Source: Candidatus Pacearchaeota archaeon (lineage in GTDB: Archaea; Nanobdellota; Nanobdellia; Pacearchaeales; GW2011-AR1). From it: a stretch of 64,000 nt of DNA. Positions 1-64,000 of the stretch are shown here, piece by piece (position 1 is the first letter of the stretch; the number at the start of each line of letters is the position of its first letter). The stretch lies in contig JACPHA010000019.1 of the NCBI GenBank assembly GCA_016188825.1, forward strand, positions 3,414-67,413. Direction: 5' to 3'. Below the pieces are notes generated by a model. The model worked only from the letters and a program-made list of their open reading frames with translations, searched no databases and had not been told where the DNA came from. A program made the translations under genes and the position numbers.

Positions 1-1
1 G

Positions 2-334
2 TTAATGCTCCATTAAATCCACAACGCAATGTCTGTATCCTTCCCCAAAGCTTATTTTTTCTCTTGGCAAAAACCTGTTGATATCTGCATAGTTTATATT
101 TTCCATATTTAACTTTCTGCCATCTGGCATTATTAATGCACTATAATCTTCAGAAAACTCGAAAACTCTTCCTCTTGAAGCACATGCTCTAGCAATGCTT
201 ATCTCCAATTGAGACCATGGTGTGGCAACACAAAAATCTTTTTCAGCTATTTTTACCATTGCCCTGTATAATTTTTTTCCTGTTGCTCTCCCGTAGAGTC
301 TAATGCATCTCGCCTCTAAAGTTTTTTTGTTCAT
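2..334 (-). CDS. hypothetical protein
   Basis: ORF 2..391 overlaps tRNA-Gly; the likely start is the ATG at 334 (MNKKTLEARC). No motif recognised. Confidence 0.5.
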   Translation of the reverse strand: MNKKTLEARCIRLYGRATGKKLYRAMVKIAEKDFCVATPWSQLEISIARACASRGRVFEFSEDYSALIMPDGRKLNMENINYADINRFLPREKISFGEGYRHCVVDLMEH

Positions 335-342
335 TTTTAAAA

Positions 343-413
343 TGCGCCGTAGGGGAATTGAACCCCTCTCTACTTCGTGGAAGGCAGTCATTCTACCGAT
401 AAACTAACGGCGC
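343..413 (-). tRNA. tRNA-Gly(TCC)
   Basis: GCGCCGT/ACGGCGC acceptor stem, anticodon loop CT-TCC-AC, T arm AGGGG-TTCAATT-CCCCT. One G.A mismatch in the anticodon stem; no encoded CCA. Confidence 0.9.
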
Positions 414-439
414 ATTAAAATTATTAATTACAAAGGGTT

Positions 440-769
440 TTAAAGATTATCCTTCTTATAATGACGTTTTCTGTGGCAATTAGCACATAATACCTCACAT
501 TTTTCTAGTTCTTCCCTTATTCTTGGAATAGAATATCCATTCGCGACCATGTAAGATATTTCAAATTTTTTATCTTTTTTGTGATGGAATTCTATAACGG
601 CTGGATGATTTTCTGAGCAGACTTTGCATTTTAGACTTTTTTTGTAATGCTCAATCCATTCTCGAATTTTTTTCTTTCTTATTCTAACATATTTCTTCTC
701 AGATTTTTTATGACTTATATACCATTCTCTCCTATACTCTCTTCTTCTTTCAATATTTTTAAACGGCAT
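440..769 (-). CDS. HNH endonuclease (zinc-binding, homing-endonuclease-like)
   Basis: CKVC...EFHH...KCEVLCANCHRKRH motif after a basic helical N-terminus. Confidence 0.85.
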   Translation of the reverse strand: MPFKNIERRREYRREWYISHKKSEKKYVRIRKKKIREWIEHYKKSLKCKVCSENHPAVIEFHHKKDKKFEISYMVANGYSIPRIREELEKCEVLCANCHRKRHYKKDNL

Positions 770-847
770 ATTTTTTTTATCGGTTTCGAACCTTTTAATA
801 GTTTGTATCCCCTAATTAAATAATACAAGTTACTAAAGTTTTTTGAG

Positions 848-884
848 TTGGAAACCAGACATTCTGCCATTTAACTAACAGCGC
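848..884 (-). pseudogene. 5' half of a second tRNA-Gly(TCC)
   Basis: GCGCTGT-TA-GTTAAATGGCAGAAT-G-TCTGG-TTTCCAA ends at the anticodon loop. No matching 3' half was seen in the window. Confidence 0.75.
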
Positions 885-942
885 TTGTTTTTAGATATTT
901 TGTAGTTTTTTAAATGTTTAGAGAATTCAAGGATTTTCAAAA

Positions 943-1017
943 CGCTCTCGGAAGGATTTGAACCTTCGACCCTTGGGTTAGGACCCCAATGCTCTATCCG
1001 GACTGAGCTACGAGAGC
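943..1017 (-). tRNA. tRNA-Arg(CCT)
   Basis: GCTCTCG/CGAGAGC acceptor, TTGGG-GTCCTAA-CCCAA anticodon arm (unusual G32), GAAGG-TTCAAAT-CCTTC T arm. Confidence 0.93.
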
Positions 1018-1066
1018 TTATTTGAAATGAGAATTTTGTTTATTTAAATTCGCTTGTAAGAAAAAA

Positions 1067-1086
1067 TGCAGGGGGGAGGATTCGAA
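1067..1086 (-). pseudogene. tRNA 3' fragment (T loop plus acceptor 3' strand, Leu-like)
   Basis: TTCGAATCCTCCCCCCTGCA followed by a T-run; the upstream part is replaced by a hairpin array. Confidence 0.55.
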
Positions 1087-1090
1087 ATAC

Positions 1091-1204
1091 AAACTTTTTA
1101 GAAAAAAGTTTCTATGAGTTCAAAACTACAATTAGATTTGCCTTACAAATCTTATTTGCCATAGGCACAATTCCTGCGGAATTGAAAGGATTCTTCGAAT
1201 CCTT
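1091..1204. repeat. array of five short-loop hairpins
   Basis: AAACTTTTT/AAAAAGTTT, AGATTTG/CAAATCT, TGCC/GGCA, AATTCC/GGAATT and AAGGATTC/GAATCCTT in tandem. Confidence 0.8.
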
Positions 1205-1207
1205 AAA

Positions 1208-1291
1208 TGCGGGGACTAGGATTCGAACCTAGGCAAGCACTGAGCTAACGCGTCTTGAGCGCGTCCCGTTTGACCACTCCGGCATCCCCGC
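1208..1291 (-). tRNA. tRNA-Leu(CAA)
   Basis: GCGGGGA/TCCCCGC acceptor, ACGCG-CTCAAGA-CGCGT anticodon arm, long variable arm, CTAGG-TTCGAAT-CCTAG T arm. Confidence 0.95.
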
Positions 1292-1343
1292 CCCGATTTA
1301 GAAATATAGAAACCTTTTTAAATCAAACTATTGATAAAAAAAT

Positions 1344-1457
1344 GAAAACGGCCATAGTAATCTGGAAATACCTCTTCCCATTCCGAACAGAGAAGTCAAG
1401 CAGATTACGTCTGCTGCATTAGTCTCCCACAAGAGGCGAAACACAGATGCTGTCTTC
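1344..1457 (+). rRNA. rrf: 5S rRNA (not adjacent to 16S/23S)
   Basis: CCCATTCCGAACAGAGAAGTCAAG loop C signature; ends GAAAACGGC/GCTGTCTTC pair; about 114 nt. Confidence 0.88.
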
Positions 1458-1503
1458 TTTATTTTTTAGATTTCTTTAAATATTGCTTCTTCTTTCATTA
1501 ATT

Positions 1504-1761
1504 ATGAAAACAAAATTTTCGAGAAAGGAAGCAGAAGAAAAGATTAATGGATTTTTTAAGAAAGAAAATTTTTCTGCTGATGAAGTCAAGAAAATAAAAA
1601 GAATTGCTATGGAATTTAACATAAAACTTGGAAATCATAGAAAATTGTTTTGCAAGAAATGTTTGAATAAACTGAAAGGAAAAATTAGAATTAATAAAAA
1701 TTATAAAACAACGATGTGTGAAAATTGCGGATTTTTAAACAGACATAAAATTGGTTATTGA
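1504..1761 (+). CDS. rnp4: ribonuclease P protein Rpp21-like zinc ribbon
   Basis: RIAM..NIKL...RKLFCKKC and CENCG zinc pairs. Confidence 0.75.
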   Translation: MKTKFSRKEAEEKINGFFKKENFSADEVKKIKRIAMEFNIKLGNHRKLFCKKCLNKLKGKIRINKNYKTTMCENCGFLNRHKIGY

Positions 1762-1971
1762 TATTATTATAAAGAGGACTTAATAATTATTAATGGGAGT
1801 CAAAAATAATAACCAATGAAGATTCTTTGTTTTCAATCATTACTAATAATTTACGAAGATAAATATTTACATTAATCATAACCAAGACATGCAATTAATT
1901 ATCTAGAACGAAATGTATGCTCTCTGCTAATTTTTCTTTACACTTCTTTATACATCAGAATGTATGATTCA

Positions 1972-3003
1972 TTATTCTTCTTCAAATAAAGTTGAGAGTG
2001 TTTTTTCTTTGAATGCCTTGAGGAATGTTATGAAATAGGCAATTATTAATGGCCCGATTAGCAAACCAAGAAGACCAAAAACAAGCAATCCGCCGACCAT
2101 TCCAATTAATGCAATAACTTGGGATAATTGTGCTTTTTTTGAAACAAAATATATTCTCATTATGTTGTCTATTGTTGAAACAAGCAAAAGGTTATATAGA
2201 ATATATGTGATTGCTAATGTCGGCGTTGAAGTGGCTAATAAATAAATTGCTATGGGAATATAAACAAAGGCTGGACCGATAAGGGGAATTATGCTAAGAA
2301 TGACTGCTAATAAAGTTAATACCAGCGCGTTTGGAACGTCAAATAGGAATAAACCAAGCCCTGCAAGGATTCCCTGCACAATGCCTATTACAATTTGGCC
2401 GTAAACAATTGAGTCTGTAATATCTTTGAATTGTTTCACAAGCACTCTTTCATGGGCTTTGTTGATTGGAGAGATCCCAGAAATAAATTCTGTCAGTTCT
2501 TCTGAATCGCGCAGGGCAAAAAAGAACACGAAAGCAACTAAAACTATCTTCAATAGTGTGTTACCGAAATTCAGAAGGAAATCGGTGAAAGAGCTTATTA
2601 CGAAAGAACTGAGCTTACTTACTGCGTTGTCAGCTGTCAGGGAAATTTGATTGACTAACTGATCTGAAGCAGTCGGCAAAAAGTCTTTTATCAGTGTTCC
2701 CACATCTAGCTTTTGCGATAAAAGGAAAAGGTCAAAGACTCGCTGGATTATTAGAGGAATTAGAAACCAGAGAGGAAGTATGATCATTAATAAAACACAA
2801 ACGCAGACTATTATTGCTGAAATGGTTTTATATCTGAAAATTCTTAAAATAAAACTATAAACGGGGAAGAAAACATAGGCCAGAATTAATCCGGCAACTA
2901 TCGCAAAGAAAATAGGCTTTACTATGAAGAAAACTAAAATCCCAAGTAATATTATCAGCAATAGCAAAGAAAATCTTCTTAAATCTGTTTCTGTGAATTT
3001 CAT
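1972..3003 (-). CDS. AI-2E family membrane transporter
   Basis: Multi-TM protein with IPLIG, IDN.MR and GG...FG..GL.IGP motifs. Confidence 0.88.
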   Translation of the reverse strand: MKFTETDLRRFSLLLLIILLGILVFFIVKPIFFAIVAGLILAYVFFPVYSFILRIFRYKTISAIIVCVCVLLMIILPLWFLIPLIIQRVFDLFLLSQKLDVGTLIKDFLPTASDQLVNQISLTADNAVSKLSSFVISSFTDFLLNFGNTLLKIVLVAFVFFFALRDSEELTEFISGISPINKAHERVLVKQFKDITDSIVYGQIVIGIVQGILAGLGLFLFDVPNALVLTLLAVILSIIPLIGPAFVYIPIAIYLLATSTPTLAITYILYNLLLVSTIDNIMRIYFVSKKAQLSQVIALIGMVGGLLVFGLLGLLIGPLIIAYFITFLKAFKEKTLSTLFEEE

Positions 3004-3145
3004 ATTTTAAGTAATTATTAATAATATATAAAGTTTCTTGCCTCCTTATTGGCCTGATAAAAAATTTTCATTAGTTATTTTTAGACGCTTCGCTTAATAT
3101 AAATTTTTTCAAAAAATTTATAAAGTATTTCTCGGAATATATGGG

Positions 3146-3850
3146 ATGGAAAATTTCATTAGAAAAATTTTTTCTGACAAAACTGATGATGAAGTGCATT
3201 TTGAATTTATCAGATTCGGAAGAGGTGTTTACGAAAATAAATATCTGCTTGAAGGAAAGAAGCAAAATAACGGATGGAAAATAAAAACAAGCAGCGAGTT
3301 TGTAAATTTTTTAGTTAAAGGTTGTTTAATGAAAATTTCTCATGAGATTGAAGTTTCTGGAATTATTGTTTCAACTTTAGATATAGAAAAAGATACCGGT
3401 TTTGAAATTGAAAATGTTAAGAAGTATATGGGAATAAAACAGTTTGTTATTAAAACAAGAACAAACGCAAGAAAAATATTAGAATTGATGAATAAATATC
3501 CTAGAGCGTTTTATGCATTGTCTTTTTCCGGGAATGATTTTGGGTTGAAAATAAAGGCGAAGCCGCCGAAAAATGGAAAGCAAAGCAACAAAGGAGAAGA
3601 TAAGCTAAGCTCGGATTTCTGCTCTTTGAAAACTCAAGATAAAGAAATTGTAGAAGATTTATTTTTTGATTTTCCTGATTTTAATGAAATAAGAATAAAG
3701 CATATAGTTCAAATAAAAGATATTGAAATTCCTAAAAATATTCAAGATCCGAAACAGATGAGAGAGACGGCAAAAAGGAAAGGAATTATAAAAAGAATTA
3801 TTAATGTTGATGGAAGAGAAGAAATAAAAGAGAAGGAGTTTTTTGTTTGA
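3146..3850 (+). CDS. hypothetical protein
   Basis: 234 aa ORF with an upstream TATA-like element; no function recognised. Confidence 0.75.
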   Translation: MENFIRKIFSDKTDDEVHFEFIRFGRGVYENKYLLEGKKQNNGWKIKTSSEFVNFLVKGCLMKISHEIEVSGIIVSTLDIEKDTGFEIENVKKYMGIKQFVIKTRTNARKILELMNKYPRAFYALSFSGNDFGLKIKAKPPKNGKQSNKGEDKLSSDFCSLKTQDKEIVEDLFFDFPDFNEIRIKHIVQIKDIEIPKNIQDPKQMRETAKRKGIIKRIINVDGREEIKEKEFFV

Positions 3851-3901
3851 TAGTTTTTGTATCATAATAATATTTAAATAATTTAAAGCAAAAATTATTA
3901 A

Positions 3902-4405
3902 ATGAGAAAATATAGTAGTCTACCAGCTAAAATTTTGATTGGTGTTGCTGGAATATTTAATTCTCAAGGATGTGGGAATAATTGTGAGAGAGGATCCGGG
4001 CCTAATTATAGTCTGGGCTTTAATTCTCCCTTTGTAAATATTGAATTTGGGGGTGGTTCTCTGTGTGATCTCTGCATCCTTGGAGGAGCCATGCCAATAG
4101 AAGGAACTTATTCAATTTCTTATTCTAATGAAACAAAAGGCACTGTAGCGGTGCGAGATGGCAGAATATTTTTTTCAGATAATCTCTCTTATGAATTATT
4201 TAGAGGAAGCTTTAATGCTAAAGATACTAATTTAGAAGGCGACCCATGTACGAATTGCCATTGCCCATCCAATGGTTTTGTAATTAGCGGATGTTTTGAT
4301 ACAAGAAAAACTTTTAGTGGTAGAATTCAAGATGTAAATTTTTGTAGAGTAACTAGTATTACAACTTTCTCAGGGCGTTTAATTGAAGATAAAAATACAG
4401 ACTAG
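3902..4405 (+). CDS. putative Cys-rich lipoprotein
   Basis: Signal-like N-terminus ending SQGC; several Cys pairs. Confidence 0.6.
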   Translation: MRKYSSLPAKILIGVAGIFNSQGCGNNCERGSGPNYSLGFNSPFVNIEFGGGSLCDLCILGGAMPIEGTYSISYSNETKGTVAVRDGRIFFSDNLSYELFRGSFNAKDTNLEGDPCTNCHCPSNGFVISGCFDTRKTFSGRIQDVNFCRVTSITTFSGRLIEDKNTD

Positions 4406-4962
4406 TATTCAATCCCTTTTCTTGCTAGAATTCCTTTGTCGTAAGGATGCTTTATTTTTTTAATTTCTGTTACCAAATCGGAAAGTTCAAAAATATTTGG
4501 GAAGGGCTTGTGTGAACCTGTAAGAATTAATTCTTTGTTTTTTGGCTTGTTTTTTATTAGCTCAATTACTTTTTTTTCTTCAAGCAAACCAAGCTGAATT
4601 GCATAAAGGATTTCATCAGCAATAATAATATCATAATCTTTTTCAAGACAAGAGACAAGGTAAGAAAAAGCCTCATTCACTTTTTTTTTGTGCTCTTCGT
4701 AATTTTTTCCCTTCACATACCAGTCACCTAAACCAAACCTTTTAAAGGAAAAATTCTGAAAGGTTTGCAAAGCTTTTATTTCTCCCGGGATTTGCTCTTC
4801 TAAACTAGAAGCACCGTTTTTCATGAATTGAACAAGATGAACATTAAAACCATTTCCGCATGCCCTTAAAGCTGTTCCTAGGACAGAGGTTGTTTTTCCT
4901 CTTCCGTTTCCCCAAAATGTCTGTACTAAACCGGGTCCTTTAATTTCTTTTTTTTCTTCCAT
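4402..4962 (-). CDS. cobO: cob(I)yrinic acid a,c-diamide adenosyltransferase (CobO/BtuR family)
   Basis: GNGRGKTT P-loop, VQFMK, DE, ELILTG and KHPYDKGILARKGIEY motifs. Confidence 0.92.
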   Translation of the reverse strand: MEEKKEIKGPGLVQTFWGNGRGKTTSVLGTALRACGNGFNVHLVQFMKNGASSLEEQIPGEIKALQTFQNFSFKRFGLGDWYVKGKNYEEHKKKVNEAFSYLVSCLEKDYDIIIADEILYAIQLGLLEEKKVIELIKNKPKNKELILTGSHKPFPNIFELSDLVTEIKKIKHPYDKGILARKGIEY

Positions 4963-5641
4963 TTTTTTCTTTTGATTTTAACCTTTCTCTCGTTGCTATT
5001 AAAACCTTTTCTGTTAACTTTTCAAGTTTTTTCGTGAATTCACGAGGGATTTCTGTTTTAAAATCTTCTTTTAGACCAAGCAAGAAATTATACAAAAAAG
5101 CGCTGAAGAAATACTCTGAATTTTTTGTCTGTAATTCTGTTTCTTCTAGTATAACACTCCAGTTTAAGTTCATTTTTTTTATTATGTCTGAAACATCTAT
5201 CCTATCAGATTCTCTATCTGCCATTGACTTAAATAATATAATGTCTTCTGGACTCACTACTTTAACAATCATATTAAAGAATTCATGAACTTCCCTAACT
5301 CTAAAGATTATTGTGGGGGTTAATTTAAAATAAATCAAATAATCTAAAAATAAATCAAATCTTGCTTCACCCAAATCGAGCATTGAGGATACTTTTTGTC
5401 TGTTCTCTATCTTGAACTTTGATTCTTTTGCCCCTAAGGATATCAAAGTTTCTCTAAAAGTTTCATAATCTTCTGTTTCTTTGAAAACAATATCAATATC
5501 CTTTGTGGTTTTCTTTAAATTTAGGAACATCATTGCTGTTCCACCAACAACATAACATTCTACCTTTTTCTTTAATGTTTTTCCAATTAAATTAAATAGG
5601 TCTTCTTGTTCTTTCATGTCTATTCTCTTTTTCTCTTCCAT
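4940..5641 (-). CDS. nucleotidyltransferase, AbiEii/DUF6036-like putative toxin
   Basis: VVGGTAM...TKDIDI and K...R..D..D motifs; coupled to the upstream HTH gene. Confidence 0.75.
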   Translation of the reverse strand: MEEKKRIDMKEQEDLFNLIGKTLKKKVECYVVGGTAMMFLNLKKTTKDIDIVFKETEDYETFRETLISLGAKESKFKIENRQKVSSMLDLGEARFDLFLDYLIYFKLTPTIIFRVREVHEFFNMIVKVVSPEDIILFKSMADRESDRIDVSDIIKKMNLNWSVILEETELQTKNSEYFFSAFLYNFLLGLKEDFKTEIPREFTKKLEKLTEKVLIATRERLKSKEKNGRKKRN

Positions 5642-6279
5642 TATCCTGTCTTTAGCCTTGCTAAATCATTAAAGTTTAGAGGTATTTTAACTCTCCACTT
5701 TCTTTCCAGATCTTTAAAGTCATTGGATTTAAGACCCTCTATTATATATTTTCTTCCGTTGCCTTGAAAGAGACTTTTTCTTGTCCTTTCATCCATTCTT
5801 CTAACTTTTATAATTTTCTTTGTTACTTCATATAATGCTCCTATGTTTCTTTGAAGCGTATATTTTTTTGCCAAATTGTTTAACAATCTCCAATTTTTTA
5901 CATGTGAGAATAGATTTAATGAAGCCAATACTAATCTAAAATTTCCTGAATTTACAGCTAAAACAAGAGCTTCTTCAATGCTTAGCTTTCTCCCATGAAT
6001 AAAATGATGATACGGCTCTTGGAGTTTTATTTTTGAATATTTATTTACTGTTTCATACAATCCCGGATTTCCCTTAAATTTCGACTTTAGAATTCCAATT
6101 CTATATATTCTTTTTTTTCTGCCTGCTGAATAATATTCTACATAGCCTCCTTTTCTTAATTTAGAGATTATGTTTATTGCTGTTCTTGTGCTTACATTCA
6201 GGACCCTTGCCGCAGTTTCTATAGTGCTCATTCCTTCTAGCTTTCTCACTATTTCGCTTATATCTGTTTTATTTCTCAT
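5641..6279 (-). CDS. winged-HTH protein, AbiEi-like putative antitoxin
   Basis: N-terminal HTH (ETAARVLNVSTRTAINIISKLRKGG); stop overlaps the NTase start. Confidence 0.65.
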   Translation of the reverse strand: MRNKTDISEIVRKLEGMSTIETAARVLNVSTRTAINIISKLRKGGYVEYYSAGRKKRIYRIGILKSKFKGNPGLYETVNKYSKIKLQEPYHHFIHGRKLSIEEALVLAVNSGNFRLVLASLNLFSHVKNWRLLNNLAKKYTLQRNIGALYEVTKKIIKVRRMDERTRKSLFQGNGRKYIIEGLKSNDFKDLERKWRVKIPLNFNDLARLKTG

Positions 6280-6281
6280 TA

Positions 6282-6314
6282 TACATCACTTTTAAAGTTT
6301 TATAAAGTGATGTA
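6282..6314. promoter_or_regulatory. inverted-repeat operator upstream of the AbiE-like pair
   Basis: Perfect 11 bp inverted repeat TACATCACTTT...AAAGTGATGTA next to the start codon. Confidence 0.65.
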
Positions 6315-6482
6315 AACTGACTAATATATAAACTTTTCTATTTTTTAATAATATGATTTTAATCTGTCATGAAGAAAATAAGTGTGACATAGACTACCTC
6401 ATAAATAAATTTTTCATTTTTTATCTTATAATGTTCGAACCTCAATTGTTTAATGTTTTTAGTAAGCTTTTTATATTAATAA

Positions 6483-6521
6483 TACTTAGTAATATAAATT
6501 AATATCTGATATTATTAAGTA
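6483..6521. promoter_or_regulatory. inverted-repeat operator upstream of the RHH-pilin operon
   Basis: TACTTAGTAATAT...ATATTATTAAGTA (one mismatch) flanking a TATA-like box. Confidence 0.55.
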
Positions 6522-6523
6522 AT

Positions 6524-6676
6524 ATGAAGAAAAGAATTTCGGCAACAGTAGATGAAGAAACGGATAAGGTGCTTGATTCTTTGTTAAAAGACGGTGATTA
6601 TAGGAATAAATCTCATATTATCGAAAAAGCAATTAAATTTCTTTGGGAGTTGAAAAATGCAAAACATAGGAAATAA
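6524..6676 (+). CDS. ribbon-helix-helix (CopG-like) regulator, 50 aa, not in the ORF track
   Basis: MKKRISATVDEETDKVLDSLLKDGDYRNKSHIIEKAIKFLWELKNAKHRK; overlaps the next gene start. Confidence 0.8.
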   Translation: MKKRISATVDEETDKVLDSLLKDGDYRNKSHIIEKAIKFLWELKNAKHRK

Positions 6677-7454
6677 AGCCCAACTGGGAATATGGATAAT
6701 AATTGCTGTTGTCTTAGTAGCGGTAATTATTTTATTCTACTTGATAAATGAAAGAAATCTCCCTGAAATAATTAAACCCGGAGAAAGTGAAAGCGTTTTT
6801 GATGCTGAAAGTTTTTTAAGCTCATGCATTAAGGAAAGTGTAGATGAAGTAACAGAAATTATGATTCCACAAGGAGGATTTAGAGAGCCAAGAAATTATT
6901 TCTTGTTTAATAATACAAAAGTAGAATATTTGTGCGAGAATATTGGCTTGTATAGTCCTTGTATAAACCAGCATCCATTGCTAATTGATGAAATTGAAGG
7001 TGAAATAAAAAAATACATTGAGCCAAAATTAATTGAATGTTTGGATGAAATGAAAAGAGAATTTGAGAGCAGAAGAAGTAGGGTTGTATTTAATGACGAT
7101 GCTTCTCCTGAAATTAATATTAATCTTGCAGAAGACAAAATAATTATTAATGTTAAAAAGAAAATCAGCGTAACGAAACAAGGAGAGACAAGAAGCTTTG
7201 AGAACTTGAATGTTGAAATTAAAAGTCCTATCTATAATCTTGCTAATATTGCCCGGGAGATAGCTTCGCAAGAAGCGCAGTATTGCTATTTTGAATATGT
7301 TGGATACAGTTTGTCTTATCCGAGGTATGAAATAAGAAAGTTTGGGACTTCAGAGCCAACTAAAATTTACACAATTAAAGATTTGAAATCTGGAAAAGAA
7401 ATGAACATTGCGATAAGGAGCTGTGCGATACCTGCGGGATTGTCTGGAAGATAA
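6657..7454 (+). CDS. class III signal peptide (pilin-like) protein, paralog A
   Basis: NKA/QLGIWIIIAVVLV prepilin-type leader; Cys pattern shared with 13368..14138. Confidence 0.8.
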   Translation: MQNIGNKAQLGIWIIIAVVLVAVIILFYLINERNLPEIIKPGESESVFDAESFLSSCIKESVDEVTEIMIPQGGFREPRNYFLFNNTKVEYLCENIGLYSPCINQHPLLIDEIEGEIKKYIEPKLIECLDEMKREFESRRSRVVFNDDASPEININLAEDKIIINVKKKISVTKQGETRSFENLNVEIKSPIYNLANIAREIASQEAQYCYFEYVGYSLSYPRYEIRKFGTSEPTKIYTIKDLKSGKEMNIAIRSCAIPAGLSGR

Positions 7455-7455
7455 A

Positions 7456-10400
7456 ATGGAGAAGGAAAAAGGAAAAAACAAATTCAAGGCTTTGTTTCAG
7501 ATAATTTTGTTAGTTGGAGCAATTTTTTCAGGAGCTTATTTTATCAGTGAAACTAATGAGATTTTTGATTTATATGATAGTGAAAAAACTTATGATAAAA
7601 ATAAATCAGGATTTTTTGTCTTAATTTATGAAAGGTTTGTTAATTTAATTTTTAATGAAGAAAATTTTGTTTCTGCTGTTGAGCTTTCAGAGCGAGCAAT
7701 TGAGAATTTCAGGCAGCACAGTTCTGGAGCAAGCAATGAAAATATAAATCAAATGGCCAATGAATTTATTAATCGGGGCTATGTTACCGAATCAGAGTTG
7801 GAAAACGAAGAGGCTGTAAGAAGGGCTTTTGAAAGAGCGGGAAATGATGCTCAAGAATCTGTTGATAGCGGAAATCAAGCAAGCTTGGGGAATTTATTTG
7901 ATTTATTAATGTTGCTTTTTGGCGAGCAAATCCCTCCGATACCAAACATAAACGGAAATGACATAATTAAAGATAAAAAAGTTTTTGCCTGCACAAAGTC
8001 AAAAGACAATAAAATATGCCAGACTTATAGCGAGGAAGAGTGTGAGGAGAAGTGTGCTGAGACTTGTATTGAAATAGACGTAGAAAACGAAAATGAGAGA
8101 AATGACTTGGTTGGAGAGTGTGAGTTAGGAACTTGTATTGATGAAGAAGAAGGCGTATGCCAGCCAAATTCTCCCAAAGCATTATGCAGACAAGAAGAAG
8201 GAGTTTGGAGCGACCAATCAATTGAAAATTTGAATGAGTGCAGAAGAGGATGCTGTGTTTTGGGCAGTGAGGCTCAGTTTATTACAGAAGCACAATGTGA
8301 AAATAGAGCTGATGAAGTAGGAGCAGAGTTTGGAGTTGGAGTAAGGTTTGATCCTGAAATTATAACAGAACCCGAATGTCAGGCTAGAGGTTACAAGATA
8401 ACAACAGAAGAAAAGGGAGCCTGTGTGATTCCAATTTTGGGAAATGAAAAAAAAGACTGTAAGTTTATCATAGGAGAAGAATGTGAAGCATTGAAGCAGG
8501 AATTTGTTGGAACACAATTTTATATAAGAGAATTGTGCTCGAATTCTGCAAGAAACACAATTTGCACAAAACAAAACACAACAAACTGCGTTGAAGGATT
8601 GGATGAAATATATTGGTTTGACAGTTGTGGAAACAGGGAAAATATTTATGAAGGAAGCTCAAGCATAGAAAAAGAAAGAAGCTGGAATAATGGTTTTATA
8701 GAAAATAAAAGTGAAAGCTGTGAGATTGGAACAATAGATGAGCCATTGAGAAATCAGGGGACTTGTGGGAATTGCAACAGGGTTTTTGGAAGCGCATGCG
8801 GAGAAAAAACAACAGAGGAAAAATTAAATGATAACAAACAGGGAGTTGTTTGCTTGGATTTGAGTTGTATTGATGAAGAAACTGGAAAAAAATATGAGCA
8901 TGGAGAAAGCTGGTGCGCATATCAAAGCTCAATTGGAAAACCAGGACAGGATACTTATGGCACCGACGCTGTATCGCAATTTTTGCCTTCAAATCAGATA
9001 ACTGAATTTATGTCCGGCTCAAGAGCGACTGACACACCTGGAAGCAGGCATTTTAGAAAAACATGCCTGAATAGAAAGATAACAACCGAACCGTGCGGGG
9101 ACAACTACAGGAATGAAATTTGCGTGCAAAACACCACGGAAATTGAAGGGAGTGATAAGGATTTTTCGCAGGCGGCTTGCAGAAAAAACCGCTGGGCTGA
9201 ATGCTTGGCTTACAATCCAAGTTATAAAGAAAGCAGAATCATAGGATTGGCAGGGCCTGATTTCGCTCCCATGTTATTAAAAGCAAGACTTGCTTTGACT
9301 TGCGGGCAAGATCCTGATTGTTTTGTTAAAACTATTGATGTTGCGGACAAATTTAAGTTTTCATATTGTGTGCCTAGATATCCTCCAGGATTTGATTTGG
9401 GGAAATCAGAGGAAAGTGAGGCTATATGCGCCCAGGCAACGCAGAAATGCAAGGCTGTTCATGTTGAAGGCAAGGGATGGGAAGTAAACAAAGATTGTGT
9501 TGAAGGAAGCCCGAGCAGTCCGAAACCTTCAAGAAAGTTTATTCAAGAAATGAATGAATTTTGCGTAAGCTTGGGAGATTGCGGATATCAGGTAAATTAT
9601 GCAGGAAAAGCGCCTGCGCAGGGCTCTGGATTTTGCGCATATGCAAAAGAAGAAGGTGATGACAATGCCATGAGTAATTTTGGAGGACAGGGCTTGCCAG
9701 AATGCTCAGGAGTTCAGAGTGGAGGAGGCGGACTTAACTTTGAAGGATTTAGTGGTCTGCCTAGTTTAACAAATGCCTTAAATCCATATCCTGAAGATGC
9801 TAAGCCAACTCCTGGAGAATATATAAGAGCAGAGTTGTTAATTGACTTTCTGAAAAAAAGAGCCGGAGAAGACGGAAATTGGTTTGACAATTGGCTTTCT
9901 GAAATTGCGCAAGGTTTTGGAATTAATATAGATTCCTTAAGGGGAAAACTTGCAGAAGCAGACCAAGATCCTGATGTATATGATCCTCCTGGTGTTGATT
10001 ATAATTTAGCCTTGATTCCGGGCGCTGTTGGGGCTGGAGCATGGGGAGCCGCTTATGGGTCTGTCGTTGTTTTCGGAGCTCTGGGCAATTCTTTTGCCGC
10101 TCCGGCAGCGGGTTTCGGCTCTGCATTTTTAGGAGCCGCGATTGGAGCTGCGACTGTTGGATTTTTAATTGATGTTTTGGGAATTGCGCCCGGATTATCT
10201 CCTGCTGTAACTTATAGTTTAATGGGGGCAGGAGCAGTAAGCGGGGCAATTATGGCTCATGGTATTATTGAATCGGGCGCCTTGTCTGGTGCACTCACTA
10301 ATCCAATAGGATGGATATTAGCGGTTGTAGTAATTGCGATAATCATAATCCTAAAGGCTCTTGGTATTGGAGAAGTAACTGAAGTAGAAGTTGTTTTTGT

Positions 10401-11964
10401 ATGCAAACCATGGGAGAGACCGAGAAATGTTTACAAAGAAACTTGTCAGAAATGTGGAGAAGATGAATTAAGCGACGGAAGTAAAACGTTTCCGTGCAAT
10501 AAATATGCATGCGAGGCTTTGGGAGAAAGTTGCGTTTATCTTAAAGAAACTGAAGGTCCCAATGGGGGGCTGTGTGAATATGCGCCGAAAGATGATACAG
10601 AAGCACCTAGAATAATTGAATTGCTGGAAGAAAATGTTTTGTCAGAAGGTTTTGAGTATGACGAAATTGACTTGGAAAGTGCAAACCAAAAATTTGAAAT
10701 AAAAAAAGTTGAGGGAGATAGCGAATGTGTTGACCAGTTTGAATCTGTGGTTTTCGGATTTAAACTTGACGAATATGGAAAATGTGGAATAACTGCCAAA
10801 GATGGAGAAATAACTTTTGAAGGTCTTGTGCCGATAGGATTTATTGGGGCTAGGGAGCACACATACAGGTTTAACAATGTTTTAGATTGGGAGATTTTAG
10901 GAATTGGAAATTTAGAGCCAGAAGAAGAACATACAATTAATTTAAAGATTGTCTGCCAAGATTTAAATGGTGTTAATAATTTAGCAAATCCATACAAAGC
11001 AAATATTTGTGTTGTTCCGCGAGATTTGACTGCTGCAAGGATAACAGATATTTCTAATTTGCAAGACATAGCGCTGCCTTACGGAGCAACAGAAAGAGAA
11101 ATAACTATTCAGACAAACGAAAGGGCTGAATGCAGATGGGAGAGCGAGGACAAATCATTCGGCGATATGCAGAATAATATGCAGTGCGCAAGTGAGAGGG
11201 GAGGAAATGGTTTGTTTACATGCACTGCAACAATTCCAGTTGATAAGCCTGAAGAAAATATTTGTATAAAATGTTTGGACCATCCTGAATGGGAAGGAAC
11301 TGCAAGAGAAAATGAAAGAAACGAAAACCAAGAATGTCTAGGTGGAACGATAAAAAGAAGCGCAAGTGAATTGCAGATTGATTATGTAAATCCAAATAAT
11401 GAAACAATAAGAAGGGGGACTCCAAGTGTCACATTGACTTTAGAGGCAGGTACTTCTGGGGGATTTGATGGAAGCGCAGAATGCAGATTCTCAATAAATG
11501 GGACAAGAGAAAGCTTGTTTGCTGATACGGGAGGGAAAACGCATATAAGCGAACTATCCGGATTATCTCCTGGAGATTATAATGTTTTAGTTAAATGCAA
11601 GGATATTGCAGGCAACACTGCAAACAAAACAACAACATTCGAAGTGCAAGTAGATACGCAATGGCCAAGTGTGACGAGAGTTTATAATGACGATGGAAAC
11701 CTTGTTGTTGTGACAGACGAGCCAAGTGAATGCTTTTTTATTAATTCTGCTTTACAAGGAAGAAGAAATGCATGTAATTTCATGTCTAGTGAGGAAGATA
11801 ATTTTAATGAGATACATAGGATTAGCATCGGGTCTGGTTCTGGAGGAGTTTCGCACAGCACAAATTTTGATGAAGGAAAAACATATTATATAAAATGTAA
11901 AGATGATTTTGATAATGAAAAAGTTGGAAGCTGTAATATAATTGTAAGAAAGGGAGAGGTTTGA
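7456..11964 (+). CDS. giant Cys-rich secreted/membrane protein with central Gly/Ala hydrophobic region and C-terminal beta-rich repeats
   Basis: About 1500 aa with an N-terminal hydrophobic signal and dense Cys modules. N-half matches 14527..16338; C-half matches 18503..20626. Confidence 0.85.
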   Translation: MEKEKGKNKFKALFQIILLVGAIFSGAYFISETNEIFDLYDSEKTYDKNKSGFFVLIYERFVNLIFNEENFVSAVELSERAIENFRQHSSGASNENINQMANEFINRGYVTESELENEEAVRRAFERAGNDAQESVDSGNQASLGNLFDLLMLLFGEQIPPIPNINGNDIIKDKKVFACTKSKDNKICQTYSEEECEEKCAETCIEIDVENENERNDLVGECELGTCIDEEEGVCQPNSPKALCRQEEGVWSDQSIENLNECRRGCCVLGSEAQFITEAQCENRADEVGAEFGVGVRFDPEIITEPECQARGYKITTEEKGACVIPILGNEKKDCKFIIGEECEALKQEFVGTQFYIRELCSNSARNTICTKQNTTNCVEGLDEIYWFDSCGNRENIYEGSSSIEKERSWNNGFIENKSESCEIGTIDEPLRNQGTCGNCNRVFGSACGEKTTEEKLNDNKQGVVCLDLSCIDEETGKKYEHGESWCAYQSSIGKPGQDTYGTDAVSQFLPSNQITEFMSGSRATDTPGSRHFRKTCLNRKITTEPCGDNYRNEICVQNTTEIEGSDKDFSQAACRKNRWAECLAYNPSYKESRIIGLAGPDFAPMLLKARLALTCGQDPDCFVKTIDVADKFKFSYCVPRYPPGFDLGKSEESEAICAQATQKCKAVHVEGKGWEVNKDCVEGSPSSPKPSRKFIQEMNEFCVSLGDCGYQVNYAGKAPAQGSGFCAYAKEEGDDNAMSNFGGQGLPECSGVQSGGGGLNFEGFSGLPSLTNALNPYPEDAKPTPGEYIRAELLIDFLKKRAGEDGNWFDNWLSEIAQGFGINIDSLRGKLAEADQDPDVYDPPGVDYNLALIPGAVGAGAWGAAYGSVVVFGALGNSFAAPAAGFGSAFLGAAIGAATVGFLIDVLGIAPGLSPAVTYSLMGAGAVSGAIMAHGIIESGALSGALTNPIGWILAVVVIAIIIILKALGIGEVTEVEVVFVCKPWERPRNVYKETCQKCGEDELSDGSKTFPCNKYACEALGESCVYLKETEGPNGGLCEYAPKDDTEAPRIIELLEENVLSEGFEYDEIDLESANQKFEIKKVEGDSECVDQFESVVFGFKLDEYGKCGITAKDGEITFEGLVPIGFIGAREHTYRFNNVLDWEILGIGNLEPEEEHTINLKIVCQDLNGVNNLANPYKANICVVPRDLTAARITDISNLQDIALPYGATEREITIQTNERAECRWESEDKSFGDMQNNMQCASERGGNGLFTCTATIPVDKPEENICIKCLDHPEWEGTARENERNENQECLGGTIKRSASELQIDYVNPNNETIRRGTPSVTLTLEAGTSGGFDGSAECRFSINGTRESLFADTGGKTHISELSGLSPGDYNVLVKCKDIAGNTANKTTTFEVQVDTQWPSVTRVYNDDGNLVVVTDEPSECFFINSALQGRRNACNFMSSEEDNFNEIHRISIGSGSGGVSHSTNFDEGKTYYIKCKDDFDNEKVGSCNIIVRKGEV

Positions 11965-12001
11965 TATAAAACTTTAAATATGTATTAACACATAAGTAAT
12001 T

Positions 12002-12365
12002 ATGATAAACATGACTTTGGCTATTCCGGAAGAATTATTCAGAAGAATGAAAGGATTTAGCGAGATAAGAAGTAGAAGATTTGGAAATTATGAATAAAAT
12101 ATAGAGAGTTTTGACAAACCCTAAAAATCTTCAAAACTCTCTAAGAAGGACTTTGAAAAAATCAGAAAAATAGAGGTTATTCAAAGTCCTCTATAGTGAA
12201 AGACGCAAGTTTTTTACCAATTTTGTGCGTCTTTCCCTTGATAGTCAATGACGAAACGGGAAATTATTAATGTCTTTGACTATAGCATCGAAAAGCAAAT
12301 TGAGTGAGAGAGGTGTTGAAGAGATAAGTAAAAGAATAAAAAGCGGCGCGGCTAAGAAGTTTTAA
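12002..12365 (+). pseudogene. small RHH-like antitoxin/regulator pseudogene interrupted by a hairpin cassette
   Basis: MINMTLAIPEELFRRMK, a frameshift, VEDLEIMNKI, a 183 bp insert, then ASKSKLSERGVEEISKRIKSGAAKKF-stop. Confidence 0.65.
12102..12284. repeat. four-unit long-loop hairpin cassette
   Basis: Stems of 13, 11, 10 and 12 bp (last with one mismatch) around 16, 22, 18 and 19 nt loops. Confidence 0.85.
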
Positions 12366-13015
12366 TGGAAGATTCAAGTTACTGGGAGATTGAGCCGAAC
12401 GAAATAGTTATAAGGACATGCGAGCATATCAAGTCTGGAAATGCTCTTGATTTGGGTTGTGGGGAAGGCAGAGATGCGGCTTTTTTAACAAAAAAAGGAT
12501 TTGATGTTTTAGCTGTTGATTCTTCGGCAAGGGGAATACATAAAGCAGAGCAACTGGCAAAAATTCATAAATTAAAAATCAAAACAAGAATTGAGGATAT
12601 TATCGACCTCTCTCTAAACAAGAACTTTGACTTGATATTGTGCAATAATGTTTTGCATTTTCTTGATTTTAAGAATGTGAAAAAAGTAATTGAGAAAATG
12701 AAAAAACATACTAAAATTGGAGGATTAAATGTTATAAGTGCTTTTATAGAAAATTCTGGAAGATATATGACAATTTGTCCAGAATTTTCTAATAAGACAA
12801 TTTCTATTTTTAGTCACGCAGGTCACGAAATTGTCTATAATGAGATGAATGATAAAAAAGGATTTGCTTTTTTATTTAAAGAAAATCAGCTTAAAGAATT
12901 TTATAGGGAATGGGACATAATTCATTATAAAGAGCTTACAACAGGAATTGAGCAGCATGATTTTACAAAACTACGCAGGCATGGAATTTCGGAGATTATT
13001 GCGAGGATTAAGTAA
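12365..13015 (+). CDS. class I SAM methyltransferase, TehB-like, with an in-frame hairpin insert
   Basis: ALDLGCGEGRD motif I, FDLILC..VLHF, GGLNVI. Confidence 0.88.
   Translation: MEDSSYWEIEPNEIVIRTCEHIKSGNALDLGCGEGRDAAFLTKKGFDVLAVDSSARGIHKAEQLAKIHKLKIKTRIEDIIDLSLNKNFDLILCNNVLHFLDFKNVKKVIEKMKKHTKIGGLNVISAFIENSGRYMTICPEFSNKTISIFSHAGHEIVYNEMNDKKGFAFLFKENQLKEFYREWDIIHYKELTTGIEQHDFTKLRRHGISEIIARIK
12747..12836. repeat. two-unit long-loop hairpin cassette inside a CDS
   Basis: TAGAAAATTCTGGA-17nt-TCCAGAATTTTCTA and AGACAATTTC-22nt-GAAATTGTCT. Confidence 0.85.
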
Positions 13016-13028
13016 TTATTTTAAGTGT

Positions 13029-13241
13029 TTAATGCATTAACGGACCATATTTTTTATATTTATAGATGATAAAATAGTGAAAAATATGTCAAGAAATTAA
13101 AATGCGAACTTTAATAAAATCAATATAAAGATAGTTATCTTACATCGGGGATTTATCGACGTTATTTACTAATTATTGAAATGGGTTGAATAGTTTTATA
13201 ATCTCTTTAAAGAGGCAGTTTAGTCCGGAATTGACCTAATC
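13029..13241 (+). repeat. dispersed non-coding repeat, copy 1
   Basis: Aligns by eye with 28928..29082 (TTTTTATATTTATAGA, AATTAAAATGCGAACT, AAGAGGCAGTTTAGT) and has two extra blocks. Confidence 0.85.
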
Positions 13242-13367
13242 GCCTTATTTTATTAGTAAAATTGTGCTTAATGTTAATTATAAAAAGAAGATTTTAGCAA
13301 AAGGATGAAAAGCTGTGAATAAAAGTTAAAGCAAAACAATTATAAATAAAATATTATTAAAAAAGAT

Positions 13368-14138
13368 ATGGGGAGCGATAAAAGAGGCCAGGTTGCTATT
13401 TTTGTTATAATCGCAATTGTAATTGTTGTTGCCGGGATTTTGATTTATTATTTGTTTCCTGATGTTAGGAGCGTGATTTCTGGAGAGATTGATCCAACAA
13501 TATTTATTCAATCATGCGTAGGGGAGGAGTTTAAAAGCCAGATAAAAACACTGGCAGAGCAAGGGGGATATGCAAATCCTGAAGGATATATTTTGTATGA
13601 AGACAAGAAGGCAAAATATTTGTGCTATACTTCCGAATATTATCTGCCTTGCAGAGTTCAACAACCTTTGATAAATGAAAATTTTGAAAATGAGCTGAAT
13701 AATGCTATAAAGAATAAGATTGATTCGTGCTTTAACGAAATGCGCGGAGAGTTTGAGGACAGAGGATATGAAGTTTCTGGAGATATTTCTGGAAGTGATG
13801 TAAAAATTGTGCCAAATAAAATTCAATTGGCAATGAACGGAAAGTTCGGTGCAACAAAGGGAGAGGAAACAAAAACATTTAATGAAGTTAATTATGAAAT
13901 TCCGAGCAAGATGTATAATTTAGTAATGATTGCAACAAGCATTGTTGATTTTGAATCTTCTCTTGGAAATACAGAAACATCTTTATATGTTGGAAATTAT
14001 CCTGACATAATTATTCAGAAAACTAAATTGACTGATGGCTCGACGGTTTATACGGTAAAAGATGCTACGACAAATGAAGAATTTACTTTTGCATCAAGAA
14101 GTTTAGCCTGGCCAGGAGGTTATGGGATAGAAGCTTAA
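13368..14138 (+). CDS. class III signal peptide (pilin-like) protein, paralog B
   Basis: KRG/QVAIFVIIAIVIVV leader; YLC...PC..QQPL and RS.A.P.G shared with paralog A. Confidence 0.82.
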   Translation: MGSDKRGQVAIFVIIAIVIVVAGILIYYLFPDVRSVISGEIDPTIFIQSCVGEEFKSQIKTLAEQGGYANPEGYILYEDKKAKYLCYTSEYYLPCRVQQPLINENFENELNNAIKNKIDSCFNEMRGEFEDRGYEVSGDISGSDVKIVPNKIQLAMNGKFGATKGEETKTFNEVNYEIPSKMYNLVMIATSIVDFESSLGNTETSLYVGNYPDIIIQKTKLTDGSTVYTVKDATTNEEFTFASRSLAWPGGYGIEA

Positions 14139-14139
14139 G

Positions 14140-14448
14140 ATGAAGATCGAAAAAGAGAAAGTTAATAAAGAGATAGAAGAATTAAAACCAAAAATAATCG
14201 GAATACTAAAAAATAACCGAATAAGGAAAGCGAGAATTTTTGGCAGCTATGCTCGTGGTGAGCAGAAAAAAAATAGCGACATTGATATTTTGGTTGAGTT
14301 TGATAAAGAGATTAGTTTATTTGATTTTGTTGGAGTTAAACTGGAAATTGAAGAGGCTATAGGAAAAACTGTTGATTTGGTAGAATATAAGGCAGTAAAA
14401 CTGCGTATAAAAAGAAATATTCTTATGGATGAGGTGAAAATAATATGA
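14140..14448 (+). CDS. minimal nucleotidyltransferase (MNT) antitoxin
   Basis: IFGSYARGEQ...SDIDILVEF...VDLV. Confidence 0.9.
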   Translation: MKIEKEKVNKEIEELKPKIIGILKNNRIRKARIFGSYARGEQKKNSDIDILVEFDKEISLFDFVGVKLEIEEAIGKTVDLVEYKAVKLRIKRNILMDEVKII

Positions 14449-14525
14449 AACGAGATATTATGTTATTTTTAGGAGATATTTTAGAGAATATAATTCTTAT
14501 TGAAAAGTCTACTGAAAAGATTTAA
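14445..14525 (+). pseudogene. truncated HEPN (DUF86-like) toxin
   Basis: MKRDIMLFLGDILENIILIEKSTEKI-stop, with an ATGA overlap with MNT; resembles DUF86 N-termini. Confidence 0.65.
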
Positions 14526-14526
14526 A

Positions 14527-16338
14527 ATGAAAATAAAAAAAAATAAAAACGAGAAAAGTAGAAAAAATAATTTGATTTATGCATTTGGAATAACAATTTT
14601 ATTAATTTTTTTTGCGAATGTTGTTTTTGTAAATGCTGAGGGGGAAAGAGTCGGAACACTTGACAGGACAGTTTGCTGCGAAAAAACGAAATCGGGGCTG
14701 TTTTGCCAGGATGTTAAAGAAGAACAGTGCGCGACAGCAGATAATCCTCCGACTTCGTGTGTTTCTGTGTCATCCTGCAAACCAGGATTTTGCTTTGATT
14801 CTTTCGAGGGAACTTGCTTGGATAACACACCACAAATGGTTTGCAATGAAAATAAAGGGACGTGGTTTGCTGAAAAACCTGCGCAATGCGAATTAGGATG
14901 CTGTGTTTTAGGAGACCAGGGTTCTTTTGTAACATTGACAAGATGCAAAAAAATGTCCGGGGATTTTGGATTAGAGACTAATTTTAATCCTGACATTAAG
15001 GATGAAACAGAGTGTATTTTAACTGCTGGAAGCAGAGAGAGAGGGGCCTGTGTTTTTAATGAAGATTTTGAAAAAACTTGCAAACTGACAACGAGACAGG
15101 AATGCGCTCCGGAAAATATTTTAGGCGGGAGTGGAAAATTTGGAATAGTAAATGAAACACAAAATAGAAACCTGGAGGGATTAACTCCAGCAGGAAGCGG
15201 AAATGAAGGAACCGGAAGCATAACAGGACAGGCAATTAGTGATTTGGCAACGAATGAAGTCAAGTTTTATTCTGGAAAGTTATGCACTGCGGAAGAATTG
15301 GGGACAAATTGCGCTATGACAAAAGAAACAATTTGTATTCCTGGAAAAGAAGAGGTTTATTTTGTTGATACTTGCGGAAATCCTGGAAATGTTTATGATG
15401 CTTCAAAGATAAATGACAAAGAATATTGGGCAAATATAAAAGACAAGAGTGAGATATGCGGGCCTGATTCTGGAAATGAGAATTCGCAGACATGTGGAAA
15501 TTGCAATTATTTGTTTGGAACATTCTGTCGTGCTTCTAACTCTAAAACTGCAAGACCAACTTACGGAACAAATATCTGCGCGAGCTTGAATTGCGTCGAT
15601 GATGAAGGAAATGAAAAATTGCATGGAGAGTCGTGGTGCTTGTATGATGGAGGCAGTGGAGTTGCAACAGCTGCGACTGGGGCAAAAGTTGGAAGCAAGT
15701 TTTACAGGCAAATTTGCAACAATGGAGAGATTTTAACAGAGCCTTGCGCTGATTTCAGGCAGGAAGAGTGCATTGAGAACAACATTGACACACCACAAGG
15801 CAGATTTTCTGAAGCGGCGTGCAGAGTGAATCGCTGGCAGGATTGCACGGCACAAAGAAGCCAGAGAGATTGTGAAAATTCTGACAAGAGAGATTGTAAA
15901 TGGTTTAATGGAATTGGATATGTTTTAATGGGCTCTATATTGAACGGCAGTTCTTTGGATGACAACTCTCTTGCATCGGCAAGGCAAAGGGCTTCTGGAG
16001 CAATACAAGCGCAAGGTGGCTTGGAAAATATTCCTAGGGGTGCGTGTGTTCCTAAAGTAACTCCTGGATTAAATTTCTGGACAGGAGATGAAGCGCGCGG
16101 CATTTGCGCGCAGGCAAATGCAATATGTCCTGTGACTTATGAAAAAAAAGCAGTTGGTGGTGGAGACTGGAAATGCGTAAAAAACTGTGAATGTGATCCG
16201 AATGAGCATCCAGAAGTTTTGGCGCAGAGATTGCAGTTGTGCATGTCTCTCGGAGACTGCGGGCCAAAAGTAAACTGGGTTGGAGACAAAGGATATAATA
16301 TTGGCTATGACGTTACGAAGAGAAAGGTTGGGGATTGA
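14527..16338 (+). CDS. Cys-rich secreted protein, homolog of the N-half of 7456..11964
   Basis: Signal peptide; shared GCCVLG, CGNCN, HGESWC.Y, AACR.NRW and C.SLGDCG motifs. Confidence 0.88.
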   Translation: MKIKKNKNEKSRKNNLIYAFGITILLIFFANVVFVNAEGERVGTLDRTVCCEKTKSGLFCQDVKEEQCATADNPPTSCVSVSSCKPGFCFDSFEGTCLDNTPQMVCNENKGTWFAEKPAQCELGCCVLGDQGSFVTLTRCKKMSGDFGLETNFNPDIKDETECILTAGSRERGACVFNEDFEKTCKLTTRQECAPENILGGSGKFGIVNETQNRNLEGLTPAGSGNEGTGSITGQAISDLATNEVKFYSGKLCTAEELGTNCAMTKETICIPGKEEVYFVDTCGNPGNVYDASKINDKEYWANIKDKSEICGPDSGNENSQTCGNCNYLFGTFCRASNSKTARPTYGTNICASLNCVDDEGNEKLHGESWCLYDGGSGVATAATGAKVGSKFYRQICNNGEILTEPCADFRQEECIENNIDTPQGRFSEAACRVNRWQDCTAQRSQRDCENSDKRDCKWFNGIGYVLMGSILNGSSLDDNSLASARQRASGAIQAQGGLENIPRGACVPKVTPGLNFWTGDEARGICAQANAICPVTYEKKAVGGGDWKCVKNCECDPNEHPEVLAQRLQLCMSLGDCGPKVNWVGDKGYNIGYDVTKRKVGD

Positions 16339-16353
16339 TTTTTTATTATAAAT

Positions 16354-17070
16354 TTATTCTCTGTAGGTAACTTCTAATCTGGGGCCAATAAAACCGTTTT
16401 CTTTTGAATAAAATACTGCATAATCAAAATCGACATTACTAAAACTTGTTGTTTTTATTGCTAGTCCGTTGTTTGGTATTGTATAATTATACCATTTTCT
16501 AACTGCGCCTGTTACATCAAATCTATGGGTGGCTGCCACATCAAATTTTATAGTTTGGGCGTCTAGGTTTATTATTTGAGTTGGCATGTTATCATAACTA
16601 ATACTATTTTCTCCCCAAGATGAAAAACGAATATAGCCAACTTCTGTTGTGCCTAGAGGTTTAATATAACTAGCATTACTTCCTGGCACTAACGATAATT
16701 CTGCGTGGATAATTTCTCTCGCGGTAATTCTTGAAACATCAAATTTTATGAAAGCGATATAATCTGTATAGCCAGAAGAGCCTAGATTTGAATTTCCTGT
16801 GTATAAAATCCATTCGTCGCCGAAGTTTTGAGAGGGTTGACTTGATGAAACATAACTGTCCTCTGATGCGCCAATATCGGCTGTTTTTATTTCATTTTCG
16901 TTGTCTCCCTCATTATTTTGCGGTGGACTAACATTTACCGGAGGTTCATAATCGGAAATATTTTCCGGGAGAGTTTGAGGACAGCCAAAAAGTGAAAGGG
17001 TTGTTGCAAGCAGGGCACTACTCAATGATTTTTTAATTCTATTAGAAGATAAGATTTTGTCTAAACTCAT
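16354..17070 (-). CDS. putative lipoprotein with a DNRLRE/CBM96-like domain
   Basis: LSLFGC lipobox; DSYV...NFG, FIKFD, W.E..I.Y...P, FDVT..V..W, N.GL and P.LEVTY pattern. Confidence 0.75.
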   Translation of the reverse strand: MSLDKILSSNRIKKSLSSALLATTLSLFGCPQTLPENISDYEPPVNVSPPQNNEGDNENEIKTADIGASEDSYVSSSQPSQNFGDEWILYTGNSNLGSSGYTDYIAFIKFDVSRITAREIIHAELSLVPGSNASYIKPLGTTEVGYIRFSSWGENSISYDNMPTQIINLDAQTIKFDVAATHRFDVTGAVRKWYNYTIPNNGLAIKTTSFSNVDFDYAVFYSKENGFIGPRLEVTYRE

Positions 17071-17205
17071 TTTTACTTTTTGATAAAGTTATTCAGAAAG
17101 TATATAAAGATTTATGTTAAAAATTATAGAGATTAAACTTGGAAAAGTATAAAACGCAGAGTTATTTATTCTTTTCTTAAAGATTGAAAAATCTTATGTT
17201 TAAAA

Positions 17206-17427
17206 ATGAGAAATGTAAAATCTAAAAAACTTTTGAGGGCATTAATAAAACTTGGTTTTGAAGTTAAAGCACAAAGTGGCACTCATGTTATCCTGCGTGG
17301 ATTTAGAGATGGAGTAAAAAGAACTTTCCCTGTTCCTATTCATCATCAAATTATTCCGATTGGGACTTTTAAAAGCATTCTTAAACAAGCGGGCGTAACA
17401 GAGGAAGAACTGAAAGAATTTTTATAA
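17206..17427 (+). CDS. hicA: HicA family mRNA interferase toxin
   Basis: L.KLGF...Q.GTH...VP.H...IP.GT..SILKQAG. Confidence 0.88.
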   Translation: MRNVKSKKLLRALIKLGFEVKAQSGTHVILRGFRDGVKRTFPVPIHHQIIPIGTFKSILKQAGVTEEELKEFL

Positions 17428-17661
17428 ATAAAGTCTAGTAAGTAAGACTGGTTCTTCTTTTTTTAGCAAGTCTGCTTTTTCTGGTTCTACAGAAATTAAT
17501 AATCTCAATGCTTCTTTTAAATTATTAAGAGCGTCTTCTGGACTATCACCAAAATCACTTACAGAAAGCTCTTCGCATTCTGCTACATAAACTGGCTTTC
17601 CTTCCAAATCCTCTTTATGAATTACTACATTACATGACAATTCTTTGCTTAATTTTTTCAT
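17422..17661 (-). CDS. hicB: short HicB family antitoxin
   Basis: YVAEC.EL...FGDS.EDAL.N.KEAL; no C-terminal DNA-binding domain. Confidence 0.85.
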   Translation of the reverse strand: MKKLSKELSCNVVIHKEDLEGKPVYVAECEELSVSDFGDSPEDALNNLKEALRLLISVEPEKADLLKKEEPVLLTRLYL

Positions 17662-17772
17662 AATAATTTAATAACTGATTTGCTTATAAGATTATCGGTT
17701 TTGTTTTCTTATTTTTATCCTAACTTTATAGTAATAGCAAAGTTTAAAAAGTATCAATGGTGTTGATTTTTC

Positions 17773-18462
17773 ATGAATTTAACAAGAAAATTAGGAAGAG
17801 AAATTGTTAGCGCAGGAGTTGGGTTAGCAGGAGTGTTGAGTTTTGGGGGATGTCAAACTCCTGAAGATACTGCAACTGTTGCGACGATTGCAGGAGTTTT
17901 AGTGCCGGGAGTTGAGGATCCGGGAAGGGCTGCTGCATTGGCTGCTGCAGCGCAAGGAATGCATGGAATTGCACAAGTTCAAGCGCAAGAACAAAATAAA
18001 ACAAATGTGAATGTTTATGTGAATGGAAATAATGCTCAATATCAACAACCTCAAAGACAAATTACAATAGAGGAATGGAATAGAATGTCTGGAGAAGAGA
18101 AAATAAAACATGTTTATGATAATAAAGCTGAAATGTTTTTTGCTTGTACTCGAGTAGAAGATTATAATAGAAATGGATTAATAGAACCAAATGAATATAT
18201 TGGAATAGAAAAATGGTGTTTTTCAGCCAATGAGAATATTGTCATTGGAGCAATAACCTTTGAAAAACCAGGAACAGAAATATTAATTAGATTGCTTCCT
18301 CCAAGCAGACCAGCAATAGATTATAAAAGAATAGTAGATAGAGATGGTTATGTTTTTTGGGAATTAATTCCTAGAGAAAAAAAAGAAATAGGAAGAAATG
18401 CGTTATTAAGGTATGCTAATGGGCGATTCATGGGTAAAATAGAATTTGATATAACGCCTTAG
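17773..18462 (+). CDS. putative lipoprotein with Ala/Gly-rich helices
   Basis: LSFGGC lipobox; DYNRNGLIEPNE EF-hand-like motif. Confidence 0.7.
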   Translation: MNLTRKLGREIVSAGVGLAGVLSFGGCQTPEDTATVATIAGVLVPGVEDPGRAAALAAAAQGMHGIAQVQAQEQNKTNVNVYVNGNNAQYQQPQRQITIEEWNRMSGEEKIKHVYDNKAEMFFACTRVEDYNRNGLIEPNEYIGIEKWCFSANENIVIGAITFEKPGTEILIRLLPPSRPAIDYKRIVDRDGYVFWELIPREKKEIGRNALLRYANGRFMGKIEFDITP

Positions 18463-18502
18463 CTCTCAAAATATTTATAAGCAATAATTCTTTAAGTTAA
18501 AC

Positions 18503-20626
18503 ATGAAAAAGAGAGAAAGAAAATTATTTATTTATAATGTTGCTTTTTTTCAAATATTATTACTTGTTGGAATGAGTTTTTCTGTTGCTTTTGTGATGAG
18601 CGATTATGTTGGATTTGCGAATGGAGCTGAGGGGACAAGTTTAAGTTTAAGACCGCAAGCAAATGATTATGCATTGGGGCAAGTAAATCAGCCTACTAAT
18701 ACGCCAATCCCGACAGGCAGTGGATCCGGCGCCGCCAAAACTGCGGCTGCTCAAGCTGGCGCTGCTACTACGCCGGCCGCAGGAGGTTTTTTTAGTAATT
18801 TATTTTTTGGAAAAGCCTTTAGCGGCGGGGCCGTCGGAGCACTAACATCCGGATTAATCTGGGGAGGGGTTGTATATGGGGGAATAAAAATTATTGGAAA
18901 ATTATTTGGACTTGACGAGGGTTTGGTCGATTCATTGTCTACAGCGGCAGGAGTTGGAACTGGTGTTGGAACATCACTTTACTTTTTAGGGCAGAATTAT
19001 CCTAGCACTGCTTGGGCTTCATTTACTCCCGGAATTTCTGCTTTAGTCGGCATCGGAGTAGGAGTAGGAATATTTTTAGCTACTTATAAAAAAGAAAAAA
19101 GAGAAATAGTAAAATTTGAATGCTTGCCTTGGGAGCCTCCTGTTGGCGGATCTGATTGCGAGAAATGCAATAACAATCCTGATATGCCTTGCTCTGAATA
19201 CAGATGTAAAAGCCTTGGACAGGCTTGCGATATTGTGAATAAAGGAACAACAGAGGAGAAATGTGTTTGGATTAATAAAGGAGACACGCAAGCACCGAAG
19301 ATTGAGCCGTGGGAAGAGGCTTTGAAGCCAACTGGATTAAGATATGCTCCAGATACAGGCATAAGTCCACCAAATCGCGGATTTAGAATTTTAAGCCAGC
19401 AGGGTTGTTTGGATGCATTTACGAAATTGGAATTTGGAGTTACAACTGATGAACCTGCGCAATGCAGGATTGATTATGAAGCAAGAAGCAAGTATGATGA
19501 GATGAGCTATTTGTTCGGAGAAACAAACTTGTTCTTGGAAGAGCATACGCAAAGATTGAAAGTTCCTAATCCATTTGAGCAGGGAATTGGAGCAGGGGAT
19601 GTGCCAGATATTTATAATGATGGGAGTTATAAGTTGTATGTGAGATGCATGGATGCAAACGGAAATGGGCAGGATTCTGCTGTCGTTGCTTTCAGCTTCT
19701 GTGTTAACCCTGGGCCTGACGCAAAGCAGCCAATAATTGAAGGGACTTCGATAGAATCTGGGAAACCTGTGAGTTTTGATATTGACAAAGTTCCTATTGA
19801 GGTTTATGTTAACGAGCCTGCCGAATGCAAGTGGAGCAGACAGGACAAGGCGTATGATGTGATGGAAAATACAATGAACTGTGCAACTGGAACATTACAG
19901 TTTAATGCTGACTTGAATTATGTCTGCTCTGGAGAATTAACTGGAATAAAAAACAGAGAAAATAATAATTTCTATTTCAGATGCAAGGACCAGCCAGGAA
20001 AGCCCGAAAGCCAGAGAAATGTTATGACTACAAGCTTTCCATTGACATTGAGAGGGACGCAGGAATTGATAATAACAAAAGTTGGACCGAATGCAACAAT
20101 TCAGGGAAGCACAAGTGTTGTAACTGTTAATTTAACGGCTGAAACTGCATTCGGGGCTGAAGACGGAAAGGCAACATGTTATATTGACGACGAGATTAAT
20201 GGAGATTTCAGGCTTGCAATGCAGGGTGAAAAAACCAATAGGCATGATCAACCGCTTGATTTGGTTGCTGGAACATACACCTTTTACTTTAAGTGTGTTG
20301 ATGCGGGGGCAAATTTGGCAGAGGACAGCACGACGTTTACAGTTGTTAGTGATTTCCAAGCACCAAAAATAGTCAGAGTGTTCAGAGACGGACAAACATT
20401 AAAGATAATAACAGACGAGAAAGCAAGATGCTCATACTCGACAACAAGCTGCACTTATAATTTTGAGGATGGGACTGCGATGACTTATGAAAATGTCGCA
20501 GATAAGAACGTGCATTATGCTGACTGGAGCAGAGATGTTACTTATTATATAAAATGCGAGGATTTGCAGGGCAATAAACCGGGGCCAAGCCAGTGCCAGA
20601 TTGTTGCAAGAGGGTCGGAGTTTTAG
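18503..20626 (+). CDS. secreted/membrane protein, homolog of the C-half of 7456..11964
   Basis: FQILLLVG signal like that of the giant protein; Gly/Ala hydrophobic block; shared F.C.PWE.P, NE.AEC.W and YYIKC.D motifs. Confidence 0.88.
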   Translation: MKKRERKLFIYNVAFFQILLLVGMSFSVAFVMSDYVGFANGAEGTSLSLRPQANDYALGQVNQPTNTPIPTGSGSGAAKTAAAQAGAATTPAAGGFFSNLFFGKAFSGGAVGALTSGLIWGGVVYGGIKIIGKLFGLDEGLVDSLSTAAGVGTGVGTSLYFLGQNYPSTAWASFTPGISALVGIGVGVGIFLATYKKEKREIVKFECLPWEPPVGGSDCEKCNNNPDMPCSEYRCKSLGQACDIVNKGTTEEKCVWINKGDTQAPKIEPWEEALKPTGLRYAPDTGISPPNRGFRILSQQGCLDAFTKLEFGVTTDEPAQCRIDYEARSKYDEMSYLFGETNLFLEEHTQRLKVPNPFEQGIGAGDVPDIYNDGSYKLYVRCMDANGNGQDSAVVAFSFCVNPGPDAKQPIIEGTSIESGKPVSFDIDKVPIEVYVNEPAECKWSRQDKAYDVMENTMNCATGTLQFNADLNYVCSGELTGIKNRENNNFYFRCKDQPGKPESQRNVMTTSFPLTLRGTQELIITKVGPNATIQGSTSVVTVNLTAETAFGAEDGKATCYIDDEINGDFRLAMQGEKTNRHDQPLDLVAGTYTFYFKCVDAGANLAEDSTTFTVVSDFQAPKIVRVFRDGQTLKIITDEKARCSYSTTSCTYNFEDGTAMTYENVADKNVHYADWSRDVTYYIKCEDLQGNKPGPSQCQIVARGSEF

Positions 20627-20678
20627 AGGTTTAACGTGAATTAGGAAAGTTTATAAGTTTTTTAATTTATGATGAAGA

Positions 20679-21038
20679 ATGAAAGAATATAATTCTTGGT
20701 TGAAACAAGCTGAAAAGGATCTTGATACTGCGAAGTATAACATAGATGGAAGAAAGCTTGAAGCTGGGGCTTTTTTTCTTCAACAGGCTGTAGAAAAGGC
20801 TTTGAAAGCTTTATATATCAAAAAATTTGCTAGATTAATTAAAACTCATGACCTTGTTTTGTTAGCGAGAGAATTAAAAGTTCCTCAGAATTTAGAAGAG
20901 TTTTGCAAAAAATTAACTCCGGCTTATCAATATACCAGATATCCTGATATTACTAAGGAAATAGACTTAGAAAATAAAATAAATGAATTTATGGAGTATT
21001 CTAAGGAGATTATAAAATGGGTAAAAAAGAATTTGTAA
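20679..21038 (+). CDS. HEPN domain protein
   Basis: W...A..DL..A, QQAVEKALKA, KTHDL and Y.YTRYPD motifs. Confidence 0.9.
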   Translation: MKEYNSWLKQAEKDLDTAKYNIDGRKLEAGAFFLQQAVEKALKALYIKKFARLIKTHDLVLLARELKVPQNLEEFCKKLTPAYQYTRYPDITKEIDLENKINEFMEYSKEIIKWVKKNL

Positions 21039-21334
21039 TGGCTATTGGAGATTTTGTAAAAAGACTTGGTCTTGACTTTGATATAAAGAAAGTGATACTA
21101 TTTGGAAGCAGAGCAACAAAAGAATATGGAGAGGAAAGTGATGTGGACTTGATAATTGTTTCAAATGATTTTAATAATATGGATTTTTTTGAGAGGGCTG
21201 CAAAAATGTATGATTATTGGAAATTAGACTTGCCTGTGGATTTCATTTGTTATACTAAAAAAGAATTTGAAAAATTGAAAAAAAGAATATCAATTGTGAA
21301 AGAAGCCTTGACTAATGGAATTATTATTCATTAG
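21017..21334 (+). CDS. MNT nucleotidyltransferase
   Basis: ILFGSRA...SDVDLIIVS; overlaps the HEPN gene. Confidence 0.9.
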   Translation: MGKKEFVMAIGDFVKRLGLDFDIKKVILFGSRATKEYGEESDVDLIIVSNDFNNMDFFERAAKMYDYWKLDLPVDFICYTKKEFEKLKKRISIVKEALTNGIIIH

Positions 21335-21348
21335 AACTGAAGAAATTT

Positions 21349-21744
21349 TCATCCCTCGAAAAATTGGCTGAATCTTTTTCCCTGATTTTCCGCTGTTTCT
21401 ATACTCAAGACCAATAATTTTCCAGAATCTTTGAGAAATTTCGGCTCGAGAAAAAACCATCCTTTATGATTAAACCTGGCTGCTATTACTGGCTTTAAGC
21501 CCATAATGTTTGAGAATAAAACAAAGTCGTTTATTTGAGATTTTGATATGTAAATTGAATTTTTCTTGCTTGATTTTACTTCTACTGTAAATCCTTTTCT
21601 GCCCAATTTTCCGGTGATTAGATCGCATGGAGATTCTTCTAAAATTCCGGAACCAGCGACACGCACTGCTCTCCAACCATGCTCTGTGAAAATTTTTACA
21701 AGCTCACGCTCGGTTTTTGAGCCCTTTGATTTGTTGTGTGGCAT
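21349..21744 (-). CDS. hjc: Holliday junction resolvase Hjc
   Basis: KG...EREL...G..AVRVAGSG...DLI...VEVKS. Confidence 0.92.
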   Translation of the reverse strand: MPHNKSKGSKTERELVKIFTEHGWRAVRVAGSGILEESPCDLITGKLGRKGFTVEVKSSKKNSIYISKSQINDFVLFSNIMGLKPVIAARFNHKGWFFLEPKFLKDSGKLLVLSIETAENQGKRFSQFFEG

Positions 21745-22141
21745 GTTCTTCTTTTAATTATAATGGATAAAAAGAAAGAAGGTTTTTATAAGTTTACTCT
21801 AACTTTTTTCATATCACCTTTATTATTTTCAGTTTGGTTCTTCCTCTCAATTTACATGTATTTGTCCACTTCGCATATACTTGCCAACCCTTATAAATCT
21901 CCAGTTATTTTATCTGGAAGCTGAACTGTGTTTCCCGCTTCTTTCGGTAAGAAAACAAAATCTGCAAGGGTTTTTTCTTTTTGTTCATTATTTATCATGT
22001 TTTTGATAGAAATTATTGCTTTATAAATCTTTCAGTTTAGTTGTAATTGGTAAGTAATTACGAAACAAACACTTAAAAGAGTATTTACCCTCTACAACTA
22101 AAAAACATATTGTAGTGGGTAAGAATAAGATTGAGAAAAAA

Positions 22142-22309
22142 TCACAAATCCCTTGCTTGCAAAGTGCGTCTGCCGTTGGCTTTTGCTCTTTCGCTTGCTT
22201 CTTCTAAAAGTTTCAGGACTTTTTTGTTCAGCGCGGGCGCAACTTCACTTGCCACATTTAAACCGTTTACGGCTTCTCTTATTTTGCTTTTTACAATTAA
22301 ATCAACCAT
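22142..22309 (-). CDS. minimal histone-fold protein (DUF1931-like), 55 aa, not in the ORF track
   Basis: MVDLIVKSKIREAVNGLNVASEVAPALNKKVLKLLEEASERAKANGRRTLQARDL; AAGGAGG ribosome-binding site. Confidence 0.85.
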   Translation of the reverse strand: MVDLIVKSKIREAVNGLNVASEVAPALNKKVLKLLEEASERAKANGRRTLQARDL

Positions 22310-22399
22310 TTTTCCTCCTTTGATAATATTTAATTTTTTTATTAATATAAAAATGTAACCTAACCCCCTCGGTTCCCTATATTTCTAAATTAACTCTTC

Positions 22400-23884
22400 T
22401 CATTTGTTATCTATGGGTTTCATGAAAGGAAATAAAATAACGTCACGTATTGATTCTTGTCCTGTTAGAAGGATTATCATCCTATCTATTCCTAAACCGA
22501 GACCACCTGTTGGAGGCATGCCTGCTTCCAATGAATTGACAAAATCCTCGTCATAGGGGTTTGCTTCTGCATCTCCTTTGAATAACATTTTTTGCTGCTC
22601 TTCTAAAAGCTTTTTTTGCAAGATTGGATCGTTGAGTTCTGAATACGCATTTCCTAATTCTGTGCCAAGGCAGAAGGGCTCGAAACGCTCGATTAATCTT
22701 CCTGTTTTATCTTTTCTATGAATTTTGCATAGGGGCGTTGTTTCAATCGGATGATCAAGAATAAAAGTCGGCTGCTCTAGAGCTTTCTCGCAGAAATGCT
22801 CAAAGATTGCCTTGACATACCATCCCCAGCTTTCATGCTTTGTTTCTATCCTGTTTTTTTCTATGAAAGATTTTAATTCTTCTTCAGACATTTTTTCCGC
22901 GTTGAGCTTTGTGAATTTTTTAATTGCTTCAAGCATCGTCATTCTCTTCCAGGGTTTTTTGAAATCCAAAACAATGTTTTTGTATTTTATTTTTGTAGAA
23001 TTATAAAGTTTTTTTATGACAAAAATGTAAAGGTCTTCAACCAGCTCCATCATGTCATTGTAATCTGCATATGCTTGATAAAGTTCTATCATTGTGAATT
23101 CTGGGTTATGCCAGCGGTCAATGCCTTCATTTCTGAAGTTTCTTGCAATTGTGAAGACTTTTTCAAAACCGCCGACAATTAGCCGTTTTAGATATAATTC
23201 TGGAGATATTGCAAGAAATAGGTCAATGTCTAACGTGTTCAGGTGAGTTTTAAATGGTTTTGCACTTGCCCCGCCGTAAACAGTTTGTAAATATGGAGTT
23301 TCTACTTCTAAGAAGCCTTTGTTTTTTAGAAATTCACGAATTAGGGATAAAATTTTTTCTCTTTTTTCAAATACTTCTTTAACTTCGGGGGACATAAGCA
23401 AATCAAGGTAGCGTTTTCTGTAACGCTCTTCTTTGTCTTGAAGACCATGCCATTTTTCTGGCAATGGCCTTATTGATTTTGATAGCAATTCGAGAGATTT
23501 TACTAAAATAGAAAGCTCGCCTCTTTTGGTTCTGAAAATTATTCCTTCCAAACCTATGAAATCTCCTGAATCTACATACTTCTTGAAGAAATTTATTATT
23601 TCTTTTTTTGTATCTGATTCTTGAAAAACGACTTGGATTTTTCCCAAACTATCCTGCAAAACTGCAAAAGCTATTTTTCCTAAATCTCTGATATTAATCA
23701 ATCTGCCTGCTATTTTTGCCTTATCTTTTGTTTTTTTTCCTGATTTTAATTTTTTGTATTTTTCCTGCAATTCTAGAGAAGAATGTCTTTTTTCAAATGA
23801 GTATGGATAGGGATTTATTCCCTGCTTTTTTAATTCATTCAGCTTTCTTAACCTTTCAGTCATTATTTGTTCTTCTCTGCTCAT
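22400..23884 (-). CDS. lysS: lysyl-tRNA synthetase, class II
   Basis: OB fold, RYRKRYLDL, FRNEG...HNPEFT and GMPPTGGLGLGIDR. Confidence 0.97.
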   Translation of the reverse strand: MSREEQIMTERLRKLNELKKQGINPYPYSFEKRHSSLELQEKYKKLKSGKKTKDKAKIAGRLINIRDLGKIAFAVLQDSLGKIQVVFQESDTKKEIINFFKKYVDSGDFIGLEGIIFRTKRGELSILVKSLELLSKSIRPLPEKWHGLQDKEERYRKRYLDLLMSPEVKEVFEKREKILSLIREFLKNKGFLEVETPYLQTVYGGASAKPFKTHLNTLDIDLFLAISPELYLKRLIVGGFEKVFTIARNFRNEGIDRWHNPEFTMIELYQAYADYNDMMELVEDLYIFVIKKLYNSTKIKYKNIVLDFKKPWKRMTMLEAIKKFTKLNAEKMSEEELKSFIEKNRIETKHESWGWYVKAIFEHFCEKALEQPTFILDHPIETTPLCKIHRKDKTGRLIERFEPFCLGTELGNAYSELNDPILQKKLLEEQQKMLFKGDAEANPYDEDFVNSLEAGMPPTGGLGLGIDRMIILLTGQESIRDVILFPFMKPIDNK

Positions 23885-23937
23885 TTTTCTTATTCAAATA
23901 GAGATAAATGCTTTTTTATATTTGTTGATTATTATAT

Positions 23938-24065
23938 GGGAACCAAGGTTCCCCTGATAAGTCACCCCTCCTTTGAAGAAGAAAGAAAAGAGACAACCAA
24001 ACAAGTCACCCCTCCTTTAAGAAGAAGAAAAGAGACAAACGAGATTTCATCTTGTAAGTCATCCC
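23938..24065. repeat. GGGAACC/GGTTCCC palindrome plus short tandem repeat
   Basis: AAGTCACCCCTCCTTT...GAAAAGAGACAA at 23959 and 24003, partial third copy at 24056. Confidence 0.75.
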
Positions 24066-24183
24066 GTCTAATTTTTTTCGTTTTCTCGACGGAAAATGTG
24101 CTTAAAAAGGCAAATTTTTTCCTTTAAAATCGAGAAAATGAAAGTTTAAAAAGGCTGATTTTCTCGGTATGACGGAGGTCATT

Positions 24184-24294
24184 ATGAAAAACCATAACGA
24201 AAAAGAAAAGGAAAAAGACTCGGACATGGACGAAGAAGATGACTGGGATGACGACGAAGACGAGGAAGAAGAAGACGAAGAAGATGATTATTAA
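24184..24294 (+). CDS. 36 aa hyper-acidic peptide
   Basis: MKNHNEKEKEKDSDMDEEDDWDDDEDEEEEDEEDDY; GGAGGT ribosome-binding site, upstream TTTAAAA box, downstream T-run. Confidence 0.6.
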   Translation: MKNHNEKEKEKDSDMDEEDDWDDDEDEEEEDEEDDY

Positions 24295-24322
24295 TTGTCT
24301 ATGACTTCTCTTTTTTTTATTT

Positions 24323-24598
24323 TTATATTTTTAATATTTTGAACTCTTTAAAGCCTTGGAATTTTTCTGGTTTTTCTTCCACGTTTCTTATTTTTGCGTG
24401 TTTGTAATCGCGTTTGCAGACTGCAAGCATTTGCTCCATGTTGTCATGATTTCCTTCTATAAATATTTCAAACCGGCCGTCTTCTAATTTTCTTAAAAAT
24501 CCCCTTATACCCAGTTTGTCGGCGCTCTCTTTAATGAACTGCTCGTAAAAAATCCCCTGTGCTGAGCCCGTGATAAACAACTTTGATGCTTTTTTCAT
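24323..24598 (-). CDS. acylphosphatase-fold protein, catalytic residues substituted
   Basis: ITG.AQG.FYE and GFLRKLEDGRFE in place of G.VQGVGFR and G.V.N..DG.VE. Confidence 0.8.
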   Translation of the reverse strand: MKKASKLFITGSAQGIFYEQFIKESADKLGIRGFLRKLEDGRFEIFIEGNHDNMEQMLAVCKRDYKHAKIRNVEEKPEKFQGFKEFKILKI

Positions 24599-24637
24599 GT
24601 TGAAGAAAAATAAGGATTATTAATATATTTTACTGTT

Positions 24638-25417
24638 TTATTCAGTTTTAACTTCAAGTGCATTCTGCTTCTTATTCTGCATTTCTTCCAGTTTTGACGC
24701 AGTTTCATCTATTAATTTTATGTGCGGAATGTTTTGCCAGTGCTTTCCTAAAATTTTTGCTGATTGCTTGTCTATTTCGATAGGCAACCCTGCCAAAATT
24801 AAACCTTGCTCCGAAGCGTCTACAACAGCAAATTCTGGCATTTTACAATGCACGATATCGTGGATTGAGTACTTTATCGGAGATTTTCTGATTTTGTTTT
24901 TCCCTCTCGAGAGAAAACCTTTATAGTGGTGGGCTGGAAATGCACCAAGCATCGATGATAGAGAGCCAAGCATTGATAGCTCTTCGTCTTCAGCCAGTTT
25001 TGAGAGTGAAATGACAAAGCTTTCCTTTAGAATTTGCGGATAGTGTATTGTTTCAAAATTCGTGAAATTTGGGTTTTCTATTTCTTCTGTTTCTGCTTCA
25101 TTCAGGTCAATTAGACCAATTGAATATTTTTCTGCTAATTTTTTATATCCCAGAGAATCAAATAATTCTGTTGTGTCAGAGCCATCGGCGCCCTCTGCTA
25201 TGAAAACCTCTGTAAGAGGATTTTTATTATCAATACAGAACTTTAAAACCGCCTCAAGAAAATCTTTTGATACAGATTTTTCCGAGTCGTTAGTTAAATA
25301 AGATTTTAAAACAATTTTCTCATGCTTCCTTAATTCGCGCTGCAATTTCAGCAAGTCAAGAAGTCTCGGGATTGATTCTTCATAAGACTGAAATTTTATT
25401 GAAGCGCCCTTTGCCAT
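24638..25417 (-). CDS. DUF362-like protein
   Basis: KIVLK, VFIAEG, LIDLN and VISL.KL pattern. Confidence 0.65.
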   Translation of the reverse strand: MAKGASIKFQSYEESIPRLLDLLKLQRELRKHEKIVLKSYLTNDSEKSVSKDFLEAVLKFCIDNKNPLTEVFIAEGADGSDTTELFDSLGYKKLAEKYSIGLIDLNEAETEEIENPNFTNFETIHYPQILKESFVISLSKLAEDEELSMLGSLSSMLGAFPAHHYKGFLSRGKNKIRKSPIKYSIHDIVHCKMPEFAVVDASEQGLILAGLPIEIDKQSAKILGKHWQNIPHIKLIDETASKLEEMQNKKQNALEVKTE

Positions 25418-25511
25418 TATTTTTCAGCGCTTAATAGGTTTTTAATTATTATTATAATTAAAAAGTATATTATTATCCAAAAATAGTTCTGCAAAAACAA
25501 TCGATAAATTT

Positions 25512-26126
25512 TTAAAGCAAACCATTTTCTTCGCGTCTGTCAAGTTCGTTATTGACAACTGCAATGGTTTGCGAAGCAAAGTATGTTTTCTTTCCTATTG
25601 AAATTGACTGGCAAATTTTTTTTAATCTTTTAAATTCTTTGTCAGGAAGGCCTCTGTGGTCTCCAAGAATAAAAACAGGGTCTGTTTTTATCACTGCTTT
25701 TCTTATGTCTTCACCATCTGAATCAAGAAGATAAAGATTTCTTTTTTCTTCGTAGAAATCATTTACTAATTCCAGAAGTCCTTTTTTTTCTATCCAAAAC
25801 CCAGGAAAAACTTCTCTTTTTTGTCCTTCTCGGTATTTGTAAAGCATTTTTTTCAAAACTGCTGAAACATTTTTTTTAGAAATGTAAATTTTATCAATTC
25901 CTGTTTTTCCCTCAGTAACTGGCTTTAATTCTAAATGTCTTGGAGGATTTGGGGGTCCTGCAAATATCAAATGTAAAGTAACATCGCTTCTTATTTTGTG
26001 GCTTATAAAAAAAGCTGCAATGATTGTGTGTATTGCTATGTCAACCCTTCCTGATTCTTGTAAATCTTCTTTAATGTAACTCCCGGATGTTGGGGCTGTT
26101 CTTGAGTAGTAGATTAGTTCGCGCAT
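25512..26126 (-). CDS. trmY: tRNA pseudouridine-54 N1-methyltransferase (SPOUT)
   Basis: DL..SGRVDI, F.ISH..R.D, FILGDHRGL and SIG...Y.ASQ.I...NNELD. Confidence 0.88.
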   Translation of the reverse strand: MRELIYYSRTAPTSGSYIKEDLQESGRVDIAIHTIIAAFFISHKIRSDVTLHLIFAGPPNPPRHLELKPVTEGKTGIDKIYISKKNVSAVLKKMLYKYREGQKREVFPGFWIEKKGLLELVNDFYEEKRNLYLLDSDGEDIRKAVIKTDPVFILGDHRGLPDKEFKRLKKICQSISIGKKTYFASQTIAVVNNELDRREENGLL

Positions 26127-26158
26127 TTTTGAGTGAGGGTTTAAGTGGTTTGAATTTT

Positions 26159-26518
26159 CTAGTCTTTATTTATCATATTAACCTGACTTTCTGATATAAC
26201 GACAAGAGAATTCTCAAATTTCTTACTTAATTCAGAATTTAATATGTTTAATAGCTTATTTGATACTATTTCTGGATTCTGTTTTCTACACCTGACAAAG
26301 ATAATTCCTTTATGAAGGACATTTGCGTCATTGATGATGTTCCAAAAATTTTTATCGCGGGTTATAATAATGCGATTTTCTTTTACAGCGACATCGATTA
26401 TCTTCTTATCTGAGATTCCATATAATTTCTCTTCTTTTATGTCCTTTACATCGAAACCTTGTTTTCTAATTTTATGTGCCACTGAAGCAGCAATGTTTTC
26501 GTCTGTAATAAATTTCAT
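26159..26518 (-). CDS. PIN-like toxin, DUF5615 family
   Basis: MKFITDENI...G.DV...SD..I...A..ENRIIITRD. Confidence 0.88.
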   Translation of the reverse strand: MKFITDENIAASVAHKIRKQGFDVKDIKEEKLYGISDKKIIDVAVKENRIIITRDKNFWNIINDANVLHKGIIFVRCRKQNPEIVSNKLLNILNSELSKKFENSLVVISESQVNMINKD

Positions 26519-26745
26519 ATTTTTTCTATTTTAACAGAATATATTTCTTCACGTTTTAGCAATGATGTAGCATAAACTAGCGCGGCTAAAATATCTTCTT
26601 TTTTTAAATGTGGATATTCTTCTAAAATATTTTCGAAACTCATTCCAGAAGAGAGCATTTCCAATATAAATTCTACAGATATTCTTGTTCCTTTGATAAT
26701 TGGTTTGCCTGCGAGGATCTTCTGGTCTATAATTATCCTTTCCAT
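26515..26745 (-). CDS. DUF433 antitoxin
   Basis: I..GKP.IKGTRISV..IL..L..G.S...IL.EYP.L..EDI.AAL.YA. Confidence 0.92.
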   Translation of the reverse strand: MERIIIDQKILAGKPIIKGTRISVEFILEMLSSGMSFENILEEYPHLKKEDILAALVYATSLLKREEIYSVKIEKI

Positions 26746-26821
26746 GATTTGTCATAATAATTGAAGTTTAAATAATTAACTTGGGGGAGCGTGTCTAACA
26801 ATTACTAAATTTATGCTTTTT

Positions 26822-27385
26822 TTATAATTCTTTATATCTGAAACAATTAACAAGATGGTCGTTCGTCATTCCTGCTGCCTGCATGAAGGCATAGCAGATA
26901 GTTGAGCCGACGAATTTAAAGCCTCGCTTTTTCAAATCAAGAGACATTGCATCTGATTCTTTCGTTTTTGCAGGCAGTTCTTTTAAAGATTTAAATTTAT
27001 TTTTTATTGTTTTATGGTTTGTAAACTGCCAGATGTATTTGTCAAAACTGCCGAATTCTTTTTTAACTTCGAGAAATTTTTGAGCGTTCGTTACTGTGCT
27101 TTGTATTTTTAATTTGTTCCTTATAATTCCTTTGTTATTTAATAATCTCTGAATGTCTTTTTGCGTGTATTTTGCAATTTTGTCAGGAGCAAAATTATGA
27201 AATGCTTTTTTGAAATTTTCTCTTTTATTAATTATGATTTCCCAGTTTAAACCTGCTTGGAAAGCATCTAAAATAAGGTATTCAAAAAGTTTTTTGTCAT
27301 CGTGCAAAGGAACCCCCCATTCGTTGTCGTGATAGGCTATCATTAATGAATTTTTTCCAGGCCAATGGCATCTTTTTTGTTCCAT
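26822..27385 (-). CDS. tag: DNA-3-methyladenine glycosylase I
   Basis: RC.W, YHD.EWG.P, FQAGL.W, IIRN.LKI, GFKFVG and NDH...C. Confidence 0.95.
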   Translation of the reverse strand: MEQKRCHWPGKNSLMIAYHDNEWGVPLHDDKKLFEYLILDAFQAGLNWEIIINKRENFKKAFHNFAPDKIAKYTQKDIQRLLNNKGIIRNKLKIQSTVTNAQKFLEVKKEFGSFDKYIWQFTNHKTIKNKFKSLKELPAKTKESDAMSLDLKKRGFKFVGSTICYAFMQAAGMTNDHLVNCFRYKEL

Positions 27386-27387
27386 TT

Positions 27388-27969
27388 TTAAATTTGCTTT
27401 GATATTTTAATTAACTCATTTAAAACAACACGAAGCTCTTTTATATTATCTTCGGATGTAAAATGGCCCTTATTGTGTTCAGTGATCACTTCGGCGTTTA
27501 ATTTTTTCTTAAATATTTCTTTGTCAGATAAAGGAACAAAGGGGTCGTTGTCAGAGAAAACAGCAATGAAGTTAGAACAATGTTTTTTTATTTTATCCCA
27601 TGAAATAGGAGATATGAGCCAAGATTTTGCAACTCTTTTTTCATCTTCTGTTTCTAGATTTTTTAAGTTAATCCATGGAGCTACAAGAATAACTCCTCCA
27701 ATTTTTATATTGCCATGTAAAGTTTCTAAATATCTTAAGATTGTTTGACAACCGATTGAATGGCCAATGAAATAAGTATTTTTATCTGGGTTGTGCACTT
27801 TTTCATTAATAAAGGATGTCCATTTATTTATTTGGGGCTCTTGGGGATTTGGCATATCAGGGGTTTTAACAATAAATTTTCTCTTTTCAAGTTCTTTCTT
27901 GAGCCATGGATACCAATCGGCTTCTGGATTTCCGTCCCATCTATGAATTATGAAAACTTTTTTTATCAT
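27388..27969 (-). CDS. RBBP9/YdeN family alpha/beta hydrolase
   Basis: IIH...WYPWL, GHSIG nucleophile, SDNDPFVP and GHF. Confidence 0.9.
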   Translation of the reverse strand: MIKKVFIIHRWDGNPEADWYPWLKKELEKRKFIVKTPDMPNPQEPQINKWTSFINEKVHNPDKNTYFIGHSIGCQTILRYLETLHGNIKIGGVILVAPWINLKNLETEDEKRVAKSWLISPISWDKIKKHCSNFIAVFSDNDPFVPLSDKEIFKKKLNAEVITEHNKGHFTSEDNIKELRVVLNELIKISKQI

Positions 27970-28000
27970 TTTACTTATCAGGAGATTGGAATTTTTAAAT

Positions 28001-28846
28001 CTAATTGAAAACAAATTCCGCCCTTGCTATAATTTCTTTTTCATTTGTTTTATGATAAATTCCTATGAATTGAGCATTGCAGAAAATTGCAAATTTATCC
28101 TCTTTGGGCAATTCATCATTTTGAAGCAAATCAGATTTTGTTACCGGTTTTCCCGTTAAAAGTTGTTTTAAATTTTTTTCTGAAATTCTTACATGCGGCA
28201 GAACTTTTAATATGGCCTCTTCTGCAGGAATTAGAATTTTTTTAAGAAGAGAGTCATTTCCTTTTTTATATTCTTCAATTATTTTTTCAAACTCATATAA
28301 GTCAATAAAGTTTTTATCTTTTTCTGAAAAGATGCCTGCTCGGGTTCTTCTCAATTCAAACATGTGCGCTCCGCCAATGTTCTTGCCGATGTCATGGCAG
28401 AGCTTTCTAATGTAAGTGCCTGCTTGGACTTCTGTAAGAAATAAAACATCCTTGCCTTGAATTTCTAAAATTTCAAATTTTTTTATTTCCCTAATTCGCT
28501 CTGCTCTTTTTACTCTCGACCGCTTGGGAGGTAATTGAGTTATTTTTCCTATAAATTCTTTGATTGCTTTTTTTAATTTGTCTTCAGAAACGTCTGAATG
28601 CAAGCGCATTATTCCAACATATTCTTTCTCTTTATGCATGAAGTAATCTGATAAACGGCAAGCTCTGCTAAGTGCGATTGGCAAAACGCCAGAAACTGCT
28701 GGATCAAGCGTTCCAAAATGAGAGGTTTTGTTTGAATCAAATGATTTTTTTATGAATTCTGAAATTGAAAAACTTGTAGGGCCTGCTGGCTTGTCGATGT
28801 TTATGATTGAGAATTTTAATAAGTCGGAGATTGGTTTTTGGTTCAT
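28001..28846 (-). CDS. cbf5: pseudouridine synthase Cbf5/TruB
   Basis: IDKP.GPTS, HFGTLDP.VSGVLP, GTYIRKLCHDIG and ELRRTR.G. Confidence 0.93.
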   Translation of the reverse strand: MNQKPISDLLKFSIINIDKPAGPTSFSISEFIKKSFDSNKTSHFGTLDPAVSGVLPIALSRACRLSDYFMHKEKEYVGIMRLHSDVSEDKLKKAIKEFIGKITQLPPKRSRVKRAERIREIKKFEILEIQGKDVLFLTEVQAGTYIRKLCHDIGKNIGGAHMFELRRTRAGIFSEKDKNFIDLYEFEKIIEEYKKGNDSLLKKILIPAEEAILKVLPHVRISEKNLKQLLTGKPVTKSDLLQNDELPKEDKFAIFCNAQFIGIYHKTNEKEIIARAEFVFN

Positions 28847-28927
28847 TTTTATTTTAGAAAGATAAAGAATATAAAATTATCTAATCTATAATTATATAAA
28901 AGAAATTTTTGGAAATTAATTAGGTGA

Positions 28928-29082
28928 TTAATGCATTAAAGAACCAGATTTTTTATATTTATAGACGACAAAATAGTGAAAGATACGTGCAAGCAATTAA
29001 AATGCGAACTTATCTTATATCAGTGATTTATCGATATTATTTACTAATTTAAGAGGCAGTTTAGTGCGGATTTCTACTAATC
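28928..29082 (+). repeat. dispersed non-coding repeat, copy 2
   Basis: Homologous to 13029..13241; flanked by imperfect inverted ends ATTAATTAGGTGATTA / TAATCACATTAATTAAT. Confidence 0.85.
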
Positions 29083-29172
29083 ACATTAATTAATGTTAAA
29101 CAATTTGCATGGAGTGTAATTTGGCTTATCAGTCGTGCGGGCCATTATTTTTTACTTGGAGGATTTGCAAGT

Positions 29173-31851
29173 TCAAGCCCTGATTATTTTTTTATTTGTG
29201 ACTAAGTTCGGAGGAGGCATCATGCCTTGCTGTCTTCGGTTTCCAAACCAGCGCGCAAATGGATTTCCGCGAACAGTCCAGTAATATGCAATGCCGACTA
29301 TGATTAATAAAACTACTACAATTATTACCCATAACCATTCCCAGCCAAAACCATCAGATTCATCGCCTTCAATATCTGTTGCATTTTGTGCTGTTGTAAC
29401 ATTTGTTGTTATGTTTGTTGGAGGCAATGCTGGAATTTGTTCTTGAATGTATAAAATTGTTAAGTTTGCCATGCTGTTTGATATTTCATTTAGCTTTATT
29501 GATAAATCATAATAGCTATCGTTTGTTACATCAAATTTTTTAGTGTCATTGACATTAAATACTGCTTGTTGTGGTGTTGAAGAAACATTTATTGTTGCCT
29601 CTGTGCTGGTGAGCTTGACAACCCCGATATAGTGTGTTGTTGCGTTTACCTTGATTTTTATTCTTTCTTTTTCTTTTAGTTTTCTGTTTATGGTACCTTT
29701 TTCACTTAGCTCCTTGTCGTCGTGAGCAAAAGTCACTGTCCAGAAGGTTGTTGCGTTTGTGTCTCCTCCGCCTCCGCCTGAGCTGCTGCTTGAATCGTTG
29801 CTTGAAGTAGCAGTAATAACACTTCCTGAACCTTGCGTCTCTGTTCCAGAAAAGTGTGGAAGTCTTACCCAGATTCTGTTGTTAGAAGTATCTTTGTAGC
29901 AAGGATTTGTTATATTTATTGTGCTTTCGTTTGTGCCGCAGGTAGATTGATTTAATAAATAAGCCCATTCACTTTGTTTTGCGGAATAATGAGAATAATT
30001 TCCTGCCAGAGCAGATGCAGAAGTGCCGTTTGCAGTTGTATTCCACATCTTATTCCAGTTATCGTCATAGAAAATAGGAATTGAAATATTAACTGTTGCA
30101 CTTTCATTTAATCCTGTTTGTGAAGAGCTTCCTTCTGTGTAAGGAATTGAAACTAAAACATAATCATATATTGTTGGTCCTAGAGAGCCAAATCTTAAAG
30201 CTGACTGGAATGTTCCTGATGTTGAGGTTGTAGCAGAATCATCAAACAAGGCGTCTGGCGGACCTGAAGCAAGCATGTCTACATTAACATAATGAACCAA
30301 AATTCCTCCTGTTCCCATTCTGAAACTTAATTTTCCGCCGCCGATTATTGCAGACATTGGATTAAAGCTATCAAGTGTGGTAGAGCTGCCTACCAAACAA
30401 GAAGAGGCAGGGTTTGGAACATCGCAAGTTGAGTTTGATATATAGAGAGCCATGGAAATGCTTGATTCTGCCAGAGTTCCGTCAATCTCGCCTGGGTTAA
30501 ATGTCGAAATTGTTATATTATTGTTTGTTTGAATTTGAGAAACAGTCGGAGAGGTTTTTTTAGGAGAATAATCCCCGCCTGATGCGTAAATATTCATTTC
30601 TTTTATTCCTGTTGAATTTAATAAAGGCAGAGAAAAGGAAGCAGAAGCAGATTGCTCTATTTCTTCCATCCAAGTGAATTCTAAAGCGCCGAAAGAAGAA
30701 TAATCAATCGTCGCTTCAATGTGTGCAGATGTTTGTGATAATGTGCTATTTGTTGTGTTAACCAAATTAAAGCTCTGTTTTGCCGTTGATATGTTTATTG
30801 TTGTACCATCAACTTTTTCCATTGAAATATTTGAAGCTGTGCCTAACAATCCGCTTAAAGAAAAGTTAAAGCTCGTTGTTTCTGCTGCAGAGCTTAATGT
30901 CAAACTTAAATTTCTGAAGCCTCCATAATAATTACTACCATTTCTTGCTGTTGCGAATAATAATATGCTTGAGGTTTCTGCTGTGCCAGGAAGTGAGATA
31001 TTGTAAAAGCCGCTTGTTAGGTTGTGGGTGTCTGTGCCTCCATCGGGAACAAAAGCACTTAAATTATATGGCATGTCCCCGAATGTTGCATGAACCATGT
31101 TTCCCGGCTCTAATAAATAAGGAACAACTGTGAATTCATTCCAGACGGAAATTCCAGAGTAATTAATGTATCCAGATACTCTTTTCATTTGAAGAGTTGT
31201 GTTAAATTGATATTGCAAGGTTTTTGTTGTAAAGTTGTATTTTGATAAGGAATTAACATCATATGAAGAAGAAGCAGAAAAATTGTTCCAGTTAAAACTT
31301 ACTGGCATGCTTTGATTTGGATAAATCATTATTGAATAATTTCTGTCTCTTGGAATGTTAATAATTGCTTCATTAACATTTGATTCAAAATTATCTGCAA
31401 TTGGGTAGCCGAGTTTTTGATCTTTGATTTGATATCTGAAAGCGATTCTGCCACCGGAAGAGTTTATCGCAGTAATGTTTATTGTTCCTGCGTCTCTTAA
31501 ATAAAATGTTGTGCTTGATAATGTGTTATAAATTAAAGAAGGAAAGGCGGGCAAGCTTTGTCCGATGAAATCAATAAATGTTCCATTTGTGTGTGTTATT
31601 TTTGGCTCGTAAAACCAAGATGAATTTTCTGCAACGGTTAAATTAAACCAACCGGATGCATTTGTTGTTGTGAAATTATAACCGATAATTTGAAAGTTTG
31701 AGTTTCTTACTGTTATATTAACAACAGAGTTATTCAAGGCATTTCCGTTTGTGTCCTTTACTGTGCCGTTGAAATCAAATCCGGAAGAAAAATTTAAACT
31801 AAGAAAAATTATTAAAACTCCCAAGAGCAAAATATCTCTTTCTTTCACCAT
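29173..31851 (-). CDS. large secreted, C-terminally anchored surface glycoprotein
   Basis: Signal peptide, many N-x-S/T sequons, Ser/Gly linker, C-terminal TM helix and basic tail. Confidence 0.85.
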   Translation of the reverse strand: MVKERDILLLGVLIIFLSLNFSSGFDFNGTVKDTNGNALNNSVVNITVRNSNFQIIGYNFTTTNASGWFNLTVAENSSWFYEPKITHTNGTFIDFIGQSLPAFPSLIYNTLSSTTFYLRDAGTINITAINSSGGRIAFRYQIKDQKLGYPIADNFESNVNEAIINIPRDRNYSIMIYPNQSMPVSFNWNNFSASSSYDVNSLSKYNFTTKTLQYQFNTTLQMKRVSGYINYSGISVWNEFTVVPYLLEPGNMVHATFGDMPYNLSAFVPDGGTDTHNLTSGFYNISLPGTAETSSILLFATARNGSNYYGGFRNLSLTLSSAAETTSFNFSLSGLLGTASNISMEKVDGTTINISTAKQSFNLVNTTNSTLSQTSAHIEATIDYSSFGALEFTWMEEIEQSASASFSLPLLNSTGIKEMNIYASGGDYSPKKTSPTVSQIQTNNNITISTFNPGEIDGTLAESSISMALYISNSTCDVPNPASSCLVGSSTTLDSFNPMSAIIGGGKLSFRMGTGGILVHYVNVDMLASGPPDALFDDSATTSTSGTFQSALRFGSLGPTIYDYVLVSIPYTEGSSSQTGLNESATVNISIPIFYDDNWNKMWNTTANGTSASALAGNYSHYSAKQSEWAYLLNQSTCGTNESTINITNPCYKDTSNNRIWVRLPHFSGTETQGSGSVITATSSNDSSSSSGGGGGDTNATTFWTVTFAHDDKELSEKGTINRKLKEKERIKIKVNATTHYIGVVKLTSTEATINVSSTPQQAVFNVNDTKKFDVTNDSYYDLSIKLNEISNSMANLTILYIQEQIPALPPTNITTNVTTAQNATDIEGDESDGFGWEWLWVIIVVVLLIIVGIAYYWTVRGNPFARWFGNRRQQGMMPPPNLVTNKKIIRA

Positions 31852-31912
31852 CTTTTACAATTTTAATTAAAATGAAACAGCTTTATAAACATTTCTTATT
31901 TATCAAAGACAG

Positions 31913-31986
31913 GCCTCTATAGCTCAGCTGGTCAGAGTACGAGTTTCGTAAACTCGGGGTCCTGGGTTCGATTCCCAGTAGAGGCT
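31913..31986 (+). tRNA. tRNA-Thr(CGT)
   Basis: GCCTCTA/TAGAGGC acceptor, CGAGT-TTCGTAA-ACTCG anticodon arm, CTGGG-TTCGATT-CCCAG T arm. Confidence 0.95.
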
Positions 31987-31990
31987 TTCT

Positions 31991-32040
31991 ACAACACCTT
32001 TTAGAAAAAGGTTTTCTAGGAGTTTCCAAAACTGTAATAG
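31991..32040 (+). repeat. hairpin repeat related to 1089..1135
   Basis: ACAACACCTTTTAGAAAAAGGTTTTCTAGGAGTTTCCAAAACT vs ACAAACTTTTTAGAAAAAAGTTTCTATGAGTTCAAAACT. Confidence 0.7.
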
Positions 32041-32084
32041 TTAAAACAAATAATTTTATTAATCAATTTTATTTGATAATTATC

Positions 32085-33773
32085 ATGAAAGGACTAATTG
32101 TGAAACACATTGAAAAAGAGCTGAAAGAATTAAAAGTTAAATTGGGCAAAGAGGAAATTGAAAAATTAATTGAAATTCCTCCTTCGCCTGAATTTGGTGA
32201 TTACGCTTTTCCTTGTTTTGTTTTTGTCAAGGAATTGAAAAAAAGTTCTAATGAAATTGCTAAAAACCTGGCCGAAAGAATTGTAAAAGATGATTTTGAG
32301 AAGGTTGAAGCTAGGGGAGCTTATGTTAATTTTTTTCTTGACAGAGAGGTTTTGGCTAACAGAATATTAAAAGAAATTGTTGAGGAGAAAGACGATTATG
32401 GAAAAGAAAATAGAAAAAAGAAAAAAATAATGATTGAATTTTATCAGGCAAACACGCATAAGGCGTTTCATGTTGGGCATATAAGAGGAACTTCATTAGG
32501 AGAAAGTTTGTCAAGAATTTTGGAATTTTATGGATATGAAATAATAAGAGCAAATTATGAGGGAGACAAAGGAATGCATGTTGCAAAATGGATTTGGTGC
32601 TATCAGAAATTTCATGGCGAGGAAAGACTGATTGAAAATGAGACTTGGATTGCAAATGTTTATATTGATGCTGTAAAAAGATTGACAGAAAATCCTGAAT
32701 TGGAAAAAGAAGTTGAAGAAATAAATAGAAAACTGGAAACGAGGGAAGACAAAACTTTGAATGAATTATGGGAGAAAACAAGAAATTTATCATTGAATTC
32801 TTTTGAGAAAATTTACCAAGAGCTAAACGCGAAGTTTGATGTTTATTTTTTTGAATCAGAGATGGAAGAAAAAGGCAAGAAAATTGTTGATAAAATATTT
32901 AATAAAAGAGTTGCACATCTTTCAGACGGTGCATTGATTGTTAACTTGGAGGAGCATGGTTTAGGAATTTGGGTTTTGCTTAGAAAAGATGGGACAATAT
33001 TGTATTCTGCAAAAGATTTGGCTCTTGCAGAGATAAAGTTTAAGAAATTTAAAATTGACAAAGCGATTTATGTTGTGGGGGCACAACAGAGATTACATTT
33101 CATGCAGTTGTTTAAAACTCTCGAGCTAATGAAATTTAAATCAAAAGATAAATTGATTTATGTTCCTGTAAGCGAGGTAAGGTTTCCTTGGGGGAAGATG
33201 TCTTCCAGAACAGGAGAAAATATTCTTTATTCTGATTTTAAGAATGAGCTGATTGAATATGCTAAAAAAGAAATTGAAGAAAGAGAAAAAATCGGCAAAG
33301 ATGAATTAGAAAAAAGAGCATTAAGAATTGCGATTGCTGCAATGAAATATTCAATGCTGAAACAAGATACAGACAAGCCGATTATATTTGTGAAAGAAGA
33401 AGCTATGAAGTTCGAGGGAAATACCGGACCTTATTTGCTCTACAGCTATGCAAGAGCAAGGAGCATATTAAGAAAATCGGTTGGAGGAAACAGAGAAATT
33501 TCTTTTGAAAAAATTCATGACATTGAAAAGAATTTAATTTCCGGGCTGGGAAGATTTCCTGAAATTGTTGAGCAAGCAGGAAAAACATTGCAACCTGCTT
33601 TGATTGCAAATTATTGCTATGAAATTTCAAAGAAATTCAATGAGTTTTATCATTTGCATAAAGTGATTGGCTCGGAAAATGTGGGCTTTAGACTTTTGCT
33701 AGTTAGGGGGTTTACACAGGTTTTGAAAAATGGATTGAATTTGCTGGGAATTGATGTGCTGGAAAAAATGTAG
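32085..33773 (+). CDS. argS: arginyl-tRNA synthetase
   Basis: FGDYA, HVGHIR, KMSSRTG, GNTGPYLLYSYARA and the GI..LEKM end. Confidence 0.97.
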   Translation: MKGLIVKHIEKELKELKVKLGKEEIEKLIEIPPSPEFGDYAFPCFVFVKELKKSSNEIAKNLAERIVKDDFEKVEARGAYVNFFLDREVLANRILKEIVEEKDDYGKENRKKKKIMIEFYQANTHKAFHVGHIRGTSLGESLSRILEFYGYEIIRANYEGDKGMHVAKWIWCYQKFHGEERLIENETWIANVYIDAVKRLTENPELEKEVEEINRKLETREDKTLNELWEKTRNLSLNSFEKIYQELNAKFDVYFFESEMEEKGKKIVDKIFNKRVAHLSDGALIVNLEEHGLGIWVLLRKDGTILYSAKDLALAEIKFKKFKIDKAIYVVGAQQRLHFMQLFKTLELMKFKSKDKLIYVPVSEVRFPWGKMSSRTGENILYSDFKNELIEYAKKEIEEREKIGKDELEKRALRIAIAAMKYSMLKQDTDKPIIFVKEEAMKFEGNTGPYLLYSYARARSILRKSVGGNREISFEKIHDIEKNLISGLGRFPEIVEQAGKTLQPALIANYCYEISKKFNEFYHLHKVIGSENVGFRLLLVRGFTQVLKNGLNLLGIDVLEKM

Positions 33774-34137
33774 AACATTAAAATTTAAGTTGGTTGACAA
33801 TTTTAGCACCAATCAAATCTTTCAAGCCGTAAAATAATATATTATAGTTGTAATTTATTCAAGGTAATTGTCTATGATTAATTTCTAAAAGTTATTTACA
33901 TTAATCTGCTAAAAAGTCAATGCTGATTTAGAATAATCGCCAGATTTAAAAATGCCAATTGTATTTGTTTTCTATGATGAGTGAGATATTGACGGCAAAT
34001 ACATTTTTTCTGCTGATAGTTTTCATAGTTCTTATTATAATTCATGTCAAAAATGGAAATTCTAAAAAGGAAAGCAAGAAGATTAAAGAAGATATTAAGA
34101 AGATAAAAGAGCATATTGTTGGGGAATAAATAAAAAA

Positions 34138-34386
34138 TTACTGCTCGTCTTTATGATAAAGGTCAAGTATGTACGCTATTTTATTTGAAGCGTCGTAAAA
34201 ATATGATAATCTAAAAGGAGAAATATAAAGCTCTCTTGTGCCTTTTTTTGAATATCGCATCGGCTTTCCAACTTCAGGATTTTCCCTGATTTTAGAAATC
34301 TGTTTTATTATTTTTTCTTTTGTTAGCGGATCTTTAATCTTGGAAAAAAGACGTTTAAATCTTTCTTCAAAAATTACCTCTACCAT
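34138..34386 (-). CDS. RelE/ParE family toxin
   Basis: I..NP..GKP.R....G.RE.YI..FRL.Y...H.DE. Confidence 0.85.
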   Translation of the reverse strand: MVEVIFEERFKRLFSKIKDPLTKEKIIKQISKIRENPEVGKPMRYSKKGTRELYISPFRLSYFYDASNKIAYILDLYHKDEQ

Positions 34387-34649
34387 TTTTTTATTTCTTT
34401 TAAGAAATCTTCGAAGTTCATTCTAATACCTTTTCCAGATTTAACTCTTTCCAAGGCTTCGTCTGTTCTTTTTGCAAATTCCAAATCATCTTTCATCTGC
34501 TCTGATACTTTTGAAACTTTCTTTAAAATTATTCTGTCTTCATCTTTTACAATAAGCAACTCTTCTCCTTCTCTAAAGTCGCTCCTCATATTGCTTGGTA
34601 TAACCACCTGTCCCTTGGAGCTTATTCTTGTTACATTAATATTTACCAT
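34380..34649 (-). CDS. AbrB/MazE family antitoxin
   Basis: TRISSKGQVVIP..MR..F.EGE. Confidence 0.9.
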   Translation of the reverse strand: MVNINVTRISSKGQVVIPSNMRSDFREGEELLIVKDEDRIILKKVSKVSEQMKDDLEFAKRTDEALERVKSGKGIRMNFEDFLKEIKKW

Positions 34650-34650
34650 A

Positions 34651-34666
34651 GTAAGACATGTCTTAC
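34651..34666. promoter_or_regulatory. palindromic operator of the AbrB-RelE operon
   Basis: Perfect 16 bp palindrome GTAAGACATGTCTTAC between the TATA box and start codon. Confidence 0.7.
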
Positions 34667-34699
34667 ACTATATTTAAATCTTTCGCTAGAATTTATTTT

Positions 34700-35642
34700 T
34701 GTCTTATCCAGAAATAATGTTCATTCGACAAATAAGATAAGCTCTGCTGTAGAGCAGAGTCTTATGAGGAAACTTAACAAGAGAAAGATAAAGTGGATTG
34801 TAAGGGAAGTTGAAAGGAGGGAGAATGGGCTTTACACAATAGCAAAGACACAAAACATAACACCACAACATACGTGTTATGTTTATCGAAAGTATAAAAA
34901 TTGCAAAGATCCTGTCTTGCTTAGACCAGGAAGAAAACCAAAACAAATAAACGATGAAGAAAGGAAAATTATTATTCAAGCATATAAAGAAATTAGAGCT
35001 TCGGCAACGATGATAGAGCAATATCTCGATGAGAAAGGCGTTCATATCAATCATAACAGAATTCATAGAATTTTGCTGGAAGCAAAATTAGCTAAAGAAG
35101 AGCAAAGAAAAAAGAACAGAAGAACATGGGTCAGATATGAAAGAAAGCATAGTTTAAGTTTGGGACATACTGATTGGTTTGATTATCTAGGAAGACAAGG
35201 CATCATCTTCATTGATGATGCATCAAGATTCATCACTAGTCATGGAGAGTTTAATAATGCAAATACTGATAACTCATTAAAAGTTTTTAGAAGAGGTTTG
35301 AAATGGGGAATTTACAAACAGATGATGAGCGATCATGGACCTCAATTTGAAGAACAATTTACAGAAGGGCTTAAAAAAGCTGGAATAAAACATATCAAAT
35401 CGAGAGTTAAGCATCCACAGTCAAACGGAAAGGCTGAAAGAGCTATACAGACGATAAAAAAGCTCTGGAAAGAACTAGGAAGCTTCGATAAGGCAGTTGA
35501 ACAATACAATTACAAGAAACCGCATATGAGCTTAACTAATGGAAAGCTCAGAACTCCTTATCAAGCTTTCCTGGAGAAAAGAAAAAAATAAAAACAATGA
35601 ACAACTTAAAGAACCGAGTGAAGATTAATAGCGGATATTACA
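34700..35642 (+). mobile_element. IS481-family insertion sequence
   Basis: TGT...ACA ends, imperfect 28 bp terminal inverted repeats (20/28), flanking direct repeat AGAATTTATTTT. Confidence 0.85.
34764..35591 (+). CDS. DDE transposase (rve integrase core)
   Basis: HTD, FIDDASR, SDHG and PQSNGKAER motifs. Confidence 0.92.
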   Translation: MRKLNKRKIKWIVREVERRENGLYTIAKTQNITPQHTCYVYRKYKNCKDPVLLRPGRKPKQINDEERKIIIQAYKEIRASATMIEQYLDEKGVHINHNRIHRILLEAKLAKEEQRKKNRRTWVRYERKHSLSLGHTDWFDYLGRQGIIFIDDASRFITSHGEFNNANTDNSLKVFRRGLKWGIYKQMMSDHGPQFEEQFTEGLKKAGIKHIKSRVKHPQSNGKAERAIQTIKKLWKELGSFDKAVEQYNYKKPHMSLTNGKLRTPYQAFLEKRKK

Positions 35643-35927
35643 CAGAATTTATTTTTTGTAATTTACTAACTGTTACAATTTGTTTTACTGTCTTATAAAA
35701 GTTGTTCGCTAATTTAGTAATTGGCTACCTGAAAATAGACAAACCGATCTTCAACACTAGTCCTATTACTCCAATAATGAGACCAGTTACAGCAATATTA
35801 TTAGGAAAATGTTTCCTTTGAATAGTTGAAAAAACCATTGTCAAGATTGAGGAAAAATAGATGCTAAAAAGATAATAAGCCTAGAACTTTGTAAAAGGTC
35901 AATGGCAGCTAAAACCAAAGAGGCAAT

Positions 35928-36251
35928 TCAAAAACCATTACTTTTTCCTCTGTTTTTATCTTTGCTCGTGGCTTTTGATGCAATCCATCCAATAATCGCT
36001 CCCAAAATGAAACCAGCAATCATTGGAACAATTATTTTATCTAAAACAGGATTTGAGACGTAAAATAACTCATGAATTACGGCGTTTGGAAGTGATAAAA
36101 AAAAGATTACAATCAAAAAGATACTTTGTATTATACTTGATAAATTCTCGACTTCACCCGGTATAGAAAAAAGAAGGTTAAACAAAATAGCGTAAATTAT
36201 TGCACCATAAACTCCATATCTTGCCCAGTGCGGCAAATCTTTCCATCCCAT
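35928..36251 (-). CDS. small membrane protein
   Basis: Three hydrophobic segments. Confidence 0.65.
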   Translation of the reverse strand: MGWKDLPHWARYGVYGAIIYAILFNLLFSIPGEVENLSSIIQSIFLIVIFFLSLPNAVIHELFYVSNPVLDKIIVPMIAGFILGAIIGWIASKATSKDKNRGKSNGF

Positions 36252-36337
36252 TTTATAGGGTTAGAAAAAGAAATTTATTAGTAAATCTTTCTGTTCGTTC
36301 CTCATGCCTAAAATAAAGAACGCCAAGGGTAATAAGT

Positions 36338-36598
36338 GTGCAGAGAGGGAGTTTGCTTGGTTTTGAGCTGATGGCTTTCTCTTTGCCTTCTCAGTTTTGC
36401 TACCTTGCAAGCGCCATGTTTCTTTTTTAGGGCTGCTCCGATCAAGGCCTGACCCGATTCGAAAGAGCACGACCGAGCAAGACAAAACCTCACAGTTGGA
36501 CAAGAGACCAACAGCGCCTCTGCCTTACTTGCTCCTTTGAGCCCGCCATGAAGCCCGTTTGCGAATGGCGGAGGACTAACCCGCCAGCATCTCTGCAC
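36338..36598 (-). ncRNA. ffs: signal recognition particle RNA (reduced)
   Basis: GTGCAGAGA/TCTCTGCAC end pairing, Alu-like helices 3 and 4 with complementary loops, helix 8 GGGTCAGG...AGCAGCCC. Confidence 0.85.
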
Positions 36599-36738
36599 GA
36601 AAATAGCAAATTTGCTTATTATATAAAGTTTGCTTCGATAATGGCTTTGTTGCGTCTACGGGTGTTTTAGTGCATTGTAACGTTAACGGTTGGTAATAAT
36701 CAGAAACTTTATTAAAACTGAATATTTATTCAATAATT

Positions 36739-37179
36739 ATGAAATTAGCAGATTTTATAGCCAAAGCAAAGAAGAGTACCTATGCCAGTGGAGCTAAGCC
36801 TAAAATTTTAGAGGATGGTTTTGAGGAATTAAGCTACGAAGAAAGAGGTCTTCACTACAGAGATAGATGGAAAGGCACTAATCCATTTGGTGGGGAAGAA
36901 ATTGTAAAAGAAAAAGATAAAGTTATTTGGATAATGAATTATTATGGAATTGTTTTTTCTATTAAAGTTGAAAGCGAAAAGGTTTATGAATTTCTTAGGA
37001 AAGCAATGAATCTTGTTAGTAGAGAAAGACCATTTAGAGGGCCTTCACATTTTAAGGAAGGAGATTTTGAATATTTTGATAAAAGTGAAGGAACTTTGGA
37101 TAGATTTAAAGGAATAGAGAGAATATTGTATATGGATGAAGAAGTTTATAGATTAGAATATCATGGTGGGAAATTGTGA
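36739..37179 (+). CDS. DUF5680-like protein
   Basis: AK..TYA, Y.DRW.G...F.G.E, W.MNYYG, PFRGP and YHGG. Confidence 0.8.
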   Translation: MKLADFIAKAKKSTYASGAKPKILEDGFEELSYEERGLHYRDRWKGTNPFGGEEIVKEKDKVIWIMNYYGIVFSIKVESEKVYEFLRKAMNLVSRERPFRGPSHFKEGDFEYFDKSEGTLDRFKGIERILYMDEEVYRLEYHGGKL

Positions 37180-37247
37180 TATTAACTTAGAAGTAGTAAA
37201 AGAATCGAAAGATTTAAATACTAGAATATAACAATTATAATAATATA

Positions 37248-37586
37248 ATGGAGCTAAAAATGGCTATTCAAACACAGAAAAAAGCAAGAATGAGTTTAGA
37301 GGATGCAGAAGATTTTCTTAGACTTTATGATGTTAGTGTTAAGGATTTAAGAGTGTCTAATACTCTTCAAAGATTGCCTTATATAGACCAAAACGATGCA
37401 GAAGCAAGTTATCATAGAGTATGGTTTGAAGATTTAAGAAGAGAACTTCAAGAAGGTGCTGAAACAGGTATAAGGATTAGAGGAATTTATGTTACACAAG
37501 CTAAATGTGGTTCTAAAGGAGCAGATAGTGTATGGCAACCAGCAGAACCGAATTACTGGCCAATTGATTTGGAGGTAAGATTGTAA
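37248..37586 (+). CDS. hypothetical protein
   Basis: 112 aa ORF with an upstream TTTAAA box. Confidence 0.6.
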   Translation: MELKMAIQTQKKARMSLEDAEDFLRLYDVSVKDLRVSNTLQRLPYIDQNDAEASYHRVWFEDLRRELQEGAETGIRIRGIYVTQAKCGSKGADSVWQPAEPNYWPIDLEVRL

Positions 37587-37666
37587 GATGAAAAATGTAA
37601 TAACCTGTAGAGGCTTAAGAAATTATGTTGGTGAAATTGTAATTCTGACTAGGGATGATAATATCA

Positions 37667-37786
37667 AAAAGTCCTTGTGTGTGTTTGGACTTTTGGACAC
37701 CAAGAATTCTGACAATTAAATTCTTGGGTGTGCTCAAGAATTGGAAATTCTTGACATGTTCAAGGAACTTCTGTCAAGTTCCTTGA
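37667..37786. repeat. array of four hairpins
   Basis: AAAAGTCC/GGACTTTT, CCAAGAATT/AATTCTTGG, TCAAGAATT/AATTCTTGA and TCAAGGAACTT/AAGTTCCTTGA. Confidence 0.85.
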
Positions 37787-37980
37787 CATAAAGAATGAGT
37801 AAGATACTGCGAACTACCTATCTCTGATACTTCTTCTCTAAATGATATTATTTTTGGTTTGGGAAAGTCTATTTTCATTAGTATTTGCATGTTAATTAAC
37901 CTTCTTTATTTAATGGTTTATCCCAATAAAGACTTTTGCATTTTGGGCAGACAACAGGTGGTTCTTCACTTCTTGTTATC
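37787..37980 (-). pseudogene. remnants of a small zinc-ribbon gene and a probable DNA methyltransferase N-terminus
   Basis: PVVCPKCKSLYWDKP-stop, then frameshifted IISFREEVSEIGSSQYLTHS ending at the hairpin array. Confidence 0.45.
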
Positions 37981-38129
37981 CTCTTTTTTGGTTTCTTCCA
38001 TAGCAAAGGAACAAATCTCAAACTTAAAAATCTTATGACAACACCTGATAATGCAACAATGCACTTCGTTAGATTAAAAAGAAAAGCAAGATATAAAAAG
38101 ATAGTTGGTTTTTATTTTCTGGAAAAAAA

Positions 38130-39272
38130 ATGGAAAAAAGAGGGCAGTTTTTTTTGATTGCGGCATTGGTGATAGTTGGAATAGTTGTTGGGCTTAGTGT
38201 CGTTTATAATTATGCAAAGTTTCCCGAGGAAGATTCTACTGTTTATGACCTCTCTAAGGAAATAAAATTTGAAGGAGCGCAGGTCATGACAAGCGGAGTT
38301 TTGGAAAATGTGCCTCCGGAACAAATATTAGATAGGTTAAAGGTGATAATGGGATACTATGTAAATGCGAGCACAAATACAGATTTTCTCGTTATCTATG
38401 GGAATGAAACTGACTTGACAATCATATTTTATAATAATACTGACCAGGGTTTGATTTGTGTTGATTTGGGCGGCGGTTCGTGCGAGGGCAATGACCATAT
38501 AGCGGCAACGCAAGAACAACACAAATCCCGTGGAGAAACAAGTAATATTATAACTCTTACACTTCCTGACGGAGCGGTTTATACTTTTGAGTTGAAAGAA
38601 GGCCAGGTGTTTTATGCCATTCTTCAAAAGGAAAGTTTTGACGACGTTTTTGTATCCGGAACAGAGCCTTCTGAAGGTACTCCCGCCGGAGGAACTATAG
38701 GCGGAGAAGGGAATCTGTGTCCTAATGGGCACATAAGAAATGATGATGGAACGTGCGGTGTTGAGATAAATAATGTCATAGAAGATGGAGATATTGTGTC
38801 TGCTTTAACTAGTGCTAGTGGGTATGTAAGAAATAATACAAATCAAGAAATTAAGGTTGGAAATATAGTAGGAAAAACCTACAAAGGTTATATTGAATGG
38901 AACTTGAGTGATATCCCGGAAAATGTTAGCATAGAAAATATCAAAATAAGAATTTATGCTAATGGTGTGGTTGAAGGAAGCAAAATTAAAATTTATAGTT
39001 TAAAAAATGCGAGACCTTTGACCAGCCCCAATAATCAACTATTCAATGAAATGAAAGAATCTAATAAATATGGAAGTTATAGTATTAATTCCGGTAAGAA
39101 TGAAGTAGATATAACAAAAAAAGAGAGTACAGAAGATATTAATAATCTCCTCAGCTTAAATGAAAAATGGTTTGCAATTGGATTGGGTGTAGATGAGGAA
39201 AGTAATATCATTAATATAAACTCTGAAGAAAGTAACAATCCGCCAGTTTTAATATTCACTTATACATTTTAA
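38130..39272 (+). CDS. class III signal peptide protein with a C-terminal DNRLRE-like domain
   Basis: KRG/QFFLIAALVIVG leader; GYIEWNLSDIP...I..IKIRIY...S.E..NPP.L..TY. Confidence 0.78.
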   Translation: MEKRGQFFLIAALVIVGIVVGLSVVYNYAKFPEEDSTVYDLSKEIKFEGAQVMTSGVLENVPPEQILDRLKVIMGYYVNASTNTDFLVIYGNETDLTIIFYNNTDQGLICVDLGGGSCEGNDHIAATQEQHKSRGETSNIITLTLPDGAVYTFELKEGQVFYAILQKESFDDVFVSGTEPSEGTPAGGTIGGEGNLCPNGHIRNDDGTCGVEINNVIEDGDIVSALTSASGYVRNNTNQEIKVGNIVGKTYKGYIEWNLSDIPENVSIENIKIRIYANGVVEGSKIKIYSLKNARPLTSPNNQLFNEMKESNKYGSYSINSGKNEVDITKKESTEDINNLLSLNEKWFAIGLGVDEESNIININSEESNNPPVLIFTYTF

Positions 39273-39273
39273 A

Positions 39274-39753
39274 ATGCAAATAAAAATGAAAAATAAAAAA
39301 GGAGTAAGTTTAATTGTTTCTTATGTTTTGTTAGTCATTATTACAGTTTCATTGGGAGCGATTGTTTATAGTTATTTGAAAACGCAATTGCCTGGGGAGA
39401 AGGCTGAATGTCCTAGCGATATAAATCTGATTATTGAAGAGGCGAGTTGTTCTGGAAATAAACTGAATGTTACTTTTTCTAATAGGGGGTTGTTTAATGT
39501 TTCAGGGGTTTTTGTCAGACTTGATAGTGCAAACAGAACAGCAAGAAGGCAAGTTAACAACGGCAGTGAAATTTTTATAAATCCTCTTCGGCCTGGCGGA
39601 GTTATTGAGTTTAGCTACAACATTCCTTCAAGTATTTTGTCTGGTGGCTCAGCAAATTATGTTTTAGAAATTCAGGCGGCTTCTTTAGTAAAAAGAACTT
39701 TGGTTCCATGTAAAGGAACAGTGATAACACAACCATTAGAGTGCAACGTTTAG
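39274..39753 (+). CDS. archaeal type IV pilin-like protein
   Basis: KKG/VSLIVSYVLLVIITV leader; paired Cys; N.G...V.G motif. Confidence 0.85.
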   Translation: MQIKMKNKKGVSLIVSYVLLVIITVSLGAIVYSYLKTQLPGEKAECPSDINLIIEEASCSGNKLNVTFSNRGLFNVSGVFVRLDSANRTARRQVNNGSEIFINPLRPGGVIEFSYNIPSSILSGGSANYVLEIQAASLVKRTLVPCKGTVITQPLECNV

Positions 39754-39801
39754 CCGCCTCCCACGTCGCCCGCTTTCTCGATAATAGAATCTAATAGTAA
39801 T

Positions 39802-40233
39802 GTGTTTGTCTCGGGCATGAAAAATCATCCTTTGATTTTTAAAACCAGTGGAAATAGTTATAATATTATTAGTTATATAGATGCCAAACGTGTTAATGTT
39901 AGTGGTAATGCGAGCGCAGAACAGACTGACAACATTTTCTTTGTTAGACATTATGGTAAAGTAATTGGAGATTATATCTATTTCGACGAAGCTAGTGAGA
40001 TATTGGGATACAACTACACAAATGTTCCGATAAATGGTTCTGTTTATTTTGGTTCTAATCCCGACGAGACAAAGGACATTTTTGAATTTACTACATCTAG
40101 AAATAGATATTCGATTGTTGGGTTTAGTGGGGGTACTACAAAGTTCGTTAATCTGAAAAATAATGCAACTGGTGAGGCTCCCTTTGATGAATTCACGATT
40201 GAAAGAAATGGGACACTGAAAAGCGTAACATAG
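39802..40233 (+). CDS. hypothetical beta-rich protein or fragment
   Basis: 143 aa ORF with an uncertain start. Confidence 0.45.
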   Translation: MFVSGMKNHPLIFKTSGNSYNIISYIDAKRVNVSGNASAEQTDNIFFVRHYGKVIGDYIYFDEASEILGYNYTNVPINGSVYFGSNPDETKDIFEFTTSRNRYSIVGFSGGTTKFVNLKNNATGEAPFDEFTIERNGTLKSVT

Positions 40234-40451
40234 AATCTGTAATTGTAAAACAGGATTCTGTTAAGCTAACGGGTGATAAAATAGAAATTTATCGTTAATA
40301 ATCATATAATTATCTCAACAAGTCCAAAATATTAATTTATTATGAGACTTTATCTTTACAAATTTAAGTCATTTGAAATGTTGATAGCCTTTTCAGTTAA
40401 ACAAAATCCAAAACAGCAATATATAAATAACTCCTCTTGGTTTGAAAAAAT

Positions 40452-41603
40452 ATGAAATTTGCGCACATGGGTGATTGCCATTTGGGGGGATGGAGAGTTC
40501 CGGAATTGAGAGAACTTAATTTTAAACACTTTAAAGAGGCGGTTAATAGATGCATAAAAGAGAAGGTTGATTTTATTTTAATTTCTGGGGACTTGTTTGA
40601 TTCTGCTTATCCACCGATAGAAATTTTAAAAAAGACATTTGAAGAATTTAGGAAAATAAAAGAGGCGAACATTCCGGTTTTTTTGATAGCTGGGAGTCAT
40701 GATTATTCTGTTTCTGGAAAAACATTTTTGGATGTGCTAGAGAAAGCGGGCTTTTGCAAGAATGTTGGAATTTACGAAGAAAAAGAAGGCAAAATAATTT
40801 TAGAGCCTGTGATTTATAAAAATGTCATTATTTATGGGTATCCTGGCAAAAAATCGGGGCTTGAAGTAGAAGAAATTGAAAAAATTAAAATTCAACAATC
40901 GCCGTTGTTTAAGATTTTGATGCTGCACACAGCAATTAGAGATGCTGTTCAGAATCCCGCAATAAACGCCGTTGATGAAAAATATCTGCCTAAGGTAGAT
41001 TATCTTGCCCTTTCGCATTTGCATATTAATTATAACAGAGAGGGGAGAGTTTATTCTGGTCCGATATTCCCAAATAATATATCAGAATTGGATGAATTAA
41101 AAGAAGGTTCTTTTTATATTTTCGATAATGGAAAAATAAGAAGAGAGAGAATTTCTTTAAAGGAAGTGATTTCAATTCATTTGGAAACAAATAACTCATT
41201 GACTGCGACCGAGAATATTCTTGAAATGTTAAGTAAAGAAAATGTTAAAGATAAAATTGTGATAATTAAAGTTTCTGGAGTTATGGAAAAAGGCAAAGTT
41301 TCTGATATTGATTTTTACAAAATTGAAAATTATTTGAAAGAGCTTGGAGCTTTTGCTTTTTTAAAAAGCACTTCGAAACTTCATGTTGTTGAACCTGAAA
41401 TTAAGATTGATATCGTTGATTCTGAAAATTTTGAAAATGAAATAATAAAGAAATTTGAGCAGAATGGCAAGAGCAGATTTAGTTGTTTGGTTCCGGATCT
41501 TATGGGGGTTTTAAAAATTGAAAAACTCGAAGATGAAACTTTGTCAAGTTTTGAAGATAGACTGATGTCTGAGATAAACATTATGTTTAAAAATGAGATT
41601 TAA
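40452..41603 (+). CDS. mre11: Mre11/SbcD nuclease
   Basis: H.GDCHLG, SGDLFD, GSHD and ALSHLH motifs. Confidence 0.92.
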   Translation: MKFAHMGDCHLGGWRVPELRELNFKHFKEAVNRCIKEKVDFILISGDLFDSAYPPIEILKKTFEEFRKIKEANIPVFLIAGSHDYSVSGKTFLDVLEKAGFCKNVGIYEEKEGKIILEPVIYKNVIIYGYPGKKSGLEVEEIEKIKIQQSPLFKILMLHTAIRDAVQNPAINAVDEKYLPKVDYLALSHLHINYNREGRVYSGPIFPNNISELDELKEGSFYIFDNGKIRRERISLKEVISIHLETNNSLTATENILEMLSKENVKDKIVIIKVSGVMEKGKVSDIDFYKIENYLKELGAFAFLKSTSKLHVVEPEIKIDIVDSENFENEIIKKFEQNGKSRFSCLVPDLMGVLKIEKLEDETLSSFEDRLMSEINIMFKNEI

Positions 41604-43650
41604 AAAAATAAAAATAAGAAATATAAGGTCGTATAAACAACAAGAAATAGAATTTCCCAGAGGGTCCCTGCTGCTTTCTGGTGATGTTGGGGTTGGAAAA
41701 ACTTCTATATTGCTTGCGATTGAATATGCTTTTTTTGGCCTGCAACCTGGTCAAAAAGGAAATTCCTTATTGCGGAATAATAAAGATGTTGGTGAGGTCT
41801 CTCTTGAAATGGAAATCGGCGGCAAAAGAGTAATTATAGACAGAAAATTAAAAAGGACAAATAAGGGAGTGAGCAATGAATACGCTGCCTTGACAGTCGA
41901 CAATGAAAGGTTTGAATCTTCTGTAACCGAAATAAAATCAAAAATTGTGGACCTGCTTGGATATCCGCGGGAGTTTGTTAAAAAAAATAATTTATTATAT
42001 GGGTACACTGTTTACAGCCCGCAAGAAAAAATGAAAGAAATTATTTTAGAAGATTCTGAAACAAGGTTGAATATCTTAAGGCACATTTTTGGAGTTGACA
42101 AGTATAAAAGGATAAAAGGAAATTTGGATATATTTATGAATAATCTGAGAAGTGACAATAAAATATTACAGGGTGAAATAAAAACACTTGAGCAAGATAA
42201 AGAATATTTAAAACGAAAAAAAACAAGTTTGACTGAAATAGAAAAAAGAACAAAAGAAATTGAATTAAATCTTATAGAAAAAATCGAGGCAAAGGAAAAG
42301 AAAGAAAATGAGCTTGCGCAGTTTAAGGATAAAAACATGGAAAGAACTGCTCTTGAAAAGGAAATGGAAAAAAATAAAGTTATGATATTAAACAAAAGAG
42401 AACTTCTTTCTTCTCTGATTAGCGAATCTGCAGAGATAAGAAGGGCTATCAGCGAGGTGAAAGATGGTTTTAGCGAAAGTAATTATAATTCCATTATAAA
42501 TGAAGCGAACAATAAAAAAAATGAGCTTGAACTGCTAAACTCTCTTTTTTTTGAAGCGACAAGCAGGATTAATTATTTGGCAGAAGAAGAAGGGAATTTT
42601 TTGAAAAAAAAGGAAAGAATATTTAAGATTGATATCTGCCCGACCTGCCTGCAGGATGTTCCAGAGGCACATAAGCATAATATTCTGAATGAAACAGAGA
42701 ATAAAATCCAAGAAATAAAAAATACTTTGGAAAAATTTAAAATTCAAAAAGAGAAAATTCTCGGGGGCATTAAAAATATCAGGCTTGCTATTGATAATCT
42801 TGAGGAGGAAAAAATTAAACTTGAGATATTGAAGACAAGATTGGAATATGCTGAAAAATCTCGAGATAAACTGAAAGAATTAGAAAAAAATAGAGAAAAT
42901 ATAGAAAAAGATATTGTTCTGCTTGCTGCTCATTCTGTGGGGATAAAAGAAAAATTGCTTGAATTCAGTCAATTTGACAGTTTATATAAGAAAAAAGAAA
43001 TTGAATTGAAACAGGCGGTTCAGGAAGAAAAAAGAGAGGAGATTGCTTTGGCGGAGCTAAAAAAAGAATTGGAGCTGATAAAAAAAGAAATAATTTTTCT
43101 TGAAGATGGGATAAAAAATAAAGAGGAAAGGAAGAAAAAACTTGAAGAAAGAAGGGAGCTGATTGATTGGCTTTCCTCAGAATTTTTGAGCATTGTCGAT
43201 ATAATTGAAAGAAATGTTCTGCTGAAGTTAAGAGCCGAGTTTTCTAATTTATTCAGAAAATGGTTTCAGATGCTGGTTCCGGAAAATTCTTTGGAATCTC
43301 AAATTGATGATAATTTTACACCTATTATAATGCAGGGAGAAGCTGAGATAGATTATGAGTTTTTGTCTGGCGGAGAAAGAACTGCTGTTGCATTGGCTTA
43401 TCGTTTAGCTTTGAATCAACTGATTAATTCTTTATTGAGTAAGATAGAAACAAAGGGAGTTATTATATTGGATGAGCCGACCGATGGTTTTTCAGAGATA
43501 CAGATAAACAAAATGCGGGAGATTTTTGCTGAAATCAAAGCAGAGCAGTTGATAATTGTAAGCCATGAGCAGAAAATTGAGGGTTTTGTCGATAATGTTT
43601 TGAAAGTTGCGAAAGAAAACGGGCAGAGTTTTATTGAAAACGTTAGTTAA
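41593..43650 (+). CDS. rad50: Rad50/SbcC ATPase
   Basis: Walker A GDVGVGKTS, CPTC hook, LSGGE, LDEPT and VSH. Confidence 0.93.
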   Translation: MRFKKIKIRNIRSYKQQEIEFPRGSLLLSGDVGVGKTSILLAIEYAFFGLQPGQKGNSLLRNNKDVGEVSLEMEIGGKRVIIDRKLKRTNKGVSNEYAALTVDNERFESSVTEIKSKIVDLLGYPREFVKKNNLLYGYTVYSPQEKMKEIILEDSETRLNILRHIFGVDKYKRIKGNLDIFMNNLRSDNKILQGEIKTLEQDKEYLKRKKTSLTEIEKRTKEIELNLIEKIEAKEKKENELAQFKDKNMERTALEKEMEKNKVMILNKRELLSSLISESAEIRRAISEVKDGFSESNYNSIINEANNKKNELELLNSLFFEATSRINYLAEEEGNFLKKKERIFKIDICPTCLQDVPEAHKHNILNETENKIQEIKNTLEKFKIQKEKILGGIKNIRLAIDNLEEEKIKLEILKTRLEYAEKSRDKLKELEKNRENIEKDIVLLAAHSVGIKEKLLEFSQFDSLYKKKEIELKQAVQEEKREEIALAELKKELELIKKEIIFLEDGIKNKEERKKKLEERRELIDWLSSEFLSIVDIIERNVLLKLRAEFSNLFRKWFQMLVPENSLESQIDDNFTPIIMQGEAEIDYEFLSGGERTAVALAYRLALNQLINSLLSKIETKGVIILDEPTDGFSEIQINKMREIFAEIKAEQLIIVSHEQKIEGFVDNVLKVAKENGQSFIENVS

Positions 43651-44027
43651 ATAGAACAATTCAACTTTCCTGTTTTATAATCTGTCACTTCCTCAAATCT
43701 TCTTCCGTCGGTTTTAACCATGTGACCTGTCTTACTGTTAATAGTATATAAATGATTCTTGTCTCCTGCTAAAGTAAAAAACGGACAATATCCTCTACTA
43801 ATTAGATCGTTTTTTTCCTTGGTTGCATCGGGAGTAAAAAAAACTCCTCCTCTATTTGATATGATTTCTTCTCTGGCAACCAGCCCCTTTGCGTTGGCTG
43901 AAGATTCAGATAATAGCCTTACTCCCTCTATATATGGCCTAGAAGGTGAATGGTGCATGGTTCTTTTTGTCTGTTCTCTTTCCCCTAGATTAAATGCTAC
44001 TTCTATTGCTTCTGAAATTTCTGACAT
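43647..44027 (-). CDS. hypothetical protein
   Basis: 126 aa ORF convergent with rad50. Confidence 0.55.
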   Translation of the reverse strand: MSEISEAIEVAFNLGEREQTKRTMHHSPSRPYIEGVRLLSESSANAKGLVAREEIISNRGGVFFTPDATKEKNDLISRGYCPFFTLAGDKNHLYTINSKTGHMVKTDGRRFEEVTDYKTGKLNCSI

Positions 44028-44421
44028 TCTGCTATTATCGGTGTTGGTTAAGTTTATTTTGTTTTTAAATATTTCTATTTTTTAACTTCATTAATTTTAA
44101 TGGCTAATTGGGAAGTAAACAGAATAACACATCCAAAAATATGTTTAAAAAAATATCTGAAATTTGTTGAAGAACAATTCAGTAAAGGAATTGGCTAATT
44201 CTAATAATATGATTTTTATTGAAAGTTATTAGTTTGGATAATGAAATTTTACATGTTTTTTATATTTTAGAGATCATATTACAAATTTCTTTGCTAATTT
44301 TTGCTAAAAATGGAAGTTAAATTTACACTTCATAGTGCAGATTAATCTTCTCTATGCGGGAAAAAACCGCAAGGCTTAAATACCTCAAATGTATTGAAAA
44401 AATAAGGTGTGTTCTTACACT

Positions 44422-45090
44422 ATGAACGAAGAAATTTCTAAAAACATATTAAAATCGGGTACGAGCATAGTGGGAATTGTTTGCAAAGACGGAGTTGTGA
44501 TGGGCGCAGACAGGAGGTCAACTGCCGGCGGTGGAGGAACATCTATTGTGATGGCAAAAAATAAAACAAAAATAAGAAAGGTTAATGATTATATTGTTGC
44601 CGCTTATACCGGCGGAGTATCTGATTTAGAACTTGCGCATAAAATTCTATCAGCAGAGCTGAGAATAAAAGAATTGAGAACAAAAAGCAGAGCAAGTGTT
44701 GAAGAGGCCGCAAATCTTTTGGCTATGTCAACTTACAGAAGCATAAGAATGCCTAGCATGGTGCCGAGCATTGTTGGAACATTGATAGCCGGAGTGGATG
44801 AGGACGGAAAAGCCTCAATTCACACGATTGAGCCTGCCGGAGCGGCATCAGAAGTTGAAGATTACGACGCTAACTTTTCTTCGGGGATGCCTTACATCCT
44901 TGGTTTGCTTGAAAGACAATACAGAAAAGATATAACAGTAAAAGAAGCAATTGAATTGGCAAAGGAATGTATAAAAGCTGCGATTGAAAGAGACCCTGGC
45001 TCTGGAAATGGCATTGATGTTTTTGCGATAACTAAAGAAGGCGTAAAACATGCTGTTTCTGAGAAAATAATACCTCAATATACTAAATAA
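44422..45090 (+). CDS. psmB: proteasome beta subunit
   Basis: Propeptide SG/TSIVG, GVVMGADRRST and ERD..SGNGID. Confidence 0.95.
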   Translation: MNEEISKNILKSGTSIVGIVCKDGVVMGADRRSTAGGGGTSIVMAKNKTKIRKVNDYIVAAYTGGVSDLELAHKILSAELRIKELRTKSRASVEEAANLLAMSTYRSIRMPSMVPSIVGTLIAGVDEDGKASIHTIEPAGAASEVEDYDANFSSGMPYILGLLERQYRKDITVKEAIELAKECIKAAIERDPGSGNGIDVFAITKEGVKHAVSEKIIPQYTK

Positions 45091-45125
45091 AAATCATGCT
45101 GATTTAATTTTATCAATTTTAGAAA

Positions 45126-47018
45126 ATGGGAGACATCTTAAAGATAATTAAAGACGAACTGCCAAGTGCTATAACAGATGCTAATTTTGAAGGGGCAAAT
45201 ATAGTTCTTTATACCGACGACAAAGATTTTTTCAAAGGAGGAGAGGATAAAATAAAAGGGGTTGTAAATAAGATAAAGAAAAGAATTGAGCTTAGGGCTG
45301 ATCAAAAAATTTTGGCTTCCGAAGAAGAAACTGAAAAAACAATAAGGGCTTTGGTTGGGGAGGAAGCAGAAATAACAAATATAATATTTGACGTTCAGAG
45401 AAGCTTTGTTATAATTGAAGCTAAGAAGCCTGGACTTGTTATAGGAAAGCAGGGAGCGATTTTGAATGATATAAAGAAATCAACTTTTTGGCTGCCGACA
45501 GTGCAAAGAAGTCCTGCAATACCTTCTAAAATAACGGAAAAAATCAGATCTGTTTTGTATGCAAACAATAATTATAGAAAAAAATTTCTACATGAGGTCG
45601 GAAAGAAAATATACAAGGACTGGGATCCTGAAAAAAAAGACATGTGGGTGAGAATGACTTTTCTCGGAAGCGGAAGCCAGGTAGGAAGATCATGTTTATT
45701 ATTGCACACTCCAAATTCTAAAATTTTGCTTGATTGCGGCATAAATCCTGCAATAGCAGAAGGACAGGAAAGATTTCCTTATTTAGATATTTCTGAAATT
45801 GGAGACATTAATACAATTGATGCGCTTGTTTTGTCTCATGCGCACCTGGACCATTCTGCTTTAGTGCCTTACTTGTATAAAATGGGATACGGGGGGCCAA
45901 CATATTTAACAGCGCCCACGAGAGACATTGCTGCTTTGTTGCAGCTTGATTTGATTGGAATTGCATACAAAAAAGCAGAATTTCCGTTGTATAAAGCAGA
46001 AGCCATAAAAGAAATGGTAAGACATTCTGTATGTTTGGAATATAATGAAGTTACAGACATAACTCCGGATATCAGAATAACTTTTTACAATGCAGGACAT
46101 GTTCTTGGCTCTGCGCAAGTGCATATTAACATCGGAAATGGCTTGCATAACTTTGTTTATTCTGCAGACACGAAATATGCCAAGACAAGATTGTTGGATC
46201 CTGCTGTTAATCGCTTTCCAAGGGTTGAGTCGTTGCAATTAGAGTCTACTTATGGAGGCAAGCAAGATGTTTTGCCGCCGAGAAACGAAACAGAAGAAGC
46301 TTTTATAAAAATGGTTAAAGAAACAATTGAGAAAAAAGGAAAGATTTTGCTGCCGGAGCTTGGTTTGGGACATGCGCAGGAAACAGTGTTGAGAGTTGAA
46401 GAGGCTATACGAACAGGAGAATTGCCGAAAATTCCGGTTTATATCGACGGAATGATATGGGATATTAATGCAATTCATACAGCTTATCCTGACTTTTTAA
46501 GCTCAAGAGTCAGAAGCCAAATATTTCAAGATAATAATCCTTTTATGTCTGATATTTTCAAGAGAATTAGAAGCCCTATTGAAAGAAAAGAAGTTATTGA
46601 AGGAGGGCCTTGCATAATAATTGCAACTTCTGGAATGCTGGTTGGAGGAGCATCCGTGGAATATTTTGTTAATTTGGCTGAAAACCCTAATAATTTAATT
46701 GCTTTTGGCTGTTATCAGGCTGTTGGCTCTTTAGGGAGGCACATAAAAGACGGTGCAAAAGAAGTTTCAATGGGTGGAGATTATGGGGGAGAAAAAATAA
46801 GAGTTAATATGAGAGTTGAAAGTTTATATGGGCTGTCAGCACATTCTGGAAGGAATGAACTATTGCAGTATATAAACAGGATGAATCCGAGGCCGAAAAA
46901 AATATTAATAAACCATGGTGAGCTTGTAAAGAGCATTGACTTGGCTTCTACAATTTACAGGTCTAACAAAATAGAAACAATAGTACCAAAGAATTTGGAG
47001 ACGATTAGGCTGAAGTGA
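45126..47018 (+). CDS. fttA: aCPSF1 / FttA beta-CASP ribonuclease with KH domains
   Basis: FEGANIV, KKPGLVIGK.G, SHAHLDH, AGHVLGSA, ATSGML.GG and HGE. Confidence 0.93.
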   Translation: MGDILKIIKDELPSAITDANFEGANIVLYTDDKDFFKGGEDKIKGVVNKIKKRIELRADQKILASEEETEKTIRALVGEEAEITNIIFDVQRSFVIIEAKKPGLVIGKQGAILNDIKKSTFWLPTVQRSPAIPSKITEKIRSVLYANNNYRKKFLHEVGKKIYKDWDPEKKDMWVRMTFLGSGSQVGRSCLLLHTPNSKILLDCGINPAIAEGQERFPYLDISEIGDINTIDALVLSHAHLDHSALVPYLYKMGYGGPTYLTAPTRDIAALLQLDLIGIAYKKAEFPLYKAEAIKEMVRHSVCLEYNEVTDITPDIRITFYNAGHVLGSAQVHINIGNGLHNFVYSADTKYAKTRLLDPAVNRFPRVESLQLESTYGGKQDVLPPRNETEEAFIKMVKETIEKKGKILLPELGLGHAQETVLRVEEAIRTGELPKIPVYIDGMIWDINAIHTAYPDFLSSRVRSQIFQDNNPFMSDIFKRIRSPIERKEVIEGGPCIIIATSGMLVGGASVEYFVNLAENPNNLIAFGCYQAVGSLGRHIKDGAKEVSMGGDYGGEKIRVNMRVESLYGLSAHSGRNELLQYINRMNPRPKKILINHGELVKSIDLASTIYRSNKIETIVPKNLETIRLK

Positions 47019-47023
47019 AATAA

Positions 47024-47542
47024 TTATTCTCTATTCCTTAAAGCTTGCTCATAAGCAGAGTAAGTAGTTACAACCCCCATTGCAAAACCTCTTGCAATCA
47101 TTTTATTGGGAACTTGATGCAGCACATATGTTTTTACATATTCTCCAAATTCTAGATTTACTCTTTTAATTTGTGCTATTTTTGCCATAATAATATCACT
47201 TACTTCCATTTCTATAAAACTATCTCTGTCTTTACTTGTTGCTTGTATATCTAATTCATTTATATCTGGCGATTGCTGTTTGTCCATTTTTAATTGTGTT
47301 TCGATCATTCTAAAAGTAAGGTGCGCTCCGCTTAGGTATCCTCCGCGAATTAATTCTCCATCCTCGCCTTCTATTATTTTAAGATCTTCAATTCCGCTGT
47401 TGATATAGTCTCCTAAAAAAGGTTTTTCTTGACCTATTCTTCTCTCTATACTTAATTGAAATTCAACCAATTTTCCTTTGCTATGTAATTTTAAAGTTTC
47501 CTCTAAAGTAGAATCTATTGCTTCTCTGGATATTTTTATCAT
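47024..47542 (-). CDS. hypothetical protein
   Basis: 172 aa ORF; no motif recognised. Confidence 0.6.
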   Translation of the reverse strand: MIKISREAIDSTLEETLKLHSKGKLVEFQLSIERRIGQEKPFLGDYINSGIEDLKIIEGEDGELIRGGYLSGAHLTFRMIETQLKMDKQQSPDINELDIQATSKDRDSFIEMEVSDIIMAKIAQIKRVNLEFGEYVKTYVLHQVPNKMIARGFAMGVVTTYSAYEQALRNRE

Positions 47543-47595
47543 TTTATCTGTTCAGAATAATTATTTTTAAATGTTTCTAAGCGAGTTTTCAAAAA

Positions 47596-48609
47596 CTAAT
47601 ATTGCAGATAAATTGTGCCGAGTGAAATGCCTGAGCCTCCGCCGACAATCAGAATTCTGTCTCCTCTTTTCACAATTCCGCTTTTGATGCTTTCGTATAA
47701 TCCTAGCGGAACAGAGACTGAGAGCATGTTGCCATATTCCCTAGTTAAATCTATTAGTTTTTCTGCTGGAATTTTTAGTAAGTCTCTAAGATTTCTAACA
47801 AAACTGGGGCTAACTTGATGAGGTATTACTGCCTTAACATCTGCTATTATCTCCTCTAAACTCTTTCCTAATGGCGCAAATGCTGTATTAAAAAAATCCC
47901 ATATTTTTTCAAAAACAACTCTTGCCATTTTTGTTCCTTGCAAGCTATAAAGAAAACTTTTTCTATTTAATTCTGGATTATATTCGGTTGCAGGCATTTT
48001 GTTGCCGCCGCCGATTATTTCGGAGAAATGAGCTCCTTCACAGTATGTTTCACCATGCGAACAGATTATCTTAGATTTTCTTTCGGGATCTCTTGCTATC
48101 ACAACTGCGGCAGCTCCATCTCCAAACAAAGATGCGCTTTTTAAATCTTCATAGTCAACGCCTCTTGAAGTAATATCTGATGAAACAATTAACACCTTTT
48201 CATATTTTCCGATTTCTATCGAGCAGGAAAGCTCATCAAGAGCTGTGACAAAACTCATACATGATGAATTAATATCATAACAAAATGTTTTTTTATCCTG
48301 CATTTTAAGTTTCTCTGCAATTAAAGAAGAATTTGGAGGTATCGGCTGTTCACTTACTCCGCTGGCAGATACCATGCAGTCTATTTCTGAAATATCGGTC
48401 TGTGCATCTTTCAGAGCTTCTAAAACTGCCATAGAACCCATTTCACTGGCAGTTTCTCCATTTACATAATACCTATTTTTCACGCCGGAAATTTGTTTAA
48501 CTGTACCAATCGGCAATCTTAGTTTAAAGTCCAATTCTTCTGAACTAACTTTTTTATTAGGTAAATATCTTCCAATACCTGCAATTTTTACGCTCCTTTC
48601 TCTAATCAT
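47596..48609 (-). CDS. 3-oxoacyl-ACP synthase III (FabH-like condensing enzyme)
   Basis: NSSCMSF, LFGDGAAA, PHQ and YGN give an intact Cys-His-Asn triad. Confidence 0.9.
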   Translation of the reverse strand: MIRERSVKIAGIGRYLPNKKVSSEELDFKLRLPIGTVKQISGVKNRYYVNGETASEMGSMAVLEALKDAQTDISEIDCMVSASGVSEQPIPPNSSLIAEKLKMQDKKTFCYDINSSCMSFVTALDELSCSIEIGKYEKVLIVSSDITSRGVDYEDLKSASLFGDGAAAVVIARDPERKSKIICSHGETYCEGAHFSEIIGGGNKMPATEYNPELNRKSFLYSLQGTKMARVVFEKIWDFFNTAFAPLGKSLEEIIADVKAVIPHQVSPSFVRNLRDLLKIPAEKLIDLTREYGNMLSVSVPLGLYESIKSGIVKRGDRILIVGGGSGISLGTIYLQY

Positions 48610-48662
48610 CCTATTAATTTTAAAGGCACAAGAATTAAAAAGCTTTTTGTATAAAAGATAGA

Positions 48663-49634
48663 ATGAAACATTCTTGGAAAATAACTTCACTTTTGCTTGG
48701 TATGTTTTTGCTTACTCAGTTAATTGGGCTTTTTGTTATTGAACAATATAAACCTGAGATTAAACAAGTTGTTGATAACGAGGGAAACTCGATAAATATA
48801 ACTTCTTATAACCTGCCTTATGGAATGGATCCTCCGAAGGATATAAGCCCTGAAGTAAGTGTTATTTCGATAATTTTTGCAGTTGCAATTGCTGTTTTTT
48901 TGATGTTGTTCTTGATGAAATATAAAGCTGAATTGTTTTTGAGAATTTGGTTTTTCTCTGTTGTGACTTTGGCTTTGGGAATAACAATAACTGCAGTGCT
49001 TATTAAATTTGGATTGTTTTTAAACAGAATTGATTTTCTATTTTGGAATGTTCCATTATCATGGATAATTTCCCTTATAATGGCTTTGCCTCTGGCATTT
49101 ATGAAAATTTTCAAGAGACACTTAATGGTTCATAATCTGACTGAAATGATAATTTATCCTGGGATTGCGACGATTTTTGTTCCTTTGCTTAGTGTTTGGA
49201 CTGTTGTGTTTTTATTAATTTTGATTTCGCTTTATGATATGTATGCGGTCTGGCATGCGGGATTTATGCAGAAAATGGCAAAATACCAGATACAAAAACT
49301 TAAAGTTTTCACAGGATTTTTTGTGCCATACCTCGGAAAAAAGGAAAGAAAGTTAATTGATAAAATAAAAAATTCTAAATCTAAGAAAGATAAGAATAAA
49401 AAAATAAAAGTGAGCATTGCGATTCTTGGCGGGGGAGATGTTGTTTTCCCAATAATTCTTGGGGGAGTTGTTTTAAGGCAACTTGGTATTGTGCAGGGAA
49501 TAATAATCGCGTTAGGAGCAACTTTGGCTTTGGCAGGATTGTTTTATATTTCTAAAAAAGGAAAGTTTTATCCTGCTATGCCTTTCATCACCGCGGGTTG
49601 TTTTTTGGCGTTGGGGATTGCTTATTTGATTTAG
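48663..49634 (+). CDS. presenilin-family intramembrane aspartyl protease
   Basis: SLYDMYAVW, LGGGD and PAMPF motifs. Confidence 0.92.
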   Translation: MKHSWKITSLLLGMFLLTQLIGLFVIEQYKPEIKQVVDNEGNSINITSYNLPYGMDPPKDISPEVSVISIIFAVAIAVFLMLFLMKYKAELFLRIWFFSVVTLALGITITAVLIKFGLFLNRIDFLFWNVPLSWIISLIMALPLAFMKIFKRHLMVHNLTEMIIYPGIATIFVPLLSVWTVVFLLILISLYDMYAVWHAGFMQKMAKYQIQKLKVFTGFFVPYLGKKERKLIDKIKNSKSKKDKNKKIKVSIAILGGGDVVFPIILGGVVLRQLGIVQGIIIALGATLALAGLFYISKKGKFYPAMPFITAGCFLALGIAYLI

Positions 49635-50028
49635 CTTTGCTTTTTTCAGTTTGTTTTACAATTCCGTTGAGATAAGATCTGCTTATAGGGCTATAAATGG
49701 CTGCTGCTTCAATGAATATCAGTTCGGGTCTTTCTTCCTCCAAATAAAGAATTTTTCTTTGTAAAGTGTTTCGCGTGCTATCGCTTGGAGAAAAATCGTA
49801 TTGAACAGAAGGCAGTAGAACCAAAAGGCCACTTTCTGTTAATCCCCTATAGATACCCAAGTAATTTGTTCCATCTTTGCTAATTACTTTTAGAGGCCGA
49901 TTTCTATAAAAAGGATGCGGCTCTCTATCGGAATCAACAAGACCTAATCCTAAACGCTCTATTCTTTCAGGTGTTTGTGGAGCTCTTTCTCTTCTTTTCC
50001 TTGACTGGAAACCTATGATTCTTTGCAT
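49588..50028 (-). CDS. hypothetical protein
   Basis: 146 aa ORF whose 3' end overlaps the protease gene. Confidence 0.55.
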   Translation of the reverse strand: MQRIIGFQSRKRRERAPQTPERIERLGLGLVDSDREPHPFYRNRPLKVISKDGTNYLGIYRGLTESGLLVLLPSVQYDFSPSDSTRNTLQRKILYLEEERPELIFIEAAAIYSPISRSYLNGIVKQTEKSKAKSNKQSPTPKNNPR

Positions 50029-50130
50029 GATAAAAATATGAAACTTGGACTTTTAAACTTTCCTATTGACATGTCATTTAAAAGTTATAACAACCGAAAG
50101 ATTTAAATAGGGTAGTATTGTTGCTCCTTT

Positions 50131-50913
50131 ATGATGATAAAGCAAGATTTGGTAAAGAGAATAAAAGAATACTTTGATTTGAATATTTACGAAACCAAGG
50201 TTTGGATGGCTTTGCTTTCTAGGGGCATTGCTTCTGCAGGAGAAATTTCTGTGATTTCGGGTGTTCCGAGGTCTAGAACTTATGATGTTTTGGAATCTTT
50301 GGAAAAGAGGGGTTTTGCGATTGTTAAAATAGGCAAACCTGTAAAATACATTGCAGTAAAACCGACAGAAGTTATAGAAAAAATGAAGGTTGTTGCAATG
50401 CACGATGCAAATGAAAAAGTAAAAAGTCTAGTTAATTTAAAAGATACTACTGAATATGAAGAGCTTGAAAAATTACATAAAACAGGAATATCGCCGATAA
50501 GAGTTCATGAAATAACTGGTTCTTTGAAGGGGAGATCGAACATTCTTGCAAAATTGAGAGAGCTTATACACAGCACAAAGAAAGAATTGATAATTTCAAC
50601 TTCAATAAACGACTTTGAAGACAAGAGCAGAGTTTTGCTCCCGGCAATTGAGCAAGCTGCTAAGAATGGCATTAAACTGAAAATAGCTATTTCAGGACAG
50701 CCCGAAAGAATAAAAAGAATAAGTTCTAGATCCCTAATAAAACCGATAACTACAGATTCAAATTCAAGGCTTTACATATCTGACAGAAAAGAAGTTTTCT
50801 TCATGATAACACCGGAAAATTCTGACGAGGAAGTTGGAATCTGGCTTAATTCTCCTTTTTTTGCAGAATCTTTGGGATTGATGACTGAGCAAAATTTGAA
50901 GAAAGTGATATAA
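50131..50913 (+). CDS. TrmB family transcriptional regulator
   Basis: LN.YE.KV..ALL, S.VPRSRTYDVL.SLE..GF. Confidence 0.92.
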   Translation: MMIKQDLVKRIKEYFDLNIYETKVWMALLSRGIASAGEISVISGVPRSRTYDVLESLEKRGFAIVKIGKPVKYIAVKPTEVIEKMKVVAMHDANEKVKSLVNLKDTTEYEELEKLHKTGISPIRVHEITGSLKGRSNILAKLRELIHSTKKELIISTSINDFEDKSRVLLPAIEQAAKNGIKLKIAISGQPERIKRISSRSLIKPITTDSNSRLYISDRKEVFFMITPENSDEEVGIWLNSPFFAESLGLMTEQNLKKVI

Positions 50914-51080
50914 ATAAAGAAGGAAAGGGAAGAAGATGACAATATCAAATGTTAATAATAATTGATTAGAAAGTAAAGGGGCAATTATTCTTACTCAAGC
51001 AGCGAACGATAACTTGATTATAAGAAAAAACAAAGGTTTTTATATTTAGTCTTTAGAGAATGTAATTATATTATTTCAAT

Positions 51081-52601
51081 ATGGGAGATAAATACATCAA
51101 AAAGGAAAATGGAAAAGAAATAGTTTATGAGCAGGAGTTTTTGTCAGACAGAAAAATAGGTGAAGTTAGAGAGACTCTTTCTGGAGACAAAAATGTAGTG
51201 GATGATTGGGGTAGTACTGTTGGAAAAGTTGAAAGAGAAAATTTTTATGGGGAAAGTAGAGCTGAAATAGAAGGGGAAAGCGGAACAATAAGTACTAATA
51301 ATCCAACTGAATATTATAAGGGGCTGTCTGGGAAACCAGTTTTTAAAGCTGATAAAAAAAGAGAATGTGAAAGCTCTTATTCTTCTAGTGGTTCTTCTTC
51401 TGAAAGTTCTGGTGGATCAGCTGGAGGAGGGTTGGTTGTTCTTCTTCTAGCTTTAGTTGGAATAGGGACATGTATTGAGAATATTTCTAATAAGCCTAAA
51501 ATTGAGTATGGGAAAGCCCCCATAACTAGACAGATTCAAGAAAATGATTACCAAAGATACATCGGAAACATCTCTTTTAATTCAGATTCTCCAAATATCA
51601 GAAAAACGATTATTTCATTTGATAATTATGATATTAATAATACAGGAGGAGGTTGGGTAGGTCATTCAGGATTAGAATTAAATTATAATATCCCAACAAT
51701 CACTGGAGAATTTGAGTTAGTTATAAAAATACCAGATAATCTTAGAATGGGAACCGAAGAAAGAGAAGAACATGGAAAAATAGAAAAATATTGGGCTGGA
51801 AAACCTTTAGAAAAAATTATTAGCAAGGGGGACGATACACTATCGTCTGTGGAATTGGCAAAGTTTTATGATGATATTCAATCTGAATTAAGTTCTTATC
51901 TTAATGAGAAAGGATACCTTGATCAGAATAGGGGAATTTTGTTATCACATAAAAAAGAGCTTTTAGTGGAAAATGATCAATTAGGCAGGGAATTAAGTGA
52001 GAGATATCTTAGAAAACACTCTCTTAACACAACAGGCAAGGATCATAGCTATATTTCTGTAAGAGAAGAAAGCTCTTCGAGGACAGAGAGAAAGAACATA
52101 TCTTATGTAAATTTAGATCCAAATAGAAGAGTATTTAGGACAACTCCTTCTATGGATCTATTTGCAAACGGAACTGTTCAAATAGCTAGTGAAAATACAC
52201 GTAAAGCTTTTTCTAATGCAATGAAAAAAGGATTTGGGGAACATTCGCTTCAATACGAAGGAGGGATTAATACAGATTTATCTTATCAGGCCCGAACCAG
52301 AGAAGAAGGACTTTTTGCTATAGTATCTACTATCCCTTATGGTATGGAAAGAGAATTCTTTAAAAAAGCGGATAGCAACCATGATAGAAATATTTCAATA
52401 TCAGAAAGAGAATCTTTTGAGAAAAAGGTTAAGAGAAATCTTGAGAAGCGGTTAGTTAAAGAAGGATTTTTCGAAGAATCAACAAGTCAAATAGATTTTG
52501 ATCTGGATAGGGATTTCGTAAAAATAGATTTTTTTATGCAAGATTATAGAAAAATTGAAGAACTAACTAATAAAGCTATTCTCGAATATCTATCAGAATA
52601 A
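51081..52601 (+). CDS. hypothetical single-pass membrane protein
   Basis: Ser/Gly linker, one TM segment, DSNHDRNISISE EF-hand-like motif. Confidence 0.7.
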   Translation: MGDKYIKKENGKEIVYEQEFLSDRKIGEVRETLSGDKNVVDDWGSTVGKVERENFYGESRAEIEGESGTISTNNPTEYYKGLSGKPVFKADKKRECESSYSSSGSSSESSGGSAGGGLVVLLLALVGIGTCIENISNKPKIEYGKAPITRQIQENDYQRYIGNISFNSDSPNIRKTIISFDNYDINNTGGGWVGHSGLELNYNIPTITGEFELVIKIPDNLRMGTEEREEHGKIEKYWAGKPLEKIISKGDDTLSSVELAKFYDDIQSELSSYLNEKGYLDQNRGILLSHKKELLVENDQLGRELSERYLRKHSLNTTGKDHSYISVREESSSRTERKNISYVNLDPNRRVFRTTPSMDLFANGTVQIASENTRKAFSNAMKKGFGEHSLQYEGGINTDLSYQARTREEGLFAIVSTIPYGMEREFFKKADSNHDRNISISERESFEKKVKRNLEKRLVKEGFFEESTSQIDFDLDRDFVKIDFFMQDYRKIEELTNKAILEYLSE

Positions 52602-52688
52602 AGTATTTTATATATCTTTCGGTACCTAATTAACTACTTTAAAGTTGGTACCTAAAAGTTTAAATATAAGTCAATTCTACTTTAGATT

Positions 52689-52850
52689 ATGAAACTGCAA
52701 AAACAACTTTCTAGGAAAGTAGGGGATGTAGAATATGCTAAGTGGGTTTTGGTTGTACCTCCAAATATAGTTAAAGAATTGAAATGGAAAGAGGGGCAAG
52801 AATTAGAAGCAGAGATTAAAGAAAATAAACTAATTGTCAAGAAAAGTTAA
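52689..52850 (+). CDS. stand-alone AbrB-like protein, 53 aa, not in the ORF track
   Basis: MKLQKQLSRKVGDVEYAKWVLVVPPNIVKELKWKEGQELEAEIKENKLIVKKS; GGTACCTAA direct repeats upstream. Confidence 0.75.
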   Translation: MKLQKQLSRKVGDVEYAKWVLVVPPNIVKELKWKEGQELEAEIKENKLIVKKS

Positions 52851-52902
52851 TTTTTTTGTTTAAAATTCCAGACGTTAACTTAACAGCCCATTATTTTTCC
52901 AA

Positions 52903-54171
52903 TCAAACAACCTCCAAGCTTGTTATTGACATTTCCTCTAATTTTTTCTTTTGATTTCTGGAAAATTTATTTATGAATTGCTTTGCTGTGAAGTTAATTT
53001 TTATTCGAGAGTGCAAAAAGCCGTTTTTTTCAAAAACTTCAGGATTTTTCTCCTTGAAATTTTTTACCGCTAAGGCATTTGTTATTGGGGGACCTATTCT
53101 GATTACTTCTTGTTTTGGCTTCAGAACAAAGTAAAAATCAGATTTTTTTCCGAAATTATAAACAAACTCAGATGCAAGAATTTCAAAGTATTTTGAAAGT
53201 TCTCTTGCTAAAAAAGAAGAAAATTTTTTCATTTTTGTTCCTGCGATGTCGCCTTCCTGGCGGTTTGTTTTCAATATTAAATGCAAGAATTCAGAGTTAT
53301 TTTTTATTGCAATGCCTTTGAAAGAATTTTCATCGAATTTTTTTATTTGAAATAATTTTTCAGAGGGGTTTTTTAATAGTGCTCTCGCAGACTCTTGGAA
53401 TTTTTTAAAGGTTTCAGAGTTTAGCGCGGCAAGAACATTGCGCTCTTTCCAGGTCGGATCAATCAAAATTAACGGACTATGCAGCTTGCTTTCGTTCAAT
53501 TCAAGAAAGACTTCATTTTTTTTGTAATGTTTTGCAGGATCTATGACTATTTGCTTTTCAATTTTAATAAGTTCTTTCAACATTTTTTCAAAGCTTTTAA
53601 AATAAATTATTAGACATTCTAAAGAGTAACCTGAAAAACCGTTTATGTAAGATTCTGCTCCATAAACTCCTGTTGCTTTGCAGAATTGTTTTGCTAAAAG
53701 AAATTCTTTTTTAAAATTTCCTTGAAGATGTTTTTTTACATAATTGACGTGAAAATAGCTTAAATCGGTCACATTTCTTGCTTCTCTTGGTTTTTTTATG
53801 CGGACAACCGGAATTACCTCAAAAATTGCTTTTTTATTTATGCTAATCCTGAAATAATCCCTGCTTCCGTGAACTTTTTCAATTTTTAATTTATTTTTCT
53901 TTGCGAAATTTTGCATTATTTCTGATAGAATGTTTGTTAAATCTACATATTTCCAATCGAATCTTACAAAAAGGTCTATGTCATAGTTATCTGATTTCAA
54001 CAATGTTCCCTTGGCAAAGCTTCCGCCAATGAAAACATCTGCGTCTATCTTTTTTTTTGATATTTCTTTTTCTAACAGGTAAATAAAATTGTTAGTTTCT
54101 TTTTTTAGGTAGTCTGTTTCTCTTTGGTCTGGCGAAAAATCAAGACGCTCTAAAACTTTTTTTAGCTCCAT
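52903..54171 (-). CDS. cca: CCA-adding enzyme, class I
   Basis: GGSFAKGT...DIDLF, YGAE....GFSGY..E.L and LIDP....RNV.AAL. Confidence 0.92.
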   Translation of the reverse strand: MELKKVLERLDFSPDQRETDYLKKETNNFIYLLEKEISKKKIDADVFIGGSFAKGTLLKSDNYDIDLFVRFDWKYVDLTNILSEIMQNFAKKNKLKIEKVHGSRDYFRISINKKAIFEVIPVVRIKKPREARNVTDLSYFHVNYVKKHLQGNFKKEFLLAKQFCKATGVYGAESYINGFSGYSLECLIIYFKSFEKMLKELIKIEKQIVIDPAKHYKKNEVFLELNESKLHSPLILIDPTWKERNVLAALNSETFKKFQESARALLKNPSEKLFQIKKFDENSFKGIAIKNNSEFLHLILKTNRQEGDIAGTKMKKFSSFLARELSKYFEILASEFVYNFGKKSDFYFVLKPKQEVIRIGPPITNALAVKNFKEKNPEVFEKNGFLHSRIKINFTAKQFINKFSRNQKKKLEEMSITSLEVV

Positions 54172-54417
54172 TTATTTTCCAAGGCAAGAAAGCTTTTAAA
54201 TTGATTGATTTTTATTTTAAAATATTTTAATAATACTGCGTTATACGATCTAATAGAATTAATCTAACACAACTTTTTTATTGTTGACAAATTTATTATT
54301 TTAGGATTCCTAATTATTATCTCATCGGTCAATCAGCGCATTCACCAACTCATTAGGGTGCAGTATTTATGAATTTAGTCTAGTTATGGGACTATTAATA
54401 TCAATCAACAAAAAACC

Positions 54418-54807
54418 TTAATCCTCTTTTAAAGATGGTTTCATAATAGAGGAAAGGTCAATTATATACTTTCCGTCTTCTAATTTGTAAACTCTTGGCT
54501 TATTTGCGGCAAATAAATTTGATAGGTCTACAACATATTTGCCTGGCTTGAGAACTTTTATGCTTTCAAAGTCGAGGAAAACTGGGGCTTCTTCGTCTTC
54601 AAAACCAGTTATTTCCCGAACATCACGCTCAATTTGATTCTTTTCAACAGGGCTGAGTTCTATTTCTCCCATGCTTTTTCTCATTTTTTCAAGCTGCTCT
54701 TTTTTTATGTAAAAGAAAAATTTTCCCTTGCATTCATCACAACCAGTAAGAACTTGCATAGAGCCATCTTCATATAGTTTAGAACAATGAACACATTTGT
54801 AAGGCAT
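54418..54807 (-). CDS. oapC: zinc-ribbon protein OapC (DUF2072)
   Basis: MPYKCVHC...GC.EC....F.Y, ESI.V..PGKY..DL..LF and DG.YII. Confidence 0.85.
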   Translation of the reverse strand: MPYKCVHCSKLYEDGSMQVLTGCDECKGKFFFYIKKEQLEKMRKSMGEIELSPVEKNQIERDVREITGFEDEEAPVFLDFESIKVLKPGKYVVDLSNLFAANKPRVYKLEDGKYIIDLSSIMKPSLKED

Positions 54808-54856
54808 TTAACAACAAAGCAGAGAGGATTAATAAAGATTTAGATTTTTATAAATT

Positions 54857-54910
54857 ACAGAGAACCGAATAAAAAATTTCACACAATCAACTCAGTTCTC
54901 TGTCTGGATA
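54857..54910. repeat. long-loop hairpin unit homologous to 62400..62453
   Basis: ACAGAGAACCGA-23nt-TCAGTTCTCTGT followed by CTGGATA. Confidence 0.7.
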
Positions 54911-55150
54911 ACCGATAAGAACACATAATCACAGACTTAAATAATTCCTCATTTGTATCTAATTAGATAATACCAACTCTGATTTATTATTATAAAAATA
55001 TCTAATTTAACGACGATAATTGAATTTATTTTTTGATTATGTTTAACAAACATTTTTAATATTATTGACATTATGGTAAAAAACTAATATCTTACACATA
55101 GCATAATCAAGTCATTTACCTATATAAGTAATGTTTGGTAATACTGCTAG

Positions 55151-55183
55151 TTGATTAGTGGAAATCCGCACCAACTCTTTAAC
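55151..55183 (-). repeat. partial inverted third copy of the dispersed repeat
   Basis: Minus strand AAGAGTTGGTGCGGATTTCCACTAATCA matches the 3' end of copy 2. Confidence 0.6.
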
Positions 55184-55426
55184 AGATTATTGATAATAAC
55201 CCTTATAACTTATAATAAACTGGATTTTTAGAATTAATTAATGTTTGGTAATTATATGCAATTAAAATTATCTTTAATGAGTATTATGCATTATTTTTGT
55301 TTTAATGGTTTTGATGTTGCGTAAATGCCTCGCTCGCCTACTGTTAATATTATTCATTTGTATGTCCCATAAAATTATCATTAAAAAAATAAGCGATTAT
55401 CTGGTCAGTGAAATTATGATTGTTTT

Positions 55427-55834
55427 CTAACTTAGTAACAACTCAATCTTTCTTGGATCTTTTTTTATTTCCTTGACTATTGTTGCCGGGCCAATTACTG
55501 TAAGGCTTGAGCTATCGCCGACAAGGCGTCTTGCAAGCCCATATTTCATTTTTGTGATAATTCCTCTTTCTTTTAAGTTTGGCTCGACAACTGCAAGCTC
55601 AATTCCTTTAAAGCCCTTTATATGATCGACAAGCGCCATTGTGTCCTCAATCAACCGGGCTTCTTCTTCTGCACGAAGGCGGCCATGCAAGATAACAATT
55701 TTATTTTCAAGAATTAATTTAAGAATTTTTTTCACTCTTTCGGCTATTGTTAACTTTTCAACTTCTGAAAAAGGCAAAACCTGTATGCCTAAGCCGCGTA
55801 TTTTCTTCCCTCTTTTTTGAAATGTTCTTCTCAT
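55427..55834 (-). CDS. oapB: DUF2073 protein OapB
   Basis: L..EEEA.LIE.TM...F.GIE and LTVIGPA. Confidence 0.85.
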   Translation of the reverse strand: MRRTFQKRGKKIRGLGIQVLPFSEVEKLTIAERVKKILKLILENKIVILHGRLRAEEEARLIEDTMALVDHIKGFKGIELAVVEPNLKERGIITKMKYGLARRLVGDSSSLTVIGPATIVKEIKKDPRKIELLLS

Positions 55835-55835
55835 C

Positions 55836-56474
55836 TTAAATTTTTTTTGATAGTTTGAATAGAGATTCATAAAATTCTTCCATGTTTATTCCTTCTTTTG
55901 CCGAAATGCCAACTACCTCATATTCTGGAAATGCGGATTCTATTTTTTTTATTTCTGCTTTTCGTAAATCAATCTTGTTGGCTGCTATTAAAACTGGTTT
56001 TTTTCTTGCTACTAAGTTTCCTATGATTGTGATATTGACTTGAGAATAGGGGTTTTGTGTGGCGTCCAGAACAATAATTACTGCATCAACGTCGTCAAGC
56101 CATTGGATTGCTTCAATAATTCCTTGGGTGGCTTCCTTTGCTCTTTTTTTTGCAACACTTTTTTTCAGCCCAAATTTCAAGAACTCCTCGTAGTCAATTT
56201 TTGTGGCAATGCCTGGAGTGTCAATAATTTTAAACATTAATTCTTTGCCTTTATATTCTATGTTTACTTTTTCTTTTACTTGCACATTTCTTGTTTCATG
56301 GGGAACATTGCTTACTGAGCCAATTTCTTCGCCTGTCCAGTCTTTGCATATTCTATTAGCCAGGCTGGTTTTTCCTGAATTCGGCGGACCATAAAATCCT
56401 ATTTTTAAACTTTCTCTTCTCTTGAAAAGAGCTCGAAAAATTCTCAACGAGAAATTTTTTAGTATTTTCAGCAT
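55836..56474 (-). CDS. oapA: Era-like GTPase OapA
   Basis: GPPNSGKTSLANRI, PHETR, DTPG, NKIDL and ISA. Confidence 0.9.
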   Translation of the reverse strand: MLKILKNFSLRIFRALFKRRESLKIGFYGPPNSGKTSLANRICKDWTGEEIGSVSNVPHETRNVQVKEKVNIEYKGKELMFKIIDTPGIATKIDYEEFLKFGLKKSVAKKRAKEATQGIIEAIQWLDDVDAVIIVLDATQNPYSQVNITIIGNLVARKKPVLIAANKIDLRKAEIKKIESAFPEYEVVGISAKEGINMEEFYESLFKLSKKI

Positions 56475-56479
56475 TTTAT

Positions 56480-59194
56480 TTAGTATATCCCTTGTCTTTT
56501 AATAAATCTTGTGTCTACCGGCGCTCCCTGTCTTAATTTTATTTCTTTTTTAACTTTTCTGTTTTCCGCGAATTTGAATATTGGAATTTCCCACATGCCG
56601 GTTCTCTTGCCATCTATTTTTTTGAACGCATAAGTTAATTGCTCTCTTTTCCAGCCCTTGTTAAGAAGCTTTTCTCTTGCTTCCTTATCATCTAAATCTG
56701 ATTTTCTTGCATTATAAATAAAGTTAACCAGATTATAAAGATCGTTTGAATTTTTGAACAGACTTTTTTCATAATGGTTTTTATACCAAGTTTGAAGAAT
56801 TAAATAAACAACTAAAATTCCTAGAAAGATAAAACCAAGACTCCATGAAAACCTCTTCCAATTAAATACTCTTCTTAGAATTTCATCTGAAAAAGGCTTG
56901 CCTGCTTTAAGCTCTGAAATTACCGGAGAAATGTAAACGGCTAGTTCTTCGACACTCGGTAAGGTTTCACCCGAGATTAAAAATTCTATGACTTTTGGTT
57001 CGCCTTCAGTTATTTTTATGTATGTTGCACTTGTGTCAGTTATCGAATTTTCATCATATTGAGATTTGAAATCAAGGTTTTCTAAAGGATGGTCTATGAT
57101 TAAATAAGCTTCTTCGACATCGTTTTTTTCTGTAAGCTCTATTTTATATTTTCTTGCAAGGTTTCGTTTTTCAGAAAAGGTTAGGGAAAAAATTGTTTCA
57201 AAAGATATTTTCATGTTGTAATTTTCAGCAATCCAAGAAAGCAAAACTGAATTTAAATTGTCTGAGTCATATTTTGATAAATCTGCGTCTGAAACTTTTG
57301 CTAAATATTCAAGATTTATATTTGAAAACCCTATTTCTGCAGGCAAAGAACCTGTTTCAGTAATGGAAACCGAGTTAGGAACATTTAAGTCGGCAAGTTG
57401 GTTAACAATCTCGGTATAGTCTTGAGTTCTGTCTCCGCGGATTGATTCATAATTATCACTTATTTGATTTATTTCTCTTTCAATGTCTTCTACTGCTATT
57501 TGCTCTGTAATTTTTTTCCTTGTCCATTCTGGAAGCTTGTTTATATCTGATTTTATTGTGATGATTCTCGATTTGTAGTCTTGTAAAGTCAGATTTGCTG
57601 ATGTTTTTGGATTGCCTATAATAACTTTGAATTTTTTAGTTGAGACTTCGCCTCTTACATTTCTTAGAGTAACTTCTATTTGATATTCTCCTGCACTTGA
57701 ATAAACATGCACTGCTTTATTATCGCTCGATGCTACTGGAAGACTTCTGTCTCCGAAATTCCATGTTGAAGAAACAATAGTTTGTGATGTTGAGGCAATA
57801 AATGTTGTCGGCCTGCCAATTAAAACAGACCTTGGGCCGATTACAAAATCAAAGCCGATTTCTACTTCTATTTCATCTTCGAAAAGCTCTTCATCATTGA
57901 AAAATAATTTAAAATCATGAATGCCGTCTTGGTCTGGAACAAGAAATTTCATTTTTTCGATGCCAAGAGACAGAAAATCTGAAGAAGAAATTGTAAATGG
58001 CTTTTGTGATAGTTTGAAAAGTTTTGAGGTTGAGCGTGATCCGGCAGGATCTTCATATTGCAAGTTAGCAGAATCTAGGGTAATTTGTTGTGAAATTCCG
58101 GAAAATGCAAAAGGTATTACACAGCCCTTAGAGCAGTTATTAGAATAAACTTCTGAAAGATAATTTTTAACAGAGTTTGTTAATGATGTTCCGGAAAATC
58201 CTGTTGTGCCTATTGGAGCGTATTTTAATGGCTGAGCATAAATCTCGTAGTCTGAGTTGACAAATGACCTATTTTTTATGCTTCCTGTGAATACACCTCG
58301 CGCACCGCAGGAGTCAAAAGCTTGCCTGACTCTAATTTTGTAATCTGTGTCCGAGGCTGACCATAAACATACATAGCCATCAAAAATTTCTTTTGAATAA
58401 TTTGCAACTATGCAATCAACATCTCCTGAAGAAGGAGAAGTTATTTTGCAACCGCCCAATGCACTTATTAAAGATACCCCGTCTGAAGTTTCATTTACTT
58501 TATAAAAAAACATTTCCAAATCAGATTGAGAAGAAACTTTTTCTATTCGCGCTCCGACACGATATGCTGGCGCCGATGGAATGTTATCAATTTTTTCACA
58601 ATAGGGATCAGAGTCGTCATCTCTTTTGCCGATTATTACGGGATCTATTAAAAATTCGTCATCCTTAAAACAGCCGTAATTTTTTTCACCGCATGTTTGG
58701 TCAACGTATTTATTGTTTTGAAAATCTATTTTTCCGTCGTTTAAAAGGTCAACAGAAAGCTGGTTTTGACAGCTTTCTCCAACGTCTGAAGTGACATTAA
58801 ATTTAATGTTGTTTATATCATTTAATTTGTTCACGCTTAATCTAAAACCATATAGTTTTTTGTTCTCTAATGAAAATGTTTGTGTTTCTAAGCCGTCGGA
58901 ATCTGTTTCGTAGTCGTCCTTGCAACCAACAGGAGCGCATGTAAAATCAGAGTTTTTTTGGTAACTCGTGTTTAACAATAAATCATAAAGATTTGTTCCT
59001 CCTTTGAAATTGCTTGTGAATTCTGAATTTTCCTGATTAGTAAAATTCATGATTATCTCGCCTCTGACATAATCTCCTTCTGCATAAGTTGATTCAAGAG
59101 TGTAATCTTCATCGAAATTAAATTCTGCTGTTGAAAAACTAATTAGAAAAATAACTGCGATAAAAAAGACCAAAACCCCTTTTTTTCTTTCCAT
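56480..59194 (-). CDS. secreted PKD-domain membrane-anchored protein
   Basis: Signal peptide, WNFGD...H.Y...G.Y PKD motif, C-terminal TM and cytoplasmic tail. Confidence 0.85.
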   Translation of the reverse strand: MERKKGVLVFFIAVIFLISFSTAEFNFDEDYTLESTYAEGDYVRGEIIMNFTNQENSEFTSNFKGGTNLYDLLLNTSYQKNSDFTCAPVGCKDDYETDSDGLETQTFSLENKKLYGFRLSVNKLNDINNIKFNVTSDVGESCQNQLSVDLLNDGKIDFQNNKYVDQTCGEKNYGCFKDDEFLIDPVIIGKRDDDSDPYCEKIDNIPSAPAYRVGARIEKVSSQSDLEMFFYKVNETSDGVSLISALGGCKITSPSSGDVDCIVANYSKEIFDGYVCLWSASDTDYKIRVRQAFDSCGARGVFTGSIKNRSFVNSDYEIYAQPLKYAPIGTTGFSGTSLTNSVKNYLSEVYSNNCSKGCVIPFAFSGISQQITLDSANLQYEDPAGSRSTSKLFKLSQKPFTISSSDFLSLGIEKMKFLVPDQDGIHDFKLFFNDEELFEDEIEVEIGFDFVIGPRSVLIGRPTTFIASTSQTIVSSTWNFGDRSLPVASSDNKAVHVYSSAGEYQIEVTLRNVRGEVSTKKFKVIIGNPKTSANLTLQDYKSRIITIKSDINKLPEWTRKKITEQIAVEDIEREINQISDNYESIRGDRTQDYTEIVNQLADLNVPNSVSITETGSLPAEIGFSNINLEYLAKVSDADLSKYDSDNLNSVLLSWIAENYNMKISFETIFSLTFSEKRNLARKYKIELTEKNDVEEAYLIIDHPLENLDFKSQYDENSITDTSATYIKITEGEPKVIEFLISGETLPSVEELAVYISPVISELKAGKPFSDEILRRVFNWKRFSWSLGFIFLGILVVYLILQTWYKNHYEKSLFKNSNDLYNLVNFIYNARKSDLDDKEAREKLLNKGWKREQLTYAFKKIDGKRTGMWEIPIFKFAENRKVKKEIKLRQGAPVDTRFIKRQGIY

Positions 59195-59293
59195 TTTTTT
59201 ATACTAAAAAATATAGGTTTCTGGGTTATTAAAATCTTGTTGTTTTTTGGAATTGCAAGGATAAAATTTACATAATAGTATTTTGTAAAGCGG

Positions 59294-61531
59294 TTAAAGG
59301 AAAGACGTTTTTCTAGAACGCTTTTTCTTTTCCTTATGGCTTTCTCTTAGGTTATTCTTATTATGATATATATGATGTAAATAATAAATTGCAAATATAA
59401 CAATTAATGCAATTATGAAGTTTGCAAAGTTGAAAAAAGGCAGTTGGATGACTTTCGGGCAGGGGATTTGTTTTGTAGTTTCTCCTTCACATTCTTCTCC
59501 TGGCGGCCCAGATATTTTTGTTGATCTTATTGTTACTTGTCTTGTTGTTTGTCCTTCCGCGCATATTGGATTAGATAAATATTCAATACGACATTGTAGG
59601 CCGGAGGACGTTGTTGTTAGCCCTTTACACTGCCCATTTTCCCAATAACATGTTTCTCCCCCTGAACCGGCTCCTGAGCAGTCATTCTCACAAGCTTGTT
59701 GTTTAAAATTATTATTTCCAACACTATTATAATCTCCGCAATTTGTTGCTGTAAATGCGTCTGGATTTTCAATAGGATCGCAAAATTCCGTCGGGCCCCC
59801 CCCGCAATCTATATTTTTTGTAGGATCGGTATCATCACAATCATCTCCAGCAGGGCAGTTTGTTCCATAACTATCTCCATCATTGTCTGTACAACCAGGA
59901 GCGGGCGCACAAGTTCCTCCTGGTGTTATAGCATAGCCTAAACAACCACCTGCAGGATCAAGGTTTCCATCTCCATCCATGTCCCACAGAGCATTATTTC
60001 CACATGTACGATTAATATTATTGCTATCACAATAGGAAGTACCAAATTGACTTGCTGTGCAACCAAATTCACCAGGACAACTTGTAGATCCAGGAGCTAC
60101 ACACGTCCATCTACCATTGTTTGGTTTATCACAAATTTTGCCTCCGGTGCAATCACTATTATCAACACATTCGCTACACCATTCATTAACTTCGTTACAC
60201 ATTCCGAAAGGTTGTTCTGTGCAAGATGTGCGCGCCGGCTGAAAAGGATGACTGCAAGTTCCATCACTAGTCCTGCATCTATCTTGTGTGCATTCTATGT
60301 TATCATTACAATCAGCATCAGAAGTGCAAGCAGATATTACCTGACACCCATAAGTTGAACTGCAGATGTTACCTGGATTACATCCGGTTGTCTGTCCAGG
60401 AGTTGGACACTGCACGCAAGCTGCTACGGGTATGCTTCCCCAATTTCCTACAGTACTGGTAAAACCTATGCTTCTCCAAAATGTGGCTGTATTTTCAATA
60501 CAATAAGGATGGCTACTTGGACAATCTCCCGGTCCTATTGTGGCTTCGTTGTTTAAAGTGCAGTAAGCCTCGTTAACAGTATTACTACCAAAACATCTAT
60601 CTTCTGGGCTTCTAACAAGAACGCCATCTTGTCTTTGTTCTGCTCTTCCTGGTATTTTTAATGAGTCTTCGCCGTTTGTTATAGTTGAACCACTATCATC
60701 CGGATCAGTACAGGTTGGAGTTGCTGTAACACATCTTCCATTGTCACATCTTTGATCAGTGCTACATGTAGTGACTGTTGTAGCAACATCAAATGTATTT
60801 AAACACGAATAAACTGTGATATCCCGTATACCTGTTCCGCATGCATCTGTTAGGGTTTGGATTGGCCCCCCAAACCATGGCTGCCATGTAACAGTGCCTC
60901 CAGTAGTGTATGACCCGCCATTAGTATCAGTGCAGCGTTGTCTGCAAAAGGCAGGAGTACTGCTATCTGACCAACAACTAGTGTTTCCAAGGCATGCTGC
61001 AGAAATAATTTCTCTCGTAGCCAAGTTTATACTACAATAATACTCCACTATTTGCGTGCCTCCAACAACTGGACAAGAATCTGGTTGTACATCCCGCCCA
61101 TAAACTCCCCATCCTGAAATATTAACTTCATTATTTTGAAACCCTGGGGCGTCGTTGTCAGTATCAAAACAACCAGCTGATAGAGTATAAGAATAAGTTA
61201 ACGAGGTTGTACCAACAGTAGGAATTGTGATACCAGAAATAGTGCGTGTTTGATAAGCGCCATCAAATGCTCTTTTTCTTATAATAAATGTATAACTCTG
61301 ACCTGCAATTAAATTAACATAATTAGTCAACCCATTAGCATCTGTATTTTGGATATTGACGTTATTATCATTATTCCAGAATTCTACTGTGGCGCCTCCG
61401 ACAGGTTGTATTCTGCCAGAAACTACGTCTGTGACATTGACGCGCACATTACGGGCGCTCGCGCCTTCAATTAACAGGATAAAAAAAGCAAATAAAAATA
61501 TTATAAAAAACATCCTCTTTTTAATCATCAT
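59294..61531 (-). CDS. Cys-rich surface protein with C-terminal LPFF-TM anchor
   Basis: Signal peptide, C.D.D..E.YC repeats, DNDGDSYG...DCDD calcium-binding-like motif, LPFF plus TM. Confidence 0.85.
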   Translation of the reverse strand: MMIKKRMFFIIFLFAFFILLIEGASARNVRVNVTDVVSGRIQPVGGATVEFWNNDNNVNIQNTDANGLTNYVNLIAGQSYTFIIRKRAFDGAYQTRTISGITIPTVGTTSLTYSYTLSAGCFDTDNDAPGFQNNEVNISGWGVYGRDVQPDSCPVVGGTQIVEYYCSINLATREIISAACLGNTSCWSDSSTPAFCRQRCTDTNGGSYTTGGTVTWQPWFGGPIQTLTDACGTGIRDITVYSCLNTFDVATTVTTCSTDQRCDNGRCVTATPTCTDPDDSGSTITNGEDSLKIPGRAEQRQDGVLVRSPEDRCFGSNTVNEAYCTLNNEATIGPGDCPSSHPYCIENTATFWRSIGFTSTVGNWGSIPVAACVQCPTPGQTTGCNPGNICSSTYGCQVISACTSDADCNDNIECTQDRCRTSDGTCSHPFQPARTSCTEQPFGMCNEVNEWCSECVDNSDCTGGKICDKPNNGRWTCVAPGSTSCPGEFGCTASQFGTSYCDSNNINRTCGNNALWDMDGDGNLDPAGGCLGYAITPGGTCAPAPGCTDNDGDSYGTNCPAGDDCDDTDPTKNIDCGGGPTEFCDPIENPDAFTATNCGDYNSVGNNNFKQQACENDCSGAGSGGETCYWENGQCKGLTTTSSGLQCRIEYLSNPICAEGQTTRQVTIRSTKISGPPGEECEGETTKQIPCPKVIQLPFFNFANFIIALIVIFAIYYLHHIYHNKNNLRESHKEKKKRSRKTSFL

Positions 61532-61791
61532 GGAAAATAAAGGAGAGGAGAGTTTATAAATATTATAGGCGAGCAAATAAAATATGGGAAAGAGTACTTA
61601 AATATGCTATCTAAACAATGTCTTTATCATAGAAATAAATTTTCTTGCGTTTTCTATTGATTCTTTTGTATAAGGAAAATTTGCTGCTTCATTCGGCTTC
61701 ATCCAAGTTAAAGTTGCGAACAAGTATGTAAGAAATCAGGACAGACATCACGGAACTGTTTGGATAATAAAATAGACGCCGGAAGCCGTAC

Positions 61792-61823
61792 TCCGCCGAA
61801 GGCGGATTTGCCCGAAGGACAAA
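61792..61823. repeat. two GC-rich GAA-loop hairpins (REP-like)
   Basis: TCCGCC-GAA-GGCGGA and TTTGCCC-GAA-GGACAAA. Confidence 0.65.
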
Positions 61824-61940
61824 CCTTTAAAGTGTGGAGGACACCACATTATTTTTAAGACTAAATATATGAATTGGCAGGTTATGATGTTGTTTGATAG
61901 AGACTTAACCAGGATATCAGTTAATCACCAAGGTTTTAAA

Positions 61941-62585
61941 TCAGGATTTCCTCCAGATAAATAATTTTATTCTTTTGGGATCGAATTTTCTTTCTGTTAC
62001 TGAAGCGCTGATGACTCTTTCGCCTGCGAAAATTTCTTCCGCTTCTCTTGGATAGGGAATGCGCAATGGGCAAACTGAATCGTTAAGGGGACAGATGCTA
62101 ATGCTAAAATTTAATGCTTGATTTGGTATTCTTTCTTTGATAAATAATTCTGTATTGTTTAATATTGGCGCATTTGACTGGTCTTCTTGGGGTTTTGATG
62201 TGTTATAGTTTATTATCTGGGTTCTTAAATCTGGATTTTCAGCTACTTCTCTCAATAAAGGAGGAATCATTTTTCCTAAATCCGTTGTTTTTTGAGGAGT
62301 TCTGTTGTAGGAAAGAAGCAATAAGGCCGAAAAAATAATTAAGACTGCGAGAGTTGCCTCGACTATGCGCATGAATGCTTTTTTATCGTGAATTCTGTTA
62401 CAGAGAATTTGGTTAATTGAGCTACCTTTAGTTTCAAATTCTCTGTCTGGAGAATTCGAATGAGCGGTAACATAATCAACCGAATTCTCCATAATTGGGA
62501 TAAATTTTTGTCCAGAATTCCCGTGATGGATAATTCTCCAAAAACTACTCCAATCAAAAGAATTATCCATATTTTTGTTTACCAT
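61941..62585 (-). CDS. class III signal peptide protein with a hairpin cassette in its leader
   Basis: Start overlaps the upstream stop (ATGGTAA); KKA/FMRIVEATLAVLII site lies about 70 aa downstream. Confidence 0.8.
   Translation of the reverse strand: MVNKNMDNSFDWSSFWRIIHHGNSGQKFIPIMENSVDYVTAHSNSPDREFETKGSSINQILCNRIHDKKAFMRIVEATLAVLIIFSALLLLSYNRTPQKTTDLGKMIPPLLREVAENPDLRTQIINYNTSKPQEDQSNAPILNNTELFIKERIPNQALNFSISICPLNDSVCPLRIPYPREAEEIFAGERVISASVTERKFDPKRIKLFIWRKS
62400..62570. repeat. four-unit long-loop hairpin cassette inside a CDS
   Basis: Perfect stems of 12, 10 and 12 bp with 23, 22 and 21 nt loops, plus one degenerate unit. Confidence 0.85.
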
Positions 62586-63370
62586 ACTGCTATTGTAAGA
62601 TCTGCGTATTCGATATTTCCAGTTGAGTTTCTTAGGACTTGAAGTCTTTTTATTTCTGAAAAAACTTCTAAGCCTGAAGGGATCTGACGCTTTGCAATTA
62701 TTGCATTGCTGTCTTGGAATATTAGAGAAAAACCAAAATTAATTCTGCCTGGAAGATTAAAGTATTCTTTCAAGGCAAAATAATCTTTATAGTAAGAGTT
62801 ATTTAGGGCCAAGACTCTTTTTTCTGAAATCACAAATTCTGAAGTTGATGAGGAGATTTTGTATTCTTCGTTGTTTGGATTTGCTCCTTCTTGATTTATT
62901 GATTCTCTGGGAGATGGGTTAAAATCCTCGCTGAGTTTTATGATTATAAAATCTTCATCTTTCCATCCAGCTTCGTTTTTTATATATAATCTGTCTTTAT
63001 TCTCGGCTTGCCCCTGCCCAGAGTTATCGCATGTTTCTCCGCTGCCTCCTGGACCTACTTTTGATGGCAGAACAAAACCTGAAAGGTTTTCTATTCTGGA
63101 ATTGTAATTATTATCACAGGTTCCGTTGATTGAGATTACTATTACTTTTGTGCTGTCTTCTATAGTTGTGCCATCAATTTTTATAGAATAAGTTTCCATT
63201 TTTACAGTTGTGTTTTTAGTTATTTCGCGGGATGCATAGTCTAAAGCTGTATCGACAAGGCGGTCTGTATTTGTTGGGCTGAAGAAGTATAGAGCAAAAC
63301 CAACAGCAGTAATAAATAATAGAAAAGACAGAATAACTTCTACATGACTCATTCCTCTTTTTTCGAGCAT
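62579..63370 (-). CDS. class III signal peptide (pilin-like) protein
   Basis: KRG/MSHVEVILSFLLFI leader; ends in VW. Confidence 0.8.
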   Translation of the reverse strand: MLEKRGMSHVEVILSFLLFITAVGFALYFFSPTNTDRLVDTALDYASREITKNTTVKMETYSIKIDGTTIEDSTKVIVISINGTCDNNYNSRIENLSGFVLPSKVGPGGSGETCDNSGQGQAENKDRLYIKNEAGWKDEDFIIIKLSEDFNPSPRESINQEGANPNNEEYKISSSTSEFVISEKRVLALNNSYYKDYFALKEYFNLPGRINFGFSLIFQDSNAIIAKRQIPSGLEVFSEIKRLQVLRNSTGNIEYADLTIAVW

Positions 63371-63420
63371 TAGTAAAAATGTATAATAGCATTTATATAA
63401 ATTGCCTTTTAGATAGATTA

Positions 63421-64000
63421 ATGAATGAAAAAGATTTGATAAAAAAAATTAAGGAAAAGCGGGAGTTGAAAGGTATTTCTGACGGGGTTGTTGAAGAACT
63501 GATTGACAATTATGTTTTTAAATATAAAATAGACTTTGAAAAGATTAGAGAAAAGGAGATGAAAATTATTGTTAAAGATATAAGAGCTGAATTGAGGAAT
63601 TATGTGGGAAGATTTCAGAAAAGTTTGAAAGACAGAATAAAGATGCTTGAAAATGGAAATATCTGGGGGATGCTAAAAACACACTCTTCAACTGCTGAAA
63701 GACTTGATTTTTATCCCAAATTAAGACGGAAAATACGGGAAATGAAAGTTAAATCTATTTTAGATATGGGCTGTGGTTTAAACCCTGTTGCTTTGGCTGA
63801 AAAAGGGATAAAATATTATGCATGCGACATTAATTTGGATGACTTGGAAATTGTTGAGAGATTTTTTGAAAAAGAAAAAATTAATGGGAGAGTTTTTATT
63901 TGCGATGTCAGGGATATAAAAGATAACTTGCCAGTGGGGGATTTGTGTTTTTTATTGAAAGTTCTGGATATTATTGAAAAAAATAAAAAAAAGAAAATTG
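63421..64000 (+). CDS. ArmA/Rmt (FmrO)-family rRNA methyltransferase homolog, cut by the window edge
   Basis: L.THSSTAERL..Y, ILDMGCGLNP, YYACDI and D.C.LLKVL..IE. Confidence 0.8.
   Translation, partial: MNEKDLIKKIKEKRELKGISDGVVEELIDNYVFKYKIDFEKIREKEMKIIVKDIRAELRNYVGRFQKSLKDRIKMLENGNIWGMLKTHSSTAERLDFYPKLRRKIREMKVKSILDMGCGLNPVALAEKGIKYYACDINLDDLEIVERFFEKEKINGRVFICDVRDIKDNLPVGDLCFLLKVLDIIEKNKKKKI

What the first reader, a model, noticed from the sequence alone, without database searches (positions are those of the whole stretch)
6524..20626. Duplicated pilin-like plus giant Cys-rich protein locus: candidate host-contact apparatus
Seen: two paralogous modules, each a class III signal-peptide gene followed by a very Cys-rich secreted protein with a long hydrophobic core and C-terminal beta-rich repeats. 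Established: DPANN cells depend on hosts and form attachment structures whose proteins are largely unknown; class III substrates assemble on type IV filaments. Inference: a pilus-displayed, disulfide-stabilised adhesion, pore or fusion device, with diverged copies possibly addressing different hosts.
Basis: partly seen in the sequence, partly recalled or inferred. Interest (0 to 1): 0.8.

Follow-up and report, generated by a model that had tools for sequence, protein, structure and literature searches.

The report
Pilin-like adaptor plus giant surface protein
Two old gene copies in a tiny symbiotic (DPANN) archaeon each pair a pilin-like protein with a huge cysteine-rich surface protein of no known family, and they probably form a cell-surface complex that is a good candidate for how these cells hold on to other cells.

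Summary
Module 1 is an RHH gene, a pilin-like gene and a 1502-aa giant. In module 2 the giant is split into a secreted Cys-rich N-half (612 aa) and a membrane-anchored C-half (707 aa), with unrelated genes, mostly toxin-antitoxin, in between.

The pairing of pilin-like gene and giant is conserved: 20 of 21 and 111 of 140 giant/N-half ORFs in relatives have the pilin-like gene directly upstream, and most of the other 29 were cut by the locus edge.

The N-half model matches no solved or viral fold. The C-half is a glycine-zipper hydrophobic region, a Cys knot and four Ig/Fn3-like domains.

A complex model supports binding of the pilin-like head to the N-half (ipSAE 0.78, best control 0.00). In 6 of 6 fetched long ORFs from other lineages, the head, N-half and C-half are one protein whose only hydrophobic segment is the class-III-type N-terminus.

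The pilin-like family is near-universal in the phylum sample (369 of 401 genomes). Elsewhere it precedes other large secreted proteins.

Best reading: a class-III-signal adaptor that docks giant adhesin-like proteins on the cell surface. Pilus display is plausible but unshown. A pore or fusion role has no support.

The scan noted this family before in two other genomes.

The parts
6524..6676 (+). 50-aa ribbon-helix-helix (CopG-type) ORF. It overlaps the start of the pilin-like gene and is a probable regulator of module 1.
   Evidence: Pfam RHH_1, 26.9 bits against a cut-off of 20.5. A homolog sits directly upstream of the pilin-like gene in 3 of 15 relatives' loci (L023, L024, L027). It was found in only 1 ORF of the further 80 loci by phmmer.
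6657..7454 (+). Pilin-like adaptor A (P0001, 265 aa): class-III-type N-terminus (NKA|QLGIWIII...) plus a globular head.
   Evidence: 33% identical to P0003, E 5e-35. Member of alignment A3, in which K5, G7 and Q8 are nearly invariant. No Pfam or NCBIfam family.
7456..11964 (+). Giant protein, fused form (P0002; ORF from GTG 7423, probable ATG start 7456, 1502 aa).
   Evidence: the database copy is 1502 aa. It starts 1 nt after the stop of P0001. Relatives are 39-44% identical at full length.
7978..9657 (+). Cys-rich ectodomain of the giant (residues 186-745 of the ORF), homologous to P0004.
   Evidence: About 50 invariant Cys in 13 full-length relatives. No PDB sequence relative.
10000..10392 (+). 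Gly/Ala-rich hydrophobic (glycine-zipper) region of the giant (residues 860-990).
   Evidence: Hydropathy segments 869-994, with a maximum KD(19) of 2.96 at residue 965. 90 of 100 full-length representatives have such a mid-chain segment. GxxxGxxxG occurs in 87 of 100.
10393..11961 (+). Cys knot plus Ig/Fn3-like beta-sandwich repeats of the giant (residues 991-1513).
   Evidence: Homologous to P0005 residues 197-707. Weak Pfam Big_13 hit, 26.2 bits, just under the cut-off of 27.
13368..14138 (+). Pilin-like adaptor B (P0003, 256 aa): KRG|QVAIFVII... plus a globular head.
   Evidence: (339 relatives, all unnamed or 'hypothetical'). Predicted to bind P0004.
14500..16338 (+). N-half gene (P0004, 612 aa; alternative ATG at 14527): signal peptide (...VFVNA|EG) plus the Cys-rich ectodomain, with no other hydrophobic segment.
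   Evidence: AF2 model has pLDDT 82.5 and pTM 0.64. No fold match.
18503..20626 (+). C-half gene (P0005, 707 aa): N-terminal TM helix, disordered linker, Gly-rich hydrophobic region (nt 18782-19090), Cys knot and four Ig/Fn3-like domains.

Best explanation
The locus encodes two ancient paralogous copies of a cell-surface complex specific to DPANN archaea (Pacearchaeota/Woesearchaeota type).

In each copy, a roughly 260-aa protein with a class III (prepilin-type) signal and a globular head acts as an adaptor. Its head clamps onto the first disulfide-rich modules of a giant extracellular protein. The giant consists of a Cys-rich ectodomain of unknown fold, followed in this lineage by a glycine-zipper membrane segment, then a Cys knot and four Ig/Fn3-like domains.

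The adaptor's pilin-type helix ties the complex either to the membrane or to a type IV filament. The glycine-zipper segment gives a second membrane anchor. The exposed domains most likely mediate adhesion or contact with another cell or surface.

Shown here:
- paralogy of the two modules;
- conservation of the gene pairing;
- fission and fusion of the parts across lineages;
- the fold classes of the parts.

Supported by models only: binding of the adaptor to the ectodomain.

Inferred: cleavage by the prepilin peptidase, the site of anchoring, and the adhesive or host-contact role.
For: Paralogy.

Gene pairing:
- The pilin-like gene lies directly upstream of 20 of 21 ORFs with an N-half match in 15 relatives' loci.
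- It lies directly upstream of 111 of 140 such ORFs in 80 further loci, with gaps of -103 to +357 bp.
- Of the other 29, 23 had under 100 bp of upstream sequence in the locus, 3 had the gene 500-800 bp upstream, and 2 had none found, one of them with only 751 bp of upstream sequence available.

Split form: the fused giant plus the split copy occur together in 18 of 20 genomes of the genus. Of 81 N-half-only ORFs, 51 have a separate C-half ORF downstream in the locus.

Predicted binding:
- P0004(50-612) with P0003(36-256): ipSAE median 0.78 (runs 0.76, 0.78, 0.80); best of 3 controls 0.00.
- The mark was reached by 58 of 80 solved complexes and by 2 of 110 mismatched pairs in the tool's calibration, which holds only roughly because my own alignments were used.
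- The runs agree in at least 57% of contacts, and the partner's pLDDT is at least 81.
- The interface uses the adaptor's most conserved motif, residues 84-105.

Rosetta-stone fusions:
- In 6 of 6 long ORFs fetched from other families (1123-1268 aa), the class-III-type N-terminus, pilin-like head, N-half piece (profile positions 88-121 and about 300-518) and C-half are one protein.
- These proteins have no internal hydrophobic segment: maximum KD(19) is 1.0-1.44 after residue 70.
- All parts are therefore on the same, extracellular side.

Class III signal:
- [KR]GQ is nearly invariant in 32 family members.
- The same motif starts pilin candidates in the genome's own type IV filament locus on C19.
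- A peptidase A24, two ATPase/TadC sets and a third ATPase match are present.

Surface and adhesin character:
- Ig/Fn3 arrays and conserved Cys throughout.
- The tail after the last hydrophobic segment is not positively charged (median KR 0).

Generality: the pilin-like profile hits 369 of 401 phylum genomes. It is followed by other large secreted proteins in 4 of 4 examined genomes that had no N-half match, and on own contig C14.
Against: - No type IV filament gene lies next to the modules. The nearest set is about 44 kb away, and only 1 weak ATPase hit was found in 95 relatives' loci.
- Curated pilin models in Pfam and NCBIfam do not match the adaptor.
- The giant's own membrane segments fit poorly with display on an extended pilus.
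- Binding rests on one prediction with unpaired alignments.
- There are no expression data. No RNA run was listed, which is uninformative either way.
- Adhesion is inferred only from domain types and analogy. The strongly conserved polar motifs of the N-half (DEVYWxDSCGNxENIY, GESWC, VGSRH) could instead mark an enzymatic or ligand-binding site.
- The host of these organisms is unknown.
Confidence: 0.55

Rival explanations
1. It is the S-layer or another structural envelope lattice of these archaea. The membrane-anchored Ig-like C-half would act as the stalk (like SlaB) and the Cys-rich N-half as the canopy (like SlaA).
For: - Ig-like arrays are typical of archaeal S-layer proteins, including DPANN candidates (passages read in bioRxiv 10.1101/2023.10.27.564410).
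- The family is near-core in the window's own family (26 of 27 genomes).
- The split N-half/C-half pair resembles a two-part layer.
- No other S-layer candidate was identified here.
Against: - Few N-glycosylation sequons: 0.3-0.5 per 100 aa, and 7 in 1513 aa. The putative DPANN S-layer-type proteins in that preprint have 13-49.
- Very high Cys content (4-7%), unusual for S-layer proteins (recalled knowledge).
- There are 1-7 matches per genome, with old paralogs kept side by side.
- The family was found in only 123 of 401 phylum genomes.
- A dedicated class-III-signal partner has no role in known S-layers.
Confidence: 0.18
2. It is a membrane-active device (fusogen, pore or translocon) that opens a cytoplasmic bridge to the host. 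The Gly/Ala-rich hydrophobic region would insert into the host membrane.
For: - The mid-chain segment is about 146 aa (median) with 35% Gly+Ala, and GxxxGxxxG occurs in 87 of 100 members.
- There is a weak, non-significant profile hit of this region to the type III translocator AopB (E 0.11).
- DPANN-host cytoplasmic contacts are known and their proteins are not (general knowledge).
Against: - The hydrophobic region is absent from the fused relatives (6 of 6) and from about 6-10 of 100 representatives, so it is not part of the conserved core.
- No heptad-repeat or helical-bundle machinery follows it, only Ig-like domains.
Confidence: 0.08
3. It is a bindosome-like uptake or capture structure. 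Class-III-signal proteins would assemble at the surface to bind and hand over a substrate (glycan, lipid or nutrient from a host), with the Cys-rich domain as the ligand-binding or enzymatic part.
For: - In Sulfolobales, class III signals occur on non-filament binding proteins (the bindosome; passages read in PMC13705601).
- The N-half has strongly conserved polar motifs: N294, W379, R420 and N444 are invariant in 150 sequences.
- CBM96-like proteins are encoded nearby.
Against: - No transporter gene is linked to the modules in the loci examined.
- No known binding-protein or enzyme fold or family was matched.
- The neighbouring CBM96 gene is a variable insert that is not conserved in relatives.
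Confidence: 0.1

Closest known systems
Type IV pilus minor-pilin/adhesin sets (bacterial FimU-PilVWX with PilY1; the ETEC tip minor pilin CofB binding secreted CofJ), named from memory
   Same: A class-III-signal protein is encoded directly before a large adhesin-like protein and is predicted to bind it. The secreted N-half docking on a pilin-like head is mechanistically like CofB-CofJ.
   Different: - No sequence or fold relation was found.
- The locus is detached from filament machinery.
- The giant has its own glycine-zipper membrane segment.
- In some lineages the adaptor and giant are fused into one 1100-1300-aa class-III-signal protein.
Large Ig-fold adhesin-like proteins in archaeal type 4 filament loci (e.g. 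arCOG05616, arCOG07037), as described in PMC13705601 (passages read)
   Same: Pilin-type genes are neighboured by large multi-Ig-fold surface proteins. Both resemble the Aureispira grappling-hook protein GhpA, which also appears among my Foldseek and VIA matches.
   Different: - Those proteins sit inside filament loci with the ATPase and platform protein; this module does not.
- The Cys-rich N-half and the mid-chain hydrophobic region are not described there.
- That paper reports type 4 filament systems as sparse in DPANN.
Sulfolobus bindosome (class-III-signal sugar-binding proteins)
   Same: Globular, non-filament proteins carry class III signals and are assembled at the cell surface.
   Different: There is no binding-protein fold, no linked ABC transporter and no BasEF-type genes next to the module.
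Archaeal S-layer pairs (SlaA/SlaB) and DPANN S-layer candidates (NEQ300, MJ1_0160)
   Same: Extracellular Ig-like arrays, a membrane-anchored part plus a non-anchored part, and lineage-restricted sequences.
   Different: This family is Cys-rich, has few sequons, is multi-copy, and comes with an obligatory pilin-like partner.
[quoted passage not shown] S-layer-like proteins' (Makarova et al. 2019, PMC6393860; table passage read)
   Same: The description fits the pilin-like adaptor family: DPANN-wide, secreted, and encoded next to large surface proteins.
   Different: Identity with that cluster could not be tested, because no sequence of it was available here. The paper's supplementary data were not seen.

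Membership tests
Archaeal class III signal peptide (prepilin-type) proteins | Short charged N-terminus, a [KR][GA] cleavage motif, then an uninterrupted hydrophobic helix of about 20 residues | tested here: met
   P0003 has KRG|QVAIFVIIAIVIVVAG and P0001 has NKA|QLGIWIIIAVVLVAV. K5, G7 and Q8 are nearly invariant in 32 members. Both proteins pass a FlaFind-style scan that I wrote.
Archaeal class III signal peptide (prepilin-type) proteins | A prepilin peptidase (A24) and type IV filament ATPase/platform genes in the genome | tested here: met
   PF01478 at C14:70388 (E 1.8e-14). PF00437 and PF00482 pairs at C8:67946-72720 and C19:58350-62227.
Archaeal class III signal peptide (prepilin-type) proteins | Match to curated pilin/archaellin N-terminal models | tested here: inconclusive
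   0 families for P0001 and P0003 in Pfam and NCBIfam at E up to 1. Such models are known to miss divergent pilins.
Archaeal class III signal peptide (prepilin-type) proteins | Cleavage by the peptidase and assembly into a filament | not testable with these tools
   This needs biochemistry or imaging.
Pilins of a type 4 filament locus | Encoded beside the ATPase and platform protein | tested here: not met
   The nearest set is about 44 kb downstream on the same contig. In 95 relatives' loci with flanks of up to about 5 kb there was 1 weak ATPase hit.
Archaeal S-layer proteins | Ig-like or beta-sandwich arrays exposed on the surface | tested here: met
Archaeal S-layer proteins | Dense N-glycosylation sequons and low Cys content | tested here: not met
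   0.28-0.46 sequons per 100 aa. Cys content is 3.0-7.0%, with a family median of 66 Cys, 5.1%.
Archaeal S-layer proteins | Very high expression and a 2D lattice | not testable with these tools
   No RNA run is listed for this DNA.
Fusexins / class II fusogens (HAP2, Fsx1) and pore-forming translocators | The characteristic ectodomain fold | tested here: inconclusive
PilY1-type tip adhesins | C-terminal beta-propeller domain | tested here: inconclusive
   No propeller in either model by DSSP or fold matches. No family hit.
Glycine-zipper membrane segments | GxxxGxxxG motifs in hydrophobic helices | tested here: met
   Present in 87 of 100 full-length representatives. Helices 111-134, 139-162 and 177-194 in the P0005 model have only moderate confidence. 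Oligomer or pore formation was not tested.
Ribbon-helix-helix (CopG) regulators, for the ORF at 6524-6676 | Pfam RHH_1 above the gathering score | tested here: met
   26.9 bits against a cut-off of 20.5, E 4.4e-6.

The most novel reading that the evidence does not exclude
The pilin-like head is a phylum-wide, interchangeable docking adaptor, a surface-display system of DPANN archaea. One class-III-signal family, present in about nine of ten genomes sampled and in several copies per genome, each copy paired or fused with a different giant secreted protein, would hang these proteins on the cell or on type IV filaments. The Cys-rich/glycine-zipper variant in this window would be the piece that makes and holds the contact with the host cell, possibly by bridging the two membranes.
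Probability: 0.3. Interest if true: 0.85.

Novelty: new variant of a known kind. Interest (0 to 1): 0.62.

Why it matters
How DPANN archaea attach to and exploit their hosts is an open question. For Pacearchaeota and Woesearchaeota, no surface protein has been characterised.

This locus gives a concrete candidate that is conserved and can be tested by expressing its parts:
- a defined adaptor-ectodomain pair with a predicted interface;
- independent support from natural gene fusions;
- a large disulfide-rich ectodomain that matched no solved or viral structure in these searches.

If the adaptor really is a general docking device for giant surface proteins, it would organise much of the unexplained 'dark matter' surface proteome of this phylum. 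It would also give handles, such as antibodies or tags, for finding hosts in enrichments.

Tried and rejected
- Pfam and NCBIfam on all five proteins, and Pfam on 13 full-length relatives, gave only sub-threshold Ig-like hits (Big_13 in 9 of 13).
- PDB profile searches found nothing for the N-half profile. For the full-length profile they found only AopB (E 0.11) and BAG domains (E 0.7-0.95), taken as compositional. For the adaptor profile the best hit was E 0.038, to a designed protein.
- ESM Atlas: both P0003 and P0004 have neighbours only among unnamed Nanobdellota clusters.
- Expression: no RNA holder was listed, only 4 DNA runs of one groundwater study.
- My script to count transmembrane helices in the hydrophobic region gave meaningless numbers, and I dropped that count. 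The parity of membrane passes is therefore inferred, not computed.
- The search for related loci with the adaptor alignment failed for lack of a conserved stretch, so I used the N-half alignment instead.
- The search of earlier findings by place returned nothing.
- Literature: searches found no paper describing this family.
- I rejected a mobile-element origin. The flanks (CobA upstream, Hjc and AspRS downstream) are syntenic in genus relatives.
- I rejected 'pseudogene split'. The split form is conserved, with intact ORFs, in 18 of 20 genomes of the genus.


Full report
**What is in the window**

The window comes from a 1.0-Mb draft genome of 20 contigs, 82.8% complete, with archaeal markers such as Hjc and Cbf5/TruB. 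Relatives of the locus are titled Candidatus Pacearchaeota, Woesearchaeota or Nanoarchaeota MAGs.

ORF listing and translation give this order on the + strand:
- a 50-aa ORF at 6524-6676 (Pfam RHH_1, 26.9 bits against a cut-off of 20.5);
- P0001 at 6657-7454 (265 aa);
- the giant P0002, ORF 7423-11964, with a probable ATG start at 7456 that matches the 1502-aa database copy;
- a TehB-like methyltransferase at 12365-13015;
- P0003 at 13368-14138 (256 aa);
- an MNT nucleotidyltransferase at 14140-14448;
- P0004 at 14500-16338 (612 aa);
- on the minus strand, a CBM96-like protein at 16354-17070 with a lipoprotein-like N-terminus;
- a HicA toxin at 17206-17427 and an opposing 79-aa ORF;
- a 229-aa protein at 17773-18462;
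- P0005 at 18503-20626 (707 aa);
- a HEPN/MNT pair at 20679-21334.

**Checking the observation**

P0001 and P0003 are paralogs (33% identical, E 5e-35). P0004 aligns to residues 161-728 of the giant (E 7e-60). P0005 aligns to residues 898-1512 (E 1e-47).

So there are two paralogous modules, but the second giant is split into an N-half gene and a C-half gene. Cys content is 4.4%, 7.0% and 3.0%.

P0004 has only an N-terminal signal-type segment, which reads ...VFVNA|EG. P0002 and P0005 carry the Gly/Ala-rich hydrophobic region.

**Conservation and synteny**

With P0005 as query, 36 of 41 related genomes have a match, counting the window's own. In the genus, 18 of 20 carry both a 570-920-aa C-half ORF (51-59% identical) and a 1365-1525-aa fused giant (about 30% identical), 5-10 kb apart. 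The two misses in the genus are 91% and 75% complete.

In 15 fetched loci, 20 of 21 ORFs with an N-half match have a pilin-like ORF directly upstream. The exception is the first of two tandem giants in L026. Three further ORFs with only partial N-half similarity have none.

In 80 named public loci, 111 of 140 N-half-bearing ORFs have the pilin-like ORF directly upstream (gap -103 to +357 bp). The other 29 break down as follows:
- 23 had under 100 bp of upstream sequence in the locus;
- 3 had the gene 500-800 bp upstream;
- 1 had only 751 bp available;
- 1 had none in 1139 bp;
- 1 further row, L051, is a 347-aa fragment at the locus edge and is counted among the 23.

These 80 loci were the best matches to a profile headed by P0004, so they are biased towards close relatives. 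81 ORFs were N-half-only and 59 were fused.

Of the 81 N-half-only ORFs, 51 have a separate C-half ORF downstream in the locus. Of the 30 without, 11 had under 3 kb of downstream sequence. In G022 the C-half lies 210 kb from the pilin-like/N-half pair.

The flanks (CobA upstream, Hjc and AspRS downstream) are syntenic in genus relatives. The TehB, MNT, CBM96, HicA and HEPN/MNT genes are not conserved in place, so they are inserts.

The RHH ORF recurs upstream of the pilin-like gene in 3 of 15 loci, but in only 1 ORF of the 80 loci at E 1e-3.

**Size and range of the families**

A profile of the N-half (A2, 22 sequences) finds 1797 representative clusters at E up to 1e-3, and 1081 at E up to 1e-30, among 1.84 billion representatives. 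Most of the top 143 are 1150-1500 aa; 37 are under 900 aa.

In a sample of 401 genomes of the phylum, all in the same class as the window's genome, the N-half profile hits 123. The window's own family has 26 of 27. Other families range from 0 of 29 to 14 of 15.

The adaptor profile (A3) hits 369 of 401, usually with several matches per genome. This includes families without an N-half match: f12 has 29 of 29 against 0 of 29, and f20 has 42 of 42 against 4 of 42.

Five of the 401 genomes (G283, G284, G360, G371, G433) are flagged as unpublished. They count among the 369 adaptor-positive genomes and among the N-half-negative ones. Without them the adaptor tally is 364 of 396. No other claim rests on them.

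**Structure**

An AF2 model of P0004 built with an 83-row alignment has pLDDT 82.5 and pTM 0.64. It is made of many short beta-hairpin modules. It has no convincing fold match:
- Foldseek against PDB: best E 0.095 (a vWC domain);
- BFVD: best E 0.52.

The model was not searched domain by domain, so a new fold is not claimed.

The model of P0005 has pLDDT 81.0. It shows:
- an N-terminal helix;
- a disordered linker at residues 39-110;
- three moderately confident helices in the Gly-rich region;
- a small Cys-rich knot;

The Aureispira grappling-hook protein is also among the matches.

No Pfam or NCBIfam family reaches its threshold for any of the five proteins.

**Do the adaptor and the giant bind?**

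Complex prediction on P0004(50-612) plus P0003(36-256) gave these results:
- ipSAE of 0.76, 0.78 and 0.80, median 0.78, with the best of 3 controls at 0.00;
- in the tool's calibration the mark was reached by 58 of 80 solved complexes and by 2 of 110 mismatched pairs, counts that hold only roughly because my own alignments were used;
- the runs agree in at least 57% of contacts, and the partner's pLDDT is at least 81.

The interface uses adaptor residues 84-105, the family's most conserved motif, YLCYTS..C.VQQP. On the other side it uses P0004 residues 63-72 and 95-120. This supports binding but does not show it.

Independent support comes from gene fusions. In 6 of 6 long ORFs fetched from other families (1123-1268 aa), a single protein contains:
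- the class-III-type N-terminus, such as KKRGQVSYFVLVG;
- the adaptor domain (iE 1e-32 to 1e-41);
- an N-half piece at profile positions 88-121, directly behind the adaptor domain;
- N-half positions of about 300-518 (iE 1e-25 to 1e-37);
- the C-half.

In a seventh locus, the adaptor and N-half are fused and the C-half is separate.

These fused proteins have no internal hydrophobic segment: maximum KD(19) is 1.0-1.44 after residue 70, against 2.96 in P0002. All parts therefore act together on one side of the membrane. The glycine-zipper region is a lineage-specific addition. It is present in 90 of the 100 closest full-length representatives.

**Class III signal and machinery**

[KR]GQ followed by a hydrophobic helix is nearly invariant in 32 adaptor sequences. 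The same motif begins pilin candidates beside the genome's type IV filament genes on C19.

The genome has one A24 peptidase, two ATPase/TadC sets and a third ATPase match. One set lies just past the right end of the window.

The modules are not adjacent to such genes, either here or in 95 relatives' loci, where there was 1 weak hit.

**A wider pattern**

On contig C14 of the same genome, a third adaptor-like gene (630 aa, KKGQ start) overlaps the start of a 2067-aa secreted protein unrelated to the giant.

In 4 of 4 examined genomes that had no N-half match, the adaptor gene is directly followed by a 676-911-aa secreted protein that matches neither half. In a fifth locus it precedes a 1147-aa giant of this family.

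The adaptor thus seems to be a general partner of large secreted proteins in this phylum. This fits the wording for the DPANN cluster cls.004306 in PMC6393860 (table passage read), but identity with that cluster could not be tested.

**Interpretation**

The best-supported reading is a surface complex in which a class-III-signal adaptor docks a giant adhesin-like protein.

The S-layer rival is weakened by the few sequons, the high Cys content, the multiple old paralogs and the patchy range. The pore/fusion rival has no structural support and depends on a region that is not conserved across the family.

Display on a pilus remains possible but unshown. The giant's own membrane segments argue for a cell-bound complex in this lineage. 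The secreted N-half of module 2 and the fully fused forms elsewhere could ride on a filament.

**Literature and earlier notes**

In the searches I found no paper describing this family. I read passages, not whole papers, of PMC6393860, PMC13705601, bioRxiv 10.1101/2023.10.27.564410 and PMC9938205. Supplements were closed.

The scan had noted the same family in two other genomes, with similar readings.

Noticed in passing
window 38130-40233 (+): A second cluster of class-III-type proteins. It holds a 380-aa protein starting MEKRGQFFLIAALV with a CBM96-like C-terminus (E 2e-5, just under the cut-off), then a 159-aa protein (NKKGVSLIVSYVLLV) and a 143-aa ORF with no family.
   Followed up: partly
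window 56480-64000 (-) and beyond (G000:C8:67946-74651): The right end of the window is the tail of a type IV filament locus. It holds a 904-aa PKD-domain protein, a 760-aa protein, a 214-aa protein and a 263-aa class-III-type protein (MLEKRGMSHVEV...). Just outside the window come two TadC-like genes, an ATPase and three pilin-like genes.
   Followed up: partly
window 4940-6279, 14140-14448, 17206-17661, 20679-21334: Toxin-antitoxin-type genes are scattered through and around the locus: DUF2204 nucleotidyltransferase plus an HTH protein, a lone MNT, HicA plus an opposing small ORF, and a HEPN/MNT pair. They are not conserved in place in relatives, except that the DUF2204/HTH pair recurs in L032.
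   Followed up: partly
G000:C14:10819-18911 (-), locus L122: A third adaptor-like gene (630 aa) overlaps the start of a 2067-aa secreted protein with 36 Cys and no Pfam family. Orthologs of the 620-650-aa adaptor-like protein appear in several genera of the family.
   Followed up: partly
window 54418-55870 (-) and composition around 52-56 kb: Origin-associated proteins OapC and OapB are encoded here (Pfam E 2e-21 and 8e-17). The cumulative GC skew peaks at about 52-54 kb and then falls, so a replication origin may lie nearby.
   Followed up: no
window 34764-35591 (+): A 275-aa ORF with weak HTH_32 and rve integrase-core matches. One domain is slightly above its cut-off and the others below, so this is a possible remnant of an insertion sequence.
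   Followed up: no
window 16354-17070 (-) and 17773-18462 (+): Two small proteins with lipoprotein-like N-termini sit between the N-half and C-half genes. One has a CBM96 domain (E 1.4e-17); the other has no family. Only weak relatives of the second occur in two relatives' loci.
   Followed up: partly
L036 (G010), 15036-19162 (-): In one genome of the same genus, copy 1 of the giant is also split, into 870-aa and 501-aa ORFs. Fission of the giant has therefore happened more than once.
   Followed up: no

Follow-up and report, generated by a model that had tools for sequence, protein, structure and literature searches.

Hairpin-forming units, single or in tandem, stand at several places in the 64,000-nucleotide stretch of Candidatus Pacearchaeota DNA analysed here (the window), and they raise the question of what kind of element they are and which enzyme moves them. 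The original prediction took them for a family of non-autonomous mobile elements, a claim supported by their copies, terminal repeats and TA duplication. As to the enzyme, the hairpins are very probably ultra-short MITEs on which an IS630/Tc1-mariner-type DDE transposase acts in trans, by cut-and-paste insertion at TA with duplication of this target dinucleotide. An exotic, structure-defined HUH reading is replaced by that of ordinary, testable IS630-type MITEs.

The predicted hairpins with arms of 10-14 bp do exist, and they are commoner than in shuffled sequence, not equally frequent. Perfect hairpins (stem of at least 10, loop of 3-40) number 222 in the 1.0-Mb genome versus 80-128 (mean about 104) in 20 dinucleotide shuffles. 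The surplus is concentrated at loop sizes of 18-23 nt, with 28 hairpins observed versus 2.85 in the shuffles for loops of 21 nt, 20 versus 2.65 for 22 nt and 14 versus 2.35 for 19 nt; for loops of 12 nt the figures are 17 and 3.15. Hairpins with stems of at least 12 and at most one mismatch amount to 246 (39-69 in three local shuffles). Repeated DNA makes up about 9% of the genome and holds 143 of the 275 merged hairpins. In the window, perfect inverted arms of 10-14 bp are found at 12102-12143, 12147-12190, 12198-12235, 12747-12791, 12795-12836, 62400-62446, 62448-62491 and 62526-62570, while the fourth module of the 12.1-kb array (12242-12282) is imperfect. The sequence TTTGTCCAGAATT, noticed as common to the 12.7- and 62.5-kb arrays, is real and corresponds to an arm of the terminal repeat.

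Two levels of organization can be distinguished: (i) modules of about 45 bp; and (ii) doublets of 84-97 bp, mostly 91-92, in which two modules stand back to back, their full repeats turned outward. The outer ends of the doublets are inverted copies of each other over about 30 nt, that is, terminal inverted repeats; among AATT-core doublets, these ends can be aligned with one another over about 31-33 nt. The termini read TA and then Y-R-G. The module loops, 16-23 nt long, had been described as unique; instead, they are conserved within families and contain motifs common to several families. What looks like a loop is the inner part of the terminal repeat of about 30 nt, hence this conservation. 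The doublet families F1, F2, D1, B and F5 have 16, 7, 11 (11-12), 7 and 4 copies, respectively, and Logan contigs reach a depth of 281-480 at D1 and of 14-23 in its flanks. Coordinates are collected in Table 1.

Table 1. Elements, target dinucleotides and affected genes in the window.
Feature	Position	Strand	Remarks
TA left of the 12.1-kb array (target dinucleotide)	12100-12101		TA precedes 11 of the 11 D1-type doublets found
Small-gene remnant split by D1 and D2	12011-12366	+	Also a frameshift near 12070
Doublet D1, 92 nt	12102-12193	+	Modules 12102-12143 and 12147-12190 with degenerate outer end
Doublet D2, 89 nt	12194-12282	+	Right-end-type module (stem 12198-12235) and left-end-type module (12242-12282)
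TA right of the 12.1-kb array	12283-12284		Read in the sequence
AATT-type doublet, diverged, with flanking TAs	12745-12839	+	Doublet 12747-12837 (91 nt), TA at 12745-46 and 12838-39
Empty sites for the F1 doublet	13129-13199	+	Within a repeat (13022-13253, about 230 bp) present in 4 copies
Decayed B-like doublet, TA before it	54856-54950	+	Doublet 54858-54950; local alignment score 42, reached by 0 of 300 shuffles
Prepilin-like gene	61941-62585	-	Leader-coding part carries A and B, 186 nt = 62 codons, open in frame
Doublet A, 91 nt, interrupted by B	62386-62569	-	62386-62398, TA 62492-93 and 62494-62569; TA flanks 62384-85 and 62570-71
Doublet B, 91 nt, nested in a TA of A	62401-62491	-	TA at 62399-400 and 62492-93

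The borders of the elements are best seen where a filled site can be compared with an empty one. In the five informative pairs, which are paralogous repeat copies and not alleles, the empty site has a single TA and the filled site two (5/5). These pairs are: (i and ii) the F1 doublet, 91 nt long, which fills a different TA site in each of two C11 copies of its host repeat, the copies in the window and on C19 being empty; (iii) the doublet at C18:10425-10512 and an empty site on C6; (iv) the doublet at C12:9444-9533 and an empty site on C14; and (v) doublet B nested in doublet A, where other copies of A run unbroken through the TA that B fills in the window. For AATT-type doublets, the duplication is directly visible in four of the five. 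A sixth candidate pair (C13) turned out to reflect an indel in a repeat protein that is unrelated to the elements.

Furthermore, TA stands on both sides of 37 of 45 doublet copies (F1, 14/16; F2, 7/7; D1, 9/11; B, 4/7; F5, 3/4), the genome frequency of this dinucleotide being 0.074. This doublet-level count was used instead of a crude test on single modules, which did not discriminate (48/143 versus 41/132). The stretch is contained in four DNA runs of a single study, which may be the source of this DNA, and in no listed RNA run; the contigs of these runs break at the repeats and include no empty allele of the 12.1- or 12.7-kb site. In principle, a strand-specific HUH mechanism could likewise leave a TA that acts as the target and also ends the element.

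The 12.1-kb array had been predicted to interrupt a gene, and it does split a small one, as an intact 76-aa paralog (L055:196-426) supports. When the array is removed, one frame crosses the junction and runs to a stop that overlaps the ATG of the next gene; in tblastn against the paralog, the N-terminal part gives an E-value of 0.003 and the junction peptide a weak 5.9. In D2 the full terminal repeats face outward. The junction between D1 and D2 is one TA short of a simple serial insertion in the four junction copies seen (4/4).

According to the mechanism that we propose, a module would consist of one full terminal repeat of about 30 nt and, after it, 11-13 nt from the end of the opposite repeat, hence its 10-14-bp "arms" and its conserved 16-23-nt "loop". 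Two modules placed back to back, with their full repeats outward, would form the doublet of about 91 nt, which would be the unit that is multiplied; doublets probably derive from pairs of single modules. New copies would enter TA sites, including those inside or beside older copies, so that tandem and nested arrays would arise. The arms would co-vary because both are ends recognised by one transposase, and no selection for the hairpin as such need be invoked.

The link to the IS630 group starts from a genome of the same genus (G018) with DDE_3 transposases at 94.5 and 87.5 bits, and from a 64% identical element in G264 of which both ends are visible, flanked by TA and bearing repeats of about 30 nt. 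Gapless 28-nt probes made from these ends were scanned over all 2.0 million genome positions. At 21/28 or better, the left-end probe matched 20 positions (0-1 for 20 shuffled probes) and the right-end probe 14 (0 for shuffled probes). Among the top matches listed, most are hairpin modules preceded by TA, including both modules of D2, which match the left end at 23/28 nt (window 12284, -) and the right end at 21/28 nt (window 12192, +). By blastn-short, the ends reach only E = 0.089-0.35 against the genome, and the link therefore rests on the gapless probe counts with their shuffled controls. On this basis, the TATAG-type group of modules is homologous to both ends of a DDE_3 (IS630/Tc1-mariner-type) element of related genomes.

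For the AATT-core group, the corresponding similarity is a weak lead, and its reading is post hoc. The outer ends agree with the right end of an IS630-like element of G240 at 18-20/28 nt, in register at the element end, from the TA onwards and including the shared GATTA..GTTAC loop motif. The G240 end probe, 2 nt out of register, matched 22 positions at 19/28 or better and shuffled probes 7-32, which is not above chance. It might be that only the TATAG-type modules derive from IS630 and that the abundant AATT-core doublets use another, unseen family of TA-duplicating transposases. Such a second enzyme would fit the chance-level probe count, the agreement of the two types of ends at only about 14/25 positions (alignments compared by eye) and the fact that the searches yielded no autonomous element bounded by AATT-type ends: a pattern scan of species genomes gave 14 matches, with only MITE copies and chance matches (2 relevant; 12 in bacterial or other records, presumed chance). 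Nevertheless, it is unlikely, given that AATT-type doublets duplicate TA in the four pairs described above, share the architecture of the other group (repeat of about 30 nt, doublet of 91 nt) and match the G240 element exactly at a DDE_3 element end and in register at the TA. We infer that both groups are moved by the same kind of enzyme.

No HUH transposase had been seen inside the window, and no transposase for the elements lies there. An rve-type IS at 34694-35644 does not resemble the modules; its ends apparently carry a direct repeat of about 13 nt, and it was not taken for the elements' partner. In the window's genome (assembly 82.8% complete), PF13358 (DDE_3) has no match at E <= 1, the NCBIfam IS630 model NF033545 reaches 18.5 bits at best (cut-off 100), tblastn with five IS630-like proteins returns nothing below E = 0.06, and IS4/IS5 (PF01609) has nothing above cut-off. 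That weak best match to NF033545, at C19:38637-38969, turned out to lie on an rve-type gene. The element-rich genomes G020 and G004 lack a DDE_3 match as well. The IS630-type transposase presumably lies in unassembled DNA or has been lost. Doublets were also considered as ends of composite transposons, a reading that was rejected, since what lies between paired doublets 1.6-2.4 kb from each other (C3, C19) is ordinary host genes.

The enzymes suggested by the original prediction, those of the HUH type, are present in part. The genome encodes Y1 (HUH) transposases at C5:7-357 (98.4 bits) and C18:11509-11844 (84.8 bits), plus a broken copy on C12, whereas TnpB (PF07282, PF01385) has nothing above cut-off in it. 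Their presence, the alternating, BIME-like orientation of the hairpin units and the fact that a TA serving as target and element end would mimic duplication could suggest REP/BIME-like or IS200/IS605-derived single-stranded DNA hairpins moved by the resident Y1 enzymes. But the Y1 genes are flanked by GC-rich, short-loop hairpins of their own, unlike the modules, the nearest of which lie about 0.8 kb from the C18 gene with another gene in between. Nor do these genes track the elements: G020 and G004 have no PF01797 (Y1) match, and some genomes that do have Y1, for example G008 and G009, have no element match. With symmetric termini, which in one group correspond to the two ends of a DDE_3 element, and with a duplicated TA, movement by Y1 enzymes is very unlikely, and the structure-defined reading with it. 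Least credible of all is that the hairpins are functional structured RNAs, regulatory hairpins or terminators, selected for pairing and spread by duplication without transposition: their arms are perfectly paired yet differ between families, one compensatory arm change separates G000 from G020 copies and many copies are intergenic, but no Rfam family falls on a hairpin in the window (4 tRNAs and a 5S rRNA being the only matches), copies occur in both orientations and within coding sequence, borders are precise with a duplicated TA, the loop is conserved as part of a terminal repeat, and arms that are both transposase-bound ends would co-vary without RNA.

The elements were said to colonise coding sequence, which overstates the case. 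Open frames of at least 100 codons have 9 of the 87 repeated-DNA arrays deep inside them, where random placement would put 55.0 +/- 4.7; most arrays are intergenic, and the coding insertions are a surviving minority. Besides breaking assemblies, the elements inflate open reading frames, some of which (120-153 codons) are for the most part made of element sequence. Two further predicted loci fared differently: (i) the unit at 54857-54903, with arms of only 9 bp and a loop of 29 nt, is the left part of a decayed doublet, followed at about 54924-54975 by a remnant of a left-end-type module (19/28 nt at window 54924); and (ii) the possible degenerate copy at 50957-51017 is not supported, as its score of 25 is reached by 102 of 300 shuffles.

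The two arrays predicted to be read in frame inside genes are borne out by comparison with orthologs, which lack the peptide segments concerned. The TehB-like methyltransferase gene (12365-13015; Pfam TehB, E = 8.8e-34) carries a doublet insertion of 93 nt, or 31 codons, and its same-genus homolog (L011:1456-2049) shows a 31-residue gap opposite the insert. In the alignment with the TehB structure 2xva, query residues 132-165 lie opposite chain residues 142-147; an AlphaFold2 model made without an alignment has a mean pLDDT of 37.3 and is unusable for placing the insert in the fold. The prepilin-like gene is called with a 70-residue leader, which becomes short once 62386-62571 is removed, and leaders are short in the five same-genus orthologs inspected (5/5). 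This ortholog is present in 19 of 20 genomes of the genus, with open frames of 137-208 aa versus 265 here. A third coding insertion, outside the window, affects a tRNA-guanine transglycosylase (TGT) whose orthologs also lack it; copy plus TA measures 86 nt, which is not a multiple of three, and a further indel must restore the frame. In these three natural cases, a transposon adds 30-62 residues to a conserved protein while the frame is kept.

In AATT-core doublets, insertion length plus TA is divisible by three in 26 of 30 copies (mostly 91 + 2 = 93 nt, or 31 codons), and stops are scarce, mostly 2-3 of the six frames being open. Because they are frame-neutral and stop-poor, such doublets could persist in genes as new peptide segments. 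A tentative, rather doubtful extension would be that they are shaped for a nearly all-coding genome, as an archaeal counterpart of the Rickettsia palindromic elements built of 45-bp modules joined at TA into units that have both ends complete, and that they spread between DPANN lineages without a resident transposase. If so, inserts would persist as peptide segments, a cleaved-off leader peptide included.

The elements are patchily distributed. In BLAST searches, window 62395-62580 has matches in 6 of 20 further genomes from the genus (25 in G020, with up to 92% identity, and 10 in G004) and in 0 of 20 genomes of other genera. The G020 relatives of doublet B are TA-flanked copies with 92% identity, whereas orthologous proteins within the genus are only 39-51% identical; this difference points to mobile DNA having recently passed between these archaea with small genomes. 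A near-identical, TA-flanked F1 doublet occurs in a record titled Candidatus Woesearchaeota archaeon, which is consistent with the predicted DPANN host, and a related TA-module-TA-module array in GC-rich DNA of a record titled Aenigmatarchaeota.

A census of prokaryote MITEs reports, in its text, that 20% of archaeal genomes contain MITEs, that about 89% of these MITEs are intergenic and that archaeal densities are highest in DPANN, with 105 per Mb in one Woesearchaea genome (PMC11602168). The same text names MITEEc1_IS630; for this lineage it describes neither TA duplication nor a parent IS, and neither a module/doublet anatomy nor in-frame cases. No published description of this MITE family was found, although the supplementary MITE lists of PMC11602168 may contain it.

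Like REP/BIME clusters, the elements are short palindromic units, more than 100 per genome, in alternating orientation and mosaic arrays. REPs have a conserved 5' GTAG and a short-loop, imperfect palindrome of 20-40 nt. Unlike REPs, whose loops are short and which are tied to Y1 enzymes, the modules have long conserved loops, TA duplication, DDE_3-type ends and no Y1 link; they also differ from IS200/IS605-derived palindromes in that TA is duplicated and the ends are unlike those of the resident Y1 elements. REP/BIME clusters with RAYT tyrosine transposases are treated in PMC2817692.

The predicted analogy with Rickettsia palindromic elements holds for in-frame insertion into genes, as a likeness of behaviour and not of membership. 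In both cases, palindromic repeats sit in frame in unrelated genes and are read as extra peptide. The Rickettsia elements, of about 150 bp, were first reported 44 times in genes of R. conorii, according to the text of PMC10969869. Most copies here are, unlike those, intergenic, and TA duplication and an IS630-type parent are shown for the elements described here, the Rickettsia elements being compared by description.

Finally, like the IS630-derived MITEs of bacteria, the elements are non-coding and multi-copy, with terminal inverted repeats and a duplicated TA. RUP of Streptococcus pneumoniae and the Correia-type elements are reportedly such MITEs with TA duplication. For IS630-derived MITEs, the enzyme acting in trans is presumed to be an IS630-family transposase whose own element has the same ends. 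The differences are three: (i) the bacterial MITEs measure about 100-160 bp, the modules about 45 bp and the doublets 91 bp; (ii) each end can fold on itself, its terminal 11-13 nt recurring inverted about 20 nt inward; and (iii) the host is an archaeon in whose assembly the transposase was not found. To our knowledge, 45-bp modules and 91-bp doublets are among the shortest transposable units.

The window corresponds to C8:3414-67413 of an assembly that comprises 1,008,625 bp in 20 contigs (G+C 33-36%) and is 82.8% complete. The inverted arms named in the original prediction are perfect at the eight coordinate pairs checked (Table), and the hairpins are commoner than in shuffled sequence: perfect hairpins with a stem of at least 10 and a loop of 3-40 number 222 in the whole genome vs 80-128 in 20 dinucleotide-preserving shuffles. 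This excess is confined mainly to a few loop lengths: 21 nt (28 observed; shuffle mean 2.85), 22 nt (20; 2.65), 19 nt (14; 2.35) and 12 nt (17; 3.15). Stems of at least 12 with at most one mismatch reach 246, and three local shuffles give 39-69. Of the 275 hairpins left after merging, 143 are located in DNA that occurs elsewhere in the genome as well. Their 87 arrays (45 single, 29 double, 12 triple and 1 quadruple) include a few that do not belong to the element family, one of them a tRNA arm. The loops, initially described as unique, are conserved within families, and some motifs are common to several families.

Features of the window and of its genome. Plain numbers are window positions; C, contig of the same assembly; L, extracted stretch
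Feature	Location	Strand	Remarks
Perfect inverted arms, 12 kb	12102-12143; 12147-12190; 12198-12235; 12747-12791; 12795-12836		10-14 bp
Perfect inverted arms, 62 kb	62400-62446; 62448-62491; 62526-62570		10-14 bp
Repeat of ~230 bp, window copy	13022-13253		non-coding
Repeat of ~230 bp, C19 copy	C19:95256-95480		non-coding
TehB-like methyltransferase	12365-13015		insert: doublet 12747-12837 + one TA, 93 nt
Prepilin-like gene	61941-62585	minus	insert 62386-62571, 186 nt, 62 codons
Neighbouring prepilin-leader gene	62579-63370
tRNA-guanine transglycosylase (TGT), bacterial type	C4:7026-8321		outside window; D1-type copy at residues 127-156
Doublet-built frame	C18:18348-18806		153 codons
Doublet-built frame	C19:100947-101306		120 codons
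IS200-type Y1 gene	C5:7-357
IS200-type Y1 gene	C18:11509-11844
IS200-type Y1 gene	C12:2612-2958		broken by TGA
rve-type insertion sequence	34694-35644		~950 bp; 275-aa integrase-core transposase at 34764-35591
Second rve-type transposase gene	C19:38148-39032 (L022:1012-1896)		294 aa
Two small overlapping genes	34138-34649	minus	82 and 89 aa
Cysteine-rich protein	7423-11964		1513 aa
Cysteine-rich protein	14500-16338		612 aa
Cysteine-rich protein	59294-61576		760 aa
tRNA-Gly, tRNA-Arg, tRNA-Leu and 5S rRNA genes	342-1458		cluster

The elements are mobile and duplicate a TA on insertion. Self-comparison of the genome gave 391 repeated regions (91,856 bp), from which copy pairs differing by an insertion were extracted. 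Eight pairs were listed, four of which represent two insertions, each set against two empty copies; one pair with a larger composite difference was left out of the filled/empty set. A candidate pair on contig C13 was rejected, since its difference is an indel within a repetitive protein and has no relation to the elements. A 91-nt doublet (two modules back to back) of family F1 has inserted independently into two copies of a ~230-bp repeat, using a different TA in each, and is absent from the window and C19 copies. This repeat has four copies in the genome, two of them on C11, and no match in Rfam. Likewise, the doublets at C18:10425-10512 and C12:9444-9533 correspond to empty sites on C6 and C14, respectively. 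In each filled/empty case, base-by-base reading reveals one TA in the empty copy and a TA on both sides of the element in the filled one. A fifth case is found in the window, where doublet B (62401-62491) is inserted inside a TA of doublet A; other copies of A read straight through that TA. In general terms, 37 of 45 doublet copies from five families have a TA on both sides (genome TA dinucleotide frequency: 0.074). Serial insertion would predict one more TA than is present at the junction between doublets D1 and D2 of the 12.1 kb array; the deficit recurs in all four copies seen.

As regards the origin of the modules, DDE_3 transposases (IS630/Tc1-mariner type) are present in G018, a genome of the same genus, and a two-ORF element of the related genome G264, 64% identical to that of G018, has both ends visible, each with a TA flank and a ~30-nt terminal repeat starting with TAGC. 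Gapless probes, made from the initial 28 nt of either end, were compared with the window's genome at each of its 2.0 million positions. At least 21/28 nt matched at 20 positions for the left end (0-1 for 20 shuffled probes) and at 14 for the right end (0 for 20 shuffled probes); most of the top matches listed were hairpin modules with a TA in front. In the window, the module that ends at 12284 agrees with the left end at 23/28 nt and that starting at 12192 with the right end at 21/28 nt. In consequence, D2 (12194-12282) is made up of a left-end and a right-end piece with the full repeats facing outward, the usual anatomy of a deletion-derived MITE. In the stem, the outermost 11-13 nt of the repeat pair with a short copy of the opposite end, and the loop is the inner 16-23 nt of the terminal repeat; this anatomy explains the "long loop" of the hairpins. 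Each terminus has its inner short copy preserved very exactly, and one arm change between the window's genome and the related G020 is compensated in the partner arm.

The abundant AATT-core doublets (F1, F2, B and the TehB insert) are built like D2, and their outer ends align mutually over ~31-33 nt. Target duplication was seen directly for this group; no autonomous partner was found for it. The right end of an IS630-like element in the related genome G240 begins in register with its TA and agrees with AATT-type ends at 18-20/28 nt, including a common GATTA..GTTAC stretch, but it is only a lead, since the matches of a probe from this end are, by number alone, not above those of shuffles. The window's assembly contains no IS630-type gene or remnant; repeats are often dropped from such assemblies and, therefore, the enzyme may be missing from the assembly, may have been lost or may come from another source. 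In G018, an AATT-type doublet (L031:1506-1596) on contig C89 is separated by ~140 bp from the left end of an IS630-like element, on the outer side; the contig stops just past the transposase gene.

A link to HUH enzymes, suggested by the original prediction, was rejected: Y1 (HUH) genes do exist in the genome (two intact-looking, of which one is truncated at the end of a contig, together with fragments), but no module brackets any of them and their flanks carry GC-rich short-loop hairpins of their own. In a comparison of 41 related genomes, Y1 matches are lacking in G020 (25 element matches) and G004 (10 element matches), both element-rich, while several Y1-positive genomes have no element match. 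The Y1 genes are unrelated to the long-loop modules.

According to BLAST, the family occurs in 6 of the 20 further genomes compared from the genus, and in none of the 20 from other genera. Copies in G020 are TA-flanked and up to 92% identical, while orthologous proteins within the genus share only 39-51% identity. An end-pattern scan of species genomes returned 14 records, 12 of which were taken as chance matches; the two relevant ones, titled Candidatus Woesearchaeota archaeon and Candidatus Aenigmatarchaeota archaeon, contain, respectively, a TA-flanked doublet nearly identical to F1 and, within GC-rich DNA, a related array of the form TA-module-TA-module. This distribution would fit horizontal movement.

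The proposed colonisation of coding sequence is not the rule: most arrays avoid genes, as only 9 of 87 are placed 30 or more codons inside an open frame of at least 100 codons, vs 55.0 +/- 4.7 expected from random placement. Besides, several of these nine frames are artefacts built of element sequence. Two frames on C18 and C19 are almost wholly MITE doublets; gene callers would probably report such doublet-built frames as hypothetical proteins. Three insertions in frame are, nevertheless, genuine. Two are the window arrays already thought to be read in frame within genes, both missing from compared homologs. A TehB-like homolog of the same genus (41% identity overall) lacks exactly 31 residues at the insert site, and the region spans 34 residues in the window's protein vs 6 in E. 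coli-type TehB structures. In the prepilin-like gene, deleting the insert in silico places an eight-residue leader directly ahead of the conserved hydrophobic core; the five orthologs inspected have short leaders (e.g., MVNKKG, MNKKG), and orthologs in 19 of 20 genus genomes have open frames of 137-208 aa vs 265 in the window. The third, in TGT, where the reading frame has been restored, is absent from the three closest orthologs and from Zymomonas TGT. The anticipated gene interruption has weak support: D1+D2 split a small gene with an intact 76-aa paralog on C6 (E = 0.003 for the N-terminal part); this gene is frameshifted too, and either lesion could be the earlier one. AATT-type doublets are mostly 91 nt long, their length plus TA is divisible by three in 26 of 30 copies, and two to three of six frames are open in most copies. 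Eight representative doublets have 9 of 48 frames open vs 3.5 in shuffles (9 was reached by 6 of 500), although the three families are mutually related and frame-neutrality therefore amounts almost to one observation. Among TATAG-type doublets, neither frame-neutrality nor open frames are seen.

Other features are worth describing. The prepilin-like gene and its neighbour, both without a Pfam match, have prepilin-type leaders (KRG or KKA, then a glutamate-containing hydrophobic stretch) and are possibly a pilus operon. The ends of the rve-type insertion sequence match ends of contigs C14, C15, C11, C19 and C7, which indicates a multi-copy, assembly-breaking element; it appears flanked by a ~13-nt direct repeat. 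The two small genes directly beside it resemble a toxin-antitoxin pair (82 aa, RelE-like; 89 aa, AbrB/SpoVT-like). The three large cysteine-rich proteins, with N-terminal hydrophobic segments and CxxC-rich modules in common, are probably surface proteins.

Bacteria are well known to carry TA-duplicating MITEs linked to IS630, and archaeal MITEs are known from several lineages. The IS630-linked MITEEc1_IS630 is named in PMC11602168, whose census describes DPANN genomes as having high densities of MITEs. PMC10969869 terms in-frame fusions caused by intragenic MITEs "not unusual" and presents Rickettsia palindromic elements as the extreme case. A description of this family was not found in the literature searched. 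Since IS630 MITEs, archaeal MITEs and in-frame fusions are already known, the elements belong to a known kind; what is unusual in them is their small size, modular anatomy and three tidy coding insertions.
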